Assembly (NCBI GenBank): GCA_012959435.1
Contig: DUDF01000074.1
Coordinates: forward strand, 37,234-101,233
DNA from: Candidatus Poseidoniales archaeon
GTDB taxonomy: Archaea > Thermoplasmatota > Poseidoniia > Poseidoniales > Thalassarchaeaceae
Direction: 5' to 3'
DNA length: 64,000 nt
In this document: in pieces, positions 1-64,000 of the stretch
How positions within the stretch are numbered: the stretch's first letter is position 1
How the letters are laid out: every line of letters starts with the position of its first letter
The notes under the pieces: generated by a model
Databases searched by the model: none
Seen by the model: the letters and a program-made list of their open reading frames with translations, nothing else
What the model was told of the DNA's origin: nothing
Translations under genes and position numbers: made by a program

Positions 1-36
1 AAGCGTGGTAAAGGAAATAAGGTTCAAGTCGATAAG

Positions 37-570
37 GTGGCCCTATTGAGGGAATTATTAACTCCTCTAGAGGCCTATGCTGCTGGGTTGCCGTGGTCAT
101 CAGAAAAGGCGTGGAGACTCTCAACCCATATCCGACAAGAAAGAGGGTCCCTAACTCTTGATCTCCACGAGATGGATTTACCGGGGTCTAGGCGAATACT
201 AGATTTGATTATTGAAAACCGCCCTATGGTTGGTAGAATCCGAATTATCACTGGGCGGGGGAAAAATAGCCTAGACCGACCGGTACTTCGGCCGATGGTC
301 AATGAAAGGTTGACTCCAATAGCGCGGGCTCTTGATTGGCAGATTCTTGCCAAAGCAGGTTCGATAACCTTGCGCCCACTAGGAAAACGTCCGACAGTGA
401 AAGTTTGGCTAGTGAGATTTCTATTTTTAGCAGGTCCATTTTCAATTGCACTTGCATTATCGTTTGAAGAGTTGGCTGGCTCTGGTGCTCGCGAGCAAGG
501 GCGATTTTTTGGCGCCGCTGCGGGCCTCGTATTAACAGGCCTACTAGCATCCTATCGCAATCGAGTCTGA
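37..570 (+). CDS. Smr-domain protein with hydrophobic C-terminal region (start uncertain; may be 5'-truncated by the window edge)
   Basis: Smr-like core 'LDLHEMDL...GRIRIITGRGKNS...LRPMV'. The last ~60 aa are hydrophobic (two TM-like stretches). The same frame is open from nt 1 (KRGKGNKVQVDK), so the gene may begin upstream of the window. Confidence 0.5.
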   Translation: MALLRELLTPLEAYAAGLPWSSEKAWRLSTHIRQERGSLTLDLHEMDLPGSRRILDLIIENRPMVGRIRIITGRGKNSLDRPVLRPMVNERLTPIARALDWQILAKAGSITLRPLGKRPTVKVWLVRFLFLAGPFSIALALSFEELAGSGAREQGRFFGAAAGLVLTGLLASYRNRV

Positions 571-791
571 GCACTCTTAATCTTGATATTTTCTTGTACG
601 AATCAAGGCTGTAATAACTAGTATAACAACCAACAGCAATCCGAGCACCATGAGGCCGCCATTACTCGGCTCTACAACTAATTTCACTCGGCATAGGGCA
701 AAAGTGCTCCCGTTTTCACCCCTCTCAAAATCAAACATTGGGGTTACTTAACTCACCCTCTACGCGAATGCAGTACTGCGTTTAGAAAAAG

Positions 792-866
792 TGCTCGCGC
801 CGGGATTCGAACCCGGGTAGACAGGATGAAAACCTGCAATGATGGGCCGGACTACACCACGCGAGC
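792..866 (-). tRNA. tRNA-Glu (anticodon UUC), 75 nt, no encoded CCA
   Basis: Reverse complement is GCTCGCG-TG-GTGTAGTCCGGCCCATCAT-T-GCAGG-TTTTCAT-CCTGT-CTAC-CCGGG-TTCGAAT-CCCGG-CGCGAGC-A. It has a 7-bp acceptor stem, a T-arm with TTCGAAT loop, and anticodon loop UU-UUC-AU. A T5 run follows the 3' end directly on the minus strand (786-790). Confidence 0.9.
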
Positions 867-910
867 CACAGCCTCGGGGCGGGGGTTGGGTGCATAACCG
901 AATCGGTTGT

Positions 911-1510
911 TCACTCTTCTTCATCATACTCTGATAGGCCTTGCCACCAAATCCATGCAGGATAGAGAAGAAGTGCTCCGAAAAGTGAGGCGACTATGAA
1001 CTGCCAGCCACTAAGGAAATCAATGAACTGCTCGCCATAAACACCTATCACCAAGACCTCCAAACCGAACCGCATTGACCGGCCAATAAATCCAGCAAGT
1101 ACGAATGTGGTTCGGTCCATTTTCCCTATCCCCGCGCACCACCCAAGAACTTTGTAGGGGATAGGCGTAAAGGCGGCAATAAATATCCCAAAACCTCCAT
1201 ATCTTTTGACTAGGGTATTGAACTTACGAACCGCACTTTTTGAAGCGAATTTTTCCAGCAATGGTTGTCCCCATTTATCTCCCATCCACCATGCTACTAA
1301 TGAGCCAAGTACGCTAGCAATTGTGACAACCAAGAAAATCGACACCAGGCGTATTGGGTCGGATGTACTAGCAGCCATCGGGATAACAAGTGCATCAGGT
1401 GGGATTGGTTGGATAAACGCCTCAGTGAATGACATCAATCCTAGGCCTGCTAGACCAATGGCGGAAAACCAAAGAGTCACCTGCTCCGTTAGTTCAGATA
1501 AACCACTCAT
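911..1510 (-). CDS. DedA/YqaA (SNARE-associated, VTT-domain) family membrane protein
   Basis: Polytopic membrane protein with the DedA-like motif 'FTEAFIQPIPPDALVIPMA' and '...FTPIPYKV'. tRNA-Glu lies 44 nt downstream on the same strand. Confidence 0.7.
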   Translation of the reverse strand: MSGLSELTEQVTLWFSAIGLAGLGLMSFTEAFIQPIPPDALVIPMAASTSDPIRLVSIFLVVTIASVLGSLVAWWMGDKWGQPLLEKFASKSAVRKFNTLVKRYGGFGIFIAAFTPIPYKVLGWCAGIGKMDRTTFVLAGFIGRSMRFGLEVLVIGVYGEQFIDFLSGWQFIVASLFGALLLYPAWIWWQGLSEYDEEE

Positions 1511-1596
1511 GTGTTCTCGCTACCCACTCTGTGCATCAATCTTCGCCTTTGAGGTGAGACCGACACGCTCATTGAGTGGTGGCCTAACCAGTAGCC

Positions 1597-2076
1597 ATGC
1601 TCGTTTTGGACACCGCGGCCTTACTCCATTGGCCATTACCCCAATTATCTGGGTGCGTAGTGTTCGGGCAGAGAGAGGAACTTGCAAGACTATCTTCTGA
1701 CAGAGAGATGTTATTGGATGGGGCTGATTTACAATGGTCTACTCCATCTGCTAATTCACTTGAACTAGCTTCTAAAGTTGCAACAGAGAGTGGGGATTTG
1801 GCTGGATTATCACCAGTTGATTTAGAGATTTTAGCACTTGCTTTAGAGTTAGAAGCGCCTCTTGTAACAGATGATTACCGGCTACAAAATTGCTGTTTAG
1901 TTGCTGGGATTGAGCATCAACCAGTATTGACTGATGGAATATCTGAACGTTGGCACTGGCAGTTAGTATGCTCTGGATGTGGTGCGATTAGCAATGAGCA
2001 GAACGTATCCAAAAAACGTGGTGAGTACGGTGATTGTGGTGATTGCGGCTCGCCTTACAACATCCGGAAAAAGTAA
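1597..2076 (+). CDS. nob1: Nob1-like PIN-domain endonuclease with C-terminal zinc ribbon (pre-16S rRNA 3' processing)
   Basis: PIN motifs 'VLDTAALL' and 'LVTDDYRLQN', followed by the zinc ribbon 'CSGCG...CGDCGSPYNIRKK'. This is the typical archaeal Nob1 architecture. Confidence 0.7.
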   Translation: MLVLDTAALLHWPLPQLSGCVVFGQREELARLSSDREMLLDGADLQWSTPSANSLELASKVATESGDLAGLSPVDLEILALALELEAPLVTDDYRLQNCCLVAGIEHQPVLTDGISERWHWQLVCSGCGAISNEQNVSKKRGEYGDCGDCGSPYNIRKK

Positions 2077-2077
2077 T

Positions 2078-2347
2078 TCACTCTTCGGAGAGGTCATCCT
2101 TGACCTCGTCAGCAGTTTTTCCTTCAATTTCAACTCCAGCTGATTCCGCTTTTTCAGTGAGTTCTGCTGTTTCAGTTTTACCACCGCGTTCAAGGTCCGC
2201 TTCGGTTGCGTTATGGGAATCGCCAATTCCCTTCTGAAATTCGCCTTTTGCCATTCCAAGGGAACGGGCTAACTTCGGCAATCTTTCAATTCCAAAAAAC
2301 AATACAAAAATTGCTAAAATGACTAGCATCTCCGTACTCCCCATCAT
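2078..2347 (-). CDS. tatA: Twin-arginine translocase subunit TatA/E
   Basis: N-terminal TM plus amphipathic helix 'MLVILAIFVLFFGIERLPKLARSLGMAKGEFQKG', followed by an acidic tail. Confidence 0.8.
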   Translation of the reverse strand: MMGSTEMLVILAIFVLFFGIERLPKLARSLGMAKGEFQKGIGDSHNATEADLERGGKTETAELTEKAESAGVEIEGKTADEVKDDLSEE

Positions 2348-2449
2348 GGATACTACCTCTAATCCCCGCGTGTCGGTTTAATCCCTTGAATGATTCGGCG
2401 GAAACCACCACAATTGACGGAAAACGTACCAGAATGTGATGGGGCCACC

Positions 2450-2710
2450 TCAGCCACCGGATACCGGTGGTAAAAATGCAATTTCACCAGCATCGGGGAT
2501 TTCAACATCTGGAGAACAGAACTCGCCGTTAAGCGCAACTTTCATGCCGTTGCCCAGCATTTCTGCAATCTGCATTCGCTCCGCAAGATCTTGAATCGTA
2601 GTGCCAATATTTAGCGGAAATTCCAAAGTTTTAGTACCAAATTTTTCTGCTAAAGGTCCGAATAAGAGCACCGTGAATTTGACTGCGTTGGTAGCCTCCT
2701 CCTCTCTCAT
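2450..2710 (-). CDS. MoaD/ThiS-family ubiquitin-like sulfur carrier (SAMP-like)
   Basis: 86 aa, beta-grasp size, ending in the diagnostic diglycine 'FLPPVSGG'. Confidence 0.65.
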   Translation of the reverse strand: MREEEATNAVKFTVLLFGPLAEKFGTKTLEFPLNIGTTIQDLAERMQIAEMLGNGMKVALNGEFCSPDVEIPDAGEIAFLPPVSGG

Positions 2711-2764
2711 GGATTAACCTAATGTGCGCCGAGTATTATAGGTGTGCAACCCGCCCGATAAAAT

Positions 2765-3478
2765 ATGACCACAGTACTTCAGGCACAACAATTGTGGAAG
2801 ATCTACGACACAGGTTCAGTTAAGGTGAAGGCTCTCAAGGGAGTTGACTTAGATATTTCAGAGGGAGAGATGGTCGCTATAATGGGCCCGTCCGGCTGTG
2901 GTAAAACCACCTTTCTAAATTGTATTTCAAGTCTTGATGAGTTCACTGCTGGTGAAGTCTTGGTAGACGGTCAACCTCTCTCCGAGATGTCTGATAGAGA
3001 GCGAACTGACATGCGCAAAAACCGGCTTGGATTTGTATTTCAGTCTTTCAATCTGATCCCTGTTCTTTCCGCTGTTGAGAACGTTGAATTACCACTTATT
3101 TTGAAGGGGAAATCTAGCAAGGATGCTAGGGTTATTGCTCTAGATGCGTTGGATGCAGTTAGTCTAAAAGAATGGGCCGGCCATTTGCCTGCGGAATTAT
3201 CTGGTGGCCAACAACAGCGAGTAACAATTGCCCGCGCATTTGCTCATCAACCAGCGTTAATTTTAGCAGATGAGCCAACTGGAAACCTAGATACGACAAC
3301 TTCTAAATCCGTAATGGAATTACTTGTCAATTTGAATCGCAATAAAGGAATCACATTTGTTATCGTCACTCACGAAGAGGAAATAGCACGTCAATGTACG
3401 AGGCTAATAACAATCCAAGATGGCTTGATTACAAGTGATGAGAGCCTTGTGGGGATGGATGGCTCTGAAGAAGAATAA
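2765..3478 (+). CDS. ABC transporter ATP-binding protein, MacB/LolD family
   Basis: Walker A 'GPSGCGKTT', Q-loop, signature 'LSGGQQQRV', Walker B 'LILADEPT', H-loop 'VIVTHE'. The stop codon abuts the GTG start of the permease at 3479. Confidence 0.9.
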   Translation: MTTVLQAQQLWKIYDTGSVKVKALKGVDLDISEGEMVAIMGPSGCGKTTFLNCISSLDEFTAGEVLVDGQPLSEMSDRERTDMRKNRLGFVFQSFNLIPVLSAVENVELPLILKGKSSKDARVIALDALDAVSLKEWAGHLPAELSGGQQQRVTIARAFAHQPALILADEPTGNLDTTTSKSVMELLVNLNRNKGITFVIVTHEEEIARQCTRLITIQDGLITSDESLVGMDGSEEE

Positions 3479-6400
3479 GTGGAGTTGATTAACTTGTCAA
3501 ACTCTGAAGAATCATATCCCTTAGGGGGTGGAGGTAGCACATCCCAAAGGTTAGGCCGTAGTGCACTTTTCACCGTTTTATTCATTGGAATCACCTTTTT
3601 TTGTGCTAAACTGATAATTGGTGTAGTCAAATTAACCTCATATGATGGGGTTGGATTTGGTTGGTATGCAACAGCCATCAGTTTGGGATTAGTGACAGCA
3701 CTTGTTTCTCTGCAATTACTTGACTTTACTTTTTCAAGAAGAAGGAGAATGTTGGCTCAGATGGCGTTTAGCAATCTTCGCCGCCGTAAACGTAACACCG
3801 CACTAGTAATTATTGGACTTCTTATCGGCTCAGCAATTATCACCAGTAGTTTAGTTGTAGGGGATAGTCTTGATGCAACTCTACAAGCAGAATTTGCAGA
3901 AGCATTAGATGAATCTGATATTATCATCAGCGGTTCAGACCTCTTTGGGAATCCCGTTTGGATGAACCAAACAAGAATGGAAGGATATGTGGACACATTG
4001 TTTAACAATTCAAACATAGATGCAGTTTCTATTGGGATTAATATGCAAATTGGTTTGAAATCAGAATTACACAAGACGGTTGAGGCTAATGACGCTCACT
4101 GGTTGGCAATGGATGAGGATTACCAAACTCAAGGCACATGGAAACCATTTGGTGGTGATGATGGCCCCCTTTACTCAGAAATAAATGATGGAGAGGCATA
4201 CATCAGTGAGAAAGCTGCTGAAAAAATGGAATTAGAAATTGGTGATACTGTTGAAGTAAGTTGGTCCGGGGTTTCAGAAACAGGTCAGATTAAACGAGAC
4301 ACGATGAATTTGACAGTGCAAGAAATTGTGCCAACAAAAGTATCCGGCTACGAGTTTGGCGGCGATTCAACAATTTACACTAGCCTATCTCAGGCTCAAG
4401 AAATTTTAGGGCGGCAAGGTGAAATTAATCGAATAGCGATCTCAGCAATGGGTGGTGTATTTGACGCTCAAGATGCCGAAGAACGAGCATTACCTTTCAT
4501 TAATTCAACTCTTGATGAAGTAATTATAGCAGGCGATTCCGGATTAGAAATCGCAACCGTTCCAGAGGACTTCTCCTTAGCAGTACAACGAATAAGCGGT
4601 GAAGGTTTAATTTATGGAGATGAGGTTGAGAGCCTGAGGGAAAACATTACTGCGTTCTCTCCTGATGCTTCAGTTGCTGAATTGTTGATGGCACCCTTGC
4701 TCCAAATCTCAAGTAATGGTGAGAATTTAACTGGGCTGATTTCTGCGGAAGTTACTGTAATAGATTCAGATGGTATTGCTGATTGGTACGCAACTCCATC
4801 AGGACTTTCAGTTCAGATGAAAAACACTAGCCAGTGGTTCCAGTGGGTTCCACGCGGTGATGATTCAAAGGCAATTGATTCAGTACATTCGGTTAGAGAT
4901 GGCGTTGCCCTATCTTTGTACTCAGGAGGTATCCACCTTTCTGCCCTTAGTGAAGAAGAAGATTCGCGAGATATTACTATGCCCGAAGGGGATGGGGATT
5001 TAGTCAGTTTAGTGGTTACTGAGGCTGACCTTGGGGTCGCTCTTCGTATCAGTGAGAGTGGTGTAGAACTTCTCTTTGGGGAAGCCTATAGTGATGGGGC
5101 AATAGTTTGGGATTCTGCATCTATTGACATTTCTAATTTCAGCCAGGATTTAGAGGGTGGTGGGCTGGCATTAGAGGGTGATTCCCTATACCTCAGATTA
5201 GAGAGTGCTTTCGCTAGTTCAACCTGTGAAATATCTATCCAAGAAATCAATTCAGAATTTAATTCTTGCAATTGGAATCTTGACCCACCTTCAAGCCGTT
5301 CAATAGCCACTTCTGGAGGTCTTGCTTGGGACCTATACGGACAAGATTTACGGTCAACTTCTGCACGTCTTAATGGCACTCCTGTTTCAGCCCATGAACT
5401 CGGCTTACCTACGGGTGAAATCCTATCGGTTTCATCCTCTGCTGTATTCGTTGAAGAAAGCGGTCTGTTCATTTGGAATGGCACTGGTTTTTCACTTTCA
5501 GACACACAGCCTGCACAAGGCACAGACAATCGTACTTCATGGAGTGACGGGGAGAGAACCATTGCAACCTCTCCATACGGAGTCCTCATATCAGATGGGG
5601 TGAATATTACTGGCAGATTACCATATCAGATATCGATAGATGGCATCTCAAACTTGCCACTAGTAGCAATCGCTTTGACTGGTGGGGTAGGGATTCCTAA
5701 TCCTGAACCTGGTGATCTCTATCTTTCAACTTGGTCAGCAAATGGGCTAGCATTAACCCCTCCACAATCATTGCAAGTTGTTGGTTTAATGGCTGCGGCT
5801 AGAGGTATTTTCGAACCGATGGATTTCAATTACACGTTTACAGTACCTGAATTACCGGCTCCGCCAGGTCAGCCAGGGCTTGATGACATTTCAATCGCAG
5901 TAGTCAATATATCGGATGCTCAACAACTACTGAATCGAGACGAACCAGTCCGCAGTATGGTGATGGTTAGTGGCTTTGCCTTGGTGTCCAATGATAATTT
6001 ATCCAAATTAGAAGCAAACATTACCGCTTGGGCGGATGAGATATCAACAGCGGAATCAGTTGGTATCAAAACAGTCGCCCTAAAATCAGAAATTAGAGCA
6101 GCTACTGCTGATTCAGGCGCAAATTTTTCCGCACTCTTCCTAATTTTCGGTTCATTCGTCATTTTTGCAGGTGTTTTACTTGTGATGAATCTCTTCGTTA
6201 TGCTCGCTGATGAGAGGAAATCGGAGATGGGTATGCTGAGGGCGCTTGGCATGCATCGTGGAGAATTACGAGGAATGTTCGTAATAGAAGGCACACTTAT
6301 CGGCTTAGTTTCAAGTGCCGTTGGCGCTGTAGCGGGGATTGGTGTAGCCAAATTATTGATGTTAGGACTTGACCGTGTACTATCTCAAACCTTTCAACGG

Positions 6401-8239
6401 GGGATTCTCTTTTCTTGGGAATGGCACAGCCTTTTGAGTGGATTCTCAATTGGTTTCTTAGTTACTTTCATGACACTAATGGCGACCTCAATTTACATTT
6501 CGAGGCTCAATGTTGTGGCCGCAATGCGCGACATACCAATTAGAATGAAAGGTTCTCTGCCTTGGTGGACAATACTCGTCTCACTTTTCATGTTCGGTTC
6601 TGCAATAGTTTGCGTAGTGCTTGCTTTCATGATAGGAGACCCTGAAACTGGTAGTCGATATGCATGGTGGTTAACGGCTGGTTTCCTATTCCTTTTCGGA
6701 TTAGTACCTCCACTTTTCTTCATATTTTCCAAATTATTGCCAGAATCACTATCTTTCAGAGGCACACGAATTTCACGTACAGTTCTCACTCCTCGCCTGA
6801 CCATGACGATTCTAGGATTATTGATGTTCGGTTGGGGGATTTGGACCGACCCCATCAGGGCTGATTGGGAATTAGGAGATGCATCATTCATTATCTTAGG
6901 TTTATTCTTAGTTGGGGCAGGTGTGTTGTTATTGACAAGTTTAGCACCAATGATTGCACGCTCTCTAGCAAAAGCAGGCTCAAGCATCTCAGGTCGTCTT
7001 TCATCAGTATTGCCTACTGCACTGGCCTATCCATTAGCAACCCCTTTCAGGACTGCAATGACCATGGGGATGTTCAGTTTGGTGGTTTTTGCTGTAGTTG
7101 TTCTATCGGGCTATTCCGCACTTGTCGGCAACTGGCTTGGTGATATCGGCGAGGATGCGCGGGGTGAATGGGAAATAGTTGCATTCGGAGACCTTGACCT
7201 CGGAGATAATTCTAGTGAATGGGATTTAGGTGAACTACAATCCTCTGATTTTGATGCCATTGCAACGATGCATACCGCTACTATTCAGGTTTATAAGAAA
7301 GGTGAAACAGATTTGGAAAATAAATCAACGTATACGAATATACGGGGTTTTGATTCAAATTTCACGAGTTTGAACGGTTTACCCTTACATTCATGGGAGC
7401 CAAGTTTAGGAGATACAGCTGAAGATGTTTGGCAGGCTATCCTTGAAAATGATACACTTGTTGTGATAGATTACACTTTGGCTGTTGAATCTTATCAAGG
7501 TGATCGAGGTGTGATTTACGAAGGCATGGGCCTGAACATTGGTGATGCAATAATTGTCCAGGACCCTTTCAATCCTGCCATTAACTCTACTTTCTTTATT
7601 GGTGCAGTCATGAATGAGGAAAGTGGTTGGTTTGCTAGTGGGGTAAGTGTGGCAAAACCAATTGCAATTGAGCGTTTTGAGGCAACCCCTTCTTCAATCT
7701 GGTTCTCACTCCCTCCGAGTGCCACCTTAGAAGAGCAAGAAGAAGTTGCAAAAGTCTTGCAATTTGAATTAGTAGAAGAGGGTGCAATTGTGTTTGCAAT
7801 TGAAGTTCAATTCAAAGAGATCCAATCAATTATTTTCGCAATGTTTGGCCTTCTTCAAGCATTCCTAGCCCTAGGGCTAATTGTCGGTATCGCTGGACTA
7901 GGTGTAATTACTATTCGTAATGTGTCTGAACGTGCTCATCAAACTGGAATACTCAGAGCCCTTGGATTCCAACGTGGCATGGTGATTGCTGGGTATCTCA
8001 CAGAGTTGACTTGGGTGAGTCTTCTGGGCATCTTGAATGGGGCTGCTGTAGGGGTCGGTTTTCACTACCAATTGTATGTCAAATTCCTGAAGGATGAAGG
8101 TGCAGAATTTGTACTTCCTTGGGGACAGATTACTCTGATTATTTTGGGTGCTTATTTGCTCACGATTTTGGCTACTGCGTGGCCTGTCAGAAGGGCTGCA
8201 TCTATACACCCTGCCGAGGCGCTACGGGACATCGAATGA
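3479..8239 (+). CDS. Fused double FtsX-domain (MacB-type) ABC permease with very large extracytoplasmic domains, 1,586 aa
   Basis: There are two FtsX modules: 'ADERKSEMGMLRALGMHRGELRGMFVIEG' (~6120-6540) and 'VSERAHQTGILRALGFQRGMVIAGY...AASIHPAEALR' (~7800-8236). MacB periplasmic-domain-like edges are 'GEAYISEKAAEKMELEIGDTVEV' and 'IAVVNISDAQQLL'. About 745 aa lie between TM ~aa 107-129 and the first FtsX bundle. Confidence 0.8.
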   Translation: MELINLSNSEESYPLGGGGSTSQRLGRSALFTVLFIGITFFCAKLIIGVVKLTSYDGVGFGWYATAISLGLVTALVSLQLLDFTFSRRRRMLAQMAFSNLRRRKRNTALVIIGLLIGSAIITSSLVVGDSLDATLQAEFAEALDESDIIISGSDLFGNPVWMNQTRMEGYVDTLFNNSNIDAVSIGINMQIGLKSELHKTVEANDAHWLAMDEDYQTQGTWKPFGGDDGPLYSEINDGEAYISEKAAEKMELEIGDTVEVSWSGVSETGQIKRDTMNLTVQEIVPTKVSGYEFGGDSTIYTSLSQAQEILGRQGEINRIAISAMGGVFDAQDAEERALPFINSTLDEVIIAGDSGLEIATVPEDFSLAVQRISGEGLIYGDEVESLRENITAFSPDASVAELLMAPLLQISSNGENLTGLISAEVTVIDSDGIADWYATPSGLSVQMKNTSQWFQWVPRGDDSKAIDSVHSVRDGVALSLYSGGIHLSALSEEEDSRDITMPEGDGDLVSLVVTEADLGVALRISESGVELLFGEAYSDGAIVWDSASIDISNFSQDLEGGGLALEGDSLYLRLESAFASSTCEISIQEINSEFNSCNWNLDPPSSRSIATSGGLAWDLYGQDLRSTSARLNGTPVSAHELGLPTGEILSVSSSAVFVEESGLFIWNGTGFSLSDTQPAQGTDNRTSWSDGERTIATSPYGVLISDGVNITGRLPYQISIDGISNLPLVAIALTGGVGIPNPEPGDLYLSTWSANGLALTPPQSLQVVGLMAAARGIFEPMDFNYTFTVPELPAPPGQPGLDDISIAVVNISDAQQLLNRDEPVRSMVMVSGFALVSNDNLSKLEANITAWADEISTAESVGIKTVALKSEIRAATADSGANFSALFLIFGSFVIFAGVLLVMNLFVMLADERKSEMGMLRALGMHRGELRGMFVIEGTLIGLVSSAVGAVAGIGVAKLLMLGLDRVLSQTFQRGILFSWEWHSLLSGFSIGFLVTFMTLMATSIYISRLNVVAAMRDIPIRMKGSLPWWTILVSLFMFGSAIVCVVLAFMIGDPETGSRYAWWLTAGFLFLFGLVPPLFFIFSKLLPESLSFRGTRISRTVLTPRLTMTILGLLMFGWGIWTDPIRADWELGDASFIILGLFLVGAGVLLLTSLAPMIARSLAKAGSSISGRLSSVLPTALAYPLATPFRTAMTMGMFSLVVFAVVVLSGYSALVGNWLGDIGEDARGEWEIVAFGDLDLGDNSSEWDLGELQSSDFDAIATMHTATIQVYKKGETDLENKSTYTNIRGFDSNFTSLNGLPLHSWEPSLGDTAEDVWQAILENDTLVVIDYTLAVESYQGDRGVIYEGMGLNIGDAIIVQDPFNPAINSTFFIGAVMNEESGWFASGVSVAKPIAIERFEATPSSIWFSLPPSATLEEQEEVAKVLQFELVEEGAIVFAIEVQFKEIQSIIFAMFGLLQAFLALGLIVGIAGLGVITIRNVSERAHQTGILRALGFQRGMVIAGYLTELTWVSLLGILNGAAVGVGFHYQLYVKFLKDEGAEFVLPWGQITLIILGAYLLTILATAWPVRRAASIHPAEALRDIE

Positions 8240-8313
8240 TACAAAATTTATGTACCAAAATCAATACGATTGTGCGTTTACAAGTGAATTACCTAACAAA
8301 GACTCGCGCATAG

Positions 8314-8321
8314 TATAAATA
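8314..8321 (+). promoter_or_regulatory. Candidate TATA box (TATAAATA) for the 8366 gene, with a GGAGG Shine-Dalgarno-like motif at 8353-8357
   Basis: 'gcgcatagTATAAATAtgg' sits ~45 nt upstream of the ATG. GGAGG lies 8 nt upstream of ATG 8366. Confidence 0.4.
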
Positions 8322-8365
8322 TGGATTGAACAGGTGGGGTAATCCCTTAGTGGGAGGACTGTGAC

Positions 8366-11300
8366 ATGAAGAGAGCAACAAGTTTGGTTTTAGCACTGCT
8401 GATGTTAATGAGCATCGTAGCAAGCCTAAACCCAATAGAATTGAATGAAAAAGAGCAGGTGGATGATACCAATGGCCGAGCCGATTATGAGGTTTGGTTG
8501 ATGGGTGCAAACTCACCTCGTGAATCAACGACTGATATGACCGGCACGGTAAGAAATTCCGTGGACGCTGGAGAGGAGGTATTATTCGACATCGTCATCA
8601 AGAACGATGGTGACAACGATATATCTGAATTGACAGTTACTGTAACTGTATCTCCTAAGAGTAACTCATCTTCATTGCTAATCAATGCTGAAGACGCTGC
8701 AGTTTGTGATGACATAATTTCTTGTGGTATCCAAAACTTTGCATCTGGCGATTATTTGGCTAACGGCCATTATATTGTTCGTGATTCAACTGGAGCAAAT
8801 CTGGCTTGGACACCAGCAGTACCCGGTATGTATACAATTCATATCGAGATTGATGCTGCTGATCAAGACACCAATTTGAACAACAACATCCTAGATTATG
8901 ATGTTGATGTAGTGGATTGGTATGATATCTCAACAGAACTTACTTGGGATTCAGGAGACGACCCAATGTCTGGCGCAGGTCCACATGGATTTACTATGAC
9001 AGCATTTGTCAATGGTAGTGCAGAGTGGGCCCCTCGTGATGTTCAGATGGACGTCACAATGAATGGATTATTCCAAGCATTCCATGACGATGGTACGAAT
9101 ACTAACCCTGTTTCAATGTTTTCTACAACTAGTGATGGAGCGAACTCTGGGCCTATGGAAAACTGCCCTCAAGGACCAGGTGCTAGTTCATGTACATGGA
9201 CAGTAAACTTCGGTGAATTGTTTGGCGCTGGCCAAAATTTGACCACAAATGACATTGAAGTATTCAGCAACCTTTCAATGGAACCGCCAACTCTTGAGAT
9301 GGCAAGTGACAGGGGCGAAACCCGCCAAGTCCCTGACTTCCAGACCGCATACACCTTTGCAGGTACTATCCAAGGAGATTCGGCTAACGCAAATGGCGTA
9401 GGGACATTCACAGTCATGTCGTCTCTATCTAAGTATACTATGTATGAAATGATATCAACAGAAGACCAATCAGGCGCTCACCCACCTGCTGCTCCAACCA
9501 TTACTATGGAAGAGCGCGACCATACTCTTGACGATAGAAACGGAAACAATGATGCATTGATAACTGCAACCTTTGCCTCCTATCATGATGCACAAGTCAT
9601 CAATGTTGAGGCAGGTAACCCTCGTCAAGAAAGCGGCCGATTGGACGCTGGAATGACTCGGCTTTTCGCAACCATTGCTCACAGTGGTAGCGACCGAAAC
9701 ATCAACTATGATTGGATGGTTATGTTCAACGTAAAGGATTCAAATGGCGATGATATCATGGGCTCACCTTTCCCTGCAACAGAATGTGACAACCCAGATG
9801 ACCCTGAAGGTTCAACCTCGCACGAGTACTTGGGAGAAATGTTCCCGGCTACTCTTGAAGCAACTGCTTGCAATACGATAATGATTGACCCAGGTATGTT
9901 TTCAGTAAGTGCGACCGTTAATTTAATTGACGCATCAATGACTGATGGTGACAACGCTACTGATTGTACGCTCTCTACTACTCCTGACTGTAAGGTTGAC
10001 ATGAACACGGCTAACGACATGCGCACTGGACACTTTGAAGTCCTAAACTCGGGCCCATCGGCTTACCTGACAATGGATGAAGTTGAGGGTGACATCATTG
10101 ATGGAACACACATCACCTTCTCTGCACGTGCAGAACATCTTAGCCAGCCTGATATGGATATGGATGGAAATCCTGATCCATTTGGGTACATGTGGTCGAT
10201 GTCTGGTAATGAGATGGACCCACAGTTGGATATGTGTAGTGGTCAGCAAGATCCAATGACAGGCAATGTTATGGGAGGAAGTCCTGATTGTACAGTTGAC
10301 ATGAATCTTATGTGGTTGGGCTCCCCAACAATGATTGTTACAGTAGTGGATTACTGGGGTGCAGATGCATCTGCACAACTAACATTCAATGTTTGGAATA
10401 ACTATTCCAACGTTAATTCTGGAGATTGCTGGAGTGCTGAATACGATATTCTGTATGCTGGGAATCAGCAGTACACTGCACAATTCTCAGATGCTGATGG
10501 TGTAACAAACCAAGAATTACCTGGCAGCACAGCTAGGTACGATTCAGTCTGTGCATTCGAGATGGAAGTAAGTGGAATACTTGCACCTACTGATGTTAAC
10601 AGCGAAGACTTGACTGTGACTTTAGACGCAGACCCAACAGTTGGGCATTCTCTTTGGTATGAGGGTGGTACAGGGTGGGTTGAGTTGGCAGGTACAACTC
10701 AAACTCAGGTTGATGCAGATACAATTAATCTGTCATGGAGCAATGATGGTACTCTACCATCTCGCTCATCATCTCGATATGCAGTATTCGCATCTGCTAC
10801 TATTGGACAACCACCACTGATTGGTGTTGATTCGTTGACAGCAACCCTCAGTACTGCTGGAGTAATTGACCTTTCATGGAACATCACTAATCAACAACTC
10901 ACTGGAGCAGGGGATTTTGGTGTGCTTTACGTCAATGACGCTGGAGCAGCCCTTGATGGCACACGCAGTACCTTTGAATTGACAACAACAACCCACACAA
11001 TTTCTGGGACACACGGCACGACATACGAGTTCCTTGTGCGTGTAGAGAACGGACAAGTCGGAGCAGATGACAGCGCTCTATACGGTACACCTGTTGATTC
11101 AGGAAGTGCAACTGCAGACGGTCAAGTAGACCCAACAGCAGGAGCCGCTGACCTTGAGGCTGTAAGTTCTGGTGAATCAAGCATTCACTTCACCTGGAGT
11201 GCTACAGATACAAGCGATGTCAACAACTGGCTAATTTGCTGGTCACCAGCACAACACACCTCACTTGAGGTTTCAAGCCTAATCACTGCAGGCAACTGTC

Positions 11301-11617
11301 ACACCACTGCTGATTCTAGCATGGATATTACAATGGACAGGCACTCAGGATCTGGTGTCTTCTACTACTCAGTAGCAGCAGTTGATTCAGTTGGTAACAT
11401 GGAGACAGCAGCCTCCACTGCAGGTTTGAGATTCACTGATGACAGTGGGCCAGGCGTGAACGTTGACGACACTATCGGTGTTGAAGGTGGAGAAGGAGAA
11501 ATCCCAACCCAAGCTTGGATTGCAATCGGCATACTTGTCCTAGTGGCAGTTATCGCAGGTGCATTCATCCTAACCCGCGGTGGCGGCGAAGGCGATTCCG
11601 ACGAATTTGACTACTGA
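8366..11617 (+). CDS. Secreted, C-terminally membrane-anchored cell-surface protein (CARDB-like N-terminal domain, FN3-like C-terminal repeats), 1,083 aa
   Basis: Signal peptide 'MKRATSLVLALLMLMSIVASL'. CARDB-like 'GEEVLFDIVIKNDGDNDISELTVTVTV'. FN3-like units '...IDLSWNITN...YEFLVRVENG' and 'IHFTWSATD...YYSVAAVDSVGN'. C-terminal TM 'AWIAIGILVLVAVIAGAFIL' followed by 'TRGGGEGDSDEFDY'. Confidence 0.7.
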   Translation: MKRATSLVLALLMLMSIVASLNPIELNEKEQVDDTNGRADYEVWLMGANSPRESTTDMTGTVRNSVDAGEEVLFDIVIKNDGDNDISELTVTVTVSPKSNSSSLLINAEDAAVCDDIISCGIQNFASGDYLANGHYIVRDSTGANLAWTPAVPGMYTIHIEIDAADQDTNLNNNILDYDVDVVDWYDISTELTWDSGDDPMSGAGPHGFTMTAFVNGSAEWAPRDVQMDVTMNGLFQAFHDDGTNTNPVSMFSTTSDGANSGPMENCPQGPGASSCTWTVNFGELFGAGQNLTTNDIEVFSNLSMEPPTLEMASDRGETRQVPDFQTAYTFAGTIQGDSANANGVGTFTVMSSLSKYTMYEMISTEDQSGAHPPAAPTITMEERDHTLDDRNGNNDALITATFASYHDAQVINVEAGNPRQESGRLDAGMTRLFATIAHSGSDRNINYDWMVMFNVKDSNGDDIMGSPFPATECDNPDDPEGSTSHEYLGEMFPATLEATACNTIMIDPGMFSVSATVNLIDASMTDGDNATDCTLSTTPDCKVDMNTANDMRTGHFEVLNSGPSAYLTMDEVEGDIIDGTHITFSARAEHLSQPDMDMDGNPDPFGYMWSMSGNEMDPQLDMCSGQQDPMTGNVMGGSPDCTVDMNLMWLGSPTMIVTVVDYWGADASAQLTFNVWNNYSNVNSGDCWSAEYDILYAGNQQYTAQFSDADGVTNQELPGSTARYDSVCAFEMEVSGILAPTDVNSEDLTVTLDADPTVGHSLWYEGGTGWVELAGTTQTQVDADTINLSWSNDGTLPSRSSSRYAVFASATIGQPPLIGVDSLTATLSTAGVIDLSWNITNQQLTGAGDFGVLYVNDAGAALDGTRSTFELTTTTHTISGTHGTTYEFLVRVENGQVGADDSALYGTPVDSGSATADGQVDPTAGAADLEAVSSGESSIHFTWSATDTSDVNNWLICWSPAQHTSLEVSSLITAGNCHTTADSSMDITMDRHSGSGVFYYSVAAVDSVGNMETAASTAGLRFTDDSGPGVNVDDTIGVEGGEGEIPTQAWIAIGILVLVAVIAGAFILTRGGGEGDSDEFDY

Positions 11618-11673
11618 AGTTGAATTGGAATAGGAAGCAACAACACAAAGACCCGCATTAGCGGGAAACCCTC

Positions 11674-11713
11674 GGACAGGGGGCCCTACGGGCCCCCTGT
11701 CCTTTTTCATTTT
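11674..11713 (+). terminator. Perfect 13-bp stem / 3-nt loop hairpin followed by a T-rich run
   Basis: ggacagggggccc-tac-gggccccctgtcc (11674-11702), then tttttcatttt. It lies 57 nt after the stop of the 8366 gene. Confidence 0.6.
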
Positions 11714-12090
11714 CAGGACTCAAAACTTTTCGATTCGTTTAGAACTTTAAATTAGTGAATGCACAAACACCGATCATCAATGATGTACAGATTATCCGAA
11801 TTAATTCAATAATAAGTGATTATCAACCAATTCAAGAATTTATTGTCAACCGCATCGATTCAAAATATTAGATTTTTTTATACAAAATAGCGAGGGATTA
11901 TTACTAATTCATGGCATTAGAAAAAGTGTTACAAAACGTTTGTACTACATTTTTTCTCGACTTTTTTTAACATTCAATAAGGCCGCCGTACTCCATTCCA
12001 AATTAAAGCATCAAAGGATACGTACCCATATCGTTATAGGCGCGACAAAGCGTGCGAAGGAGTGTTATACGACAGTTTGGGGTATGAACA
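11714..12090 (+). promoter_or_regulatory. Long AT-rich non-coding leader/promoter region upstream of the giant gene
   Basis: About 377 nt with no ORF of note. Several TATA-like elements are present (e.g. 'tttttttatacaaaata' ~11873-11890, 'gttataggcg' ~12042, 'gttatacgac' ~12063). An imperfect direct repeat TCAACC..ATTCAA occurs at ~11822-11866. Confidence 0.3.
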
Positions 12091-15000
12091 ATGGTGACAA
12101 AAAAGAATAAAGTGACTTTCGGGGGCAGTTGGCTATTGCTAACTCTCTTGATGATTGGAATGAGTTGGAGCGCTGCGGTTTCGCCGGTAACGGAAAATTT
12201 GCAGACTTCTGAAAACGATGGGGCAGAGTCTATTGACGACCTGCTGACTCTACCGGGTGATGTAATTAATCCGGCAGATAATGATGAATTTGGATATGAC
12301 GCAGGTGCTGAGCTAATCGGCTCCCGTACAGAAACCGCTAAAACCTTCTTGAAAGGTGATGGCGATTTTGAAGTTATTGTCTCTCCAGTGCCAGTCCATT
12401 ACTTGGACGATGGTGCATGGGAAGAGATAGACTTGTCAATCGAATCCAATGAAGAGGGATGGAGTGTCACACAGAACACATTCGAGACCTACTTCGGAAA
12501 CGATGCTCGTCAGGGTGTCCAAATGGTAGTTAATGGGGTATCCATTCGCTACGGTATTATGCCACAAATAGTGGTTCTAGATGGCAACACGCTATCTCCG
12601 GAACCTTACATGGCAAAGCCTAGCAGTGAACCTATTGATGTCGGTGGGAATGTAATCAGATATCCTATGTTATCTGGTATCTCGCTTGATTACAAGGTAA
12701 CTCCAACTCAGTTGAAGCAGAACCTCGTCATCCGAGAAGCACCAAACCTACTTGACCACCAGAAGGAGTCAGGATACTTCGGTATTGCAGAAACAATGAT
12801 TCTGCCAGCCGGATATGCTATCTTCCTAGGTGAGTCGCCTATTGCAGATGGAGAATTGGTGAAGACCAACCAATCACTCAGTATCCGCAATTTGGATACA
12901 GGTGAGGAATTGGTAGCGATCCCGCAACCTCTCGTTGAAAGTGTTGAACCTTCAGAAGAAGGCCCACACATCGGCGAGTACGTGATTCGGGTTCAAGGGG
13001 ACCAAGTTACTCTGACAACAGTCGTTGAGAATACATGGCTGATGGACAGTGATAACCGTTCTTTCCCAATTGCTATTGATCCAACTATGGACAAGGGTGC
13101 TCAGCGTGCTGGATATGCATACTACTACCGCATCACTCGATGGGGTTGGTACACATCCACATACGAATACGCATACTCTACTTCTTCATTGGGGTACACT
13201 TGCAGAGGCTCAGGTTCAGGCGCTAACAGTTGTACATCGGGTAGTTACACCTGGTACTACCGATACACTTGGTACCGCTTCGATTTCAACAGCGCGTTAC
13301 CAACTGGTGCGACTGTCAACAGCGTAGATTTCAAATCTAGTGTTGGTAGGTACCAAAGCGGGGCGCGGAATTTCGAAGTTGCTGTACTGAAGTCAGGTAG
13401 CAGTCAATCTAGTAATATGATTGACCCGAGTAGCTATCTGTATAGTAGTGGTAGATATTTGAACCGCTATATTAGAAACAGCGCAGCATCGTCTTCGTCT
13501 ACGTCATTGAGTGACCCAGGTTACTATTGGAATGGCGGTAACGTGCGATCCATTGGATTGAACACTAATGGGGTCGATGACGTACAAGATGCAGTTGATG
13601 GTAATGGAGCAGGTGGTACTGGGAACATCCTTGGACTAGGTCTGAGAAATACCGCTAACGCACCGTTCTGGTATTGGTGTATGACGAGTTACTACAGTTA
13701 CTATGGTTGCACAAGTGCTGCCAAGTATCCGCATTTGCATCTGGATTACAGTGGTGGTTCTGATACCGAACCTCCAGAGGACACATTTGTGCCTTACACT
13801 GGTCTAATAACTCACCGAGCAGAGCAGAGAACTTTCTGGCTCAGCCTAAAGGACACAACTGGTGTTGACACCACAACTAATGGCGGACCGTCACTAAGTT
13901 ACAGTGTTGATAACGGTACTTGGACCAACGTACATGCGACCGCATTGGGCACATGTCTTGCTGGATACTGGTGTAATTTCCGTGCCGTAATACCTGCGGT
14001 ACAGGATGGTGAATATGTTGAGTATTTCTGGGCATTCCAGGACTTGAAAGGGACTCTTGCCGGAACAACCGGTAGTCCCAACTTCAAGACTTTGCCCGTG
14101 GGTGGAACTGGTTCCCCAAGCAGTGTAACTGCTCCAAGTTCCCCTTACAACTACTTCGTACAACCAGATGATCAAGCAGATGCTACTAATAGCGATGGAA
14201 CTCCTAACAATAAGTGGCAACTAAAGATTGACCAATTAACCAATTTCCGATACTATTCGGTTTATCGATACTTTGATGAGCAAATTACATACTATGAAGA
14301 TACGCAAGAATACATTTGGGAGTATGATACTTCTAATTGTGGGACAGGAAATTACCAGTGTTTCAACACTGGTGCTTCTTACGAAATGAGATACAGTCCA
14401 ACTGTTAGTTCATACTCGTACTCAAATTGCGCTCAGAGTGCAACTTGTGTTGTAACAAAGCCTACTGGCTTGAGCATGACTGGCCAGAACGGCCCTGGCA
14501 TGTCCACAATTTGGTGGTACAATGCTGCAGAAGGAGCATTCACAGTAGTTGGTCTAGATGATGAAACTGGAATCGATCAGCCTGTTTCAAGTTCACCAGT
14601 AGGTACACAGGGCGGTGGTCGTAATTGCGATGACTGTTACTCTGCAGTACCAATACCTGGTGACATCACCATGAAGTTCGGTTCATTGAGTGTTAACGCA
14701 AGTTACACATCAAGCCGCAACACAAGAAATCATTTCTGTGTTAACAGCAACAACCATCCTCTGTACTTCTTGAGCAGCGGCAGCAGTAACCCATACTGTC
14801 TCTACTCATACAGTACCTACCGCTATGACCGCCAATTCAACGGTTGGATGGCACCAGGTTTCGATGGTCGTTGGTCAGCTAACACTGACATCTTCCAGAA
14901 GGTAAGTTCAGTTAGGCCAGTGCCTGATATCTTCCCACCAGAGTTTGACCACACAGGATTGATGGATACTCACAGTGTGGATGACAGGACAGTGACAGTA

Positions 15001-18000
15001 GGAATGAAAGATGCTGGAGATCCTCCATCAGGCATGAATACATCATCAGGTACTGATGCAAATGGAGTCCTTGAAGGACCACATCTTCTATACCGTGTAT
15101 ACAATGCTAGTAGTTCTTCATGGGGTAACTGGATTACCCGCGCAATGGCACAGGAAGCAGGCAAGACTCGCGCACAATGTGAACAAATGGATTGTGACTG
15201 GTCTACTAGTATCCCTGGTACAGACCGTGATAACAGTGTTGAATACAGTATTCACGCTAAGGATATCCTTGGCAACTGGAATAACTCCACTGCTACAAGT
15301 TATCTAATTGGAACGCCAACTCAGGTATTTACCGTTGAGTGGCATGACATGAATTGCGGATTTGGTCAACAATACAAGTGCTCTTACCAAATTAAGATGT
15401 ACGATGTAACAAATGAGATTGAGTATCACTATGATACTGGCTCATCTGCTTACTATGATTACGAGACCATTGGTTACCAAAAGGGTGGTTCATCACTCAT
15501 TGGTGCTACTCTAAGAGAGAGAGGTCCCGGATATATTGCTGGTGCAAACCCATACGCTAACAACTTCCGAATTGCGACAGATGGTAACAACCACGCAAAT
15601 GAGAAGATGGCACCAGGAATGACTGAATTGTACAATTACGATGAAGTATTTACTGGCAACTCTAACGGGAATCCATACACATACTACTGCACACGATACT
15701 GGTATAACTACCGAAATCAATGTGCTGAAGTAATTGACGTCCCAGCAGGATTTGATATTGATTACTTCGGTACCACTTACAGTGGTAACAGTAGTGACAA
15801 GTTACACGTGATCCGCCACGGTGCAGCAGCTTTCAGCACATCAACATCAACAACACCGATGCAGATGGCGTATTATGGATGGGGCAGTAATTGGCCTACC
15901 ATGCCTAACTCAGGTTCATACGCGCGCAATGCAATGTTGACTCCATGGTTCGGTTACTACGGTGCATACTACTGTTACAACGGTGGTAGCAACGAATGCA
16001 GTATCCGCACAAAGACCATCCCATTCGATGGTGCTGGTATGGATGTTTACGCAGACATTACTCAAGACACAATATGGGATATAGAAATGAGTCCAATTCG
16101 TGTTGTGCCAAGTGGTGACTATCTACGTGTAACAGCAAATCTAGTGATTGATGCAGGTGTCGAAGTTCAATTCGCACCAGGTAAAGGATTAGATATGGCA
16201 GGAACATGTTCCCGCTTGACTACTCAAGGAAATGCAACCCACCCAGTGTCGGTTAGCAATCTTGGTAACGGAAACGGTAAGGGATTTGCATTCACCAGCG
16301 GTTGTGCAGACACTGATGACAGGCACATGTTCAACAACACTGACTTCAGCAACTTAGATGTTGCAATCAGTGCAGGTAGCCGTCACGGAAATGCACCTCA
16401 CCACAACGGAAATGTAGGTAACTTTACCTTTGACACAGTCACATTTACCGATGTTGGTACTGCAATCAAGCACGGTTCAGGAACAGGTACTGGTTTTGAT
16501 CTCTCTGGAGTTTCAATAACCAATGCAACTAACTCCTGTATTGACTTGCCTGACGATGCAGTATTGTCATGGTTAGAAGGTTCGGCAACGAACTGTAACA
16601 TGGGTAGTTCATCTACTGAAGGTGCTATCAAGACCGGTGACGGAAGCGATATTTACCTAGAGAATCTAACTATTAATGATGCAGCGCATAACGGTGTCTT
16701 TGGTGAAGCAATGTCAATTCATGCTAGCAACGTTAGCATGTCAACAAGTGGACTATCAAGCACAGAAGTTGGTGGGACGGCCCTCGGCCAAACATCACTG
16801 GCAACTACTGGATCAAGTTTCTTTGCTAACAATATTGATGCAGCAGGATATGCAAATGCTATCGTGTCATATGCTACAGACAGCATGTCGATGACAGACA
16901 TTAGTGGAGGTTCAATCTCGTTGGCTCCAGGAGGTACCGCAGGTACTATGCTTGGTGACTCAGGTTGGTCCGCTAGTGGAATTACCAGTACTGGTAATAT
17001 GGTGATGTCAAGGACTACTCCAGGTTCAATGGATAATGTAGACCTAGATGGATATCTTCGCATGGACGGAACAGCGTCTACAGGCGACATGGTTTCACTA
17101 ACTGGTCTAGTTGCTGACGGTATTACAATCGCAGGATGCGGTTGGAATGTCCGAGCTGATGAGGCTGACCTTGGTGATGCAACCAACGGCGTATGGGCAA
17201 CTGCTTCGTGTACATCAAGCAGTGCTTCTAGCACATTGACTGTCGCAGGCGGTTCAATGGACGGTAGTTCCTCTAACGCAAATATTATTTATGCACGTAA
17301 TGCAAAGGTTACAGTCGCAGATGTGGCAATAACTGGCCAAACATCTAGCGGCGCGTATGTAGCACAAGCAAGCACTAACGGTGATGTTAGATTAATCGGT
17401 GTCTCATGGAGAGGTCTCGATTGTGCAGATGCAGCTGGTTGGACAGGAATGTCCGACTGTTGGGTTGATGTTTCATCATCCTCAGGTGCATTGTATGTCG
17501 GTGGAACTGCTAATGTTGCAGCATACCGTGTAATGAACTTTGTACCAGTATTCGTTGCTGACCATTCAGTTACTACCACTACAGTAAGCACTTCGGGCAC
17601 TTGCCCAGGTGCTGCTTGTGTAGTCACTGATGTTACATCAGTTGGTACATCTAATACAGATAGTTCTGGAAACGCTATTGTTTGGTTACTTCAAGACAAG
17701 TTAGAGAAGGTTAGTGGATCAACCTCTGTTACTGACTCGTACACAGACCACCGAATCGCCATTGCTGGCGGTGCAGGTCAGAACGAGACAGGACCAGCTG
17801 ACGTATGGTATTCACCAACATGTCTGATTAACAGCATGGATTGTTCTATGCCGTTAAGCCCAGGTGATCAAGTATACATCAAGTTGGAAGCGTTCCCACA
17901 AGATTGGAACGGCGCAACTAAGAATTGTGCGTTCTTGAATTCAAACACATCTGTATCTAACGGTTACTACCTATACACAATGCAAATCATTACTCTATCA

Positions 18001-21000
18001 ACTGACTTAGTTCTTGATGGATGCAAGTTGCACTTGAATGGAACAAAGATAATGATTAACCGCACAGCTAACAATAACCCAACAATCACTATCCAGAACG
18101 GAGGCGAACTTCTGCTCTCCGAAGGTGGTGGCGAAGTTGGTAACATGAAGGCAGTGACCAGCGCTTACGGCTGGGAGATGGAAATCCAAAAGGGCGGTAC
18201 TTTCGTTGTAGATAACGGATACATCCGAGGTATGCATCAGAACTCCAATACTGGAGGGGCGATGAATGTCGGTGAAGGAACGCTTGAGTTGAAGAATGGC
18301 GCCATAGTTTACGGTAGTCAAACAACTTCAGCAACAATGGCGACCATCAAGGTTGATGGAGGAACTCTGTTAGTTAACGATGCGAGTGTATACAATGCAC
18401 AGCAGACTGGTGTTGGTGTTTGGATAGAAAATTCCGGAACCAGCGCCATTCAGAACATCGGTGTAACTGGAGCAGCTACTGGCGTAATGATCAAGGATGC
18501 AGCCCCAGCAATTGACGGCTTCACCCTGAATGATAACACAGTTGGTGTAGAAATTGATGGCGGAATGACGCTACCAAGTATCTACCGTTCAACTCTACTA
18601 TCAGGTCACGCACGCGGTTGGGAAACTTACGAAATTGATTTGACTGGATTGGCAAGTAATTACAATTACATCCAATTCGGTTTCAACAACGTCTACATGG
18701 GCGGAAATGTCCACCCAATGTACAACTACTACACAAGTCGTTACTTCGCAATGCACGACCGAATGCGCATCGGACTCAATGATGGAATTGATGATGATGG
18801 TGATGGTTTTGGTGATCAGATTGAGAATTTCACAACGGATGCTGCTGGAAAAGCAATGACTGGATACTATGACTCCGGTTTCACTTCAAACGTTGGTGAC
18901 AGGAATAATCCAAATCATCCTTCAAGAAACGATGGATGGGCGACTTACGACTGCAATTACTACGGCTATCAATACAGCCCAGGTGGTTCCTATCAGTATG
19001 GTTACTACTACTACATGAACAACTACGGACCTTACACTAATTCAGGTAACTACTACGGTGCAAACTCTTACCCAAGCGACTTCGGGTACACAATCGAAAA
19101 GGCAGAGGGTCTGACAGGTTCACAGAACTACTACCCGTACGAGTACTGGGGTTACTACTACACACCATACCATGGTGGATATGGTGACTTCATGCCACCA
19201 GAGGGCTACAACGGTCTTTGGGGTAACTACAACGTATGTCTATCATACGCATACCGTTACCAGACACCTACACCAAACGGATGGCAAATGGCTTGGCCTA
19301 TTGTTGATGTTAGCAGTGCAAGTGTAACTGAGGCAGCAGCATACATCGATATCCTACACAACTACGCAGATTACTACGGAGACCGATATGACTTCGTATT
19401 CCGTGGTGGAAGCACTGTCAATGATTTGATGGACGCAAACTGGGGTAGAGAATTTGGAACTGCTACACTAGCAAATGGTGTAATTGATGGTTCAGATACA
19501 GGTATTCACCTTGCTGGCAACTATGCTGCTGGTAGTTTGAGCACTGTTACAGTCAATGACCCTGTGAATGAGGGTGTATTGGTTGACGGCAGTTCATCTG
19601 TTGAATTGGATGGCTTAACAGTCAACAACGGTCGCTATGGTGTCCGTACAACTGCAGCAGCAATTGGTTCATTGGAGTTGACTAACGCAGCTCTAGACAA
19701 CCAATCTCAAGACGGTATTGTTCTAGCATCTGGACTTAAGATGGACCTAAGTGGTTCAATCACCAATGCTGCAGGCGCTGCAATCAATGTTCTACCATCA
19801 AGTACGAAGGAATGGGGCTTCAATAGCCTAACTCTTACAGACAACAACATTGCTCTGAATAACGACGGTTCTGGAGAAGTTACCTGTACTGATTGTACTA
19901 CTGGTACCAATACAAACGATGTTGTAACATCAGGTTTGGTTACTTGGGTTGAAGGAGATATTGATCTAGCCACGGTGGTAGCGACGGGTTCAGGACTCTT
20001 GCAAAGAGCAAGGTTGCTGGACGTAACTATCACTGCAGATGGCAGCGGTGTCAGTGGAACTGGAGTGAGCATGATTGATGCCAATAGTAGACGCGTGGGC
20101 TCAGGTGAAACTGACGGTGCGGGTACAGTGAACGATATGCTGTTCCACACCAATTATGTTGATTCTTCGGGATGGACTGTGGTGAATTTAGCCGGATACG
20201 AAATAATGAGTGTTGCTAAAGTTGCTTACAGCACAACTGTTGCTGATTTCAGATATGCTAAAACTGGTATAACTTTGGTTGATGGGCCAGGTAACTCTGA
20301 TACGGTAGCACTGGTGGATCGGTTTGATGCACATGTTTGTTACAGTTGGACTTCAACTTCGTATAACGTGTTAGCATCTTGTGCTGGTGCCAATTATATT
20401 GGGACTGGGAGTTCTAGGACCAAATTGAATGGTGATGGTGCCGGAGGTACGATAACCGAATATGGTTACTTTGCAGCGATACCAACAGATATGACGAACA
20501 AAGCGATTCTAATTGACTCGCCTTACCTATATACTCCTACGAGTGGAGCATCATTCAATGGTTCAACAGTTATCGTTGCAGGATTCTACAACAATGAATG
20601 GTCTGATTTGTATGTACAAAATTATGCAGGTGATATCTACCTAGATGACACGACGTGGGCAGCAATTAGTCCGAAGGAAACAGCCTTCTTCAACTTAGGA
20701 TATTACGGTGGTTACAGTTACGGTAATTTCTTCGTTAACGATTCAACGCTGATTAACGTTGGTGCTGTTGGAAGTGGTGCTGGTTATTACAACCGTAACC
20801 CAGAGATGCATGTTACTAACAGCGTGTTAGTATCGTACTCTCAGTTGGATGATGTACAATCGGTATATCCAGAAGAAATCTGTATCCAGTCAGCTGGAAC
20901 AGATTATGGTGACTGGGAAGTTCATAACAACACTATGTACGACTGTACTGTTGGAATCATGATTTACTCTAACTACTATGCAACCAGCCCTGCCTATGGT

Positions 21001-24000
21001 GGATCTGGGACAGATGGTGCACACTGGGCTGACAACACAATGTATGACAGCACATACCTGCCAATCTGGATTTACCTACAATCTGATGCAGATGACTTAC
21101 TTATTGAAAACAACACTGTAACTGGCTCAAAGAGAGTACAATACGGTATCTACGCACAAGACAATCGTCTGAACAGTGTAGAGATTCGTGGTAACACTCT
21201 GTTGACTGCTGATGAACCTATCTACATGCGTAATGCTAAGAATTGGGACATCAACAATAACACAATCAAAGGTGATGCAAACTCAGCCCACTCTGGTATT
21301 TATGTCAGAAACGGTGAAGGTTCAATTGCAGATAACACACTGATTGATGCAGATGGCGGAATCAACGTTTACGGTATCCGCTCTGGATATGATGTGGATA
21401 TCTCAAGAAACACTGTTGGTGCATCTGGTGGACGTGTTTCACCAACTGCAACAGGTATCTATGTAGAGAACTGTGGACTTGCAGAAGTTACAATGTCAGG
21501 CAACCATGTCAGCACAACATCTAACGCTCTATTGTCAGATGGTTGTGACGTATCTGATGTTGGCAGTACATTCGCCAGCGCAGGTGGTTCAGCTTCACAG
21601 ATTCATTCTGTGGACATTGAGGCGTCTCAATTTAGTCCAACAATTAAGAACATCTCAACAGGTGATACAGTTCGATGGATATTGACTCAATACAACAGCG
21701 ATCCTAACAACTACCAGCACTCAACAACCAGTAACACCTCTGGACTTTGGGACAGCACACCATTGAACTTGGGCTCAACATTTGCCCACACGTTCACAAC
21801 TGCTGGCACCTATGAGTACCATTGTAGTGTTCACAGTTTCATGAGTGGTGTAGTCAATGTGGCAAACAGTACAGGTAGCAGCAACTTGCAAACATACGGA
21901 ATTGACATCCTTGACGGAAGCGAGGACATCTCCCTTGATGGTACTACCATCGGCGGATTTAGCCTAGCATACCGACAAGACGGTGGTTCTCTCAATGTAG
22001 AGGGCGGCTCAGTTGTCACAGGTGACAACGGTTTCGATTTGACCAATGTTGACATAACAGTTGACGGTCTAAGTGTATCTGCAGACAGTGGATTTGGTAT
22101 CGGTATGGACGTTTCGTCTGACACCGGTCGCCACACATTGGATGTTGCTAACATGGATACATCTGGTGGCATTGGTATGCTAGTTGATGGTCATGATGAT
22201 TTCCGCTGGAATGGCGGTGACTCAACTGCAACTACAACTTTGAAGACACTTAGTGGTGCATCAGGTACGATTGAGAACATGACTGTAACAACAGATGGTC
22301 CATGGAGATCCAACCACGGTGGAAGTATGACCCAGATTAATGCTGGAGCATACTCAACCATCACTAGCGTTGGAAACACACTCAATGAGAGTATGTTGAC
22401 CATTGGAACCAGTGCGGTCATTCACGAGGGTAACCTCCTTGACCTAACAGTTACACACATGGGTGGAGCAGCAAGCAACGTTGGATTGATGATTAAGTCA
22501 ACCGACCTTGGTCGCTCAGAATATGTCAGCCCATCGTGGCGCTCTAACATCATCTCCGTTGGAGAAGGTGCAAATGGTGCAGCAGCAGTTACTGACTGGT
22601 TCGTAAGTCATCCACTTGGAGCGTATAACATTGCAGACGATGCAATGCCTGGTCCAGTTGCGGTCAACCCTGACCCAACTAGCCAAGCAATGGGATACAT
22701 GACTTGGGATAACTCAAATCTGTACATCGCGCTAACTGGAGTGACTTTCTTGGTCACAGACGGTATGTGGTATCTTGATACCCAGCAAGGTGGTTCAAAC
22801 GTTGGTGACAATTGGTATGTCAGTCACAATCTGCCATTCGAGGCAGATTATATGCTATGGGCAGAGGACCTAAACAACTGGGGTATCCGTAAGGTTATGC
22901 CTGGTGGAAACTGGGTTGATGTTACAGCAGCATGTAATGGTATGCAAGCAGCACCTGGTTTCGGTTACCCAGGAGTCACTCCAACATGGAGTGGTATCTC
23001 TGAGTTCGCAATCCCATGGGACTGTATTGGAAGCCCAACAGGACGAATCAAGACTCTAGCAATCATCCAGAACGAAAACTCTGGTCACGTGCTTGGTGTT
23101 TATCCACCACAGCTATGGAACCAGACTAGTGGAGCCGCTCAGACATTCGGTGACTTCGGTACACTGCAATTGACTGGTAGCGATTTGGCTGATGGTACTC
23201 TAGATGATTACCTGCTAATCCACCGAACCTTCACAGCGACTGGCGCAACAACACCTCGCGCATACGATGTGACTGTTAAGGTACGAGACGCAGATAACAT
23301 CTATTGGGACTGGGGTACACATAGTTCGCTAGCAATGGATCAGAATCAGGATATCACAATTGATATCTTACGAGCAAAGCCAGCTATTGCTGACTTGGTC
23401 GATGTATCATACGATGAAGATTCAGGGGCGCATACTGTGACGTTGACTGATAAGGCTGCAGATTACCAGCAGCCATCGAGTACACTGTCATGGACTGTAA
23501 CTAACGATGCTACAAACCCAAGCAATGCAACATCACCATACGCCTACGATTTGACTGGTCAGACAATGACCATCACTCCAGATGCGAATGAGTTTGGCAA
23601 CCAGAGACTATTCTTGGTTGTCACTGATGGACATGGCTTGTACAGCACTCAGTCAATGCTTGTTGGAGTAGAGAACGTCAATGACGCACCAGTAATCAAC
23701 AACCCACGACACTCAGCCGGCCTACCAGTATTTACTGAAGGCATTGATGTCAATGGTAATGCGGTTTACAACTCATACGATGAACCTCAGAGGACACATC
23801 CAGTGACCGGTGAGGAGAGAGAATGGGATCTGTTAACCAAGTTCTTGGGTGGCGCATCTGGTGAAGGATTTGTTCAAGATTTGGGACTCGGCGATGGTCT
23901 AGCGAATGAGCAAGACAGGAATGCTGACAACAACACTGAGCAAGCACCTCAAACCTACACATGGACAGCAGTTACTGACCCAGTAGATTGTACACCATTC

Positions 24001-26004
24001 GACGTAAGCATCAATGGCGGAACCACTCTAGAAATTGACCTCAACGAGGCAAATGAAGACGGTGGTACCTGTAACATTGTATTGGACCTTTCAGACGGTG
24101 CATCAGTAAATGATGCAGCGACAACAATAAGTGTACCATTCACTGTTCAGCCAACCAACGATAATACTCGTATTATCCCATGGGATGTAAACAACGGTTC
24201 AGTCATTAGCACTAAGTATCTAGATACTAATGGTGACAAGGTAGATGGTAACATCAGACAAACTAGTCAAGCAGCTAACAACGATGGCGATGCTTGGTGG
24301 TGGTCTGTGGATGAGGACACAGAGGACTCTGACCTACTAACCATTGATTTGACAGATATGATGAGTGACAACGATAACACCAACGAACAACTATACTGGA
24401 CTATCGATGACTCTCAGTACTACACTGACAAGTGTTCATACGAGAATTACTTCTCAGTAACAATTGACAACACTGAACATACAATGGAAATCGATTTGAT
24501 TCCTGATGCAACCACAGATGCAACAAGCAGCGAGTGGGATATGCTACAGGATGCAGACGGTGATGGTATACCAGATGATGGTATCCACCAGAAGGCACCA
24601 AGATCTGGTGACTACTGTCTGATGAATCTAATTCTGTGGGACCCTGTCTCACAGAGTGAAGTACCACAGTATGATTACGTACAGTCAGAGGCTTGTGAAG
24701 CACTTGACCTAGATGGCGATGCAGCAACCAACTGTTATGCACAGACTCACAGTAACCACGAGTTAAGCATCAATGTCCACAACCTAGTGGAATTGCGACC
24801 GGACTACAACTTCAACGAAGTACGTGTAGCTCCTGATGCGTTTGACTTCAAGGGAATTAACGGTGTTCTGCGCGAAACTATGGTACCAGTGTCTGTTGAA
24901 CTAAAGCACACAGATGGTGACGAGCCAATCAACACAGATGGTACATACAAGTATCTTTACGACCTTCAAGTGTCATTCTATATCGTTGACACTGATTGTG
25001 CAGGCTGTGATGGTACATACCAGAGCAGTGTAAGACTTGGAAGCAATGGTCCAGGAAACGGTGCACTAGCACTACCTGACTACGGTGGAACAGTTGAGGT
25101 TGGCAATTACGTCCGAATGAACAAGACATCTGAGGATGTTCGTGTGTTCGTAGACATAATGACAGTGAATCCATTCACTGGTCAATACACTGACAACTCG
25201 AAGTACGAGAGACCAGCTCTAGAAGAGAAGAACTGGGCAGACAACAACATGACTGCTTCAGGAACTAACAGCGAGTTACCACTAATTGTGGAGACCAAGG
25301 CAGCACAGAGTGTTGCTTCGTTCGCTCCAACATTGATGGCAGTCGGCCTAGTCGGCGTATTCGTTGGTGCTCTACTCAGCCGCTCTCGAGCGGAAGAGGA
25401 CGAGGAAGAGTTCGAGGAGGAATCATTGATTGACGATGACCGTGCAGTTAGCCCGGTTATCGCAACCATCCTTCTTGTGGCAATCACAGTCGTCTTGGCT
25501 GGTGTAATCTACGTGTGGGCAGGCTCACTCGCAGATACCAGTACCAAGGGAGTACCACGGTTGACCTTCTCTGCAGAAGCAATTACTGTACAAGAGATCA
25601 GTGGACTACAACAGGACCAATGGCACTGGAGAGTTACCACAACATATGCAGCGACAGATCTAGCCACTCAGGCAGTGACAGTCTCGGTATTGTGGACCAA
25701 TGCTAGCGGACAGCAAGTGTACAAGACTGCACTAGCACCTGGTGGTGGCGATGAAGAGAATGTATACGGATTCGCACCTCGTAACAGCGAGAATATGGTG
25801 ACCTTCTGGGATGACATATCTCATTGTGAGCGCGGTGGTGCACCTTGTATCACAACCTTCGGACCTGGTGACAGAATCTTCATCAGAATGACTGACAATG
25901 ACGGTCTCATCGACTCGGCATTGATTGACATTCAGTACGAATTGCCTGGTGGCGCTGCGTACATGTTGAAGCAGTACACTGCATCACCAACCAGCATACG
26001 CTGA
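12091..26004 (+). CDS. Giant mosaic cell-surface protein / putative adhesin, 4,637 aa
   Basis: One uninterrupted 13.9-kb ORF. Signal peptide is 'KVTFGGSWLLLTLLMIGMSWSAAV'. It carries multiple parallel beta-helix-like repeat blocks, a cupredoxin domain, cadherin-like 'VENVNDAPVI' modules, a 'DADGDGIPDD' Ca-binding-like motif and Tyr-rich tracts. The C-terminus is a TM anchor followed by a pilin-like module. Confidence 0.85.
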   Translation: MVTKKNKVTFGGSWLLLTLLMIGMSWSAAVSPVTENLQTSENDGAESIDDLLTLPGDVINPADNDEFGYDAGAELIGSRTETAKTFLKGDGDFEVIVSPVPVHYLDDGAWEEIDLSIESNEEGWSVTQNTFETYFGNDARQGVQMVVNGVSIRYGIMPQIVVLDGNTLSPEPYMAKPSSEPIDVGGNVIRYPMLSGISLDYKVTPTQLKQNLVIREAPNLLDHQKESGYFGIAETMILPAGYAIFLGESPIADGELVKTNQSLSIRNLDTGEELVAIPQPLVESVEPSEEGPHIGEYVIRVQGDQVTLTTVVENTWLMDSDNRSFPIAIDPTMDKGAQRAGYAYYYRITRWGWYTSTYEYAYSTSSLGYTCRGSGSGANSCTSGSYTWYYRYTWYRFDFNSALPTGATVNSVDFKSSVGRYQSGARNFEVAVLKSGSSQSSNMIDPSSYLYSSGRYLNRYIRNSAASSSSTSLSDPGYYWNGGNVRSIGLNTNGVDDVQDAVDGNGAGGTGNILGLGLRNTANAPFWYWCMTSYYSYYGCTSAAKYPHLHLDYSGGSDTEPPEDTFVPYTGLITHRAEQRTFWLSLKDTTGVDTTTNGGPSLSYSVDNGTWTNVHATALGTCLAGYWCNFRAVIPAVQDGEYVEYFWAFQDLKGTLAGTTGSPNFKTLPVGGTGSPSSVTAPSSPYNYFVQPDDQADATNSDGTPNNKWQLKIDQLTNFRYYSVYRYFDEQITYYEDTQEYIWEYDTSNCGTGNYQCFNTGASYEMRYSPTVSSYSYSNCAQSATCVVTKPTGLSMTGQNGPGMSTIWWYNAAEGAFTVVGLDDETGIDQPVSSSPVGTQGGGRNCDDCYSAVPIPGDITMKFGSLSVNASYTSSRNTRNHFCVNSNNHPLYFLSSGSSNPYCLYSYSTYRYDRQFNGWMAPGFDGRWSANTDIFQKVSSVRPVPDIFPPEFDHTGLMDTHSVDDRTVTVGMKDAGDPPSGMNTSSGTDANGVLEGPHLLYRVYNASSSSWGNWITRAMAQEAGKTRAQCEQMDCDWSTSIPGTDRDNSVEYSIHAKDILGNWNNSTATSYLIGTPTQVFTVEWHDMNCGFGQQYKCSYQIKMYDVTNEIEYHYDTGSSAYYDYETIGYQKGGSSLIGATLRERGPGYIAGANPYANNFRIATDGNNHANEKMAPGMTELYNYDEVFTGNSNGNPYTYYCTRYWYNYRNQCAEVIDVPAGFDIDYFGTTYSGNSSDKLHVIRHGAAAFSTSTSTTPMQMAYYGWGSNWPTMPNSGSYARNAMLTPWFGYYGAYYCYNGGSNECSIRTKTIPFDGAGMDVYADITQDTIWDIEMSPIRVVPSGDYLRVTANLVIDAGVEVQFAPGKGLDMAGTCSRLTTQGNATHPVSVSNLGNGNGKGFAFTSGCADTDDRHMFNNTDFSNLDVAISAGSRHGNAPHHNGNVGNFTFDTVTFTDVGTAIKHGSGTGTGFDLSGVSITNATNSCIDLPDDAVLSWLEGSATNCNMGSSSTEGAIKTGDGSDIYLENLTINDAAHNGVFGEAMSIHASNVSMSTSGLSSTEVGGTALGQTSLATTGSSFFANNIDAAGYANAIVSYATDSMSMTDISGGSISLAPGGTAGTMLGDSGWSASGITSTGNMVMSRTTPGSMDNVDLDGYLRMDGTASTGDMVSLTGLVADGITIAGCGWNVRADEADLGDATNGVWATASCTSSSASSTLTVAGGSMDGSSSNANIIYARNAKVTVADVAITGQTSSGAYVAQASTNGDVRLIGVSWRGLDCADAAGWTGMSDCWVDVSSSSGALYVGGTANVAAYRVMNFVPVFVADHSVTTTTVSTSGTCPGAACVVTDVTSVGTSNTDSSGNAIVWLLQDKLEKVSGSTSVTDSYTDHRIAIAGGAGQNETGPADVWYSPTCLINSMDCSMPLSPGDQVYIKLEAFPQDWNGATKNCAFLNSNTSVSNGYYLYTMQIITLSTDLVLDGCKLHLNGTKIMINRTANNNPTITIQNGGELLLSEGGGEVGNMKAVTSAYGWEMEIQKGGTFVVDNGYIRGMHQNSNTGGAMNVGEGTLELKNGAIVYGSQTTSATMATIKVDGGTLLVNDASVYNAQQTGVGVWIENSGTSAIQNIGVTGAATGVMIKDAAPAIDGFTLNDNTVGVEIDGGMTLPSIYRSTLLSGHARGWETYEIDLTGLASNYNYIQFGFNNVYMGGNVHPMYNYYTSRYFAMHDRMRIGLNDGIDDDGDGFGDQIENFTTDAAGKAMTGYYDSGFTSNVGDRNNPNHPSRNDGWATYDCNYYGYQYSPGGSYQYGYYYYMNNYGPYTNSGNYYGANSYPSDFGYTIEKAEGLTGSQNYYPYEYWGYYYTPYHGGYGDFMPPEGYNGLWGNYNVCLSYAYRYQTPTPNGWQMAWPIVDVSSASVTEAAAYIDILHNYADYYGDRYDFVFRGGSTVNDLMDANWGREFGTATLANGVIDGSDTGIHLAGNYAAGSLSTVTVNDPVNEGVLVDGSSSVELDGLTVNNGRYGVRTTAAAIGSLELTNAALDNQSQDGIVLASGLKMDLSGSITNAAGAAINVLPSSTKEWGFNSLTLTDNNIALNNDGSGEVTCTDCTTGTNTNDVVTSGLVTWVEGDIDLATVVATGSGLLQRARLLDVTITADGSGVSGTGVSMIDANSRRVGSGETDGAGTVNDMLFHTNYVDSSGWTVVNLAGYEIMSVAKVAYSTTVADFRYAKTGITLVDGPGNSDTVALVDRFDAHVCYSWTSTSYNVLASCAGANYIGTGSSRTKLNGDGAGGTITEYGYFAAIPTDMTNKAILIDSPYLYTPTSGASFNGSTVIVAGFYNNEWSDLYVQNYAGDIYLDDTTWAAISPKETAFFNLGYYGGYSYGNFFVNDSTLINVGAVGSGAGYYNRNPEMHVTNSVLVSYSQLDDVQSVYPEEICIQSAGTDYGDWEVHNNTMYDCTVGIMIYSNYYATSPAYGGSGTDGAHWADNTMYDSTYLPIWIYLQSDADDLLIENNTVTGSKRVQYGIYAQDNRLNSVEIRGNTLLTADEPIYMRNAKNWDINNNTIKGDANSAHSGIYVRNGEGSIADNTLIDADGGINVYGIRSGYDVDISRNTVGASGGRVSPTATGIYVENCGLAEVTMSGNHVSTTSNALLSDGCDVSDVGSTFASAGGSASQIHSVDIEASQFSPTIKNISTGDTVRWILTQYNSDPNNYQHSTTSNTSGLWDSTPLNLGSTFAHTFTTAGTYEYHCSVHSFMSGVVNVANSTGSSNLQTYGIDILDGSEDISLDGTTIGGFSLAYRQDGGSLNVEGGSVVTGDNGFDLTNVDITVDGLSVSADSGFGIGMDVSSDTGRHTLDVANMDTSGGIGMLVDGHDDFRWNGGDSTATTTLKTLSGASGTIENMTVTTDGPWRSNHGGSMTQINAGAYSTITSVGNTLNESMLTIGTSAVIHEGNLLDLTVTHMGGAASNVGLMIKSTDLGRSEYVSPSWRSNIISVGEGANGAAAVTDWFVSHPLGAYNIADDAMPGPVAVNPDPTSQAMGYMTWDNSNLYIALTGVTFLVTDGMWYLDTQQGGSNVGDNWYVSHNLPFEADYMLWAEDLNNWGIRKVMPGGNWVDVTAACNGMQAAPGFGYPGVTPTWSGISEFAIPWDCIGSPTGRIKTLAIIQNENSGHVLGVYPPQLWNQTSGAAQTFGDFGTLQLTGSDLADGTLDDYLLIHRTFTATGATTPRAYDVTVKVRDADNIYWDWGTHSSLAMDQNQDITIDILRAKPAIADLVDVSYDEDSGAHTVTLTDKAADYQQPSSTLSWTVTNDATNPSNATSPYAYDLTGQTMTITPDANEFGNQRLFLVVTDGHGLYSTQSMLVGVENVNDAPVINNPRHSAGLPVFTEGIDVNGNAVYNSYDEPQRTHPVTGEEREWDLLTKFLGGASGEGFVQDLGLGDGLANEQDRNADNNTEQAPQTYTWTAVTDPVDCTPFDVSINGGTTLEIDLNEANEDGGTCNIVLDLSDGASVNDAATTISVPFTVQPTNDNTRIIPWDVNNGSVISTKYLDTNGDKVDGNIRQTSQAANNDGDAWWWSVDEDTEDSDLLTIDLTDMMSDNDNTNEQLYWTIDDSQYYTDKCSYENYFSVTIDNTEHTMEIDLIPDATTDATSSEWDMLQDADGDGIPDDGIHQKAPRSGDYCLMNLILWDPVSQSEVPQYDYVQSEACEALDLDGDAATNCYAQTHSNHELSINVHNLVELRPDYNFNEVRVAPDAFDFKGINGVLRETMVPVSVELKHTDGDEPINTDGTYKYLYDLQVSFYIVDTDCAGCDGTYQSSVRLGSNGPGNGALALPDYGGTVEVGNYVRMNKTSEDVRVFVDIMTVNPFTGQYTDNSKYERPALEEKNWADNNMTASGTNSELPLIVETKAAQSVASFAPTLMAVGLVGVFVGALLSRSRAEEDEEEFEEESLIDDDRAVSPVIATILLVAITVVLAGVIYVWAGSLADTSTKGVPRLTFSAEAITVQEISGLQQDQWHWRVTTTYAATDLATQAVTVSVLWTNASGQQVYKTALAPGGGDEENVYGFAPRNSENMVTFWDDISHCERGGAPCITTFGPGDRIFIRMTDNDGLIDSALIDIQYELPGGAAYMLKQYTASPTSIR
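20911..21566 (+). other. Domain within giant CDS: right-handed parallel beta-helix (PbH1 / NosD-like) repeats
   Basis: Periodic ~22-aa repeats: 'HNNTMYDCTVGIMIYSN', 'ADNTMYDSTYLPIWIYL', 'IENNTVTGSKRVQYGIYAQ', 'IRGNTLLTADEPIYMRN', 'INNNTIKGDANSAHSGIYVRN', 'IADNTLIDADGGINVYG', 'ISRNTVG...GIYVEN', 'MSGNHVS'. Confidence 0.6.
21595..21870 (+). other. Domain within giant CDS: amicyanin/plastocyanin-like cupredoxin with a complete type-1 copper ligand set
   Basis: 'SVDIEASQFSPTIKNISTGDTVRW...YQHSTT...FTTAGTYEYHCSVHSFMSGVVNV'. Candidate ligands are His3210 (21718), Cys3245 (21823), His3248 (21832) and Met3251 (21841). The C-x2-H-x2-M spacing matches amicyanin 'YDYHCTPHPFMRGKVVV'. Confidence 0.75.
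25315..25380 (+). other. Predicted transmembrane anchor of the giant protein (aa ~4409-4430)
   Basis: The hydrophobic stretch 'SFAPTLMAVGLVGVFVGALLS' is followed by 'RSRAEEDEEEFEEESLIDDD' (25381-25440). Confidence 0.6.
25426..26004 (+). other. Archaeal type-IV-pilin-like (Pilin_N/DUF1628-type) module encoded in frame at the 3' end of the giant CDS; possible nested or independent CDS from TTG 25426
   Basis: '(L/M)IDDDRA-VSPVIATILLVAITVVLAGVIYVWAGSL' matches a class III signal peptide plus hydrophobic pilin helix, followed by a ~185-aa domain. GGAGG at 25416-25420 lies 5 nt upstream of the in-frame TTG. Confidence 0.7.
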
Positions 26005-26018
26005 ACTGTGTAATACGA

Positions 26019-26065
26019 AGCGCCTTCGGGCGCTGAATGCAGGGATGCTTGGGGGCTTCGGCCCC
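26019..26065 (+). terminator. Two short GC hairpins, each closed by a C(UUCG)G tetraloop, just after the giant gene stop
   Basis: agcgcc-ttcg-ggcgct (26019-26034) and ggggc-ttcg-gcccc (26052-26065). Confidence 0.45.
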
Positions 26066-26119
26066 TGAGCACCCGACCTTCCGTGATAGAGCGTGAGCTC
26101 TGTATCGGTAGGATGATTT

Positions 26120-26175
26120 GGCCCCGCCTCCGTTCGGCATCTGCTGAGCGGTGGTGGGGCCTTTTCTCTTTTTTA
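26120..26175 (+). terminator. Long-range GC stem followed by a T-rich tract
   Basis: ggccccgcc...ggtggggcc (9 bp with one G-U), followed directly by ttttctctttttt. Confidence 0.5.
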
Positions 26176-26310
26176 GCAATTAATCTCAATATTTAGCAGG
26201 GAAATACAACTTTACTGAATGGGAAAACAAATCATAGAAATATGTTGTTTAACAGTTTAATCATTCCATTCATAAGAGACTATTAGCACCGCAAACATGA
26301 GTTGTGAGCA

Positions 26311-26991
26311 TTGGGGTTACGAGCAGTTGTTTTTGATTGCGATGGGGTACTCATAGACACCATATCTTCGTGGCGTATTATTCACGAACATTTTGGTACA
26401 AATAGTGGGCCAATGCTAGATCAGTTCCTAAAAGGAGGGATATCTGATGAAGAGTTTATGGCCGATGATATCCAACATTGGAAGAGCGTTAATCCAATAA
26501 TCCATCGTGATGAATTAATGCGTTGTTACCAAGGCGTGACTCTAAATCCTGGTGCAAGGGATTTAGTGGATGCTCTCAAAGAGAGAGGTGTGTCAGTATC
26601 CATCGTCAGTGCAGGTGTTGATTTGTTAATTGGTTCAATTGCTCAAATGCTGAATGTTGATGATTGGGTGTCTAATGGCTTCCAGTATGATGAAGAAGGA
26701 TACCTTCAAGATGAGGGTGTTGTGAGAGTCCCTGCACATTACAAAGGTGACATGGTTGAGAAGTTTTGCCGTATCAATGACTTTGAGCCAGAGGAGATAT
26801 GTTCAGTTGGTGACAATCATACCGACCTTTCGATGATGATTCCGGGAAGCAGATTCATTGGATTTAATCCAAGTAAAGAAATGGCCTTTGAGGGATTCCG
26901 AGAGGCTGGAGTTCCTATTGTTGAAGGTAATGATTGCCGAAACCTTTGGCCACACCTATTCCCCGGTGAATCTTTCCTATCAGAACTCTAG
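26311..26991 (+). CDS. HAD-superfamily hydrolase (phosphoserine phosphatase-like subfamily)
   Basis: HAD motif I 'VVFDCDGVLID', motif II 'SIVSAG', motif IV 'VGDNHTDLSM'. TTG start. Confidence 0.7.
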   Translation: MGLRAVVFDCDGVLIDTISSWRIIHEHFGTNSGPMLDQFLKGGISDEEFMADDIQHWKSVNPIIHRDELMRCYQGVTLNPGARDLVDALKERGVSVSIVSAGVDLLIGSIAQMLNVDDWVSNGFQYDEEGYLQDEGVVRVPAHYKGDMVEKFCRINDFEPEEICSVGDNHTDLSMMIPGSRFIGFNPSKEMAFEGFREAGVPIVEGNDCRNLWPHLFPGESFLSEL

Positions 26992-26996
26992 GTGTC

Positions 26997-28688
26997 TCAT
27001 GCAAATGGTATTGAAGCGGTTTTGTGCGTGTTCAAATTGACAACTGTTAGGATACACGGTTTAGGCTGGAATCCAAGCATGCGCATGTATCCTGTCTGGT
27101 CCTGCCATGTGCTACTTTGAATCAGAGTGCTTCCTTTGTAATCCCCACAGTGATGCCCATGTACGTGTCCTGTGACAAAGATGTCTGGGATCTCCTCAAT
27201 CACCATGTGGTCCTCAGGTTCTGGCGACAGTGGGGTTTTGCCGCCCCAAGATGGCGCTAAATGGCGCCTCTCTAGCATTTCTGCCATAGCAACTTCTGGC
27301 TTACTGAATGTCACGTGCTTTATTGATGATACAAAGTCCATGATACTCACGCCGTGGTAGGCAAGAGTTCGAACCCCGTGCAGGCTGAAATCACAGGGGT
27401 TACCAACAAATGTGGCGCTGTTGAAATATTGCTGAATCATTGGGTCAAGAGATGGTTGTGGCTCGGCAGGGCGTACCGCATCGTGGTTCCCAGGGAGAAT
27501 GATGGTCTCAATCCAGTCAGGTAACAATTCAGTGAGGCGAGCCATTTCTCCGTACTGCTGGTATAGGTCAACAATCTCTAATTCTTTGTCTTGGTCTTTG
27601 TAAATCCCTACACCATCAACAACATCACCTGAGAGGACGAGATACTTGATGGTCTTCGCAAGCGGGTCACTATGGAACCATTTCACTAATTTTTCCCATT
27701 GGGAATGAAGGAATGTTTTGGAGCCAACATGGATATCCGAAACGAATGCAACTGATACAGCTTGGTTCTCTTCAGCACGACGTTTCGTGTGTGTTGTCAT
27801 CGGTGCAAGATGTATGTCTTCGACTAATAGCATGTCTCTGCTACCCGGATTGATGAAGCCGGTTACTCCTACAACATCGTCCTCCATTAATCCGGCAACT
27901 GCAATGGTGTTTCGCCGCTTTGCTGCGGGCGAATCATCCATGGCTCGCGGTGGACGTAGTACACAGAATATTTCGCCGCTAATATCTTCAACCTTGAAAT
28001 GGAGATTTTCACCTTTGTGCCTAACATCATTGACTAGTCCAACGATTGTAGCAGTATTGTTGCTGCTCGAATAGCGAGATTTATCGCGGGCGAGTTGACT
28101 GGTTTCAATCGGCCTATTTGGCAATCTACCCGAAGTTACTAGCATCCGTTTTATTTTTTCTAGACGACTATTGAAACAGGAAATAATATCAGTTAATTTT
28201 CCTTCAGTTGTACTTTTTCCCGTGATATCAAAGTGCACATCCACCTCCACATCAACATCTGTTGCTAGCATCGGAAATCCATCTAGAGCGAAATGTGGAA
28301 GTCCATGTGGTCGTTCTGCTGCTTTTGGTTCTGGCGGACTAATTGGGGCAAGGACACGCCCCGGTGAAGACTTGTTGTCCAAGTCTTGTTTTGATGCATC
28401 TAGAACAGGGACCATCTCGTTGAAATCTTGAGGTTCAGGAATTATAATCGAATCATCATCTTTTGTCGACTTACTTGTTCCAGAGCGAGCCAATTCTTCA
28501 AGATTTGATAAAATTTCATCAGTCAATAATCCAGAAATCCCATCATTAACTGCAATTGAAATTAACTGATCTAGATCATCAATCGCTAACAATCTCTCAC
28601 TAATATTAGCAGCTGGAAACAATTTTGCTGCGAGTAATTTCAGCGAGATTATACGCCAGCCCCCGTCCGCCATATCTTCAAGGCGCAC
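26997..28688 (-). CDS. polB: DNA polymerase II (PolD) small subunit DP1
   Basis: Calcineurin-like phosphoesterase motifs 'VAFVSDIHVGS', 'LVLSGDVVDGVG', 'ILPGNHD' and 'FVTGHVHGH', preceded by an OB-fold-like region. This is an archaea-specific replicase subunit. Confidence 0.85.
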   Translation of the reverse strand: MRLEDMADGGWRIISLKLLAAKLFPAANISERLLAIDDLDQLISIAVNDGISGLLTDEILSNLEELARSGTSKSTKDDDSIIIPEPQDFNEMVPVLDASKQDLDNKSSPGRVLAPISPPEPKAAERPHGLPHFALDGFPMLATDVDVEVDVHFDITGKSTTEGKLTDIISCFNSRLEKIKRMLVTSGRLPNRPIETSQLARDKSRYSSSNNTATIVGLVNDVRHKGENLHFKVEDISGEIFCVLRPPRAMDDSPAAKRRNTIAVAGLMEDDVVGVTGFINPGSRDMLLVEDIHLAPMTTHTKRRAEENQAVSVAFVSDIHVGSKTFLHSQWEKLVKWFHSDPLAKTIKYLVLSGDVVDGVGIYKDQDKELEIVDLYQQYGEMARLTELLPDWIETIILPGNHDAVRPAEPQPSLDPMIQQYFNSATFVGNPCDFSLHGVRTLAYHGVSIMDFVSSIKHVTFSKPEVAMAEMLERRHLAPSWGGKTPLSPEPEDHMVIEEIPDIFVTGHVHGHHCGDYKGSTLIQSSTWQDQTGYMRMLGFQPKPCILTVVNLNTHKTASIPFA

Positions 28689-28754
28689 GAGGATGTTCTA
28701 AGCAATTGCGCTTGTAAATTACAATACATATTGAATGAGTTAGAATTAGAATCC

Positions 28755-29471
28755 TTACTCTTCATCCCAAGCGATGTCAGTGTCAGGTATTGCTGGGTCT
28801 TCACCAGATTCAGTTTTAGGTTCCTCATCACCTTCCGACCAAGCTACATCTCCATGCCAGTCACCGGTTTGTGGGCCTTCTGATAGTATGTTTAGGGCCG
28901 CAGGAATACTCGTGGGGGTTACGGGTTTTTCTTCATCTGTAGATTCACTCTCTGCTTTCTCTTGGTCGTGATGTTCCCCCCATACTTCCAAAGCAACCCT
29001 AAGAGCAAAAGTAGTGAAAGCCTCTTTGTTACTGTGACGGTCACCTTGTCCAAATTCTGCACACTTCGTTGTAACTTTTCCATCCAGATATATTCCGACC
29101 CAAACCAGTCCCACTTCTTTAGATTCAGTTGAACCAGTTGGTCCTGCGATTCCGGTCACAGATATCGTCAAATCAGCACCTGATTTCTTAGCAGCCCCGA
29201 TTGCCATTGCCTCGGCTACTTCTGGGCTGACAGCGCCAGCCGCTCCTTCATCGGGAACGAAAATACTTTCATCAACACCAAGTTGTTTGATTTTTGATTC
29301 ATTTGAATAAGTGACCCAACCTTGGCTAAACCAACGGCTAGCACCTTGGATGTCGGTAAGAGCAGAAGCAATCATGCCTCCTGTGCAGGATTCTGCTGTA
29401 GCGATGTGCATATCTGCCCGTTTAATTCGGCGGGCTAGTAATCCCGCCAGCACTGAGGCGTCCTGTGCCAT
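28755..29471 (-). CDS. CinA C-terminal domain / PncC-type nicotinamide-nucleotide amidase, with an acidic C-terminal tail
   Basis: 'ATAESCTGGMIASALTDIQGASRWFSQGWVTYSNESKIKQLGV'. I prefer the ATG at 29471 (MAQDAS...) over the ORF-track start at 29543. Confidence 0.75.
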   Translation of the reverse strand: MAQDASVLAGLLARRIKRADMHIATAESCTGGMIASALTDIQGASRWFSQGWVTYSNESKIKQLGVDESIFVPDEGAAGAVSPEVAEAMAIGAAKKSGADLTISVTGIAGPTGSTESKEVGLVWVGIYLDGKVTTKCAEFGQGDRHSNKEAFTTFALRVALEVWGEHHDQEKAESESTDEEKPVTPTSIPAALNILSEGPQTGDWHGDVAWSEGDEEPKTESGEDPAIPDTDIAWDEE

Positions 29472-29553
29472 ATTGTAGGCGCCGAAGCGGGGCCTTTTGA
29501 CTATATGGGCGGACAAAAATGATAGATTCATCAAACAATGCATTTTATTGCAT

Positions 29554-29576
29554 TTTTAGCAGATTTTAGCAGATTT
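29554..29576. repeat. Tandem 10-mer TTTTAGCAGA x2.3 in the intergenic region
   Basis: Read directly: ttttagcaga ttttagcaga ttt. It lies between cinA and tRNA-Val. Confidence 0.8.
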
Positions 29577-29656
29577 CCACCACTAATAGAATATAGTGGT
29601 ATGGCGTTAAATTGAATCAAAAAGGTGAAAAATGTCACATCTTATGCGATTTTGTA

Positions 29657-29729
29657 TGGGCCCGGGCGGATTTGAACCGCCGATATTCGCCTTGTAAAGG
29701 CGACGTCATAACCGCTAGACCACGAGCCC
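29657..29729 (-). tRNA. tRNA-Val (anticodon UAC), 73 nt, no encoded CCA
   Basis: Reverse complement is GGGCTCG-TG-GTCTAGCGGTTATGAC-G-TCGCC-TTTACAA-GGCGA-ATATC-GGCGG-TTCAAAT-CCGCC-CGGGCCC-A. Confidence 0.9.
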
Positions 29730-29753
29730 GACTAACAGGCCGAAGAACCACCC

Positions 29754-29762
29754 CATTATGAA
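29754..29762 (-). promoter_or_regulatory. Candidate TATA-like box (TTCATAATG on the minus strand) 25-33 nt upstream of the tRNA-Val 5' end
   Basis: The spacing is compatible with archaeal TATA-to-TSS geometry. The sequence match is weak. Confidence 0.3.
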
Positions 29763-29810
29763 CCGCGCGACCCCGTAGCCTTTTGTGTAAGGACTGTAGT
29801 GGCTTAGTAC

Positions 29811-30875
29811 GTGAGTGAGATATCAGACTTGTTGGCGCGGCTTGAAGCCGCTGATGTGCCAATGTCTCCTGCAATTCGTGATGCTATGCTTACAGTTGAT
29901 GTTGAGTCATTTAGTGACTATGACTCAACTCCATTCTACCATGACCGACCACTAGTTTTTACAGAAACTGATGAAGGAGGTATCAAAACAATTTCTGCAC
30001 CTCATATGATTTGCACCCTTTTACATCACTTGGAATTAGAAGAGGGTGATGAAGTTCTACTTTTGGGTGCTAAAGGAGGGTACTTGGCTGCATTAATTGG
30101 CCATATTGTAGGGGTCGACGGTGGAGTTACTGTTGTGGACCCAAACAGGCAGGTGATTGACCATGTGCGCAACCATCTCAGGGATTTTGATAGTGAGGCG
30201 ACTTTCCATACTCGTAAAATGAGGCAAATTAACCACACACCTCCTAACCTACCTTCTCCTTTGAATCGTGTATTGGTAACCGGATCACTTACCGAATTAC
30301 CATCTTGGGTGGGGAATAGAATTGCTGACGGGGGTTTCATAATCGCTCCACTTGGAGGTAGAATCGCTCAAAGACTAATCAAGAGAGAAAAGCAAGGTGA
30401 TTTGTTTGATACTGACTTAGGCGGTGTACTTTTTGGACCAGTGGACATATGTGAGACTGAGGTCGAATCAACAAATTCTAGGGAACTGGCAGGTCTGTTT
30501 GAGGATGCTTTGGAAATCGGAACAGAGTTAGGTGTTTTTGACACTGATGAGGCTAACTGTTTGCGGGTATTAGCGGCTGAGTTACGACAACTTCCTGAGA
30601 ACTTACCACCCGTAGCATTAGTTGCTGATGCTGATGATGACCCTTGGGGTGTTGATGATGAAGACCCGAATGATATTTTCATTCACTTCGATGAGTTAAC
30701 TGAAGAATTATCTGAGCACCCACTCTTTGACTTATTGGCAAACGCATCGGAATGGTTGACTCCTTTATGGCCTACCATGATGGCATTGTTAGAGACAAAG
30801 ATGCAACATCCTGGTGCCCCAGATGCGACGTTTGAGGACTTTGGATTTGGTCATCACGAAGATTTAATTCCGTGA
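29811..30875 (+). CDS. Protein-L-isoaspartate O-methyltransferase (PCMT)-like protein with a ~150-aa acidic C-terminal extension
   Basis: 'ISAPHMICTLLHHLELEEGDEVLLLGAKGGYLAALIGHIV' aligns with the PCMT pre-motif and motif I. GTG start. Confidence 0.6.
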   Translation: MSEISDLLARLEAADVPMSPAIRDAMLTVDVESFSDYDSTPFYHDRPLVFTETDEGGIKTISAPHMICTLLHHLELEEGDEVLLLGAKGGYLAALIGHIVGVDGGVTVVDPNRQVIDHVRNHLRDFDSEATFHTRKMRQINHTPPNLPSPLNRVLVTGSLTELPSWVGNRIADGGFIIAPLGGRIAQRLIKREKQGDLFDTDLGGVLFGPVDICETEVESTNSRELAGLFEDALEIGTELGVFDTDEANCLRVLAAELRQLPENLPPVALVADADDDPWGVDDEDPNDIFIHFDELTEELSEHPLFDLLANASEWLTPLWPTMMALLETKMQHPGAPDATFEDFGFGHHEDLIP

Positions 30876-30919
30876 AATCAAGCATCTTGAAAAGATGATT
30901 TTGCCATATTGATGCTGTT

Positions 30920-31327
30920 TTAATCATTCGATTTTGCTAGGCGTTCAAGAGATTCTGCGATTGGAGGACTATTCCAACTGGTAGTATGTCGACTTGTTTT
31001 TGGCGGGTATAATTCATCTGAAATAGACATCTGAACGATATCTTGTTTTGTTAGAGTTTCAAGCCCACAATTTGGCCAAGGCTCAACTGTGATCGAATCA
31101 TCTTCCAAATAATCAAAAAGAACAACAGGTAATCGAACTAGATTTAGAATATGACCAACAGCGTGACGGTGGTGTCCATCAAGTATGGAGCCACTCTCTC
31201 TATCGACTAGCAAAGGTTTGGTGTAACAACCCCATTTTTTGGTGATTTTAGCCAATTCTCGAACCTTTTTTGGTCGAGTTTCTTCGTGAGCCCTCAGCCA
31301 CTCAATAGCAACGAGTTCCACCTTCAT
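30920..31327 (-). CDS. ParB/sulfiredoxin-like nuclease-domain protein
   Basis: 'LRAHEE...PLLVDRESGSILDGHHRHAV' is a ParBc-type core. I prefer the ATG at 31327 (MKVELV...) because it avoids overlap with the divergent gene. Confidence 0.5.
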   Translation of the reverse strand: MKVELVAIEWLRAHEETRPKKVRELAKITKKWGCYTKPLLVDRESGSILDGHHRHAVGHILNLVRLPVVLFDYLEDDSITVEPWPNCGLETLTKQDIVQMSISDELYPPKTSRHTTSWNSPPIAESLERLAKSND

Positions 31328-31378
31328 AGCCTTGACTCGCCATTCCCCTTGAAAGCAATTGCCGCCCCCCGCCACTTT

Positions 31379-32704
31379 GTGGAGCCATTCGCGAGAGTCA
31401 AGTCGTTGCCCAAAGGGGCACTTGGAGATATCAAGGGTAGAGGCTTGCCTATACAGTTAGAATCTTGGATTGAATCACTTCCCATTGACCTTCTTAAAAT
31501 CGTTTCAATTTTTGCTGAAAACAATGCAGGGATATGGGTGGTAGGTGGTAGTATTAGACAAGGTTTGAGCGGAGTAACACCTAACGATTATGATTTGGCA
31601 ACTGATATGAAACCTAAGCAGGTGTTGAAATGCTTTCCTAAATCAATTGAGACAGGGGTGGAGTATGGTACGGTTACTGTCCGCCTAAAAGCTGGGGGCG
31701 ATATGTTTGAGGTAACAACTCTGAGGTGCGACCAAGAATATCTTGATGGCAGGAGGCCTGAATCTGTTGACTTTGGGACATCACTTGCTGAGGATTTAGA
31801 AAGGCGTGATTTGACAATTAATGCCATGGCCATTGACCTTGCAAGACAAGAGTTGTATGACCCATATAATGGGCTAGATGACTTGCAAAGTGGAGTGCTT
31901 AGGGCAGTAGGTGAGGCTACACTTAGGCTGGAGGAAGATGGACTTCGTGTAATGCGTGTATATCGATTCATGGACCAAGGAGATGGTGGGTTGTGGCATC
32001 CTGATGAGATGCTTTCCGCGGCACTTATTGAGTGCCGCAAAATGTTGGTAAATGTCAGTTTAGAGCGGGTTTGGCAGGAATTAAGACGGATTTTGTCCGG
32101 TTTTCATGCTGCAGATGTTTTGGCAAGAATGGACTCGGATGGAGTCCTAAAAATAATTTTCAATGGCCAATCATTTGATTTGAATGGCCAATCTTCCCTT
32201 CAGAGAATTTCAGATAATTCAGTGATTGAGTCTCGATTGGCAATGATGTTTCGCGGTGATAATCCAGCCAACCTGCTGAAGCATTTGACTATGCCTAAAT
32301 CGGTAATTAACCGTGTTAGTGAGTTGAGAAGGTCCATCGGTAATTTGCCGAATGAAAATGATGTGGCACAACTACGTGTTTACCGAGCAGTTCTTGGCGC
32401 AGGGCTTGATGCTCAACTTGCTTGTGAACTTGCTCTTGATACTAAAGATGCTAAAAATATCCAAGCAGCTCTAAATCAACTTCCAGAAAATGACGCTAAG
32501 GATGTTGCCTTGGCGGATGGTCACTGGATTGTAGATAAAACTGGAATTAAACCAGGGATCAGGCTTGGTCGACTGAAAGATTATCTTCACCGCTTACAAG
32601 TAGAAAATAATGTCTCCTCTCTTGATGAATTACACTCTATGCTCAATGATATTGACTGGGAAGAAAGTGACCCAAGTGATTGGCCACAATTGAGATGGCC
32701 GTAA
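31379..32704 (+). CDS. cca: Class II (bacterial/eukaryotic-type) tRNA nucleotidyltransferase / CCA-adding enzyme family protein
   Basis: 'VVGGSIRQGL...NDYDLAT', 'EVTTLRCDQEYLDGRRPESVDF', 'DLERRDLTINAMA', 'LEEDGLRVMRVYRF' (EDxxR motif). Start placed at GTG 31379; the ORF-track start at 31286 overlaps the divergent gene. Confidence 0.7.
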   Translation: MEPFARVKSLPKGALGDIKGRGLPIQLESWIESLPIDLLKIVSIFAENNAGIWVVGGSIRQGLSGVTPNDYDLATDMKPKQVLKCFPKSIETGVEYGTVTVRLKAGGDMFEVTTLRCDQEYLDGRRPESVDFGTSLAEDLERRDLTINAMAIDLARQELYDPYNGLDDLQSGVLRAVGEATLRLEEDGLRVMRVYRFMDQGDGGLWHPDEMLSAALIECRKMLVNVSLERVWQELRRILSGFHAADVLARMDSDGVLKIIFNGQSFDLNGQSSLQRISDNSVIESRLAMMFRGDNPANLLKHLTMPKSVINRVSELRRSIGNLPNENDVAQLRVYRAVLGAGLDAQLACELALDTKDAKNIQAALNQLPENDAKDVALADGHWIVDKTGIKPGIRLGRLKDYLHRLQVENNVSSLDELHSMLNDIDWEESDPSDWPQLRWP

Positions 32705-32747
32705 TTACAGAAAGCCTTAGGCTAGTTCTGCTTGAATTTACTAACAT

Positions 32748-33959
32748 TCATTTTAGATTTCGAGCAATTACCAATCTCTGAACTTCTTGAGTCCCTTCAT
32801 AAATCTGGGTGATTTTTGCGTCCCGGAAGAATCTCTCTACGGGGAATTCGGTGACATATCCGTATCCACCGTGAATTTGTACTGCCCGTTCAGCAACCCA
32901 CATTGCGGTGTCCCCTGCGAACAGTTTTGCCATGCTTGCTTCATTGGTATGTCGAGGTGCTCCTTCTTCGTAATGCAATTGTTTTGCATGGGCGGCCCGG
33001 TATACTAAGAGACGGGATGCATCGATGCGTGTTGCCATATCTGCGAGGTATGAGGTAATCATTTGGTGGGCTGCTAAAGGCTTCCCAAAAGTCTCTCTTT
33101 CGTGAGCATATTTCAGTGATGCCTCAAACGCTCCTTGCGATATTCCTAGTGCTTGTGCGGCGATGCCAATGCGTGAGTTATCCAAAGCATTCATGGCAAT
33201 TGAGAAACCTTTGCCAACCTCTCCAAGTACATTTTCCACTGGTATTTTACAGTCTTCAAGGACTAGCGTACATGTGTCACTGCTACGGATTCCTAGTTTG
33301 TCTTCTTTCTTACCGACGGTGAATCCATCAAACGTTTTTTCGACGATAAAAGCAGTCGTTCCACCATGCTTCTTAACACCATATTCGGGGTGCTCAACTA
33401 CTTTTGCAAAGAGAACATAAATGTCTGCTGATGCACCATTTGTGACCCACATTTTCATTCCGTTCAGAACGTAATGGGAACCATCTGGTGACAACTCTGC
33501 TTTGCATGAAAGGGCTCCTGCATCAGTACCAGCCCCGGCTTCTGATAGTGAATATGCACCTACCTTATCAGTCGCTAGTTGAGTCAAATATTTTTGTTTC
33601 TGCTCATCCGTTCCATGTAGTGTAATGGTCTTGGAACAAAGTCCAACATGGACGCAGTAAAATACTGAGAACGAGGCATCAACACGAGCTAATTCTTCAA
33701 TGATAATCGCTTCACTGATATCATCTACTGGCATGCCGCCGTATTCCTCCGCAATGGTAATCCCCTGTAGGCCAGTTTCTTGACAAAATGTCTGCCATTC
33801 TTCTGTAGGTGGGATTTGTTCCTTGTCTCTTTGTGCAATGGTTGGGGGGAGTACTGACTCGGCGAAATCTCTCACCATGGCTCGAATCATGCTTTGTTCA
33901 TCACTTTCTCTAAAGTCCACCTGTTTCACCTGTAGTAACGGCACCCGCCCCCTATTCAT
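32748..33959 (-). CDS. Acyl-CoA dehydrogenase (short/branched-chain type)
   Basis: 'YSLSEAGAGTDAGAL', 'WVTNG', 'QIHGGYGYVTEFPVERFFRDAKITQIYEGTQEVQRLVIAR'. Confidence 0.85.
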   Translation of the reverse strand: MNRGRVPLLQVKQVDFRESDEQSMIRAMVRDFAESVLPPTIAQRDKEQIPPTEEWQTFCQETGLQGITIAEEYGGMPVDDISEAIIIEELARVDASFSVFYCVHVGLCSKTITLHGTDEQKQKYLTQLATDKVGAYSLSEAGAGTDAGALSCKAELSPDGSHYVLNGMKMWVTNGASADIYVLFAKVVEHPEYGVKKHGGTTAFIVEKTFDGFTVGKKEDKLGIRSSDTCTLVLEDCKIPVENVLGEVGKGFSIAMNALDNSRIGIAAQALGISQGAFEASLKYAHERETFGKPLAAHQMITSYLADMATRIDASRLLVYRAAHAKQLHYEEGAPRHTNEASMAKLFAGDTAMWVAERAVQIHGGYGYVTEFPVERFFRDAKITQIYEGTQEVQRLVIARNLK

Positions 33960-34057
33960 AACGGGTCGCTATGATGTATTGAGGGTGAAATTTTGGCATT
34001 GTAACTCAAATCATTAAATATGAGGCAAAAGTCGGCGCGGCAAAAGGGGTATTATTC

Positions 34058-34567
34058 ATGACAGAAGAGGACGAGTTTATAGAATTCAAGATTATTGATG
34101 ACAGAAAGTATTCAAAAGGGCACCTTTGGTATCAAAAGTTAGATTCTGACGATGAAGTTGGCGATTTATACAAGATAGGGATTACTGATTTCCTGCAGGC
34201 AGAACTTGGGGATATGATTAGAGTAGTTCTTGCCCAGCAATCAAATGTTGATGAGTATGACGAATTTAATGATGATGGCGAGTCAGATCAGATTGGGACT
34301 GGCGCCAAAGATGCTGGTGCAAGTGGCCACGAAGTTTTGGAAGAGGAAACCCTAGCAACACTTAGAACATCAAATGGTAGACACGTGATATATGCTCCAG
34401 TTGCTTGCCATGTCATAGAATTAAATGGTGAAGTTGAGGATAGTCCTGAATTAGTCAATGAAGACCCGTATGGTGATGGTTGGTTAATGAATATCCGGCC
34501 TGATGAGTTGGATGAAGAAGACCTTCTTACTCCAGACGAGTATCTTGAGTATCTATATGAAGTCTGA
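34058..34567 (+). CDS. Glycine-cleavage H-protein-like (GcvH fold) protein lacking the lipoyl-lysine
   Basis: 'YSKGHLWY...YKIGITDFLQAELGDM' and 'IYAPVACHVIELNGEVEDSPELVNEDPYGDGWLMNI' match GcvH. The 'ESVKA' position reads 'RTSNG'. Confidence 0.65.
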   Translation: MTEEDEFIEFKIIDDRKYSKGHLWYQKLDSDDEVGDLYKIGITDFLQAELGDMIRVVLAQQSNVDEYDEFNDDGESDQIGTGAKDAGASGHEVLEEETLATLRTSNGRHVIYAPVACHVIELNGEVEDSPELVNEDPYGDGWLMNIRPDELDEEDLLTPDEYLEYLYEV

Positions 34568-34610
34568 TTTCGATTAACGAAATCGGATATCTTGGGTACA
34601 ATTGACTAAG

Positions 34611-36203
34611 TTAAGCGACCCAGCGGTATGTTCGGGCCCCTTCATAGGCTCCCTCTGACTGAATTTCAACAAGAGCAAATTCACCTTTCGGTTCGACAAC
34701 AGAAATTTCACGAAGCCCTTTGTGTAGTTCTTCGTAAGTAGATTTGTCAATGGCGATTCGTCCAGCCATTCTTTCAAACATGTTCCAGCGGGATACAATC
34801 TCTCGCCATTGTGGTGAAACTTTTCCTTCAAACACCTTTGCTTTGGCTCCTGAACCATAACCACACAACCCGAAATAATTATTCTCAATGTTTTCATTAT
34901 CTTCATAATCAGACTCAAAAGTCGACATTATGGCTAGGAATATAGAGCCAGTGTATTGGTTTCCAATTAGGCTTGAAGCACGTTGAGCCTTCTCAATTCT
35001 AATATTTTGGAATTCTTGGTATTGGGTAGTTTTTGCAATTGCTCTACGGTACAAGTCCTGGGCTCTATCCCATTCAATTTCGCCATCAGGAGTGTCATCA
35101 AACTCTGCTCGGTCTGGTTCTTCACCAATCTCAGCAATGACTTCCTTCCACATTGGTTCATTTCTGCGGTCGTGACGGAATACATCTGGGAACATCCTCT
35201 TTGCTTGGAAAGCATAAGGTAGATGCATGATGATCCGAATCCATTGTTCTGTTAGAATATCATCGGTTTTAGCATTATATCGGCCACTCTTCACTGCTTT
35301 GCGCTGGAAGTTTAAGAAAGCAGTTTTCACGGCTTCTTGGTAGCAGCGGTTGGAAAATTGCCCATCAAATACTGGCTCATCACGGTGAACCTGTATTTTT
35401 TCTTCGCCGTGGGAAAAGATACCCAGTCGGCGAACGGTTGATTTTGGAAGATGTTTGATCATTCGCTCTGCGACTCCTTCTTTGAGTGTCTCTCCGGTTT
35501 CCCTAGCGAGTTGAACCACATGGGTAATGATTGAGGTGAGAGATACTTCACGGCGTGGCTTGAAGAAGTCGTGGACAGGAGTTGTTGAGATTCCCCATGT
35601 GTCTGGGATAGCAATAAGGCGTGGATTGTGACGCACAAGAATAGCGCCTCCCCCTGCTCCTTGTGTATACTCTCCACTTGACTCAAGGTCATACTTCGCA
35701 TTGTCTGAGAAGACAACTACGCCTACTCTTCCTTCATCTGAGCCACCTCGGGCGACCCAATCAAGTGTATTGTGAAGTGCATCAACTGCGCCGATGCAAG
35801 CGAATGTCATGTCAACAACATCACAGTTACGGAAGCAATCTTCACCGTATTGTTTTGAATATCGTTGGGTTAGCATATCCAAGATGTAGGTTGCAGTTGG
35901 TTTTGCACCATCTAAAGCCGATTCTGTACCTAAATACATTCTTCCAATGTCATTAGGGTCTAATCCGTTACGGTCTATCAGTCGAGTGACTGCATTTGCA
36001 CCCATAGTAGCAGTATCTTCGTGAATGTCTGGGACAGACATCGCTGAGAGGCCTAAACCACGATTGAGTTTCCCGTAATCCGCACCTCTCAGTTCCGCAA
36101 AATCCTTCATATCGAAGTAAATCTTTGGGAAATGGATTGCGATATCATCGATTCCAACATTTATCATGTTAACCACTAGTCCAATTCCGCTGGCACTTTG
36201 CAT
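34611..36203 (-). CDS. Hydroxymethylglutaryl-CoA synthase, long (bacterial/eukaryote-like) form
   Basis: 'VGIDDIAIHFP...VDMKDFAELRG', 'EDTATMGANA', 'GTESALDGAKP', catalytic-Cys context 'DMTFACIGAVDAL', 'HLPYAFQ', 'GNQYTGSIFLAIMS'. An alternative start is the ATG at 36167. Confidence 0.75.
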   Translation of the reverse strand: MQSASGIGLVVNMINVGIDDIAIHFPKIYFDMKDFAELRGADYGKLNRGLGLSAMSVPDIHEDTATMGANAVTRLIDRNGLDPNDIGRMYLGTESALDGAKPTATYILDMLTQRYSKQYGEDCFRNCDVVDMTFACIGAVDALHNTLDWVARGGSDEGRVGVVVFSDNAKYDLESSGEYTQGAGGGAILVRHNPRLIAIPDTWGISTTPVHDFFKPRREVSLTSIITHVVQLARETGETLKEGVAERMIKHLPKSTVRRLGIFSHGEEKIQVHRDEPVFDGQFSNRCYQEAVKTAFLNFQRKAVKSGRYNAKTDDILTEQWIRIIMHLPYAFQAKRMFPDVFRHDRRNEPMWKEVIAEIGEEPDRAEFDDTPDGEIEWDRAQDLYRRAIAKTTQYQEFQNIRIEKAQRASSLIGNQYTGSIFLAIMSTFESDYEDNENIENNYFGLCGYGSGAKAKVFEGKVSPQWREIVSRWNMFERMAGRIAIDKSTYEELHKGLREISVVEPKGEFALVEIQSEGAYEGARTYRWVA

Positions 36204-36277
36204 TAGAACCCTCTCCCAACATCAATATGCATGGTGGCGGAATGGGTAGTAAAATGGAAATCCTAGGTGTTGAAAGT

Positions 36278-37426
36278 TCAATTCCCAGTGATAGCATTGA
36301 TTTCATCAAGAAGTTCTGGTTTATTATCAAAATGAGCGGTTAATGAGGCTAAAGTTTCTGATAATCCGTCGGCCACCCCGAACTTGAAGTCTAAGGGGTG
36401 AACATCCCCGCTTGCCAAGGCGGCCTTTAGTAAGTCTAAGTTATTCCATGTGGTAGGCTCTCCGTATTCCGGTTTTGGTGTGATGGTTAAGGTTCCTAAC
36501 TCAGGGAAAATAATGTGTTCCACCAACTCGTAAACGGGTGAATTGTCATCTTGTGGGTCAAGGTAAGCCTTGCGCATTTTCTTGCGCATTTTCTTGGCAT
36601 TGTCATGTAGCAAGATCGCTCCGGACGGGTCGGATTTACTCATCTTCGAATCCGAGCCTCCTGCGCTGATGCCACCAGCCTTTTCGATGACTGCAGTTTC
36701 CATTCTAGTTCCCGCTTTTAGGCTGGATATAATCGGTGTGTGCACACAGGTTGCTTTCAACCAATTATGACGGTCAGCAACGCGTCGCATGTACATGTGT
36801 GCTTTGCGTTGGTCCATACCTCCAACAGCAATGTCAATCTGTAATTCAAATATGTCAGCTGCTTGCATTGCTGGATAGAAGAATTTTGACAAGTCGCCAT
36901 CAGATGAATCTTCGTCTCTTCCCATTATACTGAAGGTGCGGCGTACACGGTCTAAACTCATGTTTTTGGAACATTTTAGCACTCGAGCCCAGTAATCACC
37001 TGAATCCATTAATTCACTAGCATAGAGAAACCGAATTTGGCCTGCTCCTTCACCCTCTTCTGGGTGTCCAAGTAGTGCCCTGAACACCTCTTCCATGTAA
37101 CGACCTGTTGTCTGGATTTTGTCCATATCGCCGCCAAATTTGTCATTCACCCAGGCGTGCCAATCGGCAAGGAAGATTAGTACGTTTACATCAGCATCAA
37201 GCAGGCGCCTAAGGGCTTGTGAAATCACTTTCCAGCCGATATGTGCTTTTCCCGATGGCTCAAATCCAACATAGGCTCTGATAATACCATCACCTGCATG
37301 TGAAGTTGAATTACTCAGGCAATCAACTAGGTGATTTACACCAACTACTTCATCAGCGTCGGTGAACATGGCTAAGACTTTCTCTTTGTGTTCTGCTGAG
37401 AGCGTAGAGAGGTCTTCGTCTTCCAT
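36278..37426 (-). CDS. tyrS: Tyrosine--tRNA ligase, archaeal type
   Basis: 'YVGFEPSGKAHIGW' (HIGH region), 'LADWHAWVN', 'YPAMQAADI...IDIAVGGMDQRKAHM', 'SKMSKS'. Confidence 0.85.
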   Translation of the reverse strand: MEDEDLSTLSAEHKEKVLAMFTDADEVVGVNHLVDCLSNSTSHAGDGIIRAYVGFEPSGKAHIGWKVISQALRRLLDADVNVLIFLADWHAWVNDKFGGDMDKIQTTGRYMEEVFRALLGHPEEGEGAGQIRFLYASELMDSGDYWARVLKCSKNMSLDRVRRTFSIMGRDEDSSDGDLSKFFYPAMQAADIFELQIDIAVGGMDQRKAHMYMRRVADRHNWLKATCVHTPIISSLKAGTRMETAVIEKAGGISAGGSDSKMSKSDPSGAILLHDNAKKMRKKMRKAYLDPQDDNSPVYELVEHIIFPELGTLTITPKPEYGEPTTWNNLDLLKAALASGDVHPLDFKFGVADGLSETLASLTAHFDNKPELLDEINAITGN

Positions 37427-37437
37427 TTTTTTTCACC

Positions 37438-38013
37438 TTAGAACATTTTCCCTAGTTTTTCACCACGGCTTGCTGCACGGGTAAAGTCGCCCCTGTCTAG
37501 GCATTCTTGAATCTCAGTGATTAATTCTTCAGCTAAAGCTGACTTTTCTTCACTCACATCTGACAGTTTCATGAAATGACGCGCTTGTGAAACAGCAGAT
37601 TTCGCCTTAGATGCTTTCTTGGCGGATTCTTTCGCTTTGTCTCCGCGTTGTTTTGGTGAGTATCCAGTTGCAGAATCAAGGAACTCCGACCATCGTCGGC
37701 GTGAATCCATTGCTTTCTCCCGACCGCCATCAGCCGAAAGGAATTCTTCTAGGTCACCACCTTTCATCTGTTCAACATCGGTTACTAATTGTCCTTTAGC
37801 ATTGTAATGGGCATTGACTTTTATCAAGATTCCAAAATTTCCTTCAAAACCATCGTCATTAGATGCTTTCACATCGTCAAAATATTTGCCTGCAAGGGCC
37901 CCCAGTCCTCCGTCTCCTAATACACTCTTAGCCATCCCGCGCTTAACCTCAAAGGTCTCCATGAACGGGTCCGAGAGGCTCATGTGGTTCAAACTTATTC
38001 TATCAAACACCAT
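37438..38013 (-). CDS. Hypothetical protein, co-directional with and 11 nt upstream of tyrS
   Basis: The ORF has coding-like composition and a Lys-rich middle section ('GDKAKESAKKASKAKSAV'). I recognise no motif. Start is uncertain. Confidence 0.4.
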   Translation of the reverse strand: MVFDRISLNHMSLSDPFMETFEVKRGMAKSVLGDGGLGALAGKYFDDVKASNDDGFEGNFGILIKVNAHYNAKGQLVTDVEQMKGGDLEEFLSADGGREKAMDSRRRWSEFLDSATGYSPKQRGDKAKESAKKASKAKSAVSQARHFMKLSDVSEEKSALAEELITEIQECLDRGDFTRAASRGEKLGKMF

Positions 38014-38061
38014 TCTTAATCATCCGTGAAGGATAAATCACCGGTGCCGGTGGGCTTGTTC

Positions 38062-39324
38062 ATGCGGCGGGTCAGCATACCTCTAGTATTGCTTCTTCTA
38101 CTAGTCCCAACGGCAGTGGCGCAAGAAAGTTCCTCGGTGGTAGTGGTATCGACAGAACTGTTCATTGGCGACTCAGATATGGGTATTGATGCTCTAGCAG
38201 TTTCACCATCAGGAGAAGATGTACTTTTAGTTGGAACACTGGGATATGCCCATTTTATCGCTGCAGGTAAACCGTTCAATCAGGTTCAATTAAATTCTAA
38301 TGATCAAGATGACCTAAATGATGTTGATTGGCACCCTCAAGGCCTTACTGCATTACTCGCCGGGGATGAGGGGACACTCTTGCGTTATACAAGAGATGAC
38401 CACTCTGTAATTCATGTGCCAGGCTCAACAGGAAATTTAATGTCTCAAAATTTGAATGCTGTAACTTGGGATTCATCAGGTAACTGGGCTTACGTTGGAG
38501 CAGATAGTGGTGTCATCACTAGATTCAGAGAGGATGCTAACGGTGATTCCGAGTATTTTCCATTGAATAATAGCAAGAGTTCACCAATTCTAGACATTAG
38601 TTGCTTGCACAAGATGCATGCAATGTGCCTAGTAGCAACTGAATCAGATGGAATGGCTGTTATTGACCAACAGCATGAACTTCACTGGCTTTCAGGCAGT
38701 GAAGGTACCAGATGGTTCTCAGTTGAATGCCCTCATGCTGAGAGAGACAGGTGTTTCGGGGTTGGCCAAGGGCATTCAGTCGGTATTGTTGAACTAGATT
38801 TGAACAATCCTGCAACTTCATATGTGTTAGTCAAGAATGTAGAAATTTCCGGAGAATTCACCGGAATACATGTTCGTGACAATAATCACTTACTTTTGCA
38901 AACAGCACCTTTTGGCTGGGTTGATTGGGATATCAAAGGTGGTACTGATGAAATGGGGCTGGCCTATCCATGGTTGGAAAATTCAGATGCTACCGGAGAT
39001 GATGCAGCACTAAGGGGGGAGTCACTCGTAGGTGGCTGGGCAATCAATTCTGACGAAGGATATGCCGTTACTTCTTACGGTCGGGTGGTGTATTATTATC
39101 CACCTCAAAATACAATTTCGGAAAACCTAGTGGCAGCTCTTGCGCCAATGCTCGTCATTATTGCAGTTCCTGGTGTGGTTGTTGGATTGATTTACATGAG
39201 TTCACCAGCCTTGCAGAAAAAATACATGGCTTGGTCAAATGGGCGATTGGCCGCAAAGAGAGAGGCGGCTAAGGCAAGTAAAGGTCAATTGCAAGGCAAA
39301 GCGAGAAAGGGTGCTAAAAAGTGA
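38062..39324 (+). CDS. Secreted beta-propeller-like protein with C-terminal TM anchor and basic tail
   Basis: Signal peptide 'MRRVSIPLVLLLLLVPTAVAQE'. About 7 repeated blade-like units are visible (e.g. 'LLAGDEGTLLRY', 'AYVGADSGVITRF', 'YAVTSYGRVVYYY'). TM is 'LAPMLVIIAVPGVVVGLIY', followed by a Lys-rich tail. Confidence 0.5.
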   Translation: MRRVSIPLVLLLLLVPTAVAQESSSVVVVSTELFIGDSDMGIDALAVSPSGEDVLLVGTLGYAHFIAAGKPFNQVQLNSNDQDDLNDVDWHPQGLTALLAGDEGTLLRYTRDDHSVIHVPGSTGNLMSQNLNAVTWDSSGNWAYVGADSGVITRFREDANGDSEYFPLNNSKSSPILDISCLHKMHAMCLVATESDGMAVIDQQHELHWLSGSEGTRWFSVECPHAERDRCFGVGQGHSVGIVELDLNNPATSYVLVKNVEISGEFTGIHVRDNNHLLLQTAPFGWVDWDIKGGTDEMGLAYPWLENSDATGDDAALRGESLVGGWAINSDEGYAVTSYGRVVYYYPPQNTISENLVAALAPMLVIIAVPGVVVGLIYMSSPALQKKYMAWSNGRLAAKREAAKASKGQLQGKARKGAKK

Positions 39325-39380
39325 AGCAACTGACTCAATCGGAGCATTGATGAGCCGTTGAAGGCCGCAGATAATCAAGG

Positions 39381-40562
39381 GTGGCAGGGATGGTGTACGA
39401 AGCACTTGATTTCTACGATCTTGATTCACAACTTACCGATGAGGAAATAATGGTCCGCGATATGGTTCGCGGCTGGGTTGATGCTGAAGTACTACCAAAA
39501 ATCGAAAAGGCTTGCAGTGAGGGTGTTTTTCCTGACGAATGGCGTGTAGCACTTGGTGAAATGGGGGTGCTTGGTGCACCGCTAGAAGGCTATGGTTGCC
39601 CCGGACTTTCCTATGTTGCATACGGCGTGATTTGTCGAGAGTTAGAACGTGGTGACTCTGGACTCCGCTCATTTGCGAGTGTTCAGGGTTCTCTAGCAAT
39701 GTATCCAATTTGGGATTTTGGTAGTGAAGAACAGAAGCAGAAATACTTGCCGGGAATGGCTTCGGGTGATTTAATCGGCTGTTTCGGATTGACTGAGCCC
39801 GATTATGGCTCAAATCCAGGTGATATGATTACTAAGGCCGAAGACAAAGGCGACCACTTCTTGCTGAATGGTGCAAAGATGTGGATTACAAATGGTACTA
39901 TTTCTGATTTGGCAGTAGTTTGGGCGAAATTGGATGGCGTTATTCGTGGTTTCATTGTTGAAACCGGTGATGAAGGATACTCCGCTCCAGAAATGACCGG
40001 GAAGTATTCGCTGAAGGCTAGTGTGACCAGTGAGTTGGTGTTTCAGGATTGCAAGATTCCGAAAGACAGGATTTTGCCAGGTGTGAAGGGACTGAAGGGT
40101 CCTTTTTCTTGCCTAAACAATGCGCGTTTTGGAATTTCTTGGGGGGCACTAGGTGCTGCTCAAGCTTGCTTCAGTTCGGCTAAGGAATATTCACTTTCGC
40201 GCATACAATTTGACCATCCAATTGCTTCTTACCAACTTGTTCAAAACAAGTTGGCTTGGATGTTGAGGGAGATTACCAAGGGGCAGTTGTTGGCGTTTGA
40301 GTTAGGACGAAAGAAGGATAATGGCTCTTGGATTCCTGAACATATTTCACTCGCTAAGATGAACAATGTTGACATCGCTCTTGAAATCGCTAGAGAGGCT
40401 AGAGATATTCATGGTGCAAATGGAATATTAGATGAGTATTGCATAATGCGGCATATGGCTAATTTAGAATCTGTCAAGACCTACGAAGGTACTCATGATA
40501 TCCATAATTTGATTCTAGGTCGTCATATCACAGGCATCCAGAGTTTCACCCGCTCTCTTTGA
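39381..40562 (+). CDS. Glutaryl-CoA dehydrogenase-type acyl-CoA dehydrogenase
   Basis: 'GLTEPDYGSNPGDM', 'WITNG', 'ESVKTYEGTHDIHNLILGRHITGIQSF'. Confidence 0.8.
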   Translation: MAGMVYEALDFYDLDSQLTDEEIMVRDMVRGWVDAEVLPKIEKACSEGVFPDEWRVALGEMGVLGAPLEGYGCPGLSYVAYGVICRELERGDSGLRSFASVQGSLAMYPIWDFGSEEQKQKYLPGMASGDLIGCFGLTEPDYGSNPGDMITKAEDKGDHFLLNGAKMWITNGTISDLAVVWAKLDGVIRGFIVETGDEGYSAPEMTGKYSLKASVTSELVFQDCKIPKDRILPGVKGLKGPFSCLNNARFGISWGALGAAQACFSSAKEYSLSRIQFDHPIASYQLVQNKLAWMLREITKGQLLAFELGRKKDNGSWIPEHISLAKMNNVDIALEIAREARDIHGANGILDEYCIMRHMANLESVKTYEGTHDIHNLILGRHITGIQSFTRSL

Positions 40563-40671
40563 ACAAAAAGAGTAAGAAATTGAATTTTCGGATTTTTTTT
40601 CCGATTTGCTCTGTAAGAGCACCTGTTTGTTTAGTCTAAATGTTCATAGAGGCGTCCTAAGTCGCCGCATC

Positions 40672-41412
40672 ATGGTAGAAATTGCTGTGTTACTGAAGCA
40701 AGTACCCGACACCAACGCCAAGATCGTTGTAGTCAATGGTCGTGTAGATGAATCTGCGATTGCAAGTTGGGTAACCAGCCCGTACGATGAATACGCTTTC
40801 GAGGCAGCATTGCAACACACGGAAGCGGCTGGCGGTTCAATCACTGCTATCACTTTGGGTCCAGCAAGAGCAGATAAGGTTCTGAAAGATGCAGCAGCAC
40901 TTGGAGTAACCAAGTTGGTGCGAATATGGCAAGATGACTGGCAAGATTTGGATTCCAATCAGGTTCAGTCTGCGCTCGCAAACGCTGTAACAGCGGCCGG
41001 CGCAGATTTGGTTTATTGTGGGAAGCAATCAGCAGACCGCAATCAGGGTTCCACTGGTCCAGGAATAGCAGAAATTCTTGGTGCGGCCTGTATCACAGAA
41101 GTTAGTGAGTCTGATTCAGCAGGATCCTACCTAAGGCCAACTGCAAGTGGTAGTGAGAGAGTGACCGTGTCCTCTCCAGCAGTAGTGACTTTTACAAAAA
41201 CTCAGAATGAGTTACGCCGCCCCAATGTTCGTGGGATAATGATGGCAAAGCGTGCTCAAATTGAGGTTGTAGGTGGCGATGTTAGTGCATCACAAGTTAA
41301 TTTCAACGGGCACTCTTCTCCGGCTCAAAAACCACCAGGTAAGACCTATGAGGGCTCAGATAGTGTGCCCGAAGTTGTTGGGCTATTACGTGACGAAGCG
41401 AAGGTATTGTAG
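40672..41412 (+). CDS. etfB: Electron transfer flavoprotein beta subunit
   Basis: 'IAVLLKQVPDTNAKI', 'VTSPYDEYAFEAAL', 'DLVYCGKQSADRNQGSTGPGIAEIL'. Start placed at ATG 40672. Confidence 0.8.
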   Translation: MVEIAVLLKQVPDTNAKIVVVNGRVDESAIASWVTSPYDEYAFEAALQHTEAAGGSITAITLGPARADKVLKDAAALGVTKLVRIWQDDWQDLDSNQVQSALANAVTAAGADLVYCGKQSADRNQGSTGPGIAEILGAACITEVSESDSAGSYLRPTASGSERVTVSSPAVVTFTKTQNELRRPNVRGIMMAKRAQIEVVGGDVSASQVNFNGHSSPAQKPPGKTYEGSDSVPEVVGLLRDEAKVL

Positions 41413-41423
41413 GAGGGGTGAAG

Positions 41424-42347
41424 ATGGAAATTACAATCATTGCAGAAACTCAAGGGGATAATTTACACCCTGTAACCAGCCAATTAGTTGGGGCAGCCAC
41501 ATCCTTAGGTGCATCACCTACTGTCCTATGTGCAGGGGGGGCCGGCGCAGATGCAGCAGCTGGAATCGCCGGCGTTGGAAAAGTTCTCTCAGTTGTTGGA
41601 GATTGTTTTTCAACATTTGATGGTGGTGCTTGGGCTGCAGCCTTTGATGCTGCAGCCGGAACTGGCATCATCATTGGAGCAGCTAGTGCTCAAGGCAGAG
41701 ATGTAGTTGCAAGGATCGCAGCACGCCGTAGTATTCCGGTGGTACAGGATGTTGTAGCAATTTCACAAGGGCTGACAATGACTCATCCGATTTATTCTGG
41801 GAAAGCAATGCAAGAAGTCACCGTTGGTGGCGATTGTGCAGTCACACTTCGCTCGAACACCTTCCCTCCTGCTGGAGATGGCGGTAGTGCAGAATCTGCT
41901 ACTGTTCAGCAAAGTGGTGATGTGAAAATTGCCGTTCAAGAAGCAATTGCAAAGGCTAGTGCAAGACTCGATGTTTCCGATGCAGACATCATCATTTCAG
42001 GAGGCCGGGGAATGGGCAGTCCAGATAATTTTGAGCATCTGTATGCACTTTCAGATAAGTTAGGGGCTGCAGTCGGTGCTAGCCGAGCCGCAGTAGATAC
42101 ATGGGATGAAATCCCCCACTCTATGCAAGTGGGTCAAACTGGAAAGACAGTTAATCCAAGTCTATACATTGCGGTTGGTATTTCAGGTGCAATCCAGCAT
42201 TTGGCAGGAATGCGTACCAGCAAATACATTGTTGCAATAAATAAAGACCCTGAAGCACCAATTTTCAAGGTGGCCGATTATGGCATTGTTTCAACTTGGG
42301 AAGAGGCATTACCAATCCTTGGTGATGAAATCGCTAAAATTCTCTGA
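41424..42347 (+). CDS. etfA: Electron transfer flavoprotein alpha subunit
   Basis: '[11 protein letters not shown]', '[49 protein letters not shown]'. AGGAGG (41411-41416) lies 7 nt before ATG 41424. Confidence 0.85.
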
Positions 42348-42425
42348 AGTAGTAAATTACCTACTTTCAAATGACGAAGTTAGTGTGCGCAATCAAAAAG
42401 AGGTGGGCGCGCAGTTGCCCGCTTG

Positions 42426-43607
42426 ATGGCGAGAGATATTCCGTGGATGCGCGAGCGTTTTGAAACGCTGAAATCGCAAAATCTACTGTGGGAACCACCT
42501 ACTCTAGAATCAGCCAGCACGCCTAGTTGCACAGTTGATGGCAAAGAGATGATAATGCTCTCAGCCAACAATTATCTGAATTTGACTACTCATCCAAAGG
42601 TGGTTGCTGCATCAATCGCTGCCACCGAAAAATACGGTGTAGGAAGCGGCTCAGTTCGAGCCATTAGCGGCACCATGGATATTCACTTAGAAGCCGAGAA
42701 AAAAGTCGCAGAATTCAAGGGTGTAGAAGCATCTCTAATCTACTCGGCTGGATATACTGCAAACGTTGGACTCATCCCAACTTTGGTGACCGGGAAAGAG
42801 GATGTTATCATCTCAGATGAACTAAATCACGGCTCTATAATTGATGGTGTACGCCTAACCAAGGCAAGCCGCGCGGTTTACCCACACAACGATGTTGCTG
42901 CATTAGAAGAAGTTCTTCGTCAGAACTCCGGAAGCGAGCGAAAACTAATCATTACCGATGGTGTATTTTCTATGGACGGAGATGTTGCACCCCTAGACGA
43001 GATAACCGAATTAGCCGAGGAACACGGAGCGATGGTATTCGTAGACGATTGTCATGGAGAGGGCGTGTTGGGTGACGGTGGTGCTGGGATTGTTGACCAT
43101 TTCAAATTACAAGGAAGGGTTGATTTTGAGATTGGTTCTTTCTCAAAAGCCCTAGGCGTCCAAGGTGGTATCGTTGCGGGTAGCGAACAAGTTCGCAATC
43201 ATGCATTGAATCACTCACGTTCTTGGTTGTTGTCTGGTAGTCAACCACCTGGTGTTGCAGCGGCTCAAAAGGCAGCTGTTGAGGTGTTGATGGAGGAACC
43301 AGAGCATCATGCTAGGTTGTGGCAAAATACTGATAGATTCCGCCGTGAAATGGATTCACTCGGCTTTGATTTAGGAATGTCAACAACTCCGATTATTCCT
43401 GTTATGTGTGGTGAATCATCAGTTGCAAAGCAGTTGTCTGCAGAGATGCGCAAACTAGGTGTTGTTGTTGGCGCGATTATTTTTCCGATGGTGGCGAGAG
43501 ATAAAGCAAGGGTGCGCAATCAATTGTCAACTGGGTTGACAGATGAGCAATTAGATGAGATCCTCATCGCTTACGAAACCGCTGGTAAAATTGTCAACCT
43601 TATTTGA
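42426..43607 (+). CDS. kbl: 2-amino-3-ketobutyrate CoA ligase (glycine C-acetyltransferase) / 8-amino-7-oxononanoate synthase family
   Basis: 'LSANNYLNL', 'SDELNHGSIIDG', 'DDCHGEG', PLP-lysine context 'GSFSKALG'. Confidence 0.8.
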   Translation: MARDIPWMRERFETLKSQNLLWEPPTLESASTPSCTVDGKEMIMLSANNYLNLTTHPKVVAASIAATEKYGVGSGSVRAISGTMDIHLEAEKKVAEFKGVEASLIYSAGYTANVGLIPTLVTGKEDVIISDELNHGSIIDGVRLTKASRAVYPHNDVAALEEVLRQNSGSERKLIITDGVFSMDGDVAPLDEITELAEEHGAMVFVDDCHGEGVLGDGGAGIVDHFKLQGRVDFEIGSFSKALGVQGGIVAGSEQVRNHALNHSRSWLLSGSQPPGVAAAQKAAVEVLMEEPEHHARLWQNTDRFRREMDSLGFDLGMSTTPIIPVMCGESSVAKQLSAEMRKLGVVVGAIIFPMVARDKARVRNQLSTGLTDEQLDEILIAYETAGKIVNLI

Positions 43608-43611
43608 TGAT

Positions 43612-44229
43612 TTAATCATCAATAGCATTCACAGCATCTACCAGTTCTTGCTCCATTTCCTGTTGGCCAAGTTCAACTCTTGACGGGCCAAATGGGTCTT
43701 TTCCATCTTCTAACATTGTAAGCATCCTGTAACGAGGAGCCCAAGAAAGATGTACATAAATTGGGCCCGGTGCAAGCATTAGCAACCATGCTAGCACCTC
43801 TGGGATTTGAGGGACAAGGTCCATCCAACTACCTAACAAGATGATGAATCCAGCAAAAGGCATGATGAACAGCACTGCTCTTGGTGGTGTGATTGGTGGG
43901 CGTTGGAAAAATTTGCTAATCAAGGATGAAAATTGTCCTGCTAATGCCAATCCAAGGGCGATACTCAAACCTCTAAAGGCAACTTCTCTAAACCAAAACT
44001 CGACATTCCAAGAGTTGTGATATCCAATTGGAATAATCAAGGCAGCCATTAGCAGTAAACCATAGAATGCCCCCACAACTGCTGGATGACTTACTGAAAG
44101 TGGCCAAGCGGCGAAACGTTGTGTCATTGGAGAGCCGAGAAGCATCTCGGTTTGCGCTTCATCAAGCGACTCCAAGCGCTGGCGCCATGATTCCATATTT
44201 TGCCGCTGCTGACTAAACCGCATTAACAT
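43612..44229 (-). CDS. Hypothetical polytopic membrane protein
   Basis: About 4 hydrophobic segments and an acidic C-terminus. No recognisable motif. Confidence 0.4.
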   Translation of the reverse strand: MLMRFSQQRQNMESWRQRLESLDEAQTEMLLGSPMTQRFAAWPLSVSHPAVVGAFYGLLLMAALIIPIGYHNSWNVEFWFREVAFRGLSIALGLALAGQFSSLISKFFQRPPITPPRAVLFIMPFAGFIILLGSWMDLVPQIPEVLAWLLMLAPGPIYVHLSWAPRYRMLTMLEDGKDPFGPSRVELGQQEMEQELVDAVNAIDD

Positions 44230-44253
44230 TAAGGTTTAATGGGAGTGTGGGTA

Positions 44254-44955
44254 TTACTGTTCACCATCCTTCTTGATGATGTCAGAATTATGTTTTCTCA
44301 TCTTACGAAGTAATGCTCCAGGCTCTGGTGCTAAAGAGCCCTGTGCAGTTTCTTCCCACACCCGCTCCACGGGATAAAACGCCATTTCTTCTCGCCCTCT
44401 TGCCTTTTCAATTGGGTCTTCTGAATCCAAATCCCTTTCTTGTGCGTCGCGGAAAGAAAGAGCCTGATTGATCAACGATACAACACTGCGGGTAATTGAG
44501 TCAGGTTGGTGTTGCCATCGCAACATAGTTTTGCCATTCATATCATTTTTCTTTAGAAGAGTGCTCTGCTTCCCTGAACCTGATTGGGGGGTGATGCGAA
44601 CGTTTGGTGGGATTGAGTGCCATGATTCATCATCTGAAACGAAAACAGAGTTGTTTTCCATACTTTCACTGGGGTGCCATGGGTGTCCAGTTCCAATTGC
44701 AACCAAGTTCAGTAATGTCATCTTTCTGATACTTCTAGAAAGTTCCTTCCACAGTAAGAAGGCGATAACTGCAGTGACAATTAACAGGCTAATCCAATTT
44801 TCCAAACCAAGAAAAGATAGGACTTTGAAGCAAATTATTATCGCAAAAAACCCTGCAAATGCCAGAAACACTGCATTATACATATTTTGTCGTTGAACGT
44901 TGGCAATTTCAGAGTTAACCGACCACAAAACGGCATCATCTGGTAGGTCATCCAT
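44254..44955 (-). CDS. Hypothetical membrane protein (two N-terminal TMs plus a soluble C-terminal region)
   Basis: 'AVFLAFAGFFAIIICFKVL' and 'WISLLIVTAVIAFLLW'. No recognisable motif. Confidence 0.4.
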   Translation of the reverse strand: MDDLPDDAVLWSVNSEIANVQRQNMYNAVFLAFAGFFAIIICFKVLSFLGLENWISLLIVTAVIAFLLWKELSRSIRKMTLLNLVAIGTGHPWHPSESMENNSVFVSDDESWHSIPPNVRITPQSGSGKQSTLLKKNDMNGKTMLRWQHQPDSITRSVVSLINQALSFRDAQERDLDSEDPIEKARGREEMAFYPVERVWEETAQGSLAPEPGALLRKMRKHNSDIIKKDGEQ

Positions 44956-45113
44956 AACACCCGTGACGGGGGGGTAGTTCTTTCAATTTTCCTGATATTG
45001 AGTGATTCCATCATTGCATCATCACATCAATGTTGATTTTACCAATTTCAGCATTTATTATTCACAAATTGTGAAGGGAGTATTCAAGACTGTCACAGGT
45101 CCTCCGCGAAGTA

Positions 45114-45545
45114 ATGCTCCCTGATAAGTTGCTAGAAATGGATACTGATGAGGCTATTTCGTATGCCACTATTTTGGCAGTTGCTGCCACTTGTGATGGT
45201 GGTTTTTCACCAGAAGAGATGAGTGCTTATGAGTCTCGAGTGGCCTCTCTGCTTTACCAAAGAGATGTTAGAAAGAGACTTAGTGAAATAGTTGGGGAAC
45301 AGATAGATATTGATTTACATCTTAATGCACTCTCCCCCAACGGTATCAAACTCCTTCTACGTGACACAATTTTGATGGCTGCTTGTGATGGCGAATATAC
45401 TGATGAAGAGATGAAATTGATTAAGCGAGTAGCTCAGAAAGCCGGAGTTGATGATGAAACTTTGAACCAACTTTACCTATGGGTGCTTGAGGGTTGGGGC
45501 TGGTTTGGCCGCGGACACCAAATTCTTGGCATGTCTGATGATTAA
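45114..45545 (+). CDS. TerB-like (tellurite-resistance TerB / DjlA N-terminal fold) domain protein
   Basis: Two helical half-repeats each carry a buried acidic motif: 'AVAATCDGGFSPEEMSAY' and 'LMAACDGEYTDEEMKLIKRVAQKAGV'. Confidence 0.5.
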   Translation: MLPDKLLEMDTDEAISYATILAVAATCDGGFSPEEMSAYESRVASLLYQRDVRKRLSEIVGEQIDIDLHLNALSPNGIKLLLRDTILMAACDGEYTDEEMKLIKRVAQKAGVDDETLNQLYLWVLEGWGWFGRGHQILGMSDD

Positions 45546-45718
45546 CCATGCTCTAGTGAATTAATTGACTAGCCAATAAGTTTGCTTTTTTTACCATTGT
45601 TGCAGGTCTCCAACATTAGGTCGGTGAATTAAGGGAAGTTGACGAATCGGCCATAGTACGCGCACGTGAAGGGCCACGTTCAAGAGGGGGTCAAGCAAGA
45701 CGAGGGGCGAGGATTGGC

Positions 45719-48106
45719 ATGGCTGAACTACCCAAGGGCATCACCAAGGAGGTGCGTAGAGGTGGTTCGGGGGTGCTTGAGTTGCTCCTGATTGACTTCG
45801 ATAAAGAAGGCAGTAGCGGTTATATTCGAATTCAACAACCAACCAATCCGGTAAGTATCGCCCAACTTGTGATTTCAGATGGTGCACCTGAAATGGCTCT
45901 GTTTGAGTCTAATGAATTATTGATGGGTCATAGTGCATTGGAAGAGTTGAGAAAATGTGCTGCAGCGGATGATTCACGGATTTCAGTTCATACAGATGTT
46001 GATCTTGGATTGATTGCTGATTTACATCCTGAGGCAAAGTTGCATTTTTCTGGTTCAGATACATCTGTTGACAAGAAAGCTCAGGGATGGATAACGAATA
46101 CAAGGCGAGATTCTGATTGGTGGCGTTCAAAACGTAATCGCGAATGGACGATGACTGAACAGACTTTAGATGATGGTGAAGATGATTCTCAGGTGAGTGA
46201 TGTTTCTGATATTATTGAATATAATCCTGGGGAAGAATTGGAAGGCGGTTGTAGTTATCTAATCGATGAACAGATGCCAGATTCGGTGTTTAGAGTTGCC
46301 ACACACCTTGCTGCTATCGGCCATCCCATTATGGTGATGTCTCGTAGCCCACCTAAGCGCATTTCTGATGATTTCGGAATACCAACCTCAGTTTGCCGTT
46401 GGCTCAGTGAAAGAGATGTTGAAGGAGTGAGGACAGTTAACCCCGGGTTGGAAGAAATTCGTAGGGAATGTGATGAGTTCTTGTGGGGTTCATCAAGAGC
46501 AGTCATCATTCTTGATGGAGTTGAATATCTCAGTGGGATTCATGGTTTTAGCCGTTTGATAGGGATGTTACGCAATTTATTTGATGGGATTCAAACTTCA
46601 AACAATATGGTATTAATCCCTGCTGATTTTGATGTTTGGGACCAGCGTGAACGTTCACTATTGATGCGAGAATGTGACCAAATTAGTGCCAGTAAAATTA
46701 GTGAATGGGCTGAGAGGCCCGCAGTGGTTGAAGGCCACCCCTTCTGCCAAGAAACAGAATCGTTAATGATTCCAGAACCACAAAGAATCGACATCGTTAG
46801 TGAGGCTGAGGGTGATTTCAAGGCAGCAGCAACCCGCCTTCTTTCCACTGCTGAGGAGTTACAAGAGTCACCAACAATAGACGATTCCAAGAGTGCTGTT
46901 ACGGTGCCTCATTTTACTCAACCAGAAACCTCCTTTTCAGCGCGTTCTTTACTTGATGAGATGAAATCAGAAGTAGAACCAGAATTAATCACTTCACCAG
47001 AGGTAATCTCAAATGAAGAACCGTCAGAATCAATTGGGCCCAGTGGCGGTGAGGAAGATGGTAATTTTGCACTTCCAAGTTGGGCAACCACTCCCTCGGC
47101 TAACATGAGTGATGAGTCACCAACCATTTCTCAAGAATCCCCCTCAACTCCTAAATTAGATATCCCTCAATCTACTGAAATAATTGAGGTTCCGATTCCT
47201 GCTGAAGATAATTATGAGGCAACAGTGGGTGTTGACGATGTTAATTCTTCTCAGCCGGCTGAACCAGAATATACCGGGCCAAATCAACCTACCGTAAATT
47301 ATCGCAATAAGCAAGAGAGACGAGTAAGTGTACCCCGTAAACCTGACATATTACAATTTGAAAAGGCATCAATGCACTATGCAGCAACAAATAGTAAGCA
47401 ATTTGAAGGGCAGTTGGAAGACTCCGGTTATGAAGCGATAGATAAATCTGTAACTGCCCTCAATTACAAGAAGGATGCATTTAGAGAAATCGGTGAATGG
47501 GAAACTGATGAAGAAAGGAACTGGGAGGTGCTAGAGACTCGTGGGATGAGTGCCGCAGTTGACAATTCAAAGTCTCTTCGCCATGGTGTGAAAGTTTCAA
47601 AATCTGCTACAATTTCTGGTGTTAACACATGTCAATGGGGTGCTGCTGTGGTTAGCGCTTCGGTAGAAGTTCCAACTGCACCCGCACCGATTTTGGTGAC
47701 TAATCCACTTGCTAGAGAATCAGCTATTCGTGTACAGAAATCAAAGACTCTTACACAAATGTTAGTTGGCTCAGAGTTAGAAGCCCTTTATGCCGACCGT
47801 AAGCAAATGGCGAAGCGGTCTGGAATTAATTTGAAGATTCTTGAGAGAATCGATAGTTTGGCTGATAAAGGGCATCCAATTCATCAACTTGTTGACCGTA
47901 TTGAGGCTAACTCGAAGGAGGGATTGAAATTGCTTACAGAATTTGAAAAGAAATCAGTAATTGTGAATGATTTAATTACCCAAATTAATATCCAAGAAAG
48001 TAGGTCAGTAATTGATTCAACGGTTGCTGCCAAATATCGTAAGCAACTCATCCAATTCGAACAGGTTGAAAAAATACAATCAATGTTAGATGACTTTGAG
48101 GGTTGA
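45719..48106 (+). CDS. DUF835-domain protein with long disordered Ser/Pro/Glu linker and C-terminal coiled coil, 795 aa
   Basis: DUF835-like core 'PIMVMSRSPPKRISDDFGIPTSVCRWLSE...NPGLEEIRRECDEFLWGSSRAVIILDGVEYLSGIHGFSRLIGMLRNLFD...LIPAD...RERSLLMRE'. The N-terminal ~110 aa form a small globular domain. The C-terminal ~130 aa are heptad-rich. Confidence 0.6.
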   Translation: MAELPKGITKEVRRGGSGVLELLLIDFDKEGSSGYIRIQQPTNPVSIAQLVISDGAPEMALFESNELLMGHSALEELRKCAAADDSRISVHTDVDLGLIADLHPEAKLHFSGSDTSVDKKAQGWITNTRRDSDWWRSKRNREWTMTEQTLDDGEDDSQVSDVSDIIEYNPGEELEGGCSYLIDEQMPDSVFRVATHLAAIGHPIMVMSRSPPKRISDDFGIPTSVCRWLSERDVEGVRTVNPGLEEIRRECDEFLWGSSRAVIILDGVEYLSGIHGFSRLIGMLRNLFDGIQTSNNMVLIPADFDVWDQRERSLLMRECDQISASKISEWAERPAVVEGHPFCQETESLMIPEPQRIDIVSEAEGDFKAAATRLLSTAEELQESPTIDDSKSAVTVPHFTQPETSFSARSLLDEMKSEVEPELITSPEVISNEEPSESIGPSGGEEDGNFALPSWATTPSANMSDESPTISQESPSTPKLDIPQSTEIIEVPIPAEDNYEATVGVDDVNSSQPAEPEYTGPNQPTVNYRNKQERRVSVPRKPDILQFEKASMHYAATNSKQFEGQLEDSGYEAIDKSVTALNYKKDAFREIGEWETDEERNWEVLETRGMSAAVDNSKSLRHGVKVSKSATISGVNTCQWGAAVVSASVEVPTAPAPILVTNPLARESAIRVQKSKTLTQMLVGSELEALYADRKQMAKRSGINLKILERIDSLADKGHPIHQLVDRIEANSKEGLKLLTEFEKKSVIVNDLITQINIQESRSVIDSTVAAKYRKQLIQFEQVEKIQSMLDDFEG

Positions 48107-48149
48107 TTGTTCTAGAATTATTGATAATTAATGACTAATGTAGGGGGGT

Positions 48150-50075
48150 TTGGTGGAGGGTATGAGTAGACGAACAATTCTCCAACAACAACTGGAGAAA
48201 AGCAAGCGGTTATTGTCGAAACGGACTTCTAATCCGACCGGTTCTAAGTTGGATTCACCTCAACCATCCCTTGGGAAATATGTTCGAAGAGGCAAACCAC
48301 CTCAAGTGGGTAATCCATTTGATGGCCCATTTCTGCATTCAACTTCAACCGCAGTCAAAAAGAAAACGGGGGATTTTGGTACCATTGCGTCTCAAAGGCT
48401 CAAGAGGATGCGCCAGGGTGTGGAAGCAGAGGCGCCAATGATTGACATTGACCAAGCCCCTCTAGAGACAAACCCTAACTTCCCTGCATGGGTACACTCA
48501 GACGTTGAAGACACAGACAATAGAAACTCCTCAACACCGTTGTGGCGCGAAGTCCTATCCGAGCAGAGAGAGCATGTAAGGCCGAGTGAATCTGCTCGCT
48601 TGCATCATTCTGAACTTACCGGTACAGTTCCACCCACTGTTGAATCACCGTTGAATATGATGGCAGAAGAGTTGGCTATTGGTCGGCCTCAATGGCCTTC
48701 CATCTTTACACCTAACCAAAACTTCACTTGGAGTAATTGGCAAGTTGGGCCCAACAACCGTTTGGCGAGTACTGCTGGAAATGAGGTGATAACTCACCCA
48801 TCTGAACGAGCAAATCCTCTCATTATTATTGGAGGAGAAGGTGTCGGAAAAAGTCATATTTTGAGGGCAATCGGATCATCGATGCATACTAGGTCACCAG
48901 AAGGCGAAGTCCGAATCATTACAGGGGGTTCATTTCCTTCCCAGTTATCTGATGATTGGGTAGATGCGATACAGGGTTGTAGTACACTTCTTATTGATGA
49001 TATTCAATTGATTAGCTACGATGGAGAAGAAAACCTAGGTATTATCATTGACAGTTGTCTTAATTTTGGAGTTCAAGTGGTAATCACTTCTAGTGAAAGC
49101 TGCAATTATTCAGGGTTACTAGGTGGTGCACTAAGGTCATCTGTTGAAGTCAATATAGGTGATCCAGATGTTATGACATTGGTACTTTTTATGAGGCACC
49201 GAGCCTTGGTTAGGGGTCTCTCTCTATCAGATGAACAATTGCGAGCAATTGCAGTTGCATCTGATGGTGATTGGAGTGTGACAGAATCTGGTTTTGAGGC
49301 GGTAGCACTAGCAATTGAGGCAGGGGCTGAGCCGTTTGGAGTCGGCGATATTGAAACAATACTTTCGGGAGAAGAATTAGTCATGCGTGGTGATGATGGC
49401 CTAATCGCTTGGGATACTGAAAGAACAGGACAGCAAATTGTTCGTGAGGTGCTTGACCATGTATTGCCCAAGGAGCACCAACCAAATGTTGATATTATCA
49501 GTGAGTTGGAATCAATTGTTGATGATTATCAACCCCCAGAGTTAATGCCTGATACGAGTAGAGATGCAGTAGATTCACTTATTGAGAGGCATCTTGGTCG
49601 TGAGAAAGGTGCCCTAGAAGATGCTCGTGATAGAATTGAGGAGTCAGGACTTCCCACTACATTAGAACAACCAAGAGGCGAAGTCCCCAATATTGATTTG
49701 ATGAGTGAAGGATTCCTTGATCGGTTAGAATCTAGACTCCATAGGCATCAAGATGAATTATTTTCTTTACACGGTCAGATGGAGGATATTTCGAGTAAAA
49801 TTGAGAATGCTGAACCAAAGGAATTGGTTGAAATGGCCGATAAAATGCTTGAAATTGAGCGTAAACTATCTCGCATTTCAAAATTGGGAGCAGGCGAATC
49901 TCTGAAGAGTAGAACAAAGCCAGAACGCCCTTACGAAGCATCTGGGATAGAGGAATACATTCCAGAAACGGAATGGGATATTGATGAAGAATCAGTATTT
50001 GCAGATGATTTGTTAGCACCTGCGGCTCCTTTACGACCGGTGGTAATTCTCAGGGTCGATGACTCTGAAGAATGA
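48150..50075 (+). CDS. DnaA/Hda-like AAA+ ATPase-domain protein with no recognisable DnaA domain IV, 641 aa (alternative start ATG 48162)
   Basis: 'FTWSNWQVGPNNRLASTAGNEVITHP..ANPLIIIGGEGVGKSHILRAIG' (Walker A at 48831-48857), 'LLIDDIQLI' (Walker B ~48987-49013), 'GVQVVITSS', 'LRSSVEVNIGDPDVMTLVLFMRHRA...GLSLSDEQLRAIA'. These are co-linear with DnaA domain III boxes. Confidence 0.65.
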   Translation: MVEGMSRRTILQQQLEKSKRLLSKRTSNPTGSKLDSPQPSLGKYVRRGKPPQVGNPFDGPFLHSTSTAVKKKTGDFGTIASQRLKRMRQGVEAEAPMIDIDQAPLETNPNFPAWVHSDVEDTDNRNSSTPLWREVLSEQREHVRPSESARLHHSELTGTVPPTVESPLNMMAEELAIGRPQWPSIFTPNQNFTWSNWQVGPNNRLASTAGNEVITHPSERANPLIIIGGEGVGKSHILRAIGSSMHTRSPEGEVRIITGGSFPSQLSDDWVDAIQGCSTLLIDDIQLISYDGEENLGIIIDSCLNFGVQVVITSSESCNYSGLLGGALRSSVEVNIGDPDVMTLVLFMRHRALVRGLSLSDEQLRAIAVASDGDWSVTESGFEAVALAIEAGAEPFGVGDIETILSGEELVMRGDDGLIAWDTERTGQQIVREVLDHVLPKEHQPNVDIISELESIVDDYQPPELMPDTSRDAVDSLIERHLGREKGALEDARDRIEESGLPTTLEQPRGEVPNIDLMSEGFLDRLESRLHRHQDELFSLHGQMEDISSKIENAEPKELVEMADKMLEIERKLSRISKLGAGESLKSRTKPERPYEASGIEEYIPETEWDIDEESVFADDLLAPAAPLRPVVILRVDDSEE

Positions 50076-50130
50076 GCCATACATTCATCTTGAATGAAAG
50101 ATGATGTTGACAAAGTGAATTCATAAATGT

Positions 50131-50610
50131 TCAAATAAATCTGAATCCTTTCTCAGCAATACGGTCAGCTTCTAAATTCAACTTGATTGAATCACCATGA
50201 ATTTCGATTGCGTCAGCATGGTCAATTCCAGGGCATAGTGCTTTGGTTTTCTCCCACGCCCTACTCGAAACTAGATTTTCCCGCCAAAAAGGAAAGGCTG
50301 AACATTGGGCCGGTTTCGCCTCATAAATACTACAAGTTTTTTCACCTGTTAAGTAGATACAACGACCATCTTCTGGTTTAGATTCTAATACAAATCTTCC
50401 ATCAAAACTAGTACGGCAGTTTTTCGTTAGCCATTGCTTTAAACTAACTTCAAGGTGTTTTGCAATTCTTTCAGCATCTTCGCGTGAGAGGTACACGATT
50501 CCCCCAGGCTCATCACAACAGCGCCCACAGTCAGGAAGACAAGTGAAGTTAACGCCACTCTCCCACCAAGGCTCCTCTCGGCTGCCGAATTTCCGCTTCC
50601 ACCCAGACAT
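50131..50610 (-). CDS. YkgJ-family (CxxCxxCC) zinc/iron-chelating cysteine-cluster protein
   Basis: 'CLPDCGRCCDEPGG' and 'CIYL...KTCSIYEAKPAQCSAFPFW'. Confidence 0.65.
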   Translation of the reverse strand: MSGWKRKFGSREEPWWESGVNFTCLPDCGRCCDEPGGIVYLSREDAERIAKHLEVSLKQWLTKNCRTSFDGRFVLESKPEDGRCIYLTGEKTCSIYEAKPAQCSAFPFWRENLVSSRAWEKTKALCPGIDHADAIEIHGDSIKLNLEADRIAEKGFRFI

Positions 50611-50761
50611 CTTCTCAGTTGCAGGGGTGGCTATGTGGCTGTAATTGTTATGTGTGTGGTGATGAAGAATAAAATTTATTTTTTTTTAGGATTCAGTTGG
50701 CACATCATGTGATTTTTATTGCGTTGCCCTTATACCAAAGACTAGACTGAGGTGAATTCCC

Positions 50762-50772
50762 GGAGGAGGTGA
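50762..50772 (+). promoter_or_regulatory. Shine-Dalgarno-like GGAGGAGGTGA 7 nt upstream of the citrate synthase ATG
   Basis: Read directly. It shows that at least some genes in this genome use SD-type initiation. Confidence 0.45.
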
Positions 50773-50779
50773 TTGCCAA

Positions 50780-51958
50780 ATGAGTGATAGTGAGGATGAA
50801 CCAACATTGTTTGAAGTTAAGGAGAGTCACTTGGATACTGGATTACGAGGTATTCCGGTCGGCACTTGCCGAACTTCATTCGTTGATACAATAAAAGGAG
50901 TTCATTATGTCGGCTACCCAATTACTGACCTTGCCGAAATGGATCCAGAAGATATCATCTTTCTGCTTTTTGAAAAGCGTCTGCCAAATCGTCATGAGTC
51001 CCAAGAATTCCGCAAAGATTTGGCGGCTCGGGCAGAAGAGATGCCTGCGGGTACACTTCGTGTTCTAGAATCTTTGACTCCTGGTAGCGGGCATCCAATG
51101 GATTGGTTAGCACTCGGTATCCAAGCATTGGGGATTGCTGATACAACCGGTGATGTCCGAGAAGATGGCCTCAATTTAATTGCAAGAATGCCGGAGTTAA
51201 TGGCAACAATATTCCTTTTGCGCGGTGGTCATGGATTGCCAGAAGCAGGTAGTGAACCAGGAAGAGGGATGGTTGAGAATTTCGTTCATTTATTGGGTAA
51301 ATCAGGGGCTGATTCAGACAAGATGATTCGCGTACTACGTACCTTCTTAGTGCTACACATGGACCATGGTGGTGGTAATCTATCCACCTTTTCAGGGAAA
51401 TGTGTCGCTAGTGGTAAGGCTAGTCTCTATGCATCAATGTCAAGTGCAATGAATGCACTATCAGGTCCTTTGCATGGGAGAGCTAATCAGTCATGTCTTG
51501 AGTTCATCCAAAGAATTGGAACTAGTGACCCTGAGAAGGTGGAAAAGTTCGTTCGAAGTGAATTAGCAGCAAAGCGACCTGTTTACGGTTTTGGCCATGC
51601 TGTGCTTAGGGCAGAAGATCCTAGGGCTGCGGCTCAAATCGCACTGGGTTCAGAGGTTTGTCCTGATGATAATAATTTCAAAATCGTGAAGGTATTAAGG
51701 GAAATTGCACCAAAAGTGCTTGCTGAAAATCCAAAGATAAGTAACCCTTTTGCAAATGTTGATGTTGCTTCAGGCACACTATTACACGCTGTAGGATTCC
51801 ATAAACCGGAGTATTTCACAACATTCTTCGGATGGGCTAGAATTGCCGGAATTAGTGCGCAAATTATCGATGAGCGCAGGGCAAGAGGTGGCCGCGGAGT
51901 ACCTATTTACCGACCAAAATATATTGGTCGTGACCAGCCAGTTCAGCGGCTTGAATAA
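50780..51958 (+). CDS. Citrate synthase family protein (citrate or 2-methylcitrate synthase)
   Basis: 'LVLHMDHGGGNLST' and 'GFGHAVLRAEDPRA' are the catalytic His contexts. Also 'FFGWARIAGISAQIIDE'. Confidence 0.85.
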   Translation: MSDSEDEPTLFEVKESHLDTGLRGIPVGTCRTSFVDTIKGVHYVGYPITDLAEMDPEDIIFLLFEKRLPNRHESQEFRKDLAARAEEMPAGTLRVLESLTPGSGHPMDWLALGIQALGIADTTGDVREDGLNLIARMPELMATIFLLRGGHGLPEAGSEPGRGMVENFVHLLGKSGADSDKMIRVLRTFLVLHMDHGGGNLSTFSGKCVASGKASLYASMSSAMNALSGPLHGRANQSCLEFIQRIGTSDPEKVEKFVRSELAAKRPVYGFGHAVLRAEDPRAAAQIALGSEVCPDDNNFKIVKVLREIAPKVLAENPKISNPFANVDVASGTLLHAVGFHKPEYFTTFFGWARIAGISAQIIDERRARGGRGVPIYRPKYIGRDQPVQRLE

Positions 51959-51974
51959 TCTCAACCAATTTATT

Positions 51975-53030
51975 TTACTTGAAATTGGTTTTTCCAGCAC
52001 CACGGTGACCAATTATTCGCGGCACTTCCCATGGAATTTGATTTTCATTAGTTGAGTCTAATAATTCATCTACAGAGCGACCCCATTGCCAGCGCTTTCT
52101 CTGAGCAGAAAGCAATTCTTTTCGGCTATCATTTGTCATTTCATGCCACGGGATATGTTGCCCGTCAAAGAGAGGTTCACTAGCTGGTCTAGTTATCCTA
52201 GGTGAGCCGCCTGGAAGGTGAGTGATTTTAGGAGATGAGTCATCTGTTAGGGCCGTGAGACCTGCATCAAGAATTAACTTTTCATGAGGTACCCGAACTG
52301 GCCAAACAAAGGCTGGAAATCCTTTCCTCGCTTTGGTTAGTTTTTCAAGTCCTTTTCCTGTGAGTGATACACTTGTTCCTAGTGTCAGATGTCGATTCAT
52401 TCCATGTAAGTAATCTAGAGTACAAGGGATCATTGGAGCCCCCCATTTCTGATGCTTACGCATTAATCTAGGCAATGAGTGGGCTATGAAAGATGGTGCA
52501 GCAATTGCTCGTTGTAAATTACCGGAACCCCATTCTCTCAATGTAGGCATTAAGCGGGCTTTGGGATGTTGCCAACCCGCTGCTTTGACTGCTGGTAGAA
52601 ATTTTTTGTCAAAGGAATACAGAACAGTAGTCCCTTCAGGAAGTTCAAATTGAGAAATAGCATCATCAACCATCTTAACCATAGATGAAATGTATTCAAC
52701 CCGTTTTGAACCACCTCTCCAACCCCCGCCAATTCCACTACTTGGGTGGGGTGATTTCAGTTCAATACAAACAGTCTTGCCTTGTTCTTGCCAAGGGTTT
52801 GTGAAATCTTTTCTTGCCAGTAAATCATCAAATTTATCGGCAAATGGCTTCATTTCGTTACTACTCAATAATTCGACATAATTATCATCTTTTGTGGTGT
52901 TATCATGATGCAGTACCAATTCTCCATCAGTAGTTAATCTGAGGTCAAATTCAACACCATCAAAATGATTGATGCCGTAACAAAGTGCTTCAACAGAATT
53001 TTGTCTCGGTTGTACCCAAGTCACACCCAC
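51975..53030 (-). CDS. Glycerophosphodiester phosphodiesterase (GDPD) family protein, apparently circularly permuted
   Basis: The N-terminus begins at 'QPRQNSVEAL...GVEFDLRLTTDGELVLHHD' (GDPD 'PENT...E.D...T.DG..V.HD'), then 'VCIELKSP' and '...GLTALTDD'. The 'PRIIGHRGAGK' motif, which normally opens the domain, is the extreme C-terminus (HRG codons at 51999-52007). Confidence 0.7.
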   Translation of the reverse strand: MGVTWVQPRQNSVEALCYGINHFDGVEFDLRLTTDGELVLHHDNTTKDDNYVELLSSNEMKPFADKFDDLLARKDFTNPWQEQGKTVCIELKSPHPSSGIGGGWRGGSKRVEYISSMVKMVDDAISQFELPEGTTVLYSFDKKFLPAVKAAGWQHPKARLMPTLREWGSGNLQRAIAAPSFIAHSLPRLMRKHQKWGAPMIPCTLDYLHGMNRHLTLGTSVSLTGKGLEKLTKARKGFPAFVWPVRVPHEKLILDAGLTALTDDSSPKITHLPGGSPRITRPASEPLFDGQHIPWHEMTNDSRKELLSAQRKRWQWGRSVDELLDSTNENQIPWEVPRIIGHRGAGKTNFK

Positions 53031-53128
53031 TCCCCCTTACTCTCCGTTACAGGGTCTACACTTGAACCTAAAGGGGTACTATTGTGATTGGTGGAACCAT
53101 CATAGTCTGTGGCTGACTTCGGAGAAAC

Positions 53129-54958
53129 ATGGCAGATAGTGAAGCAAGTCAATCAATGAGTGATGCGGCTACTGCGGTTGGGGAAATAGTTGGATTACAA
53201 CAAGATGACAACTCGAAACAAATCCGCGGCTATTGCATGTATGATTGGGCCAAATCTGCTTTTGAAACCAGCGTTACAGTTGCAATTCTTCCGGCGTGGT
53301 TTGCCTACCTTTTCTTGGAAGCGAATGGCATCTCAGTATCAACTGGATTAGGAGAAATGACCTCAGATACTTTCTGGGCTTGGGCAATGACTGGTGCTGC
53401 CTTACTGGTGGCTGTACTAAGTCCTGGATTTGGTGTAATAGCAGACAGAACGAAAATCAAGATTAAAATGTTGAAAATTCTAACTTGGGTTGGGGCAGGT
53501 TCGGTCACCTTACTTGCGTTAGCCCCGCTATTTTCAATATCATACCAATGGGTCTGGCTATTTGTGATGTTTTTGTTTGCAAATATTGGTTTAAACGGTG
53601 CTGGAGTATTCTACAACTCCCTACTGCCTCACCAAGGGTCAGAGCAACAGATGGATGGCATTTCTAACAAAGCGTACGCTTACGGTTACCTCGGTGGAGG
53701 GATACTACTGGTGTTCCACTTAGTCCTAGTTATGGGTGTTTCAGGTGCTTGGGTGATACCATTCTGTATGGCCACTTCAGGGCTCTGGTGGTTTGGATTT
53801 GCATTTTGGACATTTGCAACAGTACCTGAACCAGAAATTGAAAATGAGGTTGAAGATTTGGATGTTACATCTGCCACCAGATTGGCAATAAAAGAATTGA
53901 AGAAAACATTGAGTGAATGGCGTTCATTCAAGACTCTATTCATTTACATGCTTGCATATTTCTTCTTCATTGATGGAATCAACAGCGTAACTGCGCTTGC
54001 AGGAGTGTACGGAGTTGCTGTTCTCGGTCTTTCAATCACCGATCTTATTATCACAATTGTTGTAATTCAATTCGTCGCTTTCCCATCCGCATACTTCTTC
54101 ACTTCACTATCCAATGGAGGGAAAATTCCCATACCTAATCCGTTTAATAGATTTAAATTAATCATAATTAATGGAATTGGAACCAAGAAAGCACTAATGG
54201 TGTCTTTAGTTGGTTGGTGTTTCATGATAGGAGGTGCTCTTGCTTTTGCACCATTAGAATTAGAAAACCATGAAGATTATGATTTCCAGTTTGATTCGGT
54301 GGATGACTATTACGAAGTCAGAATGCTTGACTATGAGGTTCTTGGAGACGGCTCATCAGACCGTGCCCTTGAAGCACAATTTGGCCACTTTTTCCCGACA
54401 GAAGAGGATGGTGTTGGTAATGCCACTTTGGAAGAAGTTACTTTGTTCATGGGGTCATTAGACGATTCACGTTTTTCTGCTTCAGTAAATGGTAGTGTTG
54501 GCCTAAATGGAACGACTTCCTTAGGTGTTGACCATCCAACTAGTCTAGGTGATGGTAAACTCGATTCTATTGGCATTAGTGCAAGAGAATTGGTGTGGGC
54601 TCCACTAGGCCTTAGTGTAACAATGCAATTTCTACTCTTGGGATGTCTTGCTGGAGTTCTAATGGGGGGTTCTCAAGGACTTGCTCGAAGTCTATTTGGG
54701 AAAATGATTCCAGAATCTAGAAGCACAGAGTTCTTCGGCTTTTTCGGATTCTTTGGTAAAGTAGCGGCGCTAATTGGACCTATGATGTATGGTATACTGT
54801 CAACGATGTATGACAGCAGGGTTGCGGTAGCCAGTTTGTCAATTCTGATAATTACGGGAACAGTCATGATGTTCTGGGTTAATGTTGATGATGGTATTGC
54901 TGTGGCAAATGCAGAAGATGAGCGTAATCGAGCCAAGAAGGCTGACACTACTGATTAG
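53129..54958 (+). CDS. MFS transporter, UMF1/Atg22-like family, with a large inserted soluble loop
   Basis: 'YCMYDWAKSAFETSV' is typical of UMF1. About 12 TM segments. A ~130-aa acidic insertion lies at ~54250-54640. Confidence 0.7.
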   Translation: MADSEASQSMSDAATAVGEIVGLQQDDNSKQIRGYCMYDWAKSAFETSVTVAILPAWFAYLFLEANGISVSTGLGEMTSDTFWAWAMTGAALLVAVLSPGFGVIADRTKIKIKMLKILTWVGAGSVTLLALAPLFSISYQWVWLFVMFLFANIGLNGAGVFYNSLLPHQGSEQQMDGISNKAYAYGYLGGGILLVFHLVLVMGVSGAWVIPFCMATSGLWWFGFAFWTFATVPEPEIENEVEDLDVTSATRLAIKELKKTLSEWRSFKTLFIYMLAYFFFIDGINSVTALAGVYGVAVLGLSITDLIITIVVIQFVAFPSAYFFTSLSNGGKIPIPNPFNRFKLIIINGIGTKKALMVSLVGWCFMIGGALAFAPLELENHEDYDFQFDSVDDYYEVRMLDYEVLGDGSSDRALEAQFGHFFPTEEDGVGNATLEEVTLFMGSLDDSRFSASVNGSVGLNGTTSLGVDHPTSLGDGKLDSIGISARELVWAPLGLSVTMQFLLLGCLAGVLMGGSQGLARSLFGKMIPESRSTEFFGFFGFFGKVAALIGPMMYGILSTMYDSRVAVASLSILIITGTVMMFWVNVDDGIAVANAEDERNRAKKADTTD

Positions 54959-54987
54959 AACTAACCATCAACAGATGTTGAATGGCT

Positions 54988-55785
54988 TCAACCGAAGACC
55001 CGGTCAAGGATGAGAGCTACTTCGAATAGAATTAGCATGGGGCCAGAGACTAGAAACATCGATAGTGGGTCTGGTGGAGAAAGCATTGCTCCAACACAGA
55101 AACCAGCAAACCAAAAGTGTCGCCTACATTGGGTTAACATATCTCGCTCAACTAATCCCCCACGAAGAGAAATTAAGGTTACAAGTGGGACCTGGAAACC
55201 GATGGCTGCACCGAGGCACAGGCTTGCAATGAAACCGATCCAAGCGGCTAATTGCCAGGTAGTAGTTGCTCCAATTGCTGCAGCGTCTGCTTGTAGATAT
55301 TCGAGTAAAATAGGTAGTAGGAAATCAACCACATACCATATACCTGCAATGCCCAGTAAGATTGCACACAGTAATGCCAAAATAACACTACTGAATGAAG
55401 AAACATTTGACAATTCTACACCCTTTAATTGTGCTTTAAATTGTTCACTACGGGCGGCCAGTAATGATGCTTCAAACGTTACTGTAAGGACCACTAGTAA
55501 TACTGCAAAATGAGCAGCCAGTCTTAGTTGGAGAATAACGACTTCTAAGGGTTGTAAAACAACAATAGAAACGTCATTTGGCACTAAACTTGCTTGTCCA
55601 AGTAACCATGTCAAAGCCATTCCTGCTAATGGATAACCAACAATTATACCTACGAAAAATGTCATGGCGAAGCGTTTCACTCTTGTTCTGAAAAAATCAC
55701 TTGCAGAAGTCAGCATTTCGCCTTGTTCACTATCCAGTAAGGACTCTAGGTCGCGAGCTAAGGTTTCTGTCCCAGCAACCACCAT
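54988..55785 (-). CDS. tatC: Twin-arginine translocase subunit TatC
   Basis: Six-TM profile with 'FFVGIIVGYPL' and 'GAMLSPPDPLSMFLV'. Confidence 0.8.
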   Translation of the reverse strand: MVVAGTETLARDLESLLDSEQGEMLTSASDFFRTRVKRFAMTFFVGIIVGYPLAGMALTWLLGQASLVPNDVSIVVLQPLEVVILQLRLAAHFAVLLVVLTVTFEASLLAARSEQFKAQLKGVELSNVSSFSSVILALLCAILLGIAGIWYVVDFLLPILLEYLQADAAAIGATTTWQLAAWIGFIASLCLGAAIGFQVPLVTLISLRGGLVERDMLTQCRRHFWFAGFCVGAMLSPPDPLSMFLVSGPMLILFEVALILDRVFG

Positions 55786-55812
55786 TGACTACTGCGAGAC
55801 GGCTCTCCCCCA

Positions 55813-57021
55813 TCATATTTGAGGGATGGAGGGCAGGCGTGGTTTTGGCTTAGATTCCTTCTTTGGAGGAGTTGGAATCGTTGGTAGTGAAGGTGGTGTG
55901 CGGGCATTTGTTGCTGGGGTAGGTGCCGTTTTTCTTTCTTTCTTGATTACAGGCATTGGAGGTGCATCAGTGAATTCGATAGGTCTGCCGAACAGAGTCC
56001 AAGAATTCAACTCAATGTCAAATACTGCTTTGTCAGGTAATCCGCTAGGCCGAGTTGGCATAGCTCCACTCTGCGCTTCTTTCACCTGAGGTACAACAGG
56101 GGTTTCAACTGGTTTCACATATTTGTTTTCGACAGGGGGAGTCTTTACTTCAACAACCACCGGTTTGGGGATAGATTGCTTAGTAGGTGTACTAGGGAGG
56201 CTTGGCAAGGATGGTTTCTCTTTGGTTTCGGGGACAGATATCTCTTCAGAATTAATTGTGACATCATCTTCGGACCAAGGCGAATCATCAAGCCAGCCTA
56301 GTTCATCATTTTCGGAGACTTCTTCATCCTGTACATCTTGTTCAGTTGATTCAACGATTGACTCAGTTAGGTCAATAACTTCCGTGTCATCATAAGTGGA
56401 GGTCACAGTATCGTGGCTATCTAGAGTGATATCTTCAGTTTCCTCTTGAATTATTTGGCCTTTGATTAACTCGTCATCAACTCCCATTTCTAGAGCCACC
56501 GCTTTCATTTCCCCAAGTGCATCGGCAATAATATCTGCAGCCGGAGTGTCGCCACCACCGACAATATTTGACACGATAGCGGCTGTAGTGGGGTTCACAA
56601 CACTTAACCCGCCGGGCTTTGATACAGATACTTGACCAGATTCTAGTTGCTCACGCTGTGAATCTGCGCTAATTTTCGAAGGCCCTGCGATGGATTCTCG
56701 TTGTCTGAGGCCAATAATTGCGATCACCAATGTTACCACCATCAGAAATATCATAGCGAATTCTTGGCCAGTGAAGGACCCAGCATCAGACCAAAAACCA
56801 CCTTCTTTGTATGGTAAATTCAATGTCTGTCTGATGTATTGTAGGAGGTGGAATTTCTGTCCCCTACTTCCACTACCAATGAGGCCGGCGGGGAACAATC
56901 CAAGTATCCCATTTAGCAGAACACCCAAAAATTGGGATATGGAAATGACCATTGCGAGTTTGCCAATTTTCGGATATCGCCTCTCCATCAACCTCTCCCC
57001 AGATATCCGTGATAGACTCAT
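55813..57021 (-). CDS. Hypothetical membrane protein with acidic and proline-rich C-terminal regions, immediately upstream of tatC
   Basis: Two N-terminal TMs, an Asp/Glu-rich central region, and a C-terminal 'PSLPSLPSTPTKQSIPKP...PPSLPTIPTPPKKESKPKP'. Start is uncertain (the ATG at 56988 is possible). Confidence 0.4.
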   Translation of the reverse strand: MSLSRISGERLMERRYPKIGKLAMVISISQFLGVLLNGILGLFPAGLIGSGSRGQKFHLLQYIRQTLNLPYKEGGFWSDAGSFTGQEFAMIFLMVVTLVIAIIGLRQRESIAGPSKISADSQREQLESGQVSVSKPGGLSVVNPTTAAIVSNIVGGGDTPAADIIADALGEMKAVALEMGVDDELIKGQIIQEETEDITLDSHDTVTSTYDDTEVIDLTESIVESTEQDVQDEEVSENDELGWLDDSPWSEDDVTINSEEISVPETKEKPSLPSLPSTPTKQSIPKPVVVEVKTPPVENKYVKPVETPVVPQVKEAQSGAMPTRPSGLPDKAVFDIELNSWTLFGRPIEFTDAPPMPVIKKERKTAPTPATNARTPPSLPTIPTPPKKESKPKPRLPSIPQI

Positions 57022-57126
57022 CCATATTCAAGGCTCGCTTCGTGAGTGTGACAACACATGTTTGCTTAGATACTCCCGGACGGGGGAGTTGTGATATGAC
57101 AAAAGCGAGTCGCCTGTTGTGGGAAG

Positions 57127-58254
57127 ATGACTGAACCACCACCAACTGAACAGGAGCAATTGCTTGATGCCCTGCATCAAAGGGGCGAGCAATTGTCTAA
57201 CATTCTCAGTAGTATCAATGCTGCAGTTGCTGTTACAGATGTCATGGGTAACATCGTTCTCCTAAACGATGTAGCCCGTACAGAATTAGGATTAATTTAC
57301 TCACCTGAACTCACTTTGGCCGCTTTCGCTGCTCAATTTGATTGGAGGGATAGTGAAGGCGAGCCATTCACTGAAGAAAATTTTCCCGTTACAGCAGTGT
57401 TACACGGTGGGCAGCCAATCCATGAAATCCCAGTTTCCAAAGGGGGAGGTGGCGATGCACGTCATTTCCGTCTCTCAGCAACGCCTCTCACTTCTCGGGA
57501 AGGTGACTTAGTGGGAGCAGTAGTGGTTTTTCATGAAGTTACTGAACTAGTTCATCTCCAAACTGAGTTACAAGATATGAATGAACAACGTCTCGGTTTT
57601 TACAGCGGCATGAGCCATGAATTACGAACTCCTCTCCAAGGTATCATCGGATATACTGAATTGCTACTTGAAGAAGCAGAAGATGGCACTTTTGAAAAAG
57701 AAAGTTTGCAATCAATCCGTTCATCAACAGATCACTTACTGTCGCTGGTTACTGATTTACTTGATTTATCAAAAATTGTTGCAGGTAGAATGGAACTTGA
57801 TAAATCAGCAACAGAATTGACTCCAATCATTAGGGAAGCGGTGAAAATGGTTTCTCCTAATGCTAGGAAAAAAGGCATTTTAATGATTGTTGAATTAGAA
57901 GATTTAGGTGAATTAATGGTTGATAAAAGGGCAATCCGCCAAGTGATTCTCAATCTTGTTTCCAATGCAATAAAGTTCACGGATGAGGGGGGCGAAGTGG
58001 TGATTTCATGTACTAGATTTGAAGAAGAAGCTCACATACTAGTGCGCGACACTGGGACAGGAATATCTGATGACGACCAAGAGTTAATTTTCCGAGAATT
58101 TGTTCAGGTCAAAGGCTCAGATGGGCGCCAACGTCCAGGGACAGGTTTAGGTCTGGCTTTGTCTAAACACTTCGTTGATATGCATGATGGTTCACTAGTC
58201 GTGACCTCGAAAGTAGGGATCGGCTCAACTTTCATCATCAATTTGCCTTTGTGA
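57127..58254 (+). CDS. PAS-domain sensor histidine kinase (cytoplasmic)
   Basis: PAS-like N-terminal half. H-box 'SHELRTPLQGIIGYTELL', N-box 'LVSNAIKFT', G-boxes 'VRDTGTGI' and 'GTGLGLALS'. Confidence 0.85.
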   Translation: MTEPPPTEQEQLLDALHQRGEQLSNILSSINAAVAVTDVMGNIVLLNDVARTELGLIYSPELTLAAFAAQFDWRDSEGEPFTEENFPVTAVLHGGQPIHEIPVSKGGGGDARHFRLSATPLTSREGDLVGAVVVFHEVTELVHLQTELQDMNEQRLGFYSGMSHELRTPLQGIIGYTELLLEEAEDGTFEKESLQSIRSSTDHLLSLVTDLLDLSKIVAGRMELDKSATELTPIIREAVKMVSPNARKKGILMIVELEDLGELMVDKRAIRQVILNLVSNAIKFTDEGGEVVISCTRFEEEAHILVRDTGTGISDDDQELIFREFVQVKGSDGRQRPGTGLGLALSKHFVDMHDGSLVVTSKVGIGSTFIINLPL

Positions 58255-59370
58255 TTAACGGCGAATTAGAATTGTTAACAGATCATCGTGTTTTAGTTGA
58301 TGGTCAAGACCGACTCTCTGCCAATCGAATTTAGCGCTCGGGCCTTTGACTCTGGCATAGCGGAATTTCCGTACAAAATCTCGATGTAAAGAAACACAAA
58401 CATCTCTGACTGTGCTATCGTCTTTTACAATCATCGGTTCAATCAAATCGGCTTCTTGGCCTTGCGGCTTCAAGAAAACCGACATGAAGCCGAGATTATC
58501 ATAGATGAAATCTTTCAACTCTTCAATTCCTTGGCCGGTTTTTGCTGAAATCGGAAGAATTGGCCAATCATCTGGAAGCATATCGTAAGTTTTCTGCAGG
58601 TCTTTTTTTGTTGCTAAGTCAATTTTATTGACAATTACAACCGCCTTAGAATAAACTCGGTTAGAAGCCATTGTGTCAACTAGCATATCGGCGGTGGCAT
58701 CAACTCGGAGCGTAACTAGAGCACTTGTGTAACCAAATGAGCGTATGATGTCCTGCATCTCTTCTTTCGCGAGGTAGGTCTGTTCAACAGTGGTCCTGAC
58801 TTCGATTCCTCCCTTGTTTCTCCGGGTGATGAATACTGGGGGTTTGTCTTGGTTCAACCGCATTCCGGCAATTTCTAGTTCACGGTGTAGCACTTTGAAA
58901 TGAGCATCTTGGAACGGGTCAACTACGTAGAGGACCATGTCAGAACTTCTGACCACACCAAGGATTTCTTTCCCTCTGCCTTTTCCTTCGGCTGCCCCTT
59001 TAATGAGACCAGGTAGGTCAAGAATCTGGATTTTTGCACCTCGATGTTCCATCAATCCGGGAATACAAGTTAGCGTTGTAAATGCATATCCAGCAGTGTC
59101 AGATTCAGCATCAGTGACTTGGCCGATTAATGTTGATTTTCCCACACTAGGGAAGCCGACAAGGGCGACTGAAGCATCACCCGACTTCTTGACTTCGAAT
59201 CCTTTGGCAGGACCGCCCGATTTTGCGTGTGCAGCGACTTTTTCTTGCTTTGCTTTAAGGGCGGCAATTTTTGCCTTTAATTTACCAACGTGGTGCTCAG
59301 TAGCCTTATTTTTCTGAGTTTTATCAATCTCAGCTTGGATGTCAGCAATCTGTTCAACCATAGTTGCCAT
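58255..59370 (-). CDS. Developmentally regulated GTP-binding protein (DRG/Rbg, Obg-HflX superfamily) with C-terminal TGS domain
   Basis: 'VALVGFPSVGKSTL', 'TLTCIPG', 'QILDLPG', 'VVNKIDL'. Start placed at ATG 59370 (MATMVEQ...). Confidence 0.85.
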   Translation of the reverse strand: MATMVEQIADIQAEIDKTQKNKATEHHVGKLKAKIAALKAKQEKVAAHAKSGGPAKGFEVKKSGDASVALVGFPSVGKSTLIGQVTDAESDTAGYAFTTLTCIPGLMEHRGAKIQILDLPGLIKGAAEGKGRGKEILGVVRSSDMVLYVVDPFQDAHFKVLHRELEIAGMRLNQDKPPVFITRRNKGGIEVRTTVEQTYLAKEEMQDIIRSFGYTSALVTLRVDATADMLVDTMASNRVYSKAVVIVNKIDLATKKDLQKTYDMLPDDWPILPISAKTGQGIEELKDFIYDNLGFMSVFLKPQGQEADLIEPMIVKDDSTVRDVCVSLHRDFVRKFRYARVKGPSAKFDWQRVGLDHQLKHDDLLTILIRR

Positions 59371-59519
59371 GCTAATCCCCTCCCTTATCCTAGTCGGCTT
59401 GACCCTGCTCTCTGACCTTCGGTCAGGGCTATGGTTCTTCAAACCGGCGTTTGCAATCACTCTTATCTGTTGTAATTAGTTAGGGTGATATTCATGGGGA
59501 AGGGCTGTGACGCAGTGTC

Positions 59520-60236
59520 ATGGCAGACTTGTTAGCGATGGTCGTTGATAGCGATTATTGGTTTAGTCTGTTGAATACCAAATCTACAGATTTGTATAAG
59601 CAAATGCAAGACAAATCAGCAAGAAAATCACGGCCAGAAATGGCTGATTTTATTGACCGCCGCTTTGATGTTGATGTTGAAGCAGAGATTCTTGACTGGA
59701 TTGAAGAACACGATATCATGGATGAGGAAGATTCGGTATTGCTCACCGCCTCAAAACGTTTGGTGTCTGGCGGTAATATCGAGGATATCGCTTCAGGCAT
59801 GTGGCTATTAGCAGAATGGGCTAGTCTTGGCACTTGGAGATGCATGGAAGGTAGGGGTTATCTCTACTTGGAACCATACAGTGGGGAATCGATTAATCAA
59901 GTAGGTCAACTCTATGAGCAGCGGATTTGGGATGCTGCTATTAAGAGCATCACAACGATGTCAAAACAGCAGTATTCCGAGACAGTAGTAGTCGATTGGA
60001 TGGGGCGTAGAGAACTGTTGGGAGAGACTCTTAATGAGAAAAATGACCCCCGCATATTGTCAACAATGCAGAGTCACCAAAGGCACGCAGAGTCACTTCA
60101 CGGATTGGCAGAATTAATTGCAGAAGGGGATACGATTTTACTAACAAGAAGAGATTGGTCATCATACCTAAATGCTGGATTCGGTGGGTTCAAAATTAGA
60201 AAGCTTCTCACCTCAAACATAGGAGGGGGTAAATGA
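59520..60236 (+). CDS. Hypothetical protein, translationally coupled (ATGA overlap) to the NMNAT gene
   Basis: 238-aa ORF with coding-like composition. I recognise no motif. Its stop overlaps the ATG at 60233. Confidence 0.45.
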   Translation: MADLLAMVVDSDYWFSLLNTKSTDLYKQMQDKSARKSRPEMADFIDRRFDVDVEAEILDWIEEHDIMDEEDSVLLTASKRLVSGGNIEDIASGMWLLAEWASLGTWRCMEGRGYLYLEPYSGESINQVGQLYEQRIWDAAIKSITTMSKQQYSETVVVDWMGRRELLGETLNEKNDPRILSTMQSHQRHAESLHGLAELIAEGDTILLTRRDWSSYLNAGFGGFKIRKLLTSNIGGGK

Positions 60237-60886
60237 TGAGTGACGATGACTGGGAAAATCCATTTTCTGTTACAGAAGTCCCCCTCTTGATTGAACCTAA
60301 GCCGCCTGAGCAGGCACCTAAACCTGCGTTGGTTGTTTTAGGCCGATTCCAGCCGTTTCACCGCGGCCATGTGGCATTAATTGAGGCGGCTCTAGATTAT
60401 GCTAACGAAAATGATTTGCCTAGTCGCATTGTTATTGGTTCAGCAAATCAACTAGAATCTCTTGAGAATCCTTGGACATGGCAAGAGCGAAAACAGATGA
60501 TATGCTGCTGGTTGGCCACAAATCATCCTAATCTAGAAGTTGATGTGGTTGCAGTTCCTGATATCAATGACCCACCTAATTGGGTTGAACACGCAGAACA
60601 ATATCATGGTGAGGCTGGTGTATTATTTACTAGCGATGGGCCAACAACTGACCTGTATCGTCAAGCTGGTTGGCAAGTCATTGAATCACCGTTGCAAGAC
60701 AGAGAATCATGGGAAGGTTGGAGGATTCGCTCAACCCTAAAAATGCTGTCAACAGTATCTGAAAAGGAAGCATCTATCTCAGTAATGATTGAGACAATCC
60801 CAGAAGAAGTGGCTGAACTTCTATGGGATGAAGTGTGGCTGAAGAGATTGGCTTTCCTTGGCAGACCATTTGAAGCCGTTGGATAG
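60233..60886 (+). CDS. nadM: Nicotinamide-nucleotide adenylyltransferase, archaeal NadM type
   Basis: 'VVLGRFQPFHRGHVALI' (HxGH motif), 'IVIGSANQLESLENPWTWQER'. Confidence 0.75.
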   Translation: MMSDDDWENPFSVTEVPLLIEPKPPEQAPKPALVVLGRFQPFHRGHVALIEAALDYANENDLPSRIVIGSANQLESLENPWTWQERKQMICCWLATNHPNLEVDVVAVPDINDPPNWVEHAEQYHGEAGVLFTSDGPTTDLYRQAGWQVIESPLQDRESWEGWRIRSTLKMLSTVSEKEASISVMIETIPEEVAELLWDEVWLKRLAFLGRPFEAVG

Positions 60887-60888
60887 AA

Positions 60889-61407
60889 TTATTCACAAGA
60901 TGCTGATGACCACTGTTGATTTTCAATGTGTTCAGCGAAGGAGATAACTCTGTCATCATTAACCATGAGATCGTAAACCCCGAGACGAGCCTCTGAATGA
61001 GTCCATATTACTGCACTCCCATTATCACATTCAACATGAAACAACATATCATCAGGGAATCGAACAGCAAAAGATCTGAAAACTGAATGAATATACCCTG
61101 CATCTTGTGATTCAGTAACCACTTCAGTCCGAGGTTGTGAATCTATCCAAGCGATGATTTCTGACATCACCTCGGCTTTGCTTGCATTCACTACAATTCC
61201 TTGCTCGCCACTAGCGCGGTAAGGATTAGGGGCAATCCGTGAGCAGTTCTGAGAATCATCAGGGCATTGAGTTGGATACGCCTCAAACTCAAGTGTGGGT
61301 GCGGCAACCCAAACTAGGAATATCGTAGCAATGTAAAGTGTGGTTATGCCTAATGCAAAAACTTGCAATCGTCGAGGTGAACCATACCATTTGTCTTCTT
61401 CACTCAA
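60889..61407 (-). CDS. DUF1499-family protein (N-terminal TM)
   Basis: 'GYIHSVFRSFAVRFPDDMLFHVE...THSEARLGVYDLMVNDDRV' resembles the DUF1499 signature. The TTG start directly abuts the grpE stop. Confidence 0.5.
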   Translation of the reverse strand: MSEEDKWYGSPRRLQVFALGITTLYIATIFLVWVAAPTLEFEAYPTQCPDDSQNCSRIAPNPYRASGEQGIVVNASKAEVMSEIIAWIDSQPRTEVVTESQDAGYIHSVFRSFAVRFPDDMLFHVECDNGSAVIWTHSEARLGVYDLMVNDDRVISFAEHIENQQWSSASCE

Positions 61408-61962
61408 TCACTTCACCGCCGTGACGATGACTCTGGCAGGTCTCAAAACTCTGTCATGCAGCATCCAGCCAGGCTCTAACACCTGTACAACGGTATTTGG
61501 GGAGTGTTCCTCACTTGCTGGGATTGTGGTAATGGCTTCCATTATTTTTGGGTCAAACCTCTTGCCATTTACTTCAATCATTTTCGCACCATCATCGGTA
61601 AGCGCCTTCTCAAGATTCTTTCGAATCATATTGATACCTTCCATGATAGAGTCATCAGTTCCTTCAGGCATTGATAAAATCGCACGGTCAAAGTCATCAA
61701 GAAGTGAAATTAGCCGCCTAGCAAGTCCTTGACCACCATAGCGGAGAAGGGCAGCTCTCTCTTGTGAGTGGCGTTTACGGATATTTACGATGTCAGCGTC
61801 ACGATAAGCAATTTCTTTTTCAGAAGTTTCAGCTCTTATTTCAGCCTCTGCGAGTTTCTCTTCAATAGTCAATTCCCGAGGCTCTTCTTCAACTTCGATT
61901 GTTGGAGCCTCGTCAACGACAGCATCCACCGGCTCTGCTTCAGCCTCTTCGTCGTTACTCAT
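61408..61962 (-). CDS. grpE: Nucleotide exchange factor GrpE
   Basis: Acidic N-terminus, coiled coil 'YRDADIVNIRKRHSQE', C-terminal 'FDPKIMEAI...VVQVLEPGWMLHDRVLRPARVIV'. Confidence 0.85.
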   Translation of the reverse strand: MSNDEEAEAEPVDAVVDEAPTIEVEEEPRELTIEEKLAEAEIRAETSEKEIAYRDADIVNIRKRHSQERAALLRYGGQGLARRLISLLDDFDRAILSMPEGTDDSIMEGINMIRKNLEKALTDDGAKMIEVNGKRFDPKIMEAITTIPASEEHSPNTVVQVLEPGWMLHDRVLRPARVIVTAVK

Positions 61963-62002
61963 CTAAGTCGGCTGACCCACGCCTCCTTCATCAACCCGAC
62001 GA

Positions 62003-63136
62003 TTATGGTCGGTGCTCATTAAGCCAAATCAGGCTAACTTCCAATCTCTCATAAGTTGGATGAACCTCAATCATTGCTGCGGGTGCAGCAATCTCATCAG
62101 CAATACCTTCAGCAAGTAATAATGGCACCTCAATTCTTCCATTCCCTGCATCATGGTAGAGAAATTGCATAGGTATATCACAGGTCTCAACTAGTTCTTT
62201 TAGGAATTCATCAGATTCATCATCTTGGCAATAGATAGCGCCAAACACTAGAGTCCCATCATCCGTTAGTTGCTCATGTGGTGAGATACTAGCCTCTCCT
62301 CTTCTCATGAAGCGGCGGCGGAGTTGCCCTGAGTCTTTGTACGACGATGTGCAATATTTGATAGAATAACCGTATGGTTCACGTTTGTCCATTCCAAGAT
62401 TTGCCATATTCACTTGATTGCGAATGGCTCTTGCAAGTTCATCAGAACCTTCTGCGCCAGCAGTCAATTCGTTGGTTAGATTGAATCCACGAAGTTCCAT
62501 ATTGTCATGATTACCAACGGTGATTTCAAGTTCATTTAGATTGATAAATTCTATTGATGTATGGCGCAGTTCCTCAATTAGTTCGTAAAGTCTCTCTTCT
62601 TTATCGGGTTCGCATGGTATTTCAATTCCAACATTCATGTTGGTGTCTGCACACGCCGCTATGGTTGGAAGATAGCGATCTAATTCCATATCTAAAAGGT
62701 GAAATCTTATTTCATCTAAACCAGACTCTGCTAAACTTTCTGCATGTTTAGGGGGGAAGGGGATACTGGTGTAAAGATGGATATGGTGGTCCGTTCCAAG
62801 TTCGGTTTTCAGGGTTTTACAAGCATCTTCAACCCGTTCTCTGACCATCATGGGGTCTCCTCCTGTAATTCCGGTACCGGTGGCATCCATTGCCCTCGCT
62901 TCTTCTATGACAGCGGCCCAATCAGCAACTTCGCAGCGCCGCTCGTTTGCATACATATGGTCTATTTCGCGGCGGTTTTCGGAAAGTGGACAGTAATCAC
63001 ATTGCCAATGACATTCACCAGTGATGAACAGCACCATTTTGCTGCCAATTTGGCATTGTATACACCCCTCTGCTTCATCTCTTGTCGGTGGTTCAACAGG
63101 TTCAGGCATGTTTGGTTGGTGAATTTCAAGTTTCAT
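62003..63136 (-). CDS. Radical SAM domain protein (unassigned subfamily)
   Basis: 'CHWQCDYCP' CxxxCxxC cluster motif, 'GITGGDP' SAM-binding glycine motif. Confidence 0.75.
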   Translation of the reverse strand: MKLEIHQPNMPEPVEPPTRDEAEGCIQCQIGSKMVLFITGECHWQCDYCPLSENRREIDHMYANERRCEVADWAAVIEEARAMDATGTGITGGDPMMVRERVEDACKTLKTELGTDHHIHLYTSIPFPPKHAESLAESGLDEIRFHLLDMELDRYLPTIAACADTNMNVGIEIPCEPDKEERLYELIEELRHTSIEFINLNELEITVGNHDNMELRGFNLTNELTAGAEGSDELARAIRNQVNMANLGMDKREPYGYSIKYCTSSYKDSGQLRRRFMRRGEASISPHEQLTDDGTLVFGAIYCQDDESDEFLKELVETCDIPMQFLYHDAGNGRIEVPLLLAEGIADEIAAPAAMIEVHPTYERLEVSLIWLNEHRP

Positions 63137-63735
63137 GCATATTCACCTTGTGCAAGTTTTAACAGCCAAGTATGGAACCTCAGGTCTCCTGATAGTTCTG
63201 GGTGGAAGGTAACTGCTAAACGATTTTCTTGCCTTATCCCAACAACTTCTTGGTTGTGAATAGCAATTGCTTGTGCCCCCTCTCCAATTGAATCAAATCT
63301 CGGTGCACGAATGAATACGCCGGGGTAGGGTTCCCCTAGTGTTGGGACATCTAACATTACTTGGAAGGAATCTGCTTGACTTCCGTAGCCATTTCTGTTT
63401 ACGGTTGCATTAACCAATGGTGTCCCCTTGTCATTAGGTTGTGCTAGAAGGATAGCCCCTGCACAAGTTGCTAGCACTGGAGTTTTTTCATTTGTACGCA
63501 ACCACTCAAACAAAGCCGGTAGCAGATTATTGAGGTCATTTGCTCCGGTCAGTCGCATGGTTGTTGACTCACCACCAGGGAAAATGATAGCATCTAGATT
63601 GTTGGATTGAAGGTCAAGTGCGGTTCGCAATTCGGTAGTTTCGAGGTCAACCCCTAGTTCTTCAGCAGCTGATTCTAAAGTAGCAAGATGGGCATGACGT
63701 GCGCCTTGTAACATCACCATCCCGACCCTTACCAT
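63133..63735 (-). CDS. pdxT: Pyridoxal 5'-phosphate synthase glutaminase subunit PdxT
   Basis: 'VGMVMLQGARHAH', 'IIFPGGESTTM', catalytic Cys 'LATCAGAILLA', 'FIRAPRF', 'VTFHPELS'. Start placed at ATG 63735. The stop overlaps the radical SAM start (ATGA). Confidence 0.85.
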   Translation of the reverse strand: MVRVGMVMLQGARHAHLATLESAAEELGVDLETTELRTALDLQSNNLDAIIFPGGESTTMRLTGANDLNNLLPALFEWLRTNEKTPVLATCAGAILLAQPNDKGTPLVNATVNRNGYGSQADSFQVMLDVPTLGEPYPGVFIRAPRFDSIGEGAQAIAIHNQEVVGIRQENRLAVTFHPELSGDLRFHTWLLKLAQGEYA

Positions 63736-64000
63736 GTGATATCGGCGGAGCCACTCAAACATGAACCCATCACTCAAAGCGGTTCAATTATTGATTGGAA
63801 TGTGCGTATTGGGTAAATGCATATGGTTTAGAAAAGTGACCATTTTCTTTCTGCGCCGGGGTGCGGCTTATATGATAGAAGAAAACGCCTGTGGTTAGGT
63901 TAAGAGACCTAAGAGGTATGAAAATATGGATATAGATGTAAAAGGACATATGATGTTTGATTCAGGAATGAATTATGGGATAAAAGATTGGTGGATTGGC

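Follow-up and report, generated by a model that had tools for sequence, protein, structure and literature searches.

A type VII ABC pair beside two anchored surface proteins in Candidatus Poseidoniales: dedicated module or inherited neighbours?

When a MacB-type ABC system is encoded next to two large surface proteins, does it act on them, or do the genes simply share a neighbourhood? The question is raised by a window of 64,000 nt, the whole stretch of DNA analysed here, from a genome of Candidatus Poseidoniales (MGII, Thalassarchaeaceae). MGII, which count among the most abundant archaea of the plankton, are still uncultured; to our knowledge, their cell surface and their attachment to particles are known from gene lists only. 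The earlier note on this DNA described four consecutive plus-strand genes that fill 36% of the window, and proposed that the ABC machine has a dedicated role in handling the two surface proteins. The description agrees with the open reading frame coordinates, by which the block, all on the plus strand, measures 23,240 nt (Table 1). An Rfam scan of the window returned two tRNAs and nothing else, and literature searches found no description of the four-gene locus.

We will argue that the 23 kb are three separable expression units which have stayed neighbours by inheritance from the Poseidoniales ancestor onwards, and that they do not constitute an obligatory machine. We assign this reading a probability of roughly 0.6. 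The proposed dedicated role is examined along with it, both in its strict form and in weaker ones.

Table 1. Features of the four-gene block and its putative signals (window positions)
Feature	Position	Strand	Remarks
TATA-like element TATTATAG	2734-2741	+	24-31 nt 5' of the ATPase start, within the 54 nt between the ATPase and a divergently oriented ThiS-like gene; putative promoter
ABC ATPase	2765-3478	+	237 aa
Double-FtsX permease	3479-8239	+	1,586 aa
ECD1	3860-6130	+	aa 128-884, 757 aa; hydropathy scan, AF2 model, Foldseek
Beta-propeller-like insert in ECD1	4718-5680	+	~aa 414-734, boundaries approximate; strand-only DSSP at model residues ~290-610 and propeller matches
ECD2, second and smaller extracytoplasmic domain	7127-7828	+	aa 1217-1450, 234 aa; hydropathy scan
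Gene 3 promoter and ribosome site	8314-8358	+	TATAAATA at 8314-8321; GGGAGGA at 8352-8358; ATG at 8366
Gene 3 (Ig/FN3-string membrane protein)	8366-11617	+	1,083 aa
Terminator-like 13-bp GC hairpin and T-runs	11674-11713	+	hairpin itself 11674-11702, 3' of gene 3
AT-rich non-coding gap before the giant	11714-12090	+	putative promoter region
Giant surface protein	12091-26004	+	4,637 aa

The ATPase matches PF00005 with an E value of 2e-34 in a Pfam profile search, and its motifs are intact (Walker A GPSGCGKTT, signature LSGGQQQRV, Walker B ILADEPT, and the H-loop). The best NCBIfam match is LolD with 242.7 bits, which does not reach the equivalog cut-off of 307.75, and the protein indeed stays below every NCBIfam equivalog cut-off; the YbbA family scores 223.7 bits. 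The nearest solved structures in a PDB sequence comparison are Spr0694 and MJ0796, followed by LolD (212 bits) and YbbA (196 bits). Judged by these matches, the ATPase is of the LolD/MacB/YbbA type, and the previous MacB/LolD-type assignment holds.

The GTG start of the permease at 3479 directly follows the TAA stop of the ATPase at 3476-3478, which is the stop-start coupling noted before. Two stretches of the permease match both FtsX (PF02687; 105.4 bits against a Pfam cut-off of 25.5) and MacB_PCD (PF12704; 54.8 bits against 27). A simple hydropathy scan predicts about 14 transmembrane helices (TMs), in which the FtsX pattern of 1+3 occurs twice: two N-terminal TMs are followed by unit 1 (one TM, ECD1, three TMs), about four linker TMs, and unit 2 (one TM, ECD2, three TMs). 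The lengths of the two ectodomains are close to the ~745 and ~240 aa given earlier. Three hallmarks of a type VII system are found, namely an FtsX 4-TM domain, a Porter/Sabre ectodomain between TM1 and TM2, and a cognate LolD/MacB-type ATPase gene. The permease is a single-chain, pseudo-dimeric double-FtsX protein of type VII (MacB-fold), present in one copy in the source genome, and the double-FtsX call of the earlier note holds. The highly transcribed "ftsX-like permease" that was reported from Poseidoniaceae (PMC9723583) is not the permease of the block: it has 1,147 aa, and its ATPase lies downstream.

The AF2 model of ECD1 has a pLDDT of 78. In Foldseek searches it aligns with the N-terminal domain of LolE (5udf; E 1.7e-8, TM score 0.69) and also resembles the periplasmic domains of LolC and MacB, while the propellers BT4663, WD40 and virginiamycin B lyase are matched with TM scores of 0.5-0.55. 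According to the model, ECD1 would be a LolE/LolC/MacB-like Porter+Sabre fold that is split by an all-beta, propeller-like insert. Homologues of ECD1 were found only in proteins of 1,517-1,630 aa, and the version with the insert is confined to Poseidoniales, just as gene 3 and the giant are. No published function has been described for a single-chain, ~14-TM, propeller-bearing type VII permease in archaea. ECD1, gene 3 and the giant are all extracellular and fast-evolving, so that a covariation of their evolutionary rates would be uninformative.

The product of gene 3 consists of a signal peptide, about ten Ig/FN3-like beta-sandwich domains, a TM at aa ~1048-1070 and a cytoplasmic tail of 13 aa. 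The tail, RGGGEGDSDEFDY, is unique within the source genome, and its terminal [FW]DY is invariant throughout the order. The earlier label "CARDB/FN3-like" had only sub-threshold Pfam matches as its basis (DUF11, E 0.0016; fn3, E 0.0039); the AF2 model shows an all-beta string of Ig/FN3-like sandwiches ending in a C-terminal TM helix. On this model, gene 3 encodes a type-I membrane protein with an Ig/FN3 string.

The giant begins with a signal peptide and a large ectodomain that includes a cupredoxin-like domain. Its C-terminal side is composed of a TM (aa 4411-4429), an acidic cytoplasmic linker and, at aa ~4449-4637, a helix resembling archaeal type IV pilins together with a domain of about 150 aa. 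The giant was searched across genomes as fragments rather than whole; its C-terminal module shows 45-69% identity across the order, and the TM-linker-pilin tail is its best-conserved part. The residue at position -2 before the putative cleavage site is not conserved as basic, and the sequence comparison gave no evidence that the pilin-like tail is cleaved. The ordinary signal peptides and TM anchors of gene 3 and the giant suggest Sec-type insertion for both proteins.

The two surface protein genes have signals of their own. The TATA and SD elements of gene 3 are conserved between families, and the context TATAAATA ... GGAGGACTGTGACA-ATG is kept also in a genus that lacks the ABC pair (discussed below), where it comes after ThiS. 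Downstream of gene 3, a segment of 76 nt containing the hairpin folds at -40.7 kcal/mol (z -6.5), and an equivalent hairpin of divergent sequence follows gene 3 in 16 of 18 genomes. The whole gap between gene 3 and the giant has a GC content of 0.37, and a gap of 236-489 nt is present at this place in all 18 genomes compared. The signals listed previously, i.e. the TATA/SD before 8366, the hairpin at 11674 and the AT-rich gap before 12091, could all be found again. The block would accordingly be read as three probable expression units: ATPase plus permease, gene 3, and the giant.

Within Poseidoniales, the neighbourhood is indeed conserved. The permease lies upstream of gene 3 in 72 of 74 loci and the giant downstream of gene 3 in 71 of 71, and the four-gene order is kept in 20/20 genomes examined, from three families. 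The flanking housekeeping genes (DedA, PIN, TatA, ThiS, HAD, CinA, and DP1, the small subunit of PolD) are equally syntenic, with 19/19 to 20/20 loci for the upstream DedA-PIN-TatA-ThiS adjacencies, and 11/13 (HAD-DP1) and 11/11 (DP1-CinA) for the downstream ones. The four-gene adjacency does not exceed this regional background, and the conserved gene order therefore carries no extra signal for a dedicated role. It is also relevant that the source genome has 148 open reading frames of at least 800 aa. Because large surface proteins are so abundant, a chance adjacency of such genes with the ABC pair is not negligible.

At some loci only the ABC pair has been lost. In two species of one Poseidoniaceae genus (g132; G365/G366), ThiS is directly followed by gene 3 and the giant, at loci L114 (JABIHC010000107, Saanich Inlet) and L152 (PSPT01000002, Guaymas). 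The deletion is exact: the ATPase and the permease are gone, and nothing else. No homologue of either was found elsewhere in the two genomes, which are MAGs of 80-85% completeness, such that a relocated copy is conceivable. The giant of this genus has an open frame of 4,549 aa without stops; between the two species its protein identity is 94%, with a dS of 0.185 and a dN/dS of 0.18, and it is under purifying selection. The invariant tail of gene 3 and the TM/linker/pilin tail of the giant are unchanged. Gene 3 is intact in one of the genomes and split into 120 + 930 aa, by an apparent frameshift, in the other, that from Guaymas. Gene 3 and the giant have thus outlived the deletion of the ABC pair, neither lost nor decayed, and therefore the biogenesis and anchoring of the surface proteins do not need the ABC machine.

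Another kind of loss is seen in one streamlined Thalassarchaeaceae clade, which is without all four genes, by a clean deletion that left the flanks intact. This co-loss is a single event, and no pilin-like matches were found in the clade. In two further genomes, G292 and G298, neither the permease nor the N-terminus of the giant is present, and an inversion breakpoint adjoins DP1; they are possible candidates for a second loss of the whole block. G284 and G371, which might also be taken for permease losses, are not: the permease has no match there because the contigs stop next to gene 3 or the giant. The permease is present in 190 Poseidoniales genomes, and in none of them was the ABC pair observed without the surface genes. 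Gene 3 and the giant were never found apart, and constitute a real, conserved and inseparable pair. A strict co-occurrence of this pair with the ABC pair, on the other hand, is broken by genus g132, which keeps the former alone. The 23-kb locus is ancestral to Poseidoniales, and was lost as a unit in the streamlined clade.

Outside the order, the situation is different. The ATPase is kept beside 18 of 20 permease homologues in other Thermoplasmatota. Unrelated contexts, which the earlier note took as counting against its proposal, are largely what these 20 loci show: the neighbours are unrelated small genes, the contexts are unrelated in 17/20, a protein of more than 1,000 aa is nearby in 3/20, and a gene 3 homologue in 0/20. 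The ABC pairs there show no enrichment for adjacent surface proteins, with the reservation that the enlarged ECD1 is absent from them, which makes their functional equivalence uncertain. In one unrelated Thermoplasmatota contig, G117:C26, five tandem pilin-tailed large proteins lie directly 5' of a MacB-type pair. This does not reflect a general pairing of the two, as about seven other loci with pilin-tailed proteins (G117, G170, G186) are without such a pair.

In the reading that we prefer, unit 1 would be a bicistronic type VII (MacB/LolCDE/YbbAP-fold) ABC machine, whose single-chain permease offers two coupling helices as docking sites for a pair of LolD-like ATPases. Driven by the binding and hydrolysis of ATP, the stalk helices would open and close and so move both ectodomains, a mechanotransmission expected from the family membership, with the work being done on a target in the outer leaflet or beyond the membrane. 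The order-specific propeller-like insert of ECD1 would be the likely docking surface. Unit 2, with a promoter and a terminator to itself, would be the Ig/FN3-string protein and its type-I anchor, and unit 3 the giant with its TM-plus-pilin-like tail.

How do the alternatives compare with this reading? That gene 3 and the giant are not inserted, extracted or positioned without the ABC system, as the strictest form of the dedicated role would have it, is hardly credible. Proximity, shared orientation and the order-wide four-gene order are all that can be adduced for such an obligatory machine, whereas the ATPase and the permease are missing, from the locus and from the rest of the genome, in two species that still have a full-length giant under purifying selection and, in one case, an intact gene 3; the signal peptides and TM anchors again suggest Sec-type insertion. 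It is also very doubtful that the ABC machine handles the pilin-like helix of the giant, i.e. that it would extract or process it in the way LolCDE pulls lipid anchors, taking the place of the assembly ATPase and platform of type IV filaments. The strong conservation of the TM-linker-pilin tail, the G117 tandem array with the same tail beside a MacB-type pair, and the want of pilin-like matches in the clade without the block would fit this idea. However, the tail is fully conserved in the genus without the ABC pair, an ABC pair is missing from the vicinity of most large proteins with a pilin tail in G117, G170 and G186, and neither tail cleavage nor a conserved basic residue at -2 is apparent. 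We also considered whether the tails shared by the two surface proteins could be an ABC docking signal and discarded this, as a TM with basic and acidic tails is common among the surface proteins of the genome, and the [FW]DY tail of gene 3 and the linker of the giant are unchanged in the ABC-less genus.

A weaker version, in which the ABC machine is useful but dispensable, is a possibility that we regard as unlikely on balance. It would act on gene 3 and/or the giant via its propeller ectodomain, for instance in a regulated shedding or release, in repositioning, or as a quality control of the membrane anchors; such a service would raise fitness and yet be expendable, which would have allowed one lineage to lose it. 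Several observations that are uncomfortable for inherited neighbours also favour such an accessory: the ECD1 insert has its origin in Poseidoniales, as do gene 3 and the giant, which independence does not predict; the ABC pair was never retained alone, and the four genes were cleanly lost together in one clade; the pilin-tailed array of G117 adjoins a MacB-type pair; and TesA, encoded beside YbbAP, is a precedent for adjacent partners (PMC12646458). Order-wide adjacency and orientation may be added. Against it, after the ABC-only deletion the surface genes are still intact and under selection, their anchors and tails unchanged; the units have separate promoters and a terminator; flank synteny strips adjacency of its weight; the ABC pair is near only one of about eight loci for pilin-tailed large proteins in other Thermoplasmatota; and the co-loss is one event only. 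The dedicated role as first proposed survives in part. Adjacency throughout the order speaks for it (72/74 and 71/71), while the equal synteny of the flanks, the unrelated contexts outside the order, the ABC-only deletion and the separate signals speak against it, and an obligatory link is contradicted.

It is important to separate what can be said about the inherited neighbours from the more speculative picture of a dispensable envelope device. In the latter, a fused 14-TM type VII motor would take hold, by means of the ECD1 propeller, of the membrane anchors of two surface proteins, and would release, reposition or proof-read them mechanically: those of the Ig-string protein (with its [FW]DY-COOH tail) and of the ~4,600-aa giant (with its TM-plus-pilin hairpin). 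We consider this unlikely on balance; if true, it would be a so far undescribed archaeal analogue of FtsEX or LolCDE that acts on proteins instead of wall or lipids. The inherited-neighbours reading corrects an over-reading, in that regional synteny accounts for the conserved adjacency, while the ABC motor, as its natural deletion shows, is not needed for keeping the surface proteins. The ABC-less genus offers a ready comparison for the role of the motor.

Finally, the block can be compared with characterized systems. FtsEX, with its partners EnvC, PcsB, CwlO and RipC, was the working model behind the surface-module idea. It is a type VII ABC system that moves no substrate across the membrane, its ectodomain mechanically regulating an extracytoplasmic protein (PMC7668044). 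However, FtsX is a homodimer of small 4-TM subunits whereas the permease of the block is a single chain, and the FtsEX partners are activators of peptidoglycan hydrolases, irrelevant to a wall-less archaeon, while the partner of the block is only hypothetical. MacAB-TolC embodies the MacB fold and the mechanotransmission principle (PMC5985334). The block shares with it and with BceAB the MacB fold and a LolD-like nucleotide-binding domain, and BceB is likewise a single chain, with 10 TMs. The adaptor and exit duct of MacAB-TolC are absent from the block, though, the sequence matches of the permease to MacB are weak (E 1e-4), and BceB has one large ectodomain instead of two.

Closer similarities are found with LolCDE in some respects, as the N-terminal domain of LolE is the best fold match for ECD1, LolD is the top NCBIfam match of the ATPase, and LolF gives the best PDB sequence matches for the FtsX units. 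The equivalog cut-offs are missed, for lolCE (71.4 against 362.45 bits) as for LolD, both permease halves are fused into one chain in the block, and the propeller insert of ECD1 is missing from LolC and LolE. The archaeal host, moreover, has no outer membrane as a destination for lipoproteins.

The YbbAP-TesA complex of E. coli is also a type VII ABC system (PDB 9GE6-9GE8), and such systems often have an extracytoplasmic partner encoded next door, as TesA is with YbbAP (PMC12646458). YbbP differs from our permease in having 10 TMs instead of about 14 predicted ones, among which are four linker and two extra N-terminal helices, and it is absent among the PDB sequence matches of the permease at E <= 0.001. 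The ECD1 of the block is about three times larger and has the propeller-like insert, and in place of an adjacent TesA-like hydrolase the block has ThiS/TatA, the Ig-string protein and the giant as neighbours, in an archaeon without a periplasm bounded by an outer membrane. The overall design is nevertheless alike: YbbA is close to the ATPase of the block, a single ATPase gene is combined with a single long permease, in which linker helices join two FtsX 4-TM units, and two Porter/Sabre-type ectodomains each follow the first helix of their unit.

The earlier note had joined four consecutive plus-strand genes into one candidate cell-surface module, in which an ABC ATPase (237 aa) and its double-FtsX permease (1,586 aa) would serve a 1,083-aa surface protein (gene 3) and a 4,637-aa surface protein (the giant). 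The four open reading frames lie where that note had placed them, and together they cover 23,240 nt, or 36% of the window. We will argue that the block, part of a stretch whose synteny is old, makes most sense as three separable units, namely a type VII ABC machine, an Ig-string protein and the giant, and that the ABC machine is independent of the two surface proteins with a probability of about 0.6.

Features of the four-gene block and of its borders
Feature	Coordinates	Strand	Description
tRNA gene	792-866	-	Rfam RF00005, 54 bits
ABC ATPase	2765-3478	+	ORF; intact ATPase motifs
Permease	3479-8239	+	ORF; two FtsX domains and MacB periplasmic core domain
Gene 3	8366-11617	+	ORF; signal peptide and C-terminal TM
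Gene 3 cytoplasmic tail	11576-11614	+	ends ...D[FW]DY-COOH
Hairpin, then T-runs	11674-11702		after gene 3 stop; enclosing 76-nt segment folds at -40.7 kcal/mol, z -6.5
Giant	12091-26004	+	ORF; cupredoxin-like domain
Giant C-terminal module	25321-26001 (aa 4411-4637)	+	TM, acidic linker, pilin-type helix, ~150-aa domain
tRNA gene	29657-29729	-	Rfam RF00005, 68 bits

An alignment of gene 3 orthologues was scanned against one genome per prokaryote species. The resulting 80 loci all belong to Ca. Poseidoniales (MGII), counting one contig labelled Verrucomicrobiales as misbinned. That contig (NZEQ01000015.1, deposited as 'Verrucomicrobiales bacterium ARS100') has the gene 3 locus of Poseidoniales, permease and giant included, and is probably archaeal. 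The closest relatives are labelled Thalassarchaeaceae (MGIIb); Poseidoniaceae (MGIIa) and the original MG-II genome CM001443 are among the members of the more distant family. A permease orthologue is present in 40 of 41 close relatives, and all 20 fetched neighbourhoods (3 families, 10 genera) have the genes in the order ATPase-permease-gene 3-giant on a single strand; across them identity falls to ~30% for the permease and ~25% for gene 3. Among the 80 loci, the permease lies upstream of gene 3 in 72 of the 74 that can be evaluated, and the giant downstream in 71 of 71.

The flanks, which consist of unrelated housekeeping genes, served as a control. Upstream are a DedA/VTT protein, a PIN nuclease, TatA and a ThiS-like protein, with adjacency kept in 19/19 (DedA-PIN), 20/20 (PIN-TatA) and 20/20 (TatA-ThiS) loci; downstream are a HAD hydrolase, the DNA polymerase D small subunit (DP1) and CinA, kept in 11/13 (HAD-DP1) and 11/11 (DP1-CinA), and CinA-PCMT in 4/11. 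The flanking genes thus equal the block in synteny. The four genes sit in an eleven-gene stretch that is unrearranged since the ancestor of the order, and the conserved order of the block therefore adds no information. The region is flanked by tRNA genes on the minus strand.

Outside the order, the permease is lacking from the sister family in the same class, and gene 3 and the N-terminal 2,900 aa of the giant are absent in 3/3 of the family's genomes tested. Double-FtsX homologues of other Thermoplasmatota have 960-1,280 aa and align only to permease residues ~720-1586, so that their first ectodomains are much smaller. Of 20 such loci, 18 have the ATPase as the next gene upstream and only three a protein of >1,000 aa in the vicinity; the remaining neighbours are unrelated small genes, and no gene 3 homologue is found. 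The neighbourhood conservation on which the earlier note would have had its proposal judged holds, then, inside the order, but it is shared by the flanks and does not extend to these outside loci.

Many secreted proteins of 1,200-2,400 aa in other Thermoplasmatota have a giant-like TM-linker-pilin tail. At one of the three loci just mentioned (G117, contig C26, 4180-39774; loci L092, L093 and L085), five tandem proteins of 1,500-2,400 aa, each with this tail, stand directly before a MacB-type ATPase/permease pair. No ABC pair was found in the fetched stretches at seven other loci of pilin-tailed proteins (G117 C1, C2, C15 and C37; G170 C9 and C35; G186 C2).

We now consider the genomes in which the block is incomplete. 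The permease is present in 190 of the 286 Poseidoniales genomes that are ≥80% complete. The largest group lacking it consists of Thalassarchaeaceae genera with small genomes (1.3-1.6 Mb), and gene 3 and the giant are also absent in 13/13 of those tested, a one-contig genome included. In 7/7 of these genomes HAD and DP1 directly follow PIN/TatA/ThiS, and precisely the four genes of the block are missing. In a tree of flanking proteins the seven form one clade (SH-aLRT 100), sister to a block-bearing genome, and the loss is therefore a single deletion. Two Poseidoniaceae species (G292, contig C117, L191; G298, contig C20, L192) lack both the permease and the N-terminus of the giant, with an inversion breakpoint lying between HAD and DP1; perhaps the block was lost here a second time, independently. 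In G284 and G371 the permease match is absent because contigs end beside gene 3 or the giant.

A more informative case is one Poseidoniaceae genus, represented by two species (JABIHC010000107 from Saanich Inlet and PSPT01000002 from Guaymas), which accounts for both exceptions to the permease count of 72/74. Here gene 3 and the giant directly follow ThiS, exactly the ATPase and the permease are missing, and no permease homologue is detectable in either genome. The giant is a stop-free frame of 4,549 aa in one species and split by contig ends only in the other; over its first 1,780 codons the pair shows 94% protein identity, dS 0.185 and dN/dS 0.18. The cytoplasmic tail of gene 3 and the TM-linker-pilin segment of the giant are unchanged. 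In PSPT01000002 gene 3 is divided into frames of 120 and 930 aa (L152:5664-8763), which reflects either an assembly fault or incipient decay; the other species has it intact. The surface genes have thus been kept by selection since the ABC pair was lost, and their expression is presumably driven by a promoter of their own.

The signals between the genes are those described in the earlier note: a TATA box and a Shine-Dalgarno site 5' of gene 3, a hairpin after it and an AT-rich gap ahead of the giant. The ABC-less genomes have the TATAAATA ... GGAGGACTGTGACA-ATG context of the window 5' of gene 3, and this conservation indicates that gene 3 is served by its own promoter and Shine-Dalgarno site. 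Sixteen of 18 genomes have a strong GC hairpin past the stop of gene 3, usually with T-runs next; its stem sequence varies among families, and the gap ahead of the giant is 236-489 nt. Past the giant stop, at 26005-26175, there are at least three GC-rich hairpins (GCGCCTTCGGGCGC, GGGGCTTCGGCCCC and a longer one with a terminal T-run), which have no Rfam match and are probably a compound terminator. The two genes of the ABC pair are coupled: the GTG start of the permease abuts the ATPase TAA stop, and across the order the spacing ranges from overlapping frames to ~50 nt.

Gene 3 had been called CARDB/FN3-like. Its model (pLDDT 70) bears out the general fold, with a string of about ten Ig/FN3-like sandwiches and a TM helix at the end; the Pfam matches (DUF11, fn3) are sub-threshold only, and the structural matches are generic (Robo, PTP-sigma, contactin, mastigoneme and alpha-2-macroglobulin-type domain strings). 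The terminal ...[FW]DY-COOH is invariant order-wide while ectodomain identity falls to 25%. Among the ORFs of the window's genome, gene 3 alone combines a TM with an ending of this kind, which might be a motif for binding or sorting. The giant ends in a TM, an acidic linker, an archaeal pilin-type N-terminal helix ('AVSPVIATIL(L/M)VAITVVL') and a ~150-aa domain. This C-terminal module is its best-conserved part (45-69% identity order-wide vs ~33-36% overall in Poseidoniaceae). At -2 of the putative prepilin-peptidase site the residue varies (R, A, E, G or M) and is not conserved as basic, which makes cleavage uncertain; the two C-terminal helices may simply be a membrane hairpin.

The top family matches of the ATPase are LolD, YbbA and MacB, each scoring under the equivalog cut-off, and the nearest solved structures are Spr0694, MJ0796, LolD and YbbA. 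A hydropathy scan of the permease gives two TMs ahead of the first FtsX unit, about four linker TMs between the units, and ectodomains of 757 aa (aa 128-884) in the first unit and 234 aa (aa 1217-1450) in the second, in agreement with the sizes of ~745 and ~240 aa estimated earlier. Structure prediction of the larger one, as the earlier note had advised, gave an AF2 model (18 orthologues, mean pLDDT 78) that resembles the periplasmic domains of LolE, LolC and MacB (5udf: E 1.7e-8, target TM 0.69) and has a distinct all-beta stretch of ~320 residues resembling beta-propellers (BT4663 sensor, WD40, virginiamycin B lyase; target TM ≤0.55). In a word-indexed search of 5.8 billion proteins, relatives of this domain occur only in proteins of 1,517-1,630 aa, and its enlargement is therefore lineage-specific.

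What, then, is the relation of the ABC pair to its neighbours? The ABC-less genus, which keeps both gene 3 and the giant, contradicts an obligatory role of the ABC pair for them. A dedicated role that is dispensable is weakly favoured by some of the data, since the enlarged ectodomain shares its origin with the surface proteins, the ABC pair is retained alone in no genome seen, and pilin-tailed proteins adjoin a MacB-type pair in the G117 array; we regard it as unlikely on the whole. The window's genome (2.2 Mb, 77% complete) has 148 ORFs of ≥800 aa, dozens of which combine a signal peptide with a C-terminal TM and, behind it, a tail that is first basic and then acidic. It is thus unusually rich in large surface proteins, an exceptionally large investment, and an ABC pair beside surface genes is for this reason not very improbable by chance. 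Independence of the ABC machine is the reading that we prefer, and narrower or unforeseen readings take what probability remains.

The ABC pair would, judging from its family, work by mechanotransmission on an extracytoplasmic or outer-leaflet target (PMC5985334, PMC7668044, PMC12646458). The closest characterised architecture is YbbAP of E. coli, which like the window's permease is a single-chain pseudo-dimer with two Porter/Sabre ectodomains (PMC12646458). Compared to YbbAP, the permease described here has more TMs and a propeller insert.

Follow-up and report, generated by a model that had tools for sequence, protein, structure and literature searches.

An archaeal pilin module fused in frame behind the membrane anchor of a giant surface protein is conserved across Poseidoniales and may be released by a class III signal peptidase

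Prepilin signals are normally found only at the N terminus of a protein. Why, then, does a 64,000-nucleotide stretch of DNA from a Candidatus Poseidoniales archaeon (here called the window) encode such a signal close to the C terminus of a giant surface protein, behind its membrane anchor? The open reading frame (ORF) spans 12091..26004 on the + strand (4,637 aa), and four C-terminal parts share its frame (Table 1). The original prediction of a four-part, in-frame C terminus is borne out by translation, which closes with ...SVASFAPTLMAVGLVGVFVGALLSRSRAEEDEEEFEEESLIDDDRAVSPVIATILLVAITVVLAGVIYVWAGSLADTSTK...PTSIR before the terminal stop and runs from anchor to pilin without an intervening stop; this sequence-level observation is confirmed in every detail. 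The organism had also been correctly assigned to Marine Group II (MGII), the most abundant archaea of the ocean surface: the nearest genomes are Candidatus Thalassarchaeaceae (MGIIb) MAGs, with a module identity of 96 to 98%.

Table 1. Features of the giant ORF and of the region downstream of it (nucleotide positions in the window; an arrow marks a predicted cut)
Feature	Position	Strand	Remark
N-terminal Sec-type signal peptide, MVTKKNKVTFGGSWLLLTLLMIGMSWSAA↓VSP...	12091..12177	+	Read from translation; predicted cleavage position
Ectodomain, ~4,380 aa	12178..25317	+	Mostly without annotation
Cupredoxin/amicyanin-like domain in ectodomain	residues ~3160-3257, nt ~21568-21861	+	
One tandem-95 repeat in ectodomain	residues 3807-3872		
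SFAP motif and TM1, S-FAPTLMAVGLVGVFVGALL	25318..25377	+	TM1 is F4411-L4429, 25321-25377
Predicted cytoplasmic acidic loop, SRSRAEEDEEEFEEESLIDDDRA	25378..25446	+	23 aa, S4430-A4452; leader-like end DDDRA
GGAGG (25416-25420), 5-nt spacer, in-frame TTG (25426-25428)	25416..25428	+	Candidate internal start, judged incidental
Predicted class III signal peptidase site, A4452↓V4453 (RA↓VS)	25444..25449	+	V4453 at 25447; predicted cleavage
Pilin alpha-1 helix, second membrane-spanning segment, VSPVIATILLVAITVVLAGVIYVWAGSLAD	25447..25536	+	Pilin_N/TIGR02537 matches
Beta-sandwich globular domain of pilin module, ~155 aa	25537..26001	+	AlphaFold2 model
TGA stop of giant ORF	26002..26004	+	
Highly structured 3′ region made up of four GC-rich hairpins; UUCG loops in two of them and a U-run after the fourth	26019..26181	+	

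The full-length relatives P0126, P0136, P0138, P0139, P0153, and P0205 all open with a basic n-region and then a hydrophobic h-region. Copper-bind was the sole Pfam match to the ectodomain (21.6 bits; cut-off, 21.2), and the cupredoxin region also matched PDB entry 5fc9_A (4.2e-8) and amicyanins (~1e-6); the NCBIfam matches to tand_rpt_95 and amicyanin scored under their cut-offs. Apart from the cupredoxin domain and a single tandem-95 repeat, nothing in the ectodomain is recognizable, and its earlier description as an adhesin was an assumption. TM1 has a mean Kyte-Doolittle hydropathy of 2.18, and the arrangement (S/G)F(A/L)P-TM-RR is common to all relatives.

To characterize the C-terminal module (185 aa), we used profile and structure searches. 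A Pilin_N search had been named as the result on which the prediction could fall, and it gave a significant match above the curated cut-off (PF07790; E = 4.7e-10, 40.6 bits; cut-off, 25.2), falling to 34.6 bits when the whole giant protein was scanned. The module also matched NCBIfam TIGR02537 at 49 to 50 bits (cut-off, 20), and the family profile found solved archaeal pilus subunits (8fj5_A at 2e-12, as well as 9myg and 8gi2). An AlphaFold2 model of the 187-aa module (mean pLDDT, 81) has a helix at residues 5 to 31 followed by a beta-sandwich, and its top 10 Foldseek matches in the PDB were all archaeal type IV filament proteins (archaellins, a Cuniculiplasma pilus, and FlaF). The proposed class III signal and pilin identity therefore stand. 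Across all six frames of the window, such a prepilin motif occurs once.

Comparison of orthologous loci, which had been suggested as a check on the junction, revealed no stop and no separate genes: all 80 species-representative genomes of Poseidoniales, from MGIIa and MGIIb alike, have an open frame across the junction, reaching up to 3,339 codons upstream of it. The fusion is also present in metagenome contigs from many projects. Full-length relatives are 3,639 to 5,559 aa long and carry the signal ~180 aa before the C terminus. Among 75 distinct relatives, the loop is 21 to 24 aa long, changes in length by whole codons, contains on average ~9.5 acidic and 2.3 basic residues, and is under purifying selection (dN/dS, 0.141). 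The pilin helix has a pairwise identity of 95% order-wide and a dN/dS of 0.021 at an ordinary dS (0.47), compared with 74% and 0.084 for TM1 of the same proteins. The constraint on the second helix is that expected of a pilin helix rather than of a mere anchor, and the fusion is under selection, being neither an accident nor an assembly error.

An assembly or sequencing error, or a recent stop-codon loss, might nevertheless join two adjacent genes in this way. A neighboring surface protein (8366-11617) terminates directly after a TM segment and a brief acidic tail, so that a stop at the equivalent point here would be unremarkable, and the module is entered as a gene of its own in some databases. 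However, the separate-gene calls examined all traced to scaffold N-gaps (L001 and L090), an internal Met at a contig edge (L087 and L088), frameshift noise in long-read contigs (L093), or low-coverage chimeras. Taken with the 80 independent in-frame assemblies, the contigs from many projects, the whole-codon indels, and the constrained loop (dN/dS, 0.14), this effectively refutes a recent accident or artefact, which we regard as exceedingly improbable. Stop-loss fusion, the first of three readings originally offered, thus fails as a recent event; an ancient fusion of two genes is the obvious evolutionary origin, and our searches found no unfused homologue.

The second reading was a nested gene, in which the pilin is mainly a separate protein translated from an internal start (TTG 25426 in the window and ATG in many relatives), with the giant mRNA or an internal transcript as the template. 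The coordinates reported for the GGAGG and TTG were correct, and 68 of the 82 junctions have an ATG, GTG, or TTG in frame no more than 12 codons upstream, whereas chance would put a start codon in 45% of 11-codon windows; a separate "type IV pilin" beginning at a Met of this kind is a frequent annotation of gene callers and of NCBI (e.g., P0009). The start and its Shine-Dalgarno (SD) sequence are not conserved, however. Position −7 relative to the predicted cut is a conserved hydrophobic residue (M in 41 relatives, L in 22, I in 11, and F in 1) rather than a conserved start, an SD-like 4-mer was found at only 26 of 82 junctions, and ~7 of the 82 have no ATG, GTG, or TTG within 12 codons upstream. 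This ORF has three instances of GGAGG with an in-frame start after it, a 5-mer SD precedes just 6 of the 40 gene starts in the window, and direct reading of 25380-25425 revealed no A/T-rich TATA-like element. The better reading is the alternative raised at the outset, in which the GGAGG simply arises from Glu codons. Moreover, a pilin made only from an internal start would leave the shared frame and the whole-codon indels without a cause. The TTG is not supported as the start of a nested gene, an explanation that we consider quite unlikely.

Downstream of the stop, the structured 3′ region has a minimum free energy of −99.7 kcal/mol (z = −7.8) and no match in Rfam. All 19 other orthologous loci that were checked have a comparable structured region downstream, and 12 of 27 base pairs show compensatory change among seven MGIIb sequences. 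This region is probably a terminator or stabilizer of the long mRNA.

In-frame conservation indicates that the junction is translated, and an internal signal of a kind that is normally N-terminal suggests that the giant protein and the pilin are synthesized as a single chain that is later cut. A conserved polyprotein cut at the cytoplasmic face by a class III signal peptidase, the third reading, is the best supported of the three; it is unproven, and we favor it tentatively, with slightly less than even confidence. The ~4,400-aa ectodomain would be exported via the N-terminal Sec signal, after which TM1, following the SFAP motif, would halt transfer and leave the acidic loop in the cytoplasm. 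The class III signal/pilin alpha-1 helix would then restart translocation, and the beta-sandwich would finish outside, a location that fits the conservation of an N-glycosylation sequon in this domain (N4537-A-S, nt 25699-25707; kept in 48 of 75 relatives). The cut between A4452 and V4453 would be made by the organism's class III signal peptidase, a GxGD aspartyl protease of the PibD/FlaK/EppA type with its active site on the cytoplasmic side. The original argument from a cytoplasmic loop between two TM segments is sound for this predicted topology, which places the site on the side where FlaK and PibD cut (PMC4307647). The products, in a 1:1 ratio at the same membrane site, would be a TM1-anchored giant protein with a short acidic tail and a mature pilin beginning VSPVIATIL. 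As every pilin would cost the translation of 4,637 codons, its abundance would be low, as for a minor, priming, or anchoring component rather than a bulk subunit, and it may tie the giant protein to a structure resembling a type IV filament.

The residues around the predicted site bear on cleavage in both directions. All 75 distinct relatives have A at position −1 and VSPVIA at +1 to +6, and acidic residues (D or E) occupy −3 to −5. The loop thereby ends like the leaders of stand-alone MGII pilins (NDEA↓VSPVIA and RRDDEDRA↓VSPVIA) and of haloarchaeal pilins (NDDSA↓VSPVIG, which comes from pilins whose filaments are solved, and SDNERA↓VSPVIG). The window's RAVS satisfies the FlaFind 1.2 motif, [KRDE][GA][ALIFQMVED][ILMVTAS], and processed class III leaders are typically 6 to 12 aa long (PMC4307647). 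Counting against cleavage, position −2, which is charged in most stand-alone pilins, is relaxed to A, M, T, G, L, V, or Q in 60 of the 75 fused modules and is thus less canonical in most relatives than in the window; the strict FlaFind 4-mer is likewise found in only 15 of 75, a tally that rises to 51 if the cut is allowed one residue earlier in AA and GA cases. We also know of no class III substrate whose leader includes a TM segment and thousands of residues, which weighs against cleavage as well. So does the finding of no peptidase, assembly ATPase, or platform gene in the 64-kb window; a crude motif screen of ~1.39 Mb of related DNA also found none.

The relaxed position −2 would suit a protein that remains uncut, with TM1 and the pilin-type helix forming a hairpin joined by the acidic cytoplasmic loop. 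The beta-sandwich at the membrane surface would then act like ArlF/ArlG (FlaF/FlaG) without polymerizing, either by attaching to the cell envelope or as a dock for the giant protein at the base of a type IV filament. Structural matches of the module include FlaF (4p94 and 4zbh) and FlaG (5tuh), although at E ≤ 1 a Pfam scan assigned it to no FlaF/FlaG or archaellin family. The tight loop length and the hydrophobic −7 would also suit a fixed geometry. However, a plain anchor leaves unexplained the invariant A↓VSPVIA at the cytoplasmic interface, the far stronger constraint on the second helix than on TM1, and the match between the pre-site residues and stand-alone pilin leaders. We consider the uncut protein the main rival to the cut polyprotein and a real possibility, somewhat less likely than cleavage.

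In published surveys, archaellum-type loci occur in all MGIIa genomes and in only some MGIIb genomes (PMC6461757; PMC6864105). Many MGIIb genomes thus reportedly lack fla loci, which would be in keeping with an uncut hairpin. As the window is MGIIb, assembly of a cleaved pilin into a filament is uncertain. In the literature searched, we found no description of a fusion between a giant surface protein and a pilin. If the polyprotein is cut, a giant surface protein and a pilin would be produced as a single chain and thus be stoichiometrically paired.

The giant surface protein is encoded by one open reading frame of 4,637 amino acids, with no stop codon between its membrane anchor (TM1), the acidic loop that follows and the 185-residue C-terminal pilin module. 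Translation and DNA agreed with the original prediction in its description of the frame, the membrane segment, the loop, the prepilin-like part and a GGAGG with an in-frame TTG. The class III motif begins at residue 4451 of the protein (predicted cut between A4452 and V4453, from which site positions are counted and which is marked by a slash) and is the only class III-like motif in all six frames of the window. The same prediction had called the protein an adhesin: it is a surface protein with an ectodomain, but adhesion is unproven, and the recognisable parts of the ectodomain are limited to an amicyanin-like cupredoxin domain and one tandem-95 repeat.

Coordinates of the features discussed, by position in the window
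Feature	Position	Strand	Sequence or remark	Basis
ABC ATPase gene and adjacent permease gene	2765-8239	+		
Second surface protein	8366-11617	+	1,083 aa; ends '...ILTRGGGEGDSDEFDY' (stop)	
Giant-protein ORF	12091-26004	+		translation
Sec signal of the giant protein	12091-12195	+	ends SWSAA/VSPV	
Cupredoxin domain	~21568-21861	+	residues ~3160-3257	
(S/G)F(A/L)P motif, TM1 and Arg pair	25318-25389	+		
TM1	25321-25377	+	'...SVASFAPTLMAVGLVGVFVGALL'	translation and DNA
Acidic loop	25378-25446	+	'SRSRAEEDEEEFEEESLIDDDRA'	translation and DNA
GGAGG	25416-25420	+		DNA
In-frame TTG	25426	+		DNA
Pilin helix start and remainder of module	to TGA 26002-26004	+	'VSPVIATILLVAITVVLAGVIYVWAG...', then ~155 aa more	translation and DNA
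Hairpin run	26019-26181	+		

A blue-copper domain within a giant surface protein is unusual. Its type 1 copper ligand loop (HCSVHSFM; C-x2-H-x2-M) seems intact, and the relative P0134 also has such a loop (YCKNHAFM). The domain matched PDB entry 5fc9_A at 4.2e-8 and the Pfam Copper-bind profile barely over the cut-off. At the other end of the protein, the last residues of the Sec signal and those just behind it echo the A/VSPV of the internal site. We reject this echo as meaningful; it is probably a coincidence, because it is shared with the closest relative, P0136 (SWSAAVSPA), and with none of the other full-length homologues.

By sequence and by fold, the module belongs to the Pilin_N family. 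The original prediction was to be given up if no Pilin_N match appeared, and it stands: the module scored 40.6 bits (E = 4.7e-10) against Pfam PF07790, for which the curated cut-off is 25.2, and 49 to 50 bits against NCBIfam TIGR02537 (curated cut-off, 20). The family profile matched subunits from archaeal pili of solved structure (8fj5_A at 2e-12, also 9myg_A and 8gi2_A), and the deposited precursors of these pili read ...NDDSA/VSPVIG... and ...SDNERA/VSPVIG.... Stand-alone pilins of the same order start MKNETRNDEA/VSPVIATILMVAITVVLAGVLYVWA or MKRADIRRDDEDRA/VSPVIATIL. Set against these stand-alone pilins and precursors, the internal junction, LIDDDRA/VSPVIATILLVAITVVLAGVIYVWA, therefore matches a bona fide leader end followed by a mature N-terminus. 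Modelled with AlphaFold2 from a 44-sequence alignment (mean pLDDT, 81), the module has a 27-residue helix and then a beta-sandwich, the fold that subunits of archaeal type IV filaments have. In Foldseek, the ten PDB entries closest to the model were archaellins (5z1l, 9eq7 and 7ofq), the Cuniculiplasma pilus (8rey) and FlaF (4p94 and 4zbh), at E values of 1.6e-4 to 2.3e-3 and a probability of 1.00 with modest TM-scores of 0.3 to 0.5; a first, longer model gave the same matches in outline. The precursor departs from the class III signal proteins in one of their defining features, namely that the signal is N-terminal. In the proteins described to date the signal is N-terminal and the leader typically has 6 to 12 residues (PMC4307647), whereas the "leader" here has 4,452 and contains a transmembrane segment as well as a Sec signal and a very large exported ectodomain.

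The fusion is genuine, old and under selection. Some 50 relatives from metagenomes span the whole module at 42 to 97% identity, and most of those that reach farther upstream have the SFAP motif, TM1, the Arg pair and the acidic loop in the same frame. When one genome of each GTDB species was scanned, the frame was open upstream of the motif in all of the 80 best loci, reaching the edge of the locus (at most 3,339 codons); in a single locus it began short of the edge, 2,303 codons upstream of the motif. Taxon labels were Poseidoniales or a broader archaeal taxon, with both Poseidoniaceae (MGIIa) and Thalassarchaeaceae (MGIIb) among the family-level labels, except for one contig in a MAG labelled Verrucomicrobiales, which is probably a binning error. 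Full-length representatives have 3,639 to 5,559 amino acids and a Sec-type N-terminal signal, and in every one of them the pilin signal lies about 180 residues from the C-terminus; in full-length relatives of 4,372 to 5,559 amino acids the motif is 4,190 to 5,366 residues from the N-terminus. Synteny is kept 3′ of the gene, with a HAD hydrolase followed by CinA or the PolD small subunit. A word-index search, which gave only 10 matches, found no homologue that ends after the anchor without a pilin module. In the best 150 of 548 representative hits, every internal class III position belonged to the giant-protein family and none to another family. The multi-stretch matches in P0174 and P0248, considered as further internal signals, were low-complexity false positives. 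The original prediction had allowed for a stop-loss fusion or an assembly error and had proposed looking for a stop codon or separate genes at the junction of orthologous loci; with the same-frame fusion in all 80 species-representative loci we reject it as a recent event, and an artefact or a recent accident is exceedingly improbable.

The supposed separate pilin genes do not alter this, as all such calls that we examined are artefacts. Two apparent stand-alone copies of the module (P0022 and P0016) are split off by scaffold N-gaps, which in loci L001 and L090 lie within the SFAP motif or TM1. P0009, a 183-residue "type IV pilin" at NCBI, starts at an internal Met at a contig edge with 711 in-frame codons open upstream, and L093 is a long-read assembly fragmented by frameshifts. 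P0021 and P0030, from contigs at 1.4 to 1.6× coverage, were judged to be chimeras. Those contigs, L085 (1-1370) and L086 (1-1243), have the promoter and leader of a stand-alone MGII pilin joined, inside the shared helix, to a giant-type globular domain, and L086 additionally contains adapter-derived sequence and the syntenic HAD gene. The assembly has probably produced these chimeras where the helix-coding stretches are nearly identical; that the two pilin genes have really recombined is the less likely alternative.

Public records systematically misannotate this module: it is entered as a gene of its own, a "type IV pilin" or "flagellin-like protein" (P0001 to P0047; in NCBI, for example, loci L087 in GCA_018666355.1 and L088 in GCA_018660715.1). 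The miscalled protein starts at an internal Met or at the beginning of a short contig, with the true frame open hundreds of codons upstream. Class III signal peptides are defined, predicted (by FlaFind-type tools) and annotated as N-terminal, which is why databases list the module as a protein of its own. Two MAGs held two giant-pilin loci each: ERR2206762_bin.189 (L036 and L083, with clearly different junction sequences) and JJ.4 (L030 and L035). Such pairs mean either that some Poseidoniaceae have two paralogues in each genome or that the bins are mixed.

We then compared mean pairwise identity and dN/dS by segment in 75 distinct sequences. The values were 55% and 0.144 for the last 89 residues of the ectodomain, 74% and 0.084 for the SFAP motif plus TM1, 59% and 0.141 for the loop, 95% (minimum, 83%) and 0.021 for the pilin helix, and 59% and 0.148 for the beta domain. 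Helix dS (0.47) was on par with that of the other segments, and because synonymous divergence is thus ordinary, the conservation acts on the protein. The loop has 21 to 24 residues, with means of about 9.5 acidic and 2.3 basic ones. Ala at −1 and VSPVIA at +1 to +6 were invariant (75/75), D or E was nearly always present at −3 to −5, residue −3 was charged in 73 sequences, and residue −7 was M, L, I or F without exception. Residue −2 was uncharged in 60 junctions, whereas stand-alone pilins have E, K, D or R there. The R-A/V-S of the window, followed by a 26-residue hydrophobic helix, fits the FlaFind 1.2 motif ([KRDE][GA][ALIFQMVED][ILMVTAS], then a hydrophobic stretch); the strict 4-mer is present in 15 of the 75 relatives, or, by our own tally, in 51 when the cut may shift by one residue in AA and GA. 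An N-x-S/T sequon within the beta domain (48/75) fits a predicted extracellular location.

The GGAGG and TTG had raised the alternative that the module is a nested gene translated from its own internal start. The frequent ATG or TTG at this position, however, encodes the conserved hydrophobic residue at −7, which is Ile or Phe in 12 of the 75 sequences. Among 82 junction DNAs, about 7 lack ATG, GTG and TTG within 12 codons, and only 26 have a Shine-Dalgarno-like 4-mer ahead of a start. The giant frame contains seven GGAGG, three of them with an in-frame start after; a start codon occurs by chance in 45% of 11-codon windows; and a 5-mer Shine-Dalgarno sequence precedes only 6 of 40 gene starts in the window. 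Exclusive internal initiation would moreover leave the single frame unmaintained in every genome. A nested gene is accordingly unsupported, and we regard it as very unlikely.

The best-supported of the readings in the original prediction is that the giant protein is a polyprotein cut by a class III peptidase, since invariant site residues, leader-like acidic residues and a helix constraint four times tighter than that on TM1 are expected of a processed, functional pilin. The predicted topology would put the site on the cytoplasmic face, which is the side on which FlaK and PibD cut (PMC4307647). The relaxed −2 position counts against this reading, as do the lack of machinery and peptidase genes in the window and the distribution of fla loci. 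Among the window genes scanned to 57 kb there was no peptidase and none of the ATPase or platform (T2SSE/T2SSF-type) genes for filament assembly, and the neighbours of the giant gene are housekeeping genes (HAD, CinA, the PolD small subunit and others). In published surveys, fla loci occur in all MGIIa genomes and in only some MGIIb genomes (PMC6461757, PMC6864105). We also found no pilus machinery or peptidase beside a stand-alone pilin, and no peptidase in a G.GD[VAILFM][KR] screen of about 1.39 Mb of related loci, a weak negative because the screen is crude. On balance, the cut polyprotein falls just short of what we would call probable.

The main rival, possible though rather doubtful, is an uncut two-helix hairpin carrying a FlaF/FlaG-like envelope-binding domain. 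ArlF and ArlG (FlaF and FlaG) resemble the predicted model of the module in their N-terminal helix anchor and beta-sandwich (4p94, 4zbh and 5tuh), and FlaF binds the S-layer (PMC4307647). Unlike the module, they are small, separate proteins of the archaellum operon; the module has no sequence match to such a Pfam family, and the window contains no archaellum operon. Returning to the cut polyprotein, the cleavage, topology and filament assembly that we infer would run as follows. A GxGD prepilin-type peptidase would cut the polytopic precursor within the cytoplasmic loop, parting an estimated ~480-kDa surface protein from a minor pilin at a ratio of 1:1, and the freed pilin would act as primer or anchor of a structure resembling a type IV filament, by which the giant protein is displayed or positioned. 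That this is the first internal class III signal, with a peptidase-split giant protein and a one-to-one minor pilin serving such a structure, is a proposal that we hold tentatively.

In the literature searched, including two censuses of type IV systems in archaea (2016 and 2026) and papers on MGII phylogenomics, we found no description of such an architecture, an absence that is not proof. The closest known counterparts are the haloarchaeal PilA pilins (8fj5, 8gi2 and 9myg) and the stand-alone MGII pilins, which share with the module the acidic residues, a small −1 residue, VSPVI[AG], a near-identical alpha-1 helix and the helix plus beta-sandwich fold. In modular type IV pilins such as Streptococcus sanguinis PilB, a pilin and a large functional or adhesive module are likewise combined in one polypeptide (PMC8179133). 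In these, the extra module is C-terminal and enters the filament with the pilin, whereas the order in the giant protein is the mirror image: the large part comes first, with its own export signal and anchor, the pilin comes last, and a predicted cytoplasmic loop with the putative cut site lies between. The conventional, pilin-first order also occurs in MGII (P0175 and P0182). The bindosome proteins of Sulfolobales use a class III signal and helix to install a nonfilament surface protein (bioRxiv 10.64898/2026.04.22.720090); unlike the giant protein, they have the signal at the N-terminus, ahead of the functional domain, and no second TM or polyprotein layout.

The (S/G)F(A/L)P motif immediately 5′ of TM1, with an Arg pair after it, was present in all related loci and absent from the neighbouring TM-anchored surface protein. 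Tripartite sorting signals (PGF-CTERM/archaeosortase and PEP-CTERM/exosortase) consist of a motif, a TM helix and a basic cluster at the extreme C-terminus. The giant protein has the same succession of short motif, TM and Arg pair but about 210 residues after it, and no NCBIfam CTERM model matched the 249-residue C-terminal region at E ≤ 1.

Just upstream of the two surface-protein genes, an ABC ATPase gene comes directly before a gene for a 1,586-residue permease of the MacB/FtsX type, which contains two stretches each of FtsX and MacB_PCD and has a very large extracytoplasmic part. The second surface protein has weak DUF11 and fn3 matches and an ordinary anchor layout, a TM segment and a short acidic tail, without SFAP motif or pilin module. 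Directly 3′ of the giant gene lies a run of four strong GC-rich hairpins (MFE, −99.7 kcal/mol; z = −7.8), for which Rfam gave no match. Two of the hairpins have UUCG loops, and a U-run comes after the fourth. A region structured to a similar degree (−80 to −112 kcal/mol per 200 nt) also lay 3′ of the gene in each of the other 19 orthologous loci that we looked at (L005, L007, L011, L012, L014, L015, L017, L019, L070, L084 and nine MGIIa loci). In seven MGIIb sequences, 12 of 27 predicted hairpin pairs showed compensatory change and the motif GAAUGCAGGG was largely conserved. The run may serve as a conserved stabiliser or terminator in the 3′ UTR; alternatively, it may be a small RNA that lacks annotation.

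The feature is genuine and is conserved throughout the order, and an internal class III signal of this breadth means that the N-terminal definition misses substrates. Presenilins are related to the prepilin-type GxGD proteases (PMC4307647); if the giant protein is cut, these proteases would gain an internal, polytopic substrate, nearer, by our own comparison, to the presenilin mode. Pilus biology would likewise gain a genetic device that couples a giant surface protein to a pilin one-to-one. This would be an unrecognised route tying such a protein to type IV filament machinery, and the coupling would be universal in the surface ocean's most abundant planktonic archaea. Marine Group II is uncultured and very abundant, and to our knowledge its attachment to particles or phytoplankton has been argued from gene content only. 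A core, syntenic surface protein of about 4,600 residues tied to a pilin module thus offers a concrete handle on the cell-surface biology of the group. The fusion also yields a directly testable prediction for ocean metaproteomes: processing would give a soluble acidic peptide with a nontryptic C-terminus, such as ADDEEEVESMAEDDAA in Poseidoniaceae or ...SLIDDDRA in the lineage of the window, and a pilin N-terminus of VSPVIAT..., whereas an unprocessed protein would give junction-spanning peptides only.

What the first reader, a model, noticed from the sequence alone, without database searches (positions are those of the whole stretch)
48150..50075. A DnaA/Hda-like AAA+ domain protein occurs in an archaeal context
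Residues ~190-400 are co-linear with bacterial DnaA domain III:
- 'FTWSNWQVGPNNRLASTAG' versus the DnaA 'tFdnFv.G.sN.lA.aAa' box;
- 'NPLIIIGGEGVGKSHILRAIG' versus 'NPLfiyGg.GlGKTHLlhAig' (Walker A);
- 'LLIDDIQLI' versus 'lLIDDiQfl' (Walker B);
- 'VQVVITSS' versus 'kqivltsD';
- 'VEVNIGDPDVMTLVLFM' versus 'l.v.i.pPd.EtR.aIL'.

I recognise no domain IV (DnaA-box HTH). The core is instead flanked by a basic, disordered ~190-aa N-terminus and an acidic coiled-coil C-terminus.

Archaea initiate replication with Orc1/Cdc6, not DnaA. A DnaA-family ATPase here therefore probably has a different role, such as an Hda-like regulator, a loader or remodeller, or a horizontally acquired module. Its function is open.
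Basis: partly seen in the sequence, partly recalled or inferred. Interest (0 to 1): 0.6.

Follow-up and report, generated by a model that had tools for sequence, protein, structure and literature searches.

The report
Degenerate DnaA-type ATPase in marine archaea
Marine Group II archaea keep a protein built on the ATP-binding core of the bacterial replication starter DnaA that has lost the parts needed to act on DNA, and it always travels with two partner genes, so it looks like a repurposed switch or scaffold of unknown job rather than a replication factor.

Summary
ORF 48150-50075 (probable true start ATG 48162) encodes a DnaA-type AAA+ domain: Pfam Bac_DnaA scores 62.6 bits against a cut-off of 23, and DnaA is the best PDB match by sequence and by fold. 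Domains I and IV are absent. The genome is a Poseidoniales (Marine Group II) archaeon with two Orc1/Cdc6 genes.

The domain is degenerate. Walker A and B are kept. The initiator-specific motif carries a deletion, the ssDNA-binding basic residues and the box VII arginine finger are gone, and sensor II is Ser here. Eight of 46 family members have even lost the Walker A lysine.

The gene is the middle of a three-gene unit: DUF835 (inactive KaiC-like) protein, DnaA-like protein, CxxCxxCC cysteine-cluster protein. DnaA-like and CxxCxxCC occur in 77 of 121 Poseidoniales genomes (DUF835 in 74), all in 13 of 21 genera. Small-genome genera lack all three yet keep Orc1/Cdc6.

Other Thermoplasmatota carry the same domains fused in one chain with intact DnaA motifs.

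Best reading: a non-replicative nucleotide-binding adaptor in this module. An Hda-like mechanism is not supported. I found no published description, and the function remains open.

The parts
48150..50075 (+). DnaA-like AAA+ protein (641-aa ORF from TTG 48150; probable true start ATG 48162, 637 aa)
   Evidence: ORF; Bac_DnaA 62.6 bits; start codon and GGAGG
48150..48704 (+). N-terminal ~185 residues, mostly low-confidence or disordered, with conserved short motifs (RRTxLQxQLEKSRRLL, FDGPF, PVWREVL, WPPIF)
   Evidence: A1 alignment; pLDDT mostly below 55; near-neutral charge
48714..49319 (+). DnaA-type AAA+ core plus lid (residues 189-390)
   Evidence: Pfam/NCBIfam; PDB phmmer; AF2 pLDDT 80-90; Foldseek
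48831..48857 (+). Walker A, GGEGVGKSH (K234)
   Evidence: K in 38/46 family members, R in 6, C in 2; alignment
48984..49004 (+). Walker B, TLLIDDI (D283, D284)
   Evidence: D284 kept in 44/46
49323..50072 (+). Conserved acidic C-terminal region (residues 392-641) with no known domain. It includes a confident helical hairpin at residues 520-577 (49707-49880) and the conserved end motifs RPYE, EWDIDE..ADDLL and LRPV.IL..EE
   Evidence: A1/A3 alignments; AF2; no PDB or Pfam match; 27 K/R against 60 D/E
45719..48106 (+). Upstream partner: 795-aa DUF835 (inactive KaiC-like) protein. N-domain residues 1-105 (45719-46033), DUF835 residues 192-318 (46292-46672), long low-confidence linker, C-terminal helical bundle residues ~663-795 (47705-48103)
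   Evidence: Pfam DUF835 61.5 bits; AF2; N-domain shared with the fused DnaA-DUF835 protein; a DUF835 gene sits immediately upstream in all loci checked
50131..50610 (-). Downstream partner: 159-aa CxxCxxCC (YkgJ-type) cysteine-cluster protein. It is convergent here and co-directional and overlapping in the MGIIa-type loci
   Evidence: Pfam PF03692 43.5 bits; adjacency in L005 and L015-L018; 77/121 genomes, 13/21 genera, next to the DnaA-like gene wherever both coordinates are listed
45114..45545 (+). TerB-like 143-aa protein upstream. It is a neighbour only in close relatives and is not part of the conserved core
   Evidence: Pfam TerB 27.2 bits; found in L005 but not in L015-L018

Best explanation
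The protein is a strongly diverged, non-replicative descendant of the DnaA-type AAA+ module. It keeps the nucleotide pocket (Walker A and B). It has lost what DnaA uses to act on DNA and to hydrolyse ATP between subunits: domain IV, the full initiator-specific motif with its basic ssDNA contacts, the box VII arginine finger and, in this genome, the sensor II arginine. It is the middle gene of a three-gene unit: DUF835 (inactive KaiC-like) protein, DnaA-like protein, CxxCxxCC cysteine-cluster protein. Poseidoniales keep or lose this unit as a block. The same domains occur fused in one chain, with intact ATPase motifs, in other Thermoplasmatota. The most likely mechanism is inferred, not shown. 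The AAA+ core would bind nucleotide as a slow switch, or act as a pseudo-ATPase. Its conserved acidic helical C-terminal half would dock the DUF835 partner and the metal- or Fe-S-binding CxxCxxCC protein. The resulting regulatory or scaffolding complex has an unknown output. It does not start or license replication.
For: Identity of the domain is shown. Residue-level degeneration against E. coli DnaA numbering comes. The ISM has a 6-8 residue deletion with no V211 equivalent. There are no K243/R245-type basic residues. R285 is absent in all 30 family members aligned. Sensor II is Arg in only 24/46 members and Ser in this protein, and the Walker A Lys is replaced in 8/46. That replacement argues that hydrolysis is not the conserved function. 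The module evidence is as follows. A DUF835 gene lies directly upstream in the window, L005, L015, L016, L017 and L018, with 4-nt stop/start overlaps in three of them. No terminator-like site lies between the two genes here. CxxCxxCC lies directly downstream in all of these loci. DnaA-like and CxxCxxCC are found in 77 of 121 genomes and DUF835 in 74, and each gene is present in 13 of 21 genera. Rosetta-stone fusions of Bac_DnaA with DUF835 occur in P0063, L012 and P0231. The partner's N-domain is homologous to the N-domain of the fused protein L012 (26.5 bits, E 1.7e-9). DUF835 is classed as an inactive KaiC output domain of archaeal response regulators (PMC5847659). Evidence against a replication role: two Orc1/Cdc6 genes are present and the DnaA-like gene is more than 300 kb from them in closed genome G003. 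Genomes without the trio keep both Orc1/Cdc6. There is no PIP-box or Hda clamp motif.
Against: Physical interaction among the three proteins is inferred only from gene order, co-occurrence and fusions. The shared absence in small-genome genera could be a single block deletion, so the phyletic match counts as roughly one event. The AAA+ core tree cannot place the family. Grouping with the DUF835-fused proteins is not rejected (p-AU 0.26), but neither is grouping with E. coli Hda (p-AU 0.64, both long branches). In this genome the P-loop and Walker B are intact, so real ATPase activity is not excluded. The conserved N- and C-terminal regions match nothing known, so the output is unknown.
Confidence: 0.6

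Rival explanations
1. Hda-like or replication-linked regulator. The DnaA-derived AAA+ protein would modulate Orc1/Cdc6, MCM loading or another chromosome transaction in these archaea.
For: There is genuine DnaA-family ancestry. Like Hda, the family has a shortened ISM region. An Hda-sister placement is not rejected and has slightly higher likelihood. The PolD small subunit gene lies about 20 kb away in the window.
Against: Hda acts through its arginine finger and a clamp-binding motif, and both are absent here. NCBIfam Hda scores 32.7 bits against a cut-off of 194.8. There is no DNA-binding domain, and the ssDNA-contact residues are lost. The gene is not linked to Orc1/Cdc6, being more than 300 kb away in G003. 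It is absent from genera that keep both Orc1/Cdc6. Its fusion and neighbour partners are signalling or pilus-type domains, not replication proteins.
Confidence: 0.1
2. Accessory or regulatory subunit of a type IV filament or other cell-surface assembly machine, acting on a PilB/ArlI-type ATPase together with a KaiC-like partner. The comparison with ArlH-ArlI of the archaellum rests on my own knowledge of that system.
For: In Thermoplasmatota locus L011 a full DnaA-type domain is fused to the N-terminus of a T2SSE ATPase. That gene sits inside a type IV pilus locus with Pilin_N, DUF7289 and two T2SSF genes. Giant proteins P0181 and P0191 combine MshEN, the N-domain of a T4P ATPase, with two DnaA-type domains. 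The partner here is KaiC-like.
Against: Archaellin does not co-vary with the trio. Genera g9, g11 and g13 have archaellin but no trio, while g2, g3 and most of g1 have the trio but no archaellin. No pilus or secretion gene lies beside the trio in the window. The fusions involve intact DnaA cores, not this degenerate form.
Confidence: 0.15
3. Active AAA+ remodeller or loader. The protein would oligomerise and hydrolyse ATP to remodel a protein or nucleic-acid substrate, using an arginine supplied from elsewhere, for example by the partner.
For: Walker A and B are intact in this genome and in most family members (38/46 and 44/46). The AAA+ core and lid fold are modelled confidently.
Against: No arginine-finger equivalent is found in any member. 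Sensor II is variable. The Walker A lysine is lost in 8/46 orthologues that otherwise keep the gene and its partners. No pore-loop-type features were identified. The partner DUF835 is itself regarded as an inactive KaiC.
Confidence: 0.1
4. Mobile-element or defence-related DnaA-like ATPase, like the SSV fusellovirus 'DnaA-like' ATPase or the primase-fused DnaA-like ATPases of archaeal plasmids and viruses.
For: 'DnaA-like' ATPases known in archaea are virus- or plasmid-associated (arCOG07960, arCOG07809; PMC4158269).
Against: The gene sits among housekeeping genes in synteny conserved across the order. No integrase or other mobile-element gene turned up among the neighbouring genes scanned with Pfam. 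GC content is even across the region. tblastn against the phage collection hit only bacteriophage and host-like DnaA sequences and no archaeal virus.
Confidence: 0.02

Closest known systems
Bacterial DnaA, domain III (AAA+); structures 8bv3/8btg (B. subtilis), 2z4r (T. maritima), 1l8q/2hcb/3r8f (A. aeolicus)
   Same: It is the best match by profile, by sequence and by fold. The match is co-linear from the N-terminal box of domain III through Walker A, Walker B, sensor I and the lid.
   Different: There is no domain I, II or IV. The ISM is shortened by 6-8 residues. K243/R245-type and V211-type ssDNA contacts are absent. R281 and R285 (box VII) are absent, and sensor II R334 is Ser. The protein has about 185 extra N-terminal and 250 extra C-terminal residues of unknown fold. 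It scores only 70 bits on a DnaA domain III HMM on which real DnaAs score 377-402.
Hda (DnaA paralogue, regulatory inactivation of DnaA), TIGR03420; structures 3bos, 5x06
   Same: Both are DnaA-family AAA+ proteins without domain IV. They show a similar degree of divergence from DnaA (59 against 70 bits on the same HMM). Both have a shortened ISM region. A sister placement is not rejected by the AU test.
   Different: Hda keeps the arginine finger and has an N-terminal clamp-binding motif, and this family has neither. Hda is about 230-250 aa and acts on DnaA, which this organism lacks. The NCBIfam Hda score is far below its cut-off.
Thermoplasmatota single-chain DnaA-core/DUF835 proteins (e.g. 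P0063, L012:4005-5837, P0231); found uncharacterised in my literature searches
   Same: They carry the same three building blocks: an N-domain homologous to that of the Poseidoniales DUF835 partner, a DnaA-type AAA+ domain and DUF835. They come from the same phylum. Zinc- or cysteine-rich proteins are nearby.
   Different: In those proteins the domains are fused in the order N-domain, coiled coil, DnaA, DUF835, and all DnaA catalytic and ISM motifs are intact (192-268 bits). Here the domains are split over two genes in a different order, the AAA+ core is degenerate, and a CxxCxxCC gene replaces the DZR zinc-ribbon neighbours.
SSV fusellovirus 'DnaA-like' ATPase (arCOG07960) and primase-fused DnaA-like ATPases (arCOG07809)
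   Same: These are the only 'DnaA-like' AAA+ proteins of archaea that my literature search found described.
   Different: They are virus- or plasmid-borne. This gene is chromosomal, syntenic and order-wide. No similarity to viral records was found.

Membership tests
DnaA (chromosomal replication initiator, TIGR00362 / Pfam Bac_DnaA + Bac_DnaA_C + DnaA_N) | AAA+ domain III matching Bac_DnaA above the gathering score | tested here: met
   62.6 bits against 23; DnaA is the best PDB hit by sequence and fold
DnaA (chromosomal replication initiator, TIGR00362 / Pfam Bac_DnaA + Bac_DnaA_C + DnaA_N) | Full-length equivalog score | tested here: not met
   TIGR00362 75 bits against a cut-off of 343.9
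DnaA (chromosomal replication initiator, TIGR00362 / Pfam Bac_DnaA + Bac_DnaA_C + DnaA_N) | Domain IV DnaA-box-binding HTH (PF08299) and domain I (PF11638) | tested here: not met
   Neither is hit at E<=1; both are listed for the bacterial DnaAs
DnaA (chromosomal replication initiator, TIGR00362 / Pfam Bac_DnaA + Bac_DnaA_C + DnaA_N) | Box VII arginine finger (E. coli R285) and R281 | tested here: not met
   R285 position is absent in all 30 family members aligned; this protein reads ALRSSVEV after a 4-residue deletion
DnaA (chromosomal replication initiator, TIGR00362 / Pfam Bac_DnaA + Bac_DnaA_C + DnaA_N) | Complete initiator-specific motif with ssDNA contacts (V211, K243/R245) | tested here: not met
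   6-8 residue deletion; only one short helix between beta2 and the Walker B strand; no basic residues
DnaA (chromosomal replication initiator, TIGR00362 / Pfam Bac_DnaA + Bac_DnaA_C + DnaA_N) | Sensor II arginine (R334) | tested here: not met
   Ser376 in this protein; Arg in 24/46 family members
Hda (TIGR03420) | Equivalog score; about 230-250 aa, AAA+-only architecture | tested here: not met
   32.7 bits against 194.8; the protein is 637-641 aa
Hda (TIGR03420) | N-terminal clamp-binding motif and arginine finger | tested here: not met
   No QL[SD]LF-like or PIP-like motif conserved in the family; no arginine finger
Hda (TIGR03420) | Phylogenetic grouping of the AAA+ core with Hda | tested here: inconclusive
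   The free tree leaves the family unplaced. Hda-sister is not rejected (p-AU 0.64), but both are long branches and only one Hda was sampled
DnaC / IstB / DnaI helicase loaders | Profile score | tested here: not met
   IstB 16.1 against 200 and DnaI 11.5 against 228; no IstB_IS21 Pfam hit
Orc1/Cdc6 | AAA+ plus C-terminal winged helix (Cdc6_C) | tested here: not met
   No Cdc6_C in this protein. The genome's two real Orc1/Cdc6 genes lie on other contigs and do not match the family profile
AAA+ superfamily (nucleotide-binding competent) | Walker A GxxGxGK[ST] and Walker B hhhhD[DE] | tested here: met
   GGEGVGKSH and LLIDD in this protein; family-wide K 38/46 and D284 44/46. Actual binding or hydrolysis cannot be tested with these tools
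Thermoplasmatota DnaA-core / DUF835 (iKaiC) module (defined here; found undescribed in the literature searched) | DnaA-type AAA+ domain fused to or adjacent to a DUF835 domain | tested here: met
   Adjacent in the window and in all Poseidoniales loci checked; fused in P0063, L012 and P0231
Thermoplasmatota DnaA-core / DUF835 (iKaiC) module (defined here; found undescribed in the literature searched) | Shared N-terminal domain | tested here: met
   An HMM of the partner N-domain hits L012 residues 33-129 (E 1.7e-9) and P0063 (E 1.5e-5)
Thermoplasmatota DnaA-core / DUF835 (iKaiC) module (defined here; found undescribed in the literature searched) | AAA+ core groups phylogenetically with the fused proteins | tested here: inconclusive
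   Not recovered in the free tree; not rejected by the AU test (p 0.26)

The most novel reading that the evidence does not exclude
The DUF835 / DnaA-like / CxxCxxCC trio is the Poseidoniales form of a phylum-wide archaeal control system built from a captured DnaA ATPase core. It would still feed into the chromosome cycle. A metal- or redox-sensing cysteine-cluster protein and an inactive-KaiC adaptor would set the nucleotide state or assembly of the DnaA-derived subunit. That subunit would then gate Orc1/Cdc6-dependent initiation or another DNA transaction. Under this reading the most abundant surface-ocean archaea carry a bacterial-type element in their replication control.
Probability: 0.07. 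Interest if true: 0.9.

Novelty: new variant of a known kind. Interest (0 to 1): 0.55.

Why it matters
DnaA-family ATPases are textbook bacterial replication proteins, and archaea are taught to use Orc1/Cdc6 only. The data here show that one of the most abundant archaeal groups in the surface ocean conserves a DnaA-derived protein in a fixed three-gene module. They also show that the wider phylum holds many proteins with fully intact DnaA cores wired to KaiC-like, zinc-ribbon and type IV pilus ATPase domains. That makes the DnaA AAA+ core a reusable switch module outside replication. The module is a defined, testable three-protein system of unknown function in uncultured but ecologically dominant organisms. 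It also carries a practical warning: automatic annotation could mislabel such genes as replication initiators. The Poseidoniales form adds an example of an AAA+ domain drifting towards a pseudo-ATPase while the gene and its partners stay conserved.

Tried and rejected
- **PATAN/DUF4388 identity of the partner's N-domain.** This was a lead from memory and from earlier notes. Pfam was negative at E<=1. hhalign against the PatA_N proteins of L007 gave probability below 1%. Foldseek of the partner model found nothing with E<0.2. Not supported.
- **Paralogous tails.** BLASTP between the DnaA-like protein and the DUF835 partner found no similarity.
- **Known domain in the conserved C-terminal 250 residues.** A profile search of PDB and a Pfam scan of nine members gave only coiled-coil noise. 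FlaC_arch was hit in 5/9 members at E>=0.05, and AF1531 at E 0.2.
- **TerB-like gene as part of the unit.** It is present only in close relatives.
- **Link to the archaellum.** Archaellin presence does not match the trio.
- **Virus or plasmid origin.** The phage collection gave only bacterial dnaA-like hits.
- **Resolving the closest relative by phylogeny.** The family is monophyletic on a long stem but unplaced. AU tests reject neither the DUF835-fused grouping nor the Hda grouping, and the DnaC test was not completed.
- **Neighbours of the free-standing 418-438-aa archaeal DnaA-like genes (L010/L014).** These are housekeeping genes and give no clue.
Full report
**1. What is there**

The + strand ORF 48150..50075 encodes 641 aa from a TTG. 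The sequence just upstream reads GGTGGAGGGT-ATG, with the ATG at 48162. Homologues begin at the equivalent 'MSRRT', so the true start is probably 48162, giving 637 aa.

The window is archaeal. It carries the PolD small subunit (26997-28688), HMG-CoA synthase, a DRG-type GTPase, TatC and a DUF835 protein. Close homologues are labelled Candidatus Poseidoniales, which is Marine Group II. GC content is even across the region. The assembly (2.22 Mb, 77% complete) has exactly one Bac_DnaA match and two Orc1/Cdc6 genes on other contigs.

**2. Is it DnaA-like?**

Yes. Several independent lines agree:

- Pfam Bac_DnaA scores 62.6 bits against a cut-off of 23, over residues 189-318. All other P-loop families score below their cut-offs.
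- NCBIfam ranks DnaA (75 bits) above Hda (32.7), IstB (16) and DnaI (11.5). All four are far below equivalog cut-offs.
- All PDB sequence hits with E<1e-4 are DnaA chains.
- An AlphaFold model is confident for residues ~190-410. Its best structural matches are DnaA domain III: 8bv3 with TM 0.83 and rmsd 2.4 A, and 2z4r with TM 0.81. Hda, RuvB, spastin and RFC have E-values three to five orders of magnitude weaker.
- There is no domain I and no domain IV.

**3. How DnaA-like?**

I built an HMM from 13 bacterial DnaA domain III sequences and scored each group against it:

| Group | Score (bits) |
|---|---|
| Bacterial DnaA | 377-402 |
| E. coli Hda | 59 |
| E. coli DnaC | 20 |
| This protein | 70 |
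| Its Poseidoniales orthologues | 30-75 |

An alignment numbered on E. coli DnaA and counts over 46 family members show what has changed:

- **Walker A** is kept in 38/46 members. The lysine is Arg in 6 and Cys in 2.
- **Walker B** is kept in 44/46.
- **The initiator-specific motif (ISM)** has a 6-8 residue deletion. The model shows a single short helix where DnaA has two.
- **The K243/R245-type basic residues and the V211 position** are gone.
- **Box VII** has a 2-4 residue deletion, and no member has the R285 arginine finger.
- **Sensor II** is Arg in 24/46 members and Ser376 in this protein.

The nucleotide pocket therefore survives. The machinery for inter-subunit hydrolysis and ssDNA binding does not. 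Some orthologues have even lost the P-loop lysine while keeping the gene.

The best conserved part of the protein is the acidic C-terminal 250 residues (27 K/R against 60 D/E). It has invariant motifs and a confidently modelled helical hairpin at residues 520-577. It matches no Pfam family or PDB sequence.

**4. Phylogeny**

The tree used 86 AAA+ cores with Orc1/Cdc6 as outgroup. The Poseidoniales family is monophyletic (SH-aLRT 100) on a long stem of 1.25. It falls outside a moderately supported (90) crown holding bacterial DnaA, Hda, the tandem-domain proteins and the other archaeal DnaA-type domains. Its own position is an unresolved polytomy.

AU tests do not reject a clade with the DUF835-fused archaeal proteins (p 0.26). 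They also do not reject a clade with E. coli Hda (p 0.64, slightly higher likelihood, both long branches). The tree is not decisive.

**5. Context: a three-gene unit**

- **Upstream gene (45719-48106).** It encodes a 795-aa DUF835 protein (61.5 bits). The two genes are 43-55 nt apart with no terminator-like site between them.
- **DUF835 conservation.** Homologous loci sampled from two of the order's three families (L005, L015-L018) all have a 650-780-aa DUF835 protein directly upstream. Three of them show 4-nt stop/start overlaps.
- **Downstream gene (50131-50610).** It is a CxxCxxCC/YkgJ-type gene. It is adjacent in all of these loci, convergent in this genome's family and co-directional and overlapping in the MGIIa-type loci.
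- **Phyletic pattern over 121 Poseidoniales genomes.** The DnaA-like gene is in 77, CxxCxxCC in 77 and DUF835 in 74, and each is present in 13 of 21 genera. All three are absent from the 1.3-1.6 Mb genera g4-g7 and g9.
- **Relative conservation.** CxxCxxCC is far better conserved (42-62% identity outside this genus) than the DnaA-like protein (24-35% to MGIIa-type orthologues).
- **TerB-like gene (45114-45545).** It is a neighbour only in close relatives.

The joint absence may be a single deletion, so it counts as roughly one event. The adjacency across deep divergence is the stronger signal, as are the inversion of CxxCxxCC without separation and the gene fusions described below.

**6. The wider family**

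The family profile finds full-length orthologues only in Poseidoniales. The sister lineage in the same class has none. Its AAA+ part, however, hits many other Thermoplasmatota families at E 1e-15 to 1e-25.

These proteins have strong, complete Bac_DnaA domains (144-234 bits on Pfam, 145-333 bits on my domain III HMM). All DnaA motifs are intact: ISM, K/R-E..Q.EFF, TSDR, R281/R285 and sensor II. None shows a domain IV hit. The architectures seen are:

- N-domain + coiled coil + DnaA + DUF835 (L012, 610 aa; P0063, 644 aa).
- Two AAA+ domains + DUF835 (P0231).
- DnaA + T2SSE, inside a type IV pilus locus with Pilin_N, DUF7289 and two T2SSF genes (L011).
- A long N-terminus + DnaA + double zinc ribbons (L009).
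- Free-standing 418-438-aa forms (L010, L014).

An exhaustive profile search also recovered many 550-700-aa proteins with tandem DnaA-type domains. It found ~1,900-aa giants with an MshEN domain as well.

The N-domain of the Poseidoniales DUF835 partner (residues 1-105, pLDDT 85-89) is homologous to the N-domain of the fused protein L012 (E 1.7e-9). The two-gene Poseidoniales arrangement therefore holds the same three domains as the single-chain proteins, redistributed.

DUF835 is described in the literature as an inactive KaiC-like output domain of archaeal response regulators (PMC5847659).

**7. Not replication**

- In the closed genome G003 the gene lies at 1.52 Mb and the Orc1/Cdc6 genes at 1.83 and 0.70 Mb.
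- Genomes lacking the trio keep both Orc1/Cdc6.
- No PIP-box or Hda clamp motif is conserved.
- An archaellum link is also not supported, because archaellin and the trio do not co-vary.

**8. Reading**

Shown:

- A DnaA-derived AAA+ core without DNA-reading or DNA-melting determinants.
- Vertical inheritance across the order.
- Obligatory companionship with a DUF835 protein and a CxxCxxCC protein.
- Domain-level homology of the pair to fused proteins elsewhere in the phylum.

Inferred:

- The protein binds nucleotide as a slow switch, or acts as a pseudo-ATPase.
- It uses its conserved C-terminal half to assemble with its two partners into a regulatory or scaffolding complex of unknown output.

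**9. Prior knowledge**

Full-text searches found only virus- or plasmid-borne 'DnaA-like' ATPases described in archaea. One paper mentions DUF835. No paper combined the KaiC-like, archaea, signal-transduction and DnaA search terms.

Earlier AI notes of this scan describe the fused family and a Poseidoniales trio independently. I treated them as leads and re-derived the points used here.

Noticed in passing
L011:1102-9355 (genome G139, another Thermoplasmatota family): A complete DnaA-type AAA+ domain (234 bits) is fused to the N-terminus of a T2SSE (PilB/ArlI-type) ATPase. The gene sits inside an archaeal type IV pilus locus with a 957-aa Pilin_N protein, DUF7289 and two T2SSF genes.
   Followed up: partly
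P0149-P0216 and others; P0036 in L007:6020-8032 / L008: A large class of 550-700-aa proteins carries two tandem, largely intact DnaA-type AAA+ domains and no domain IV. P0036 sits in an operon with Robl_LC7, an Arf-like small GTPase and PatA_N/TPR proteins. Giants P0181 and P0191 (~1,900 aa) add an MshEN domain. Their organisms were not identified.
   Followed up: partly
L022:6961-7920 (-) and 8016-10019 (+) = own genome contig C196: A second, short DUF835 paralogue (318 aa) lies divergently next to a 667-aa protein with a double zinc ribbon and EF-hand calcium-binding motifs. Most Poseidoniales genomes that have the trio also have this short paralogue.
   Followed up: partly
L004:9949-16506: The fused DnaA-DUF835 gene P0063 is flanked by a DZR zinc-ribbon protein (464 aa), a KaiC-family ATPase (PF06745, 265 aa) and a CARDB+DZR protein (947 aa).
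   Followed up: no
control genomes: The six-frame Bac_DnaA search rings above the Pfam cut-off in Methanocaldococcus jannaschii, Haloferax volcanii and Methanosarcina acetivorans. I did not find out which genes are hit, whether cross-hits to Orc1/Cdc6-type proteins or true DnaA-type domains.
   Followed up: no
genomes G006, G024, G026, G034, G080, G118 (TGA) and G060 (TAA): The CxxCxxCC match includes one in-frame stop near its N-terminal end in several MGIIa genomes. The alignment probably runs upstream of the true start where the gene overlaps the DnaA-like gene's end. Not checked.
   Followed up: no
window 2765-8239: An ABC ATPase gene is followed by an unusually long (1,586-aa) MacB/FtsX-type permease.
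   Followed up: no
window 8366-11617; 38026-39324; 43612-44955; 55813-57021; 59520-60236: ORFs of 1083, 432, 205+233, 402 and 238 aa have no Pfam match at E<=0.001.
   Followed up: no
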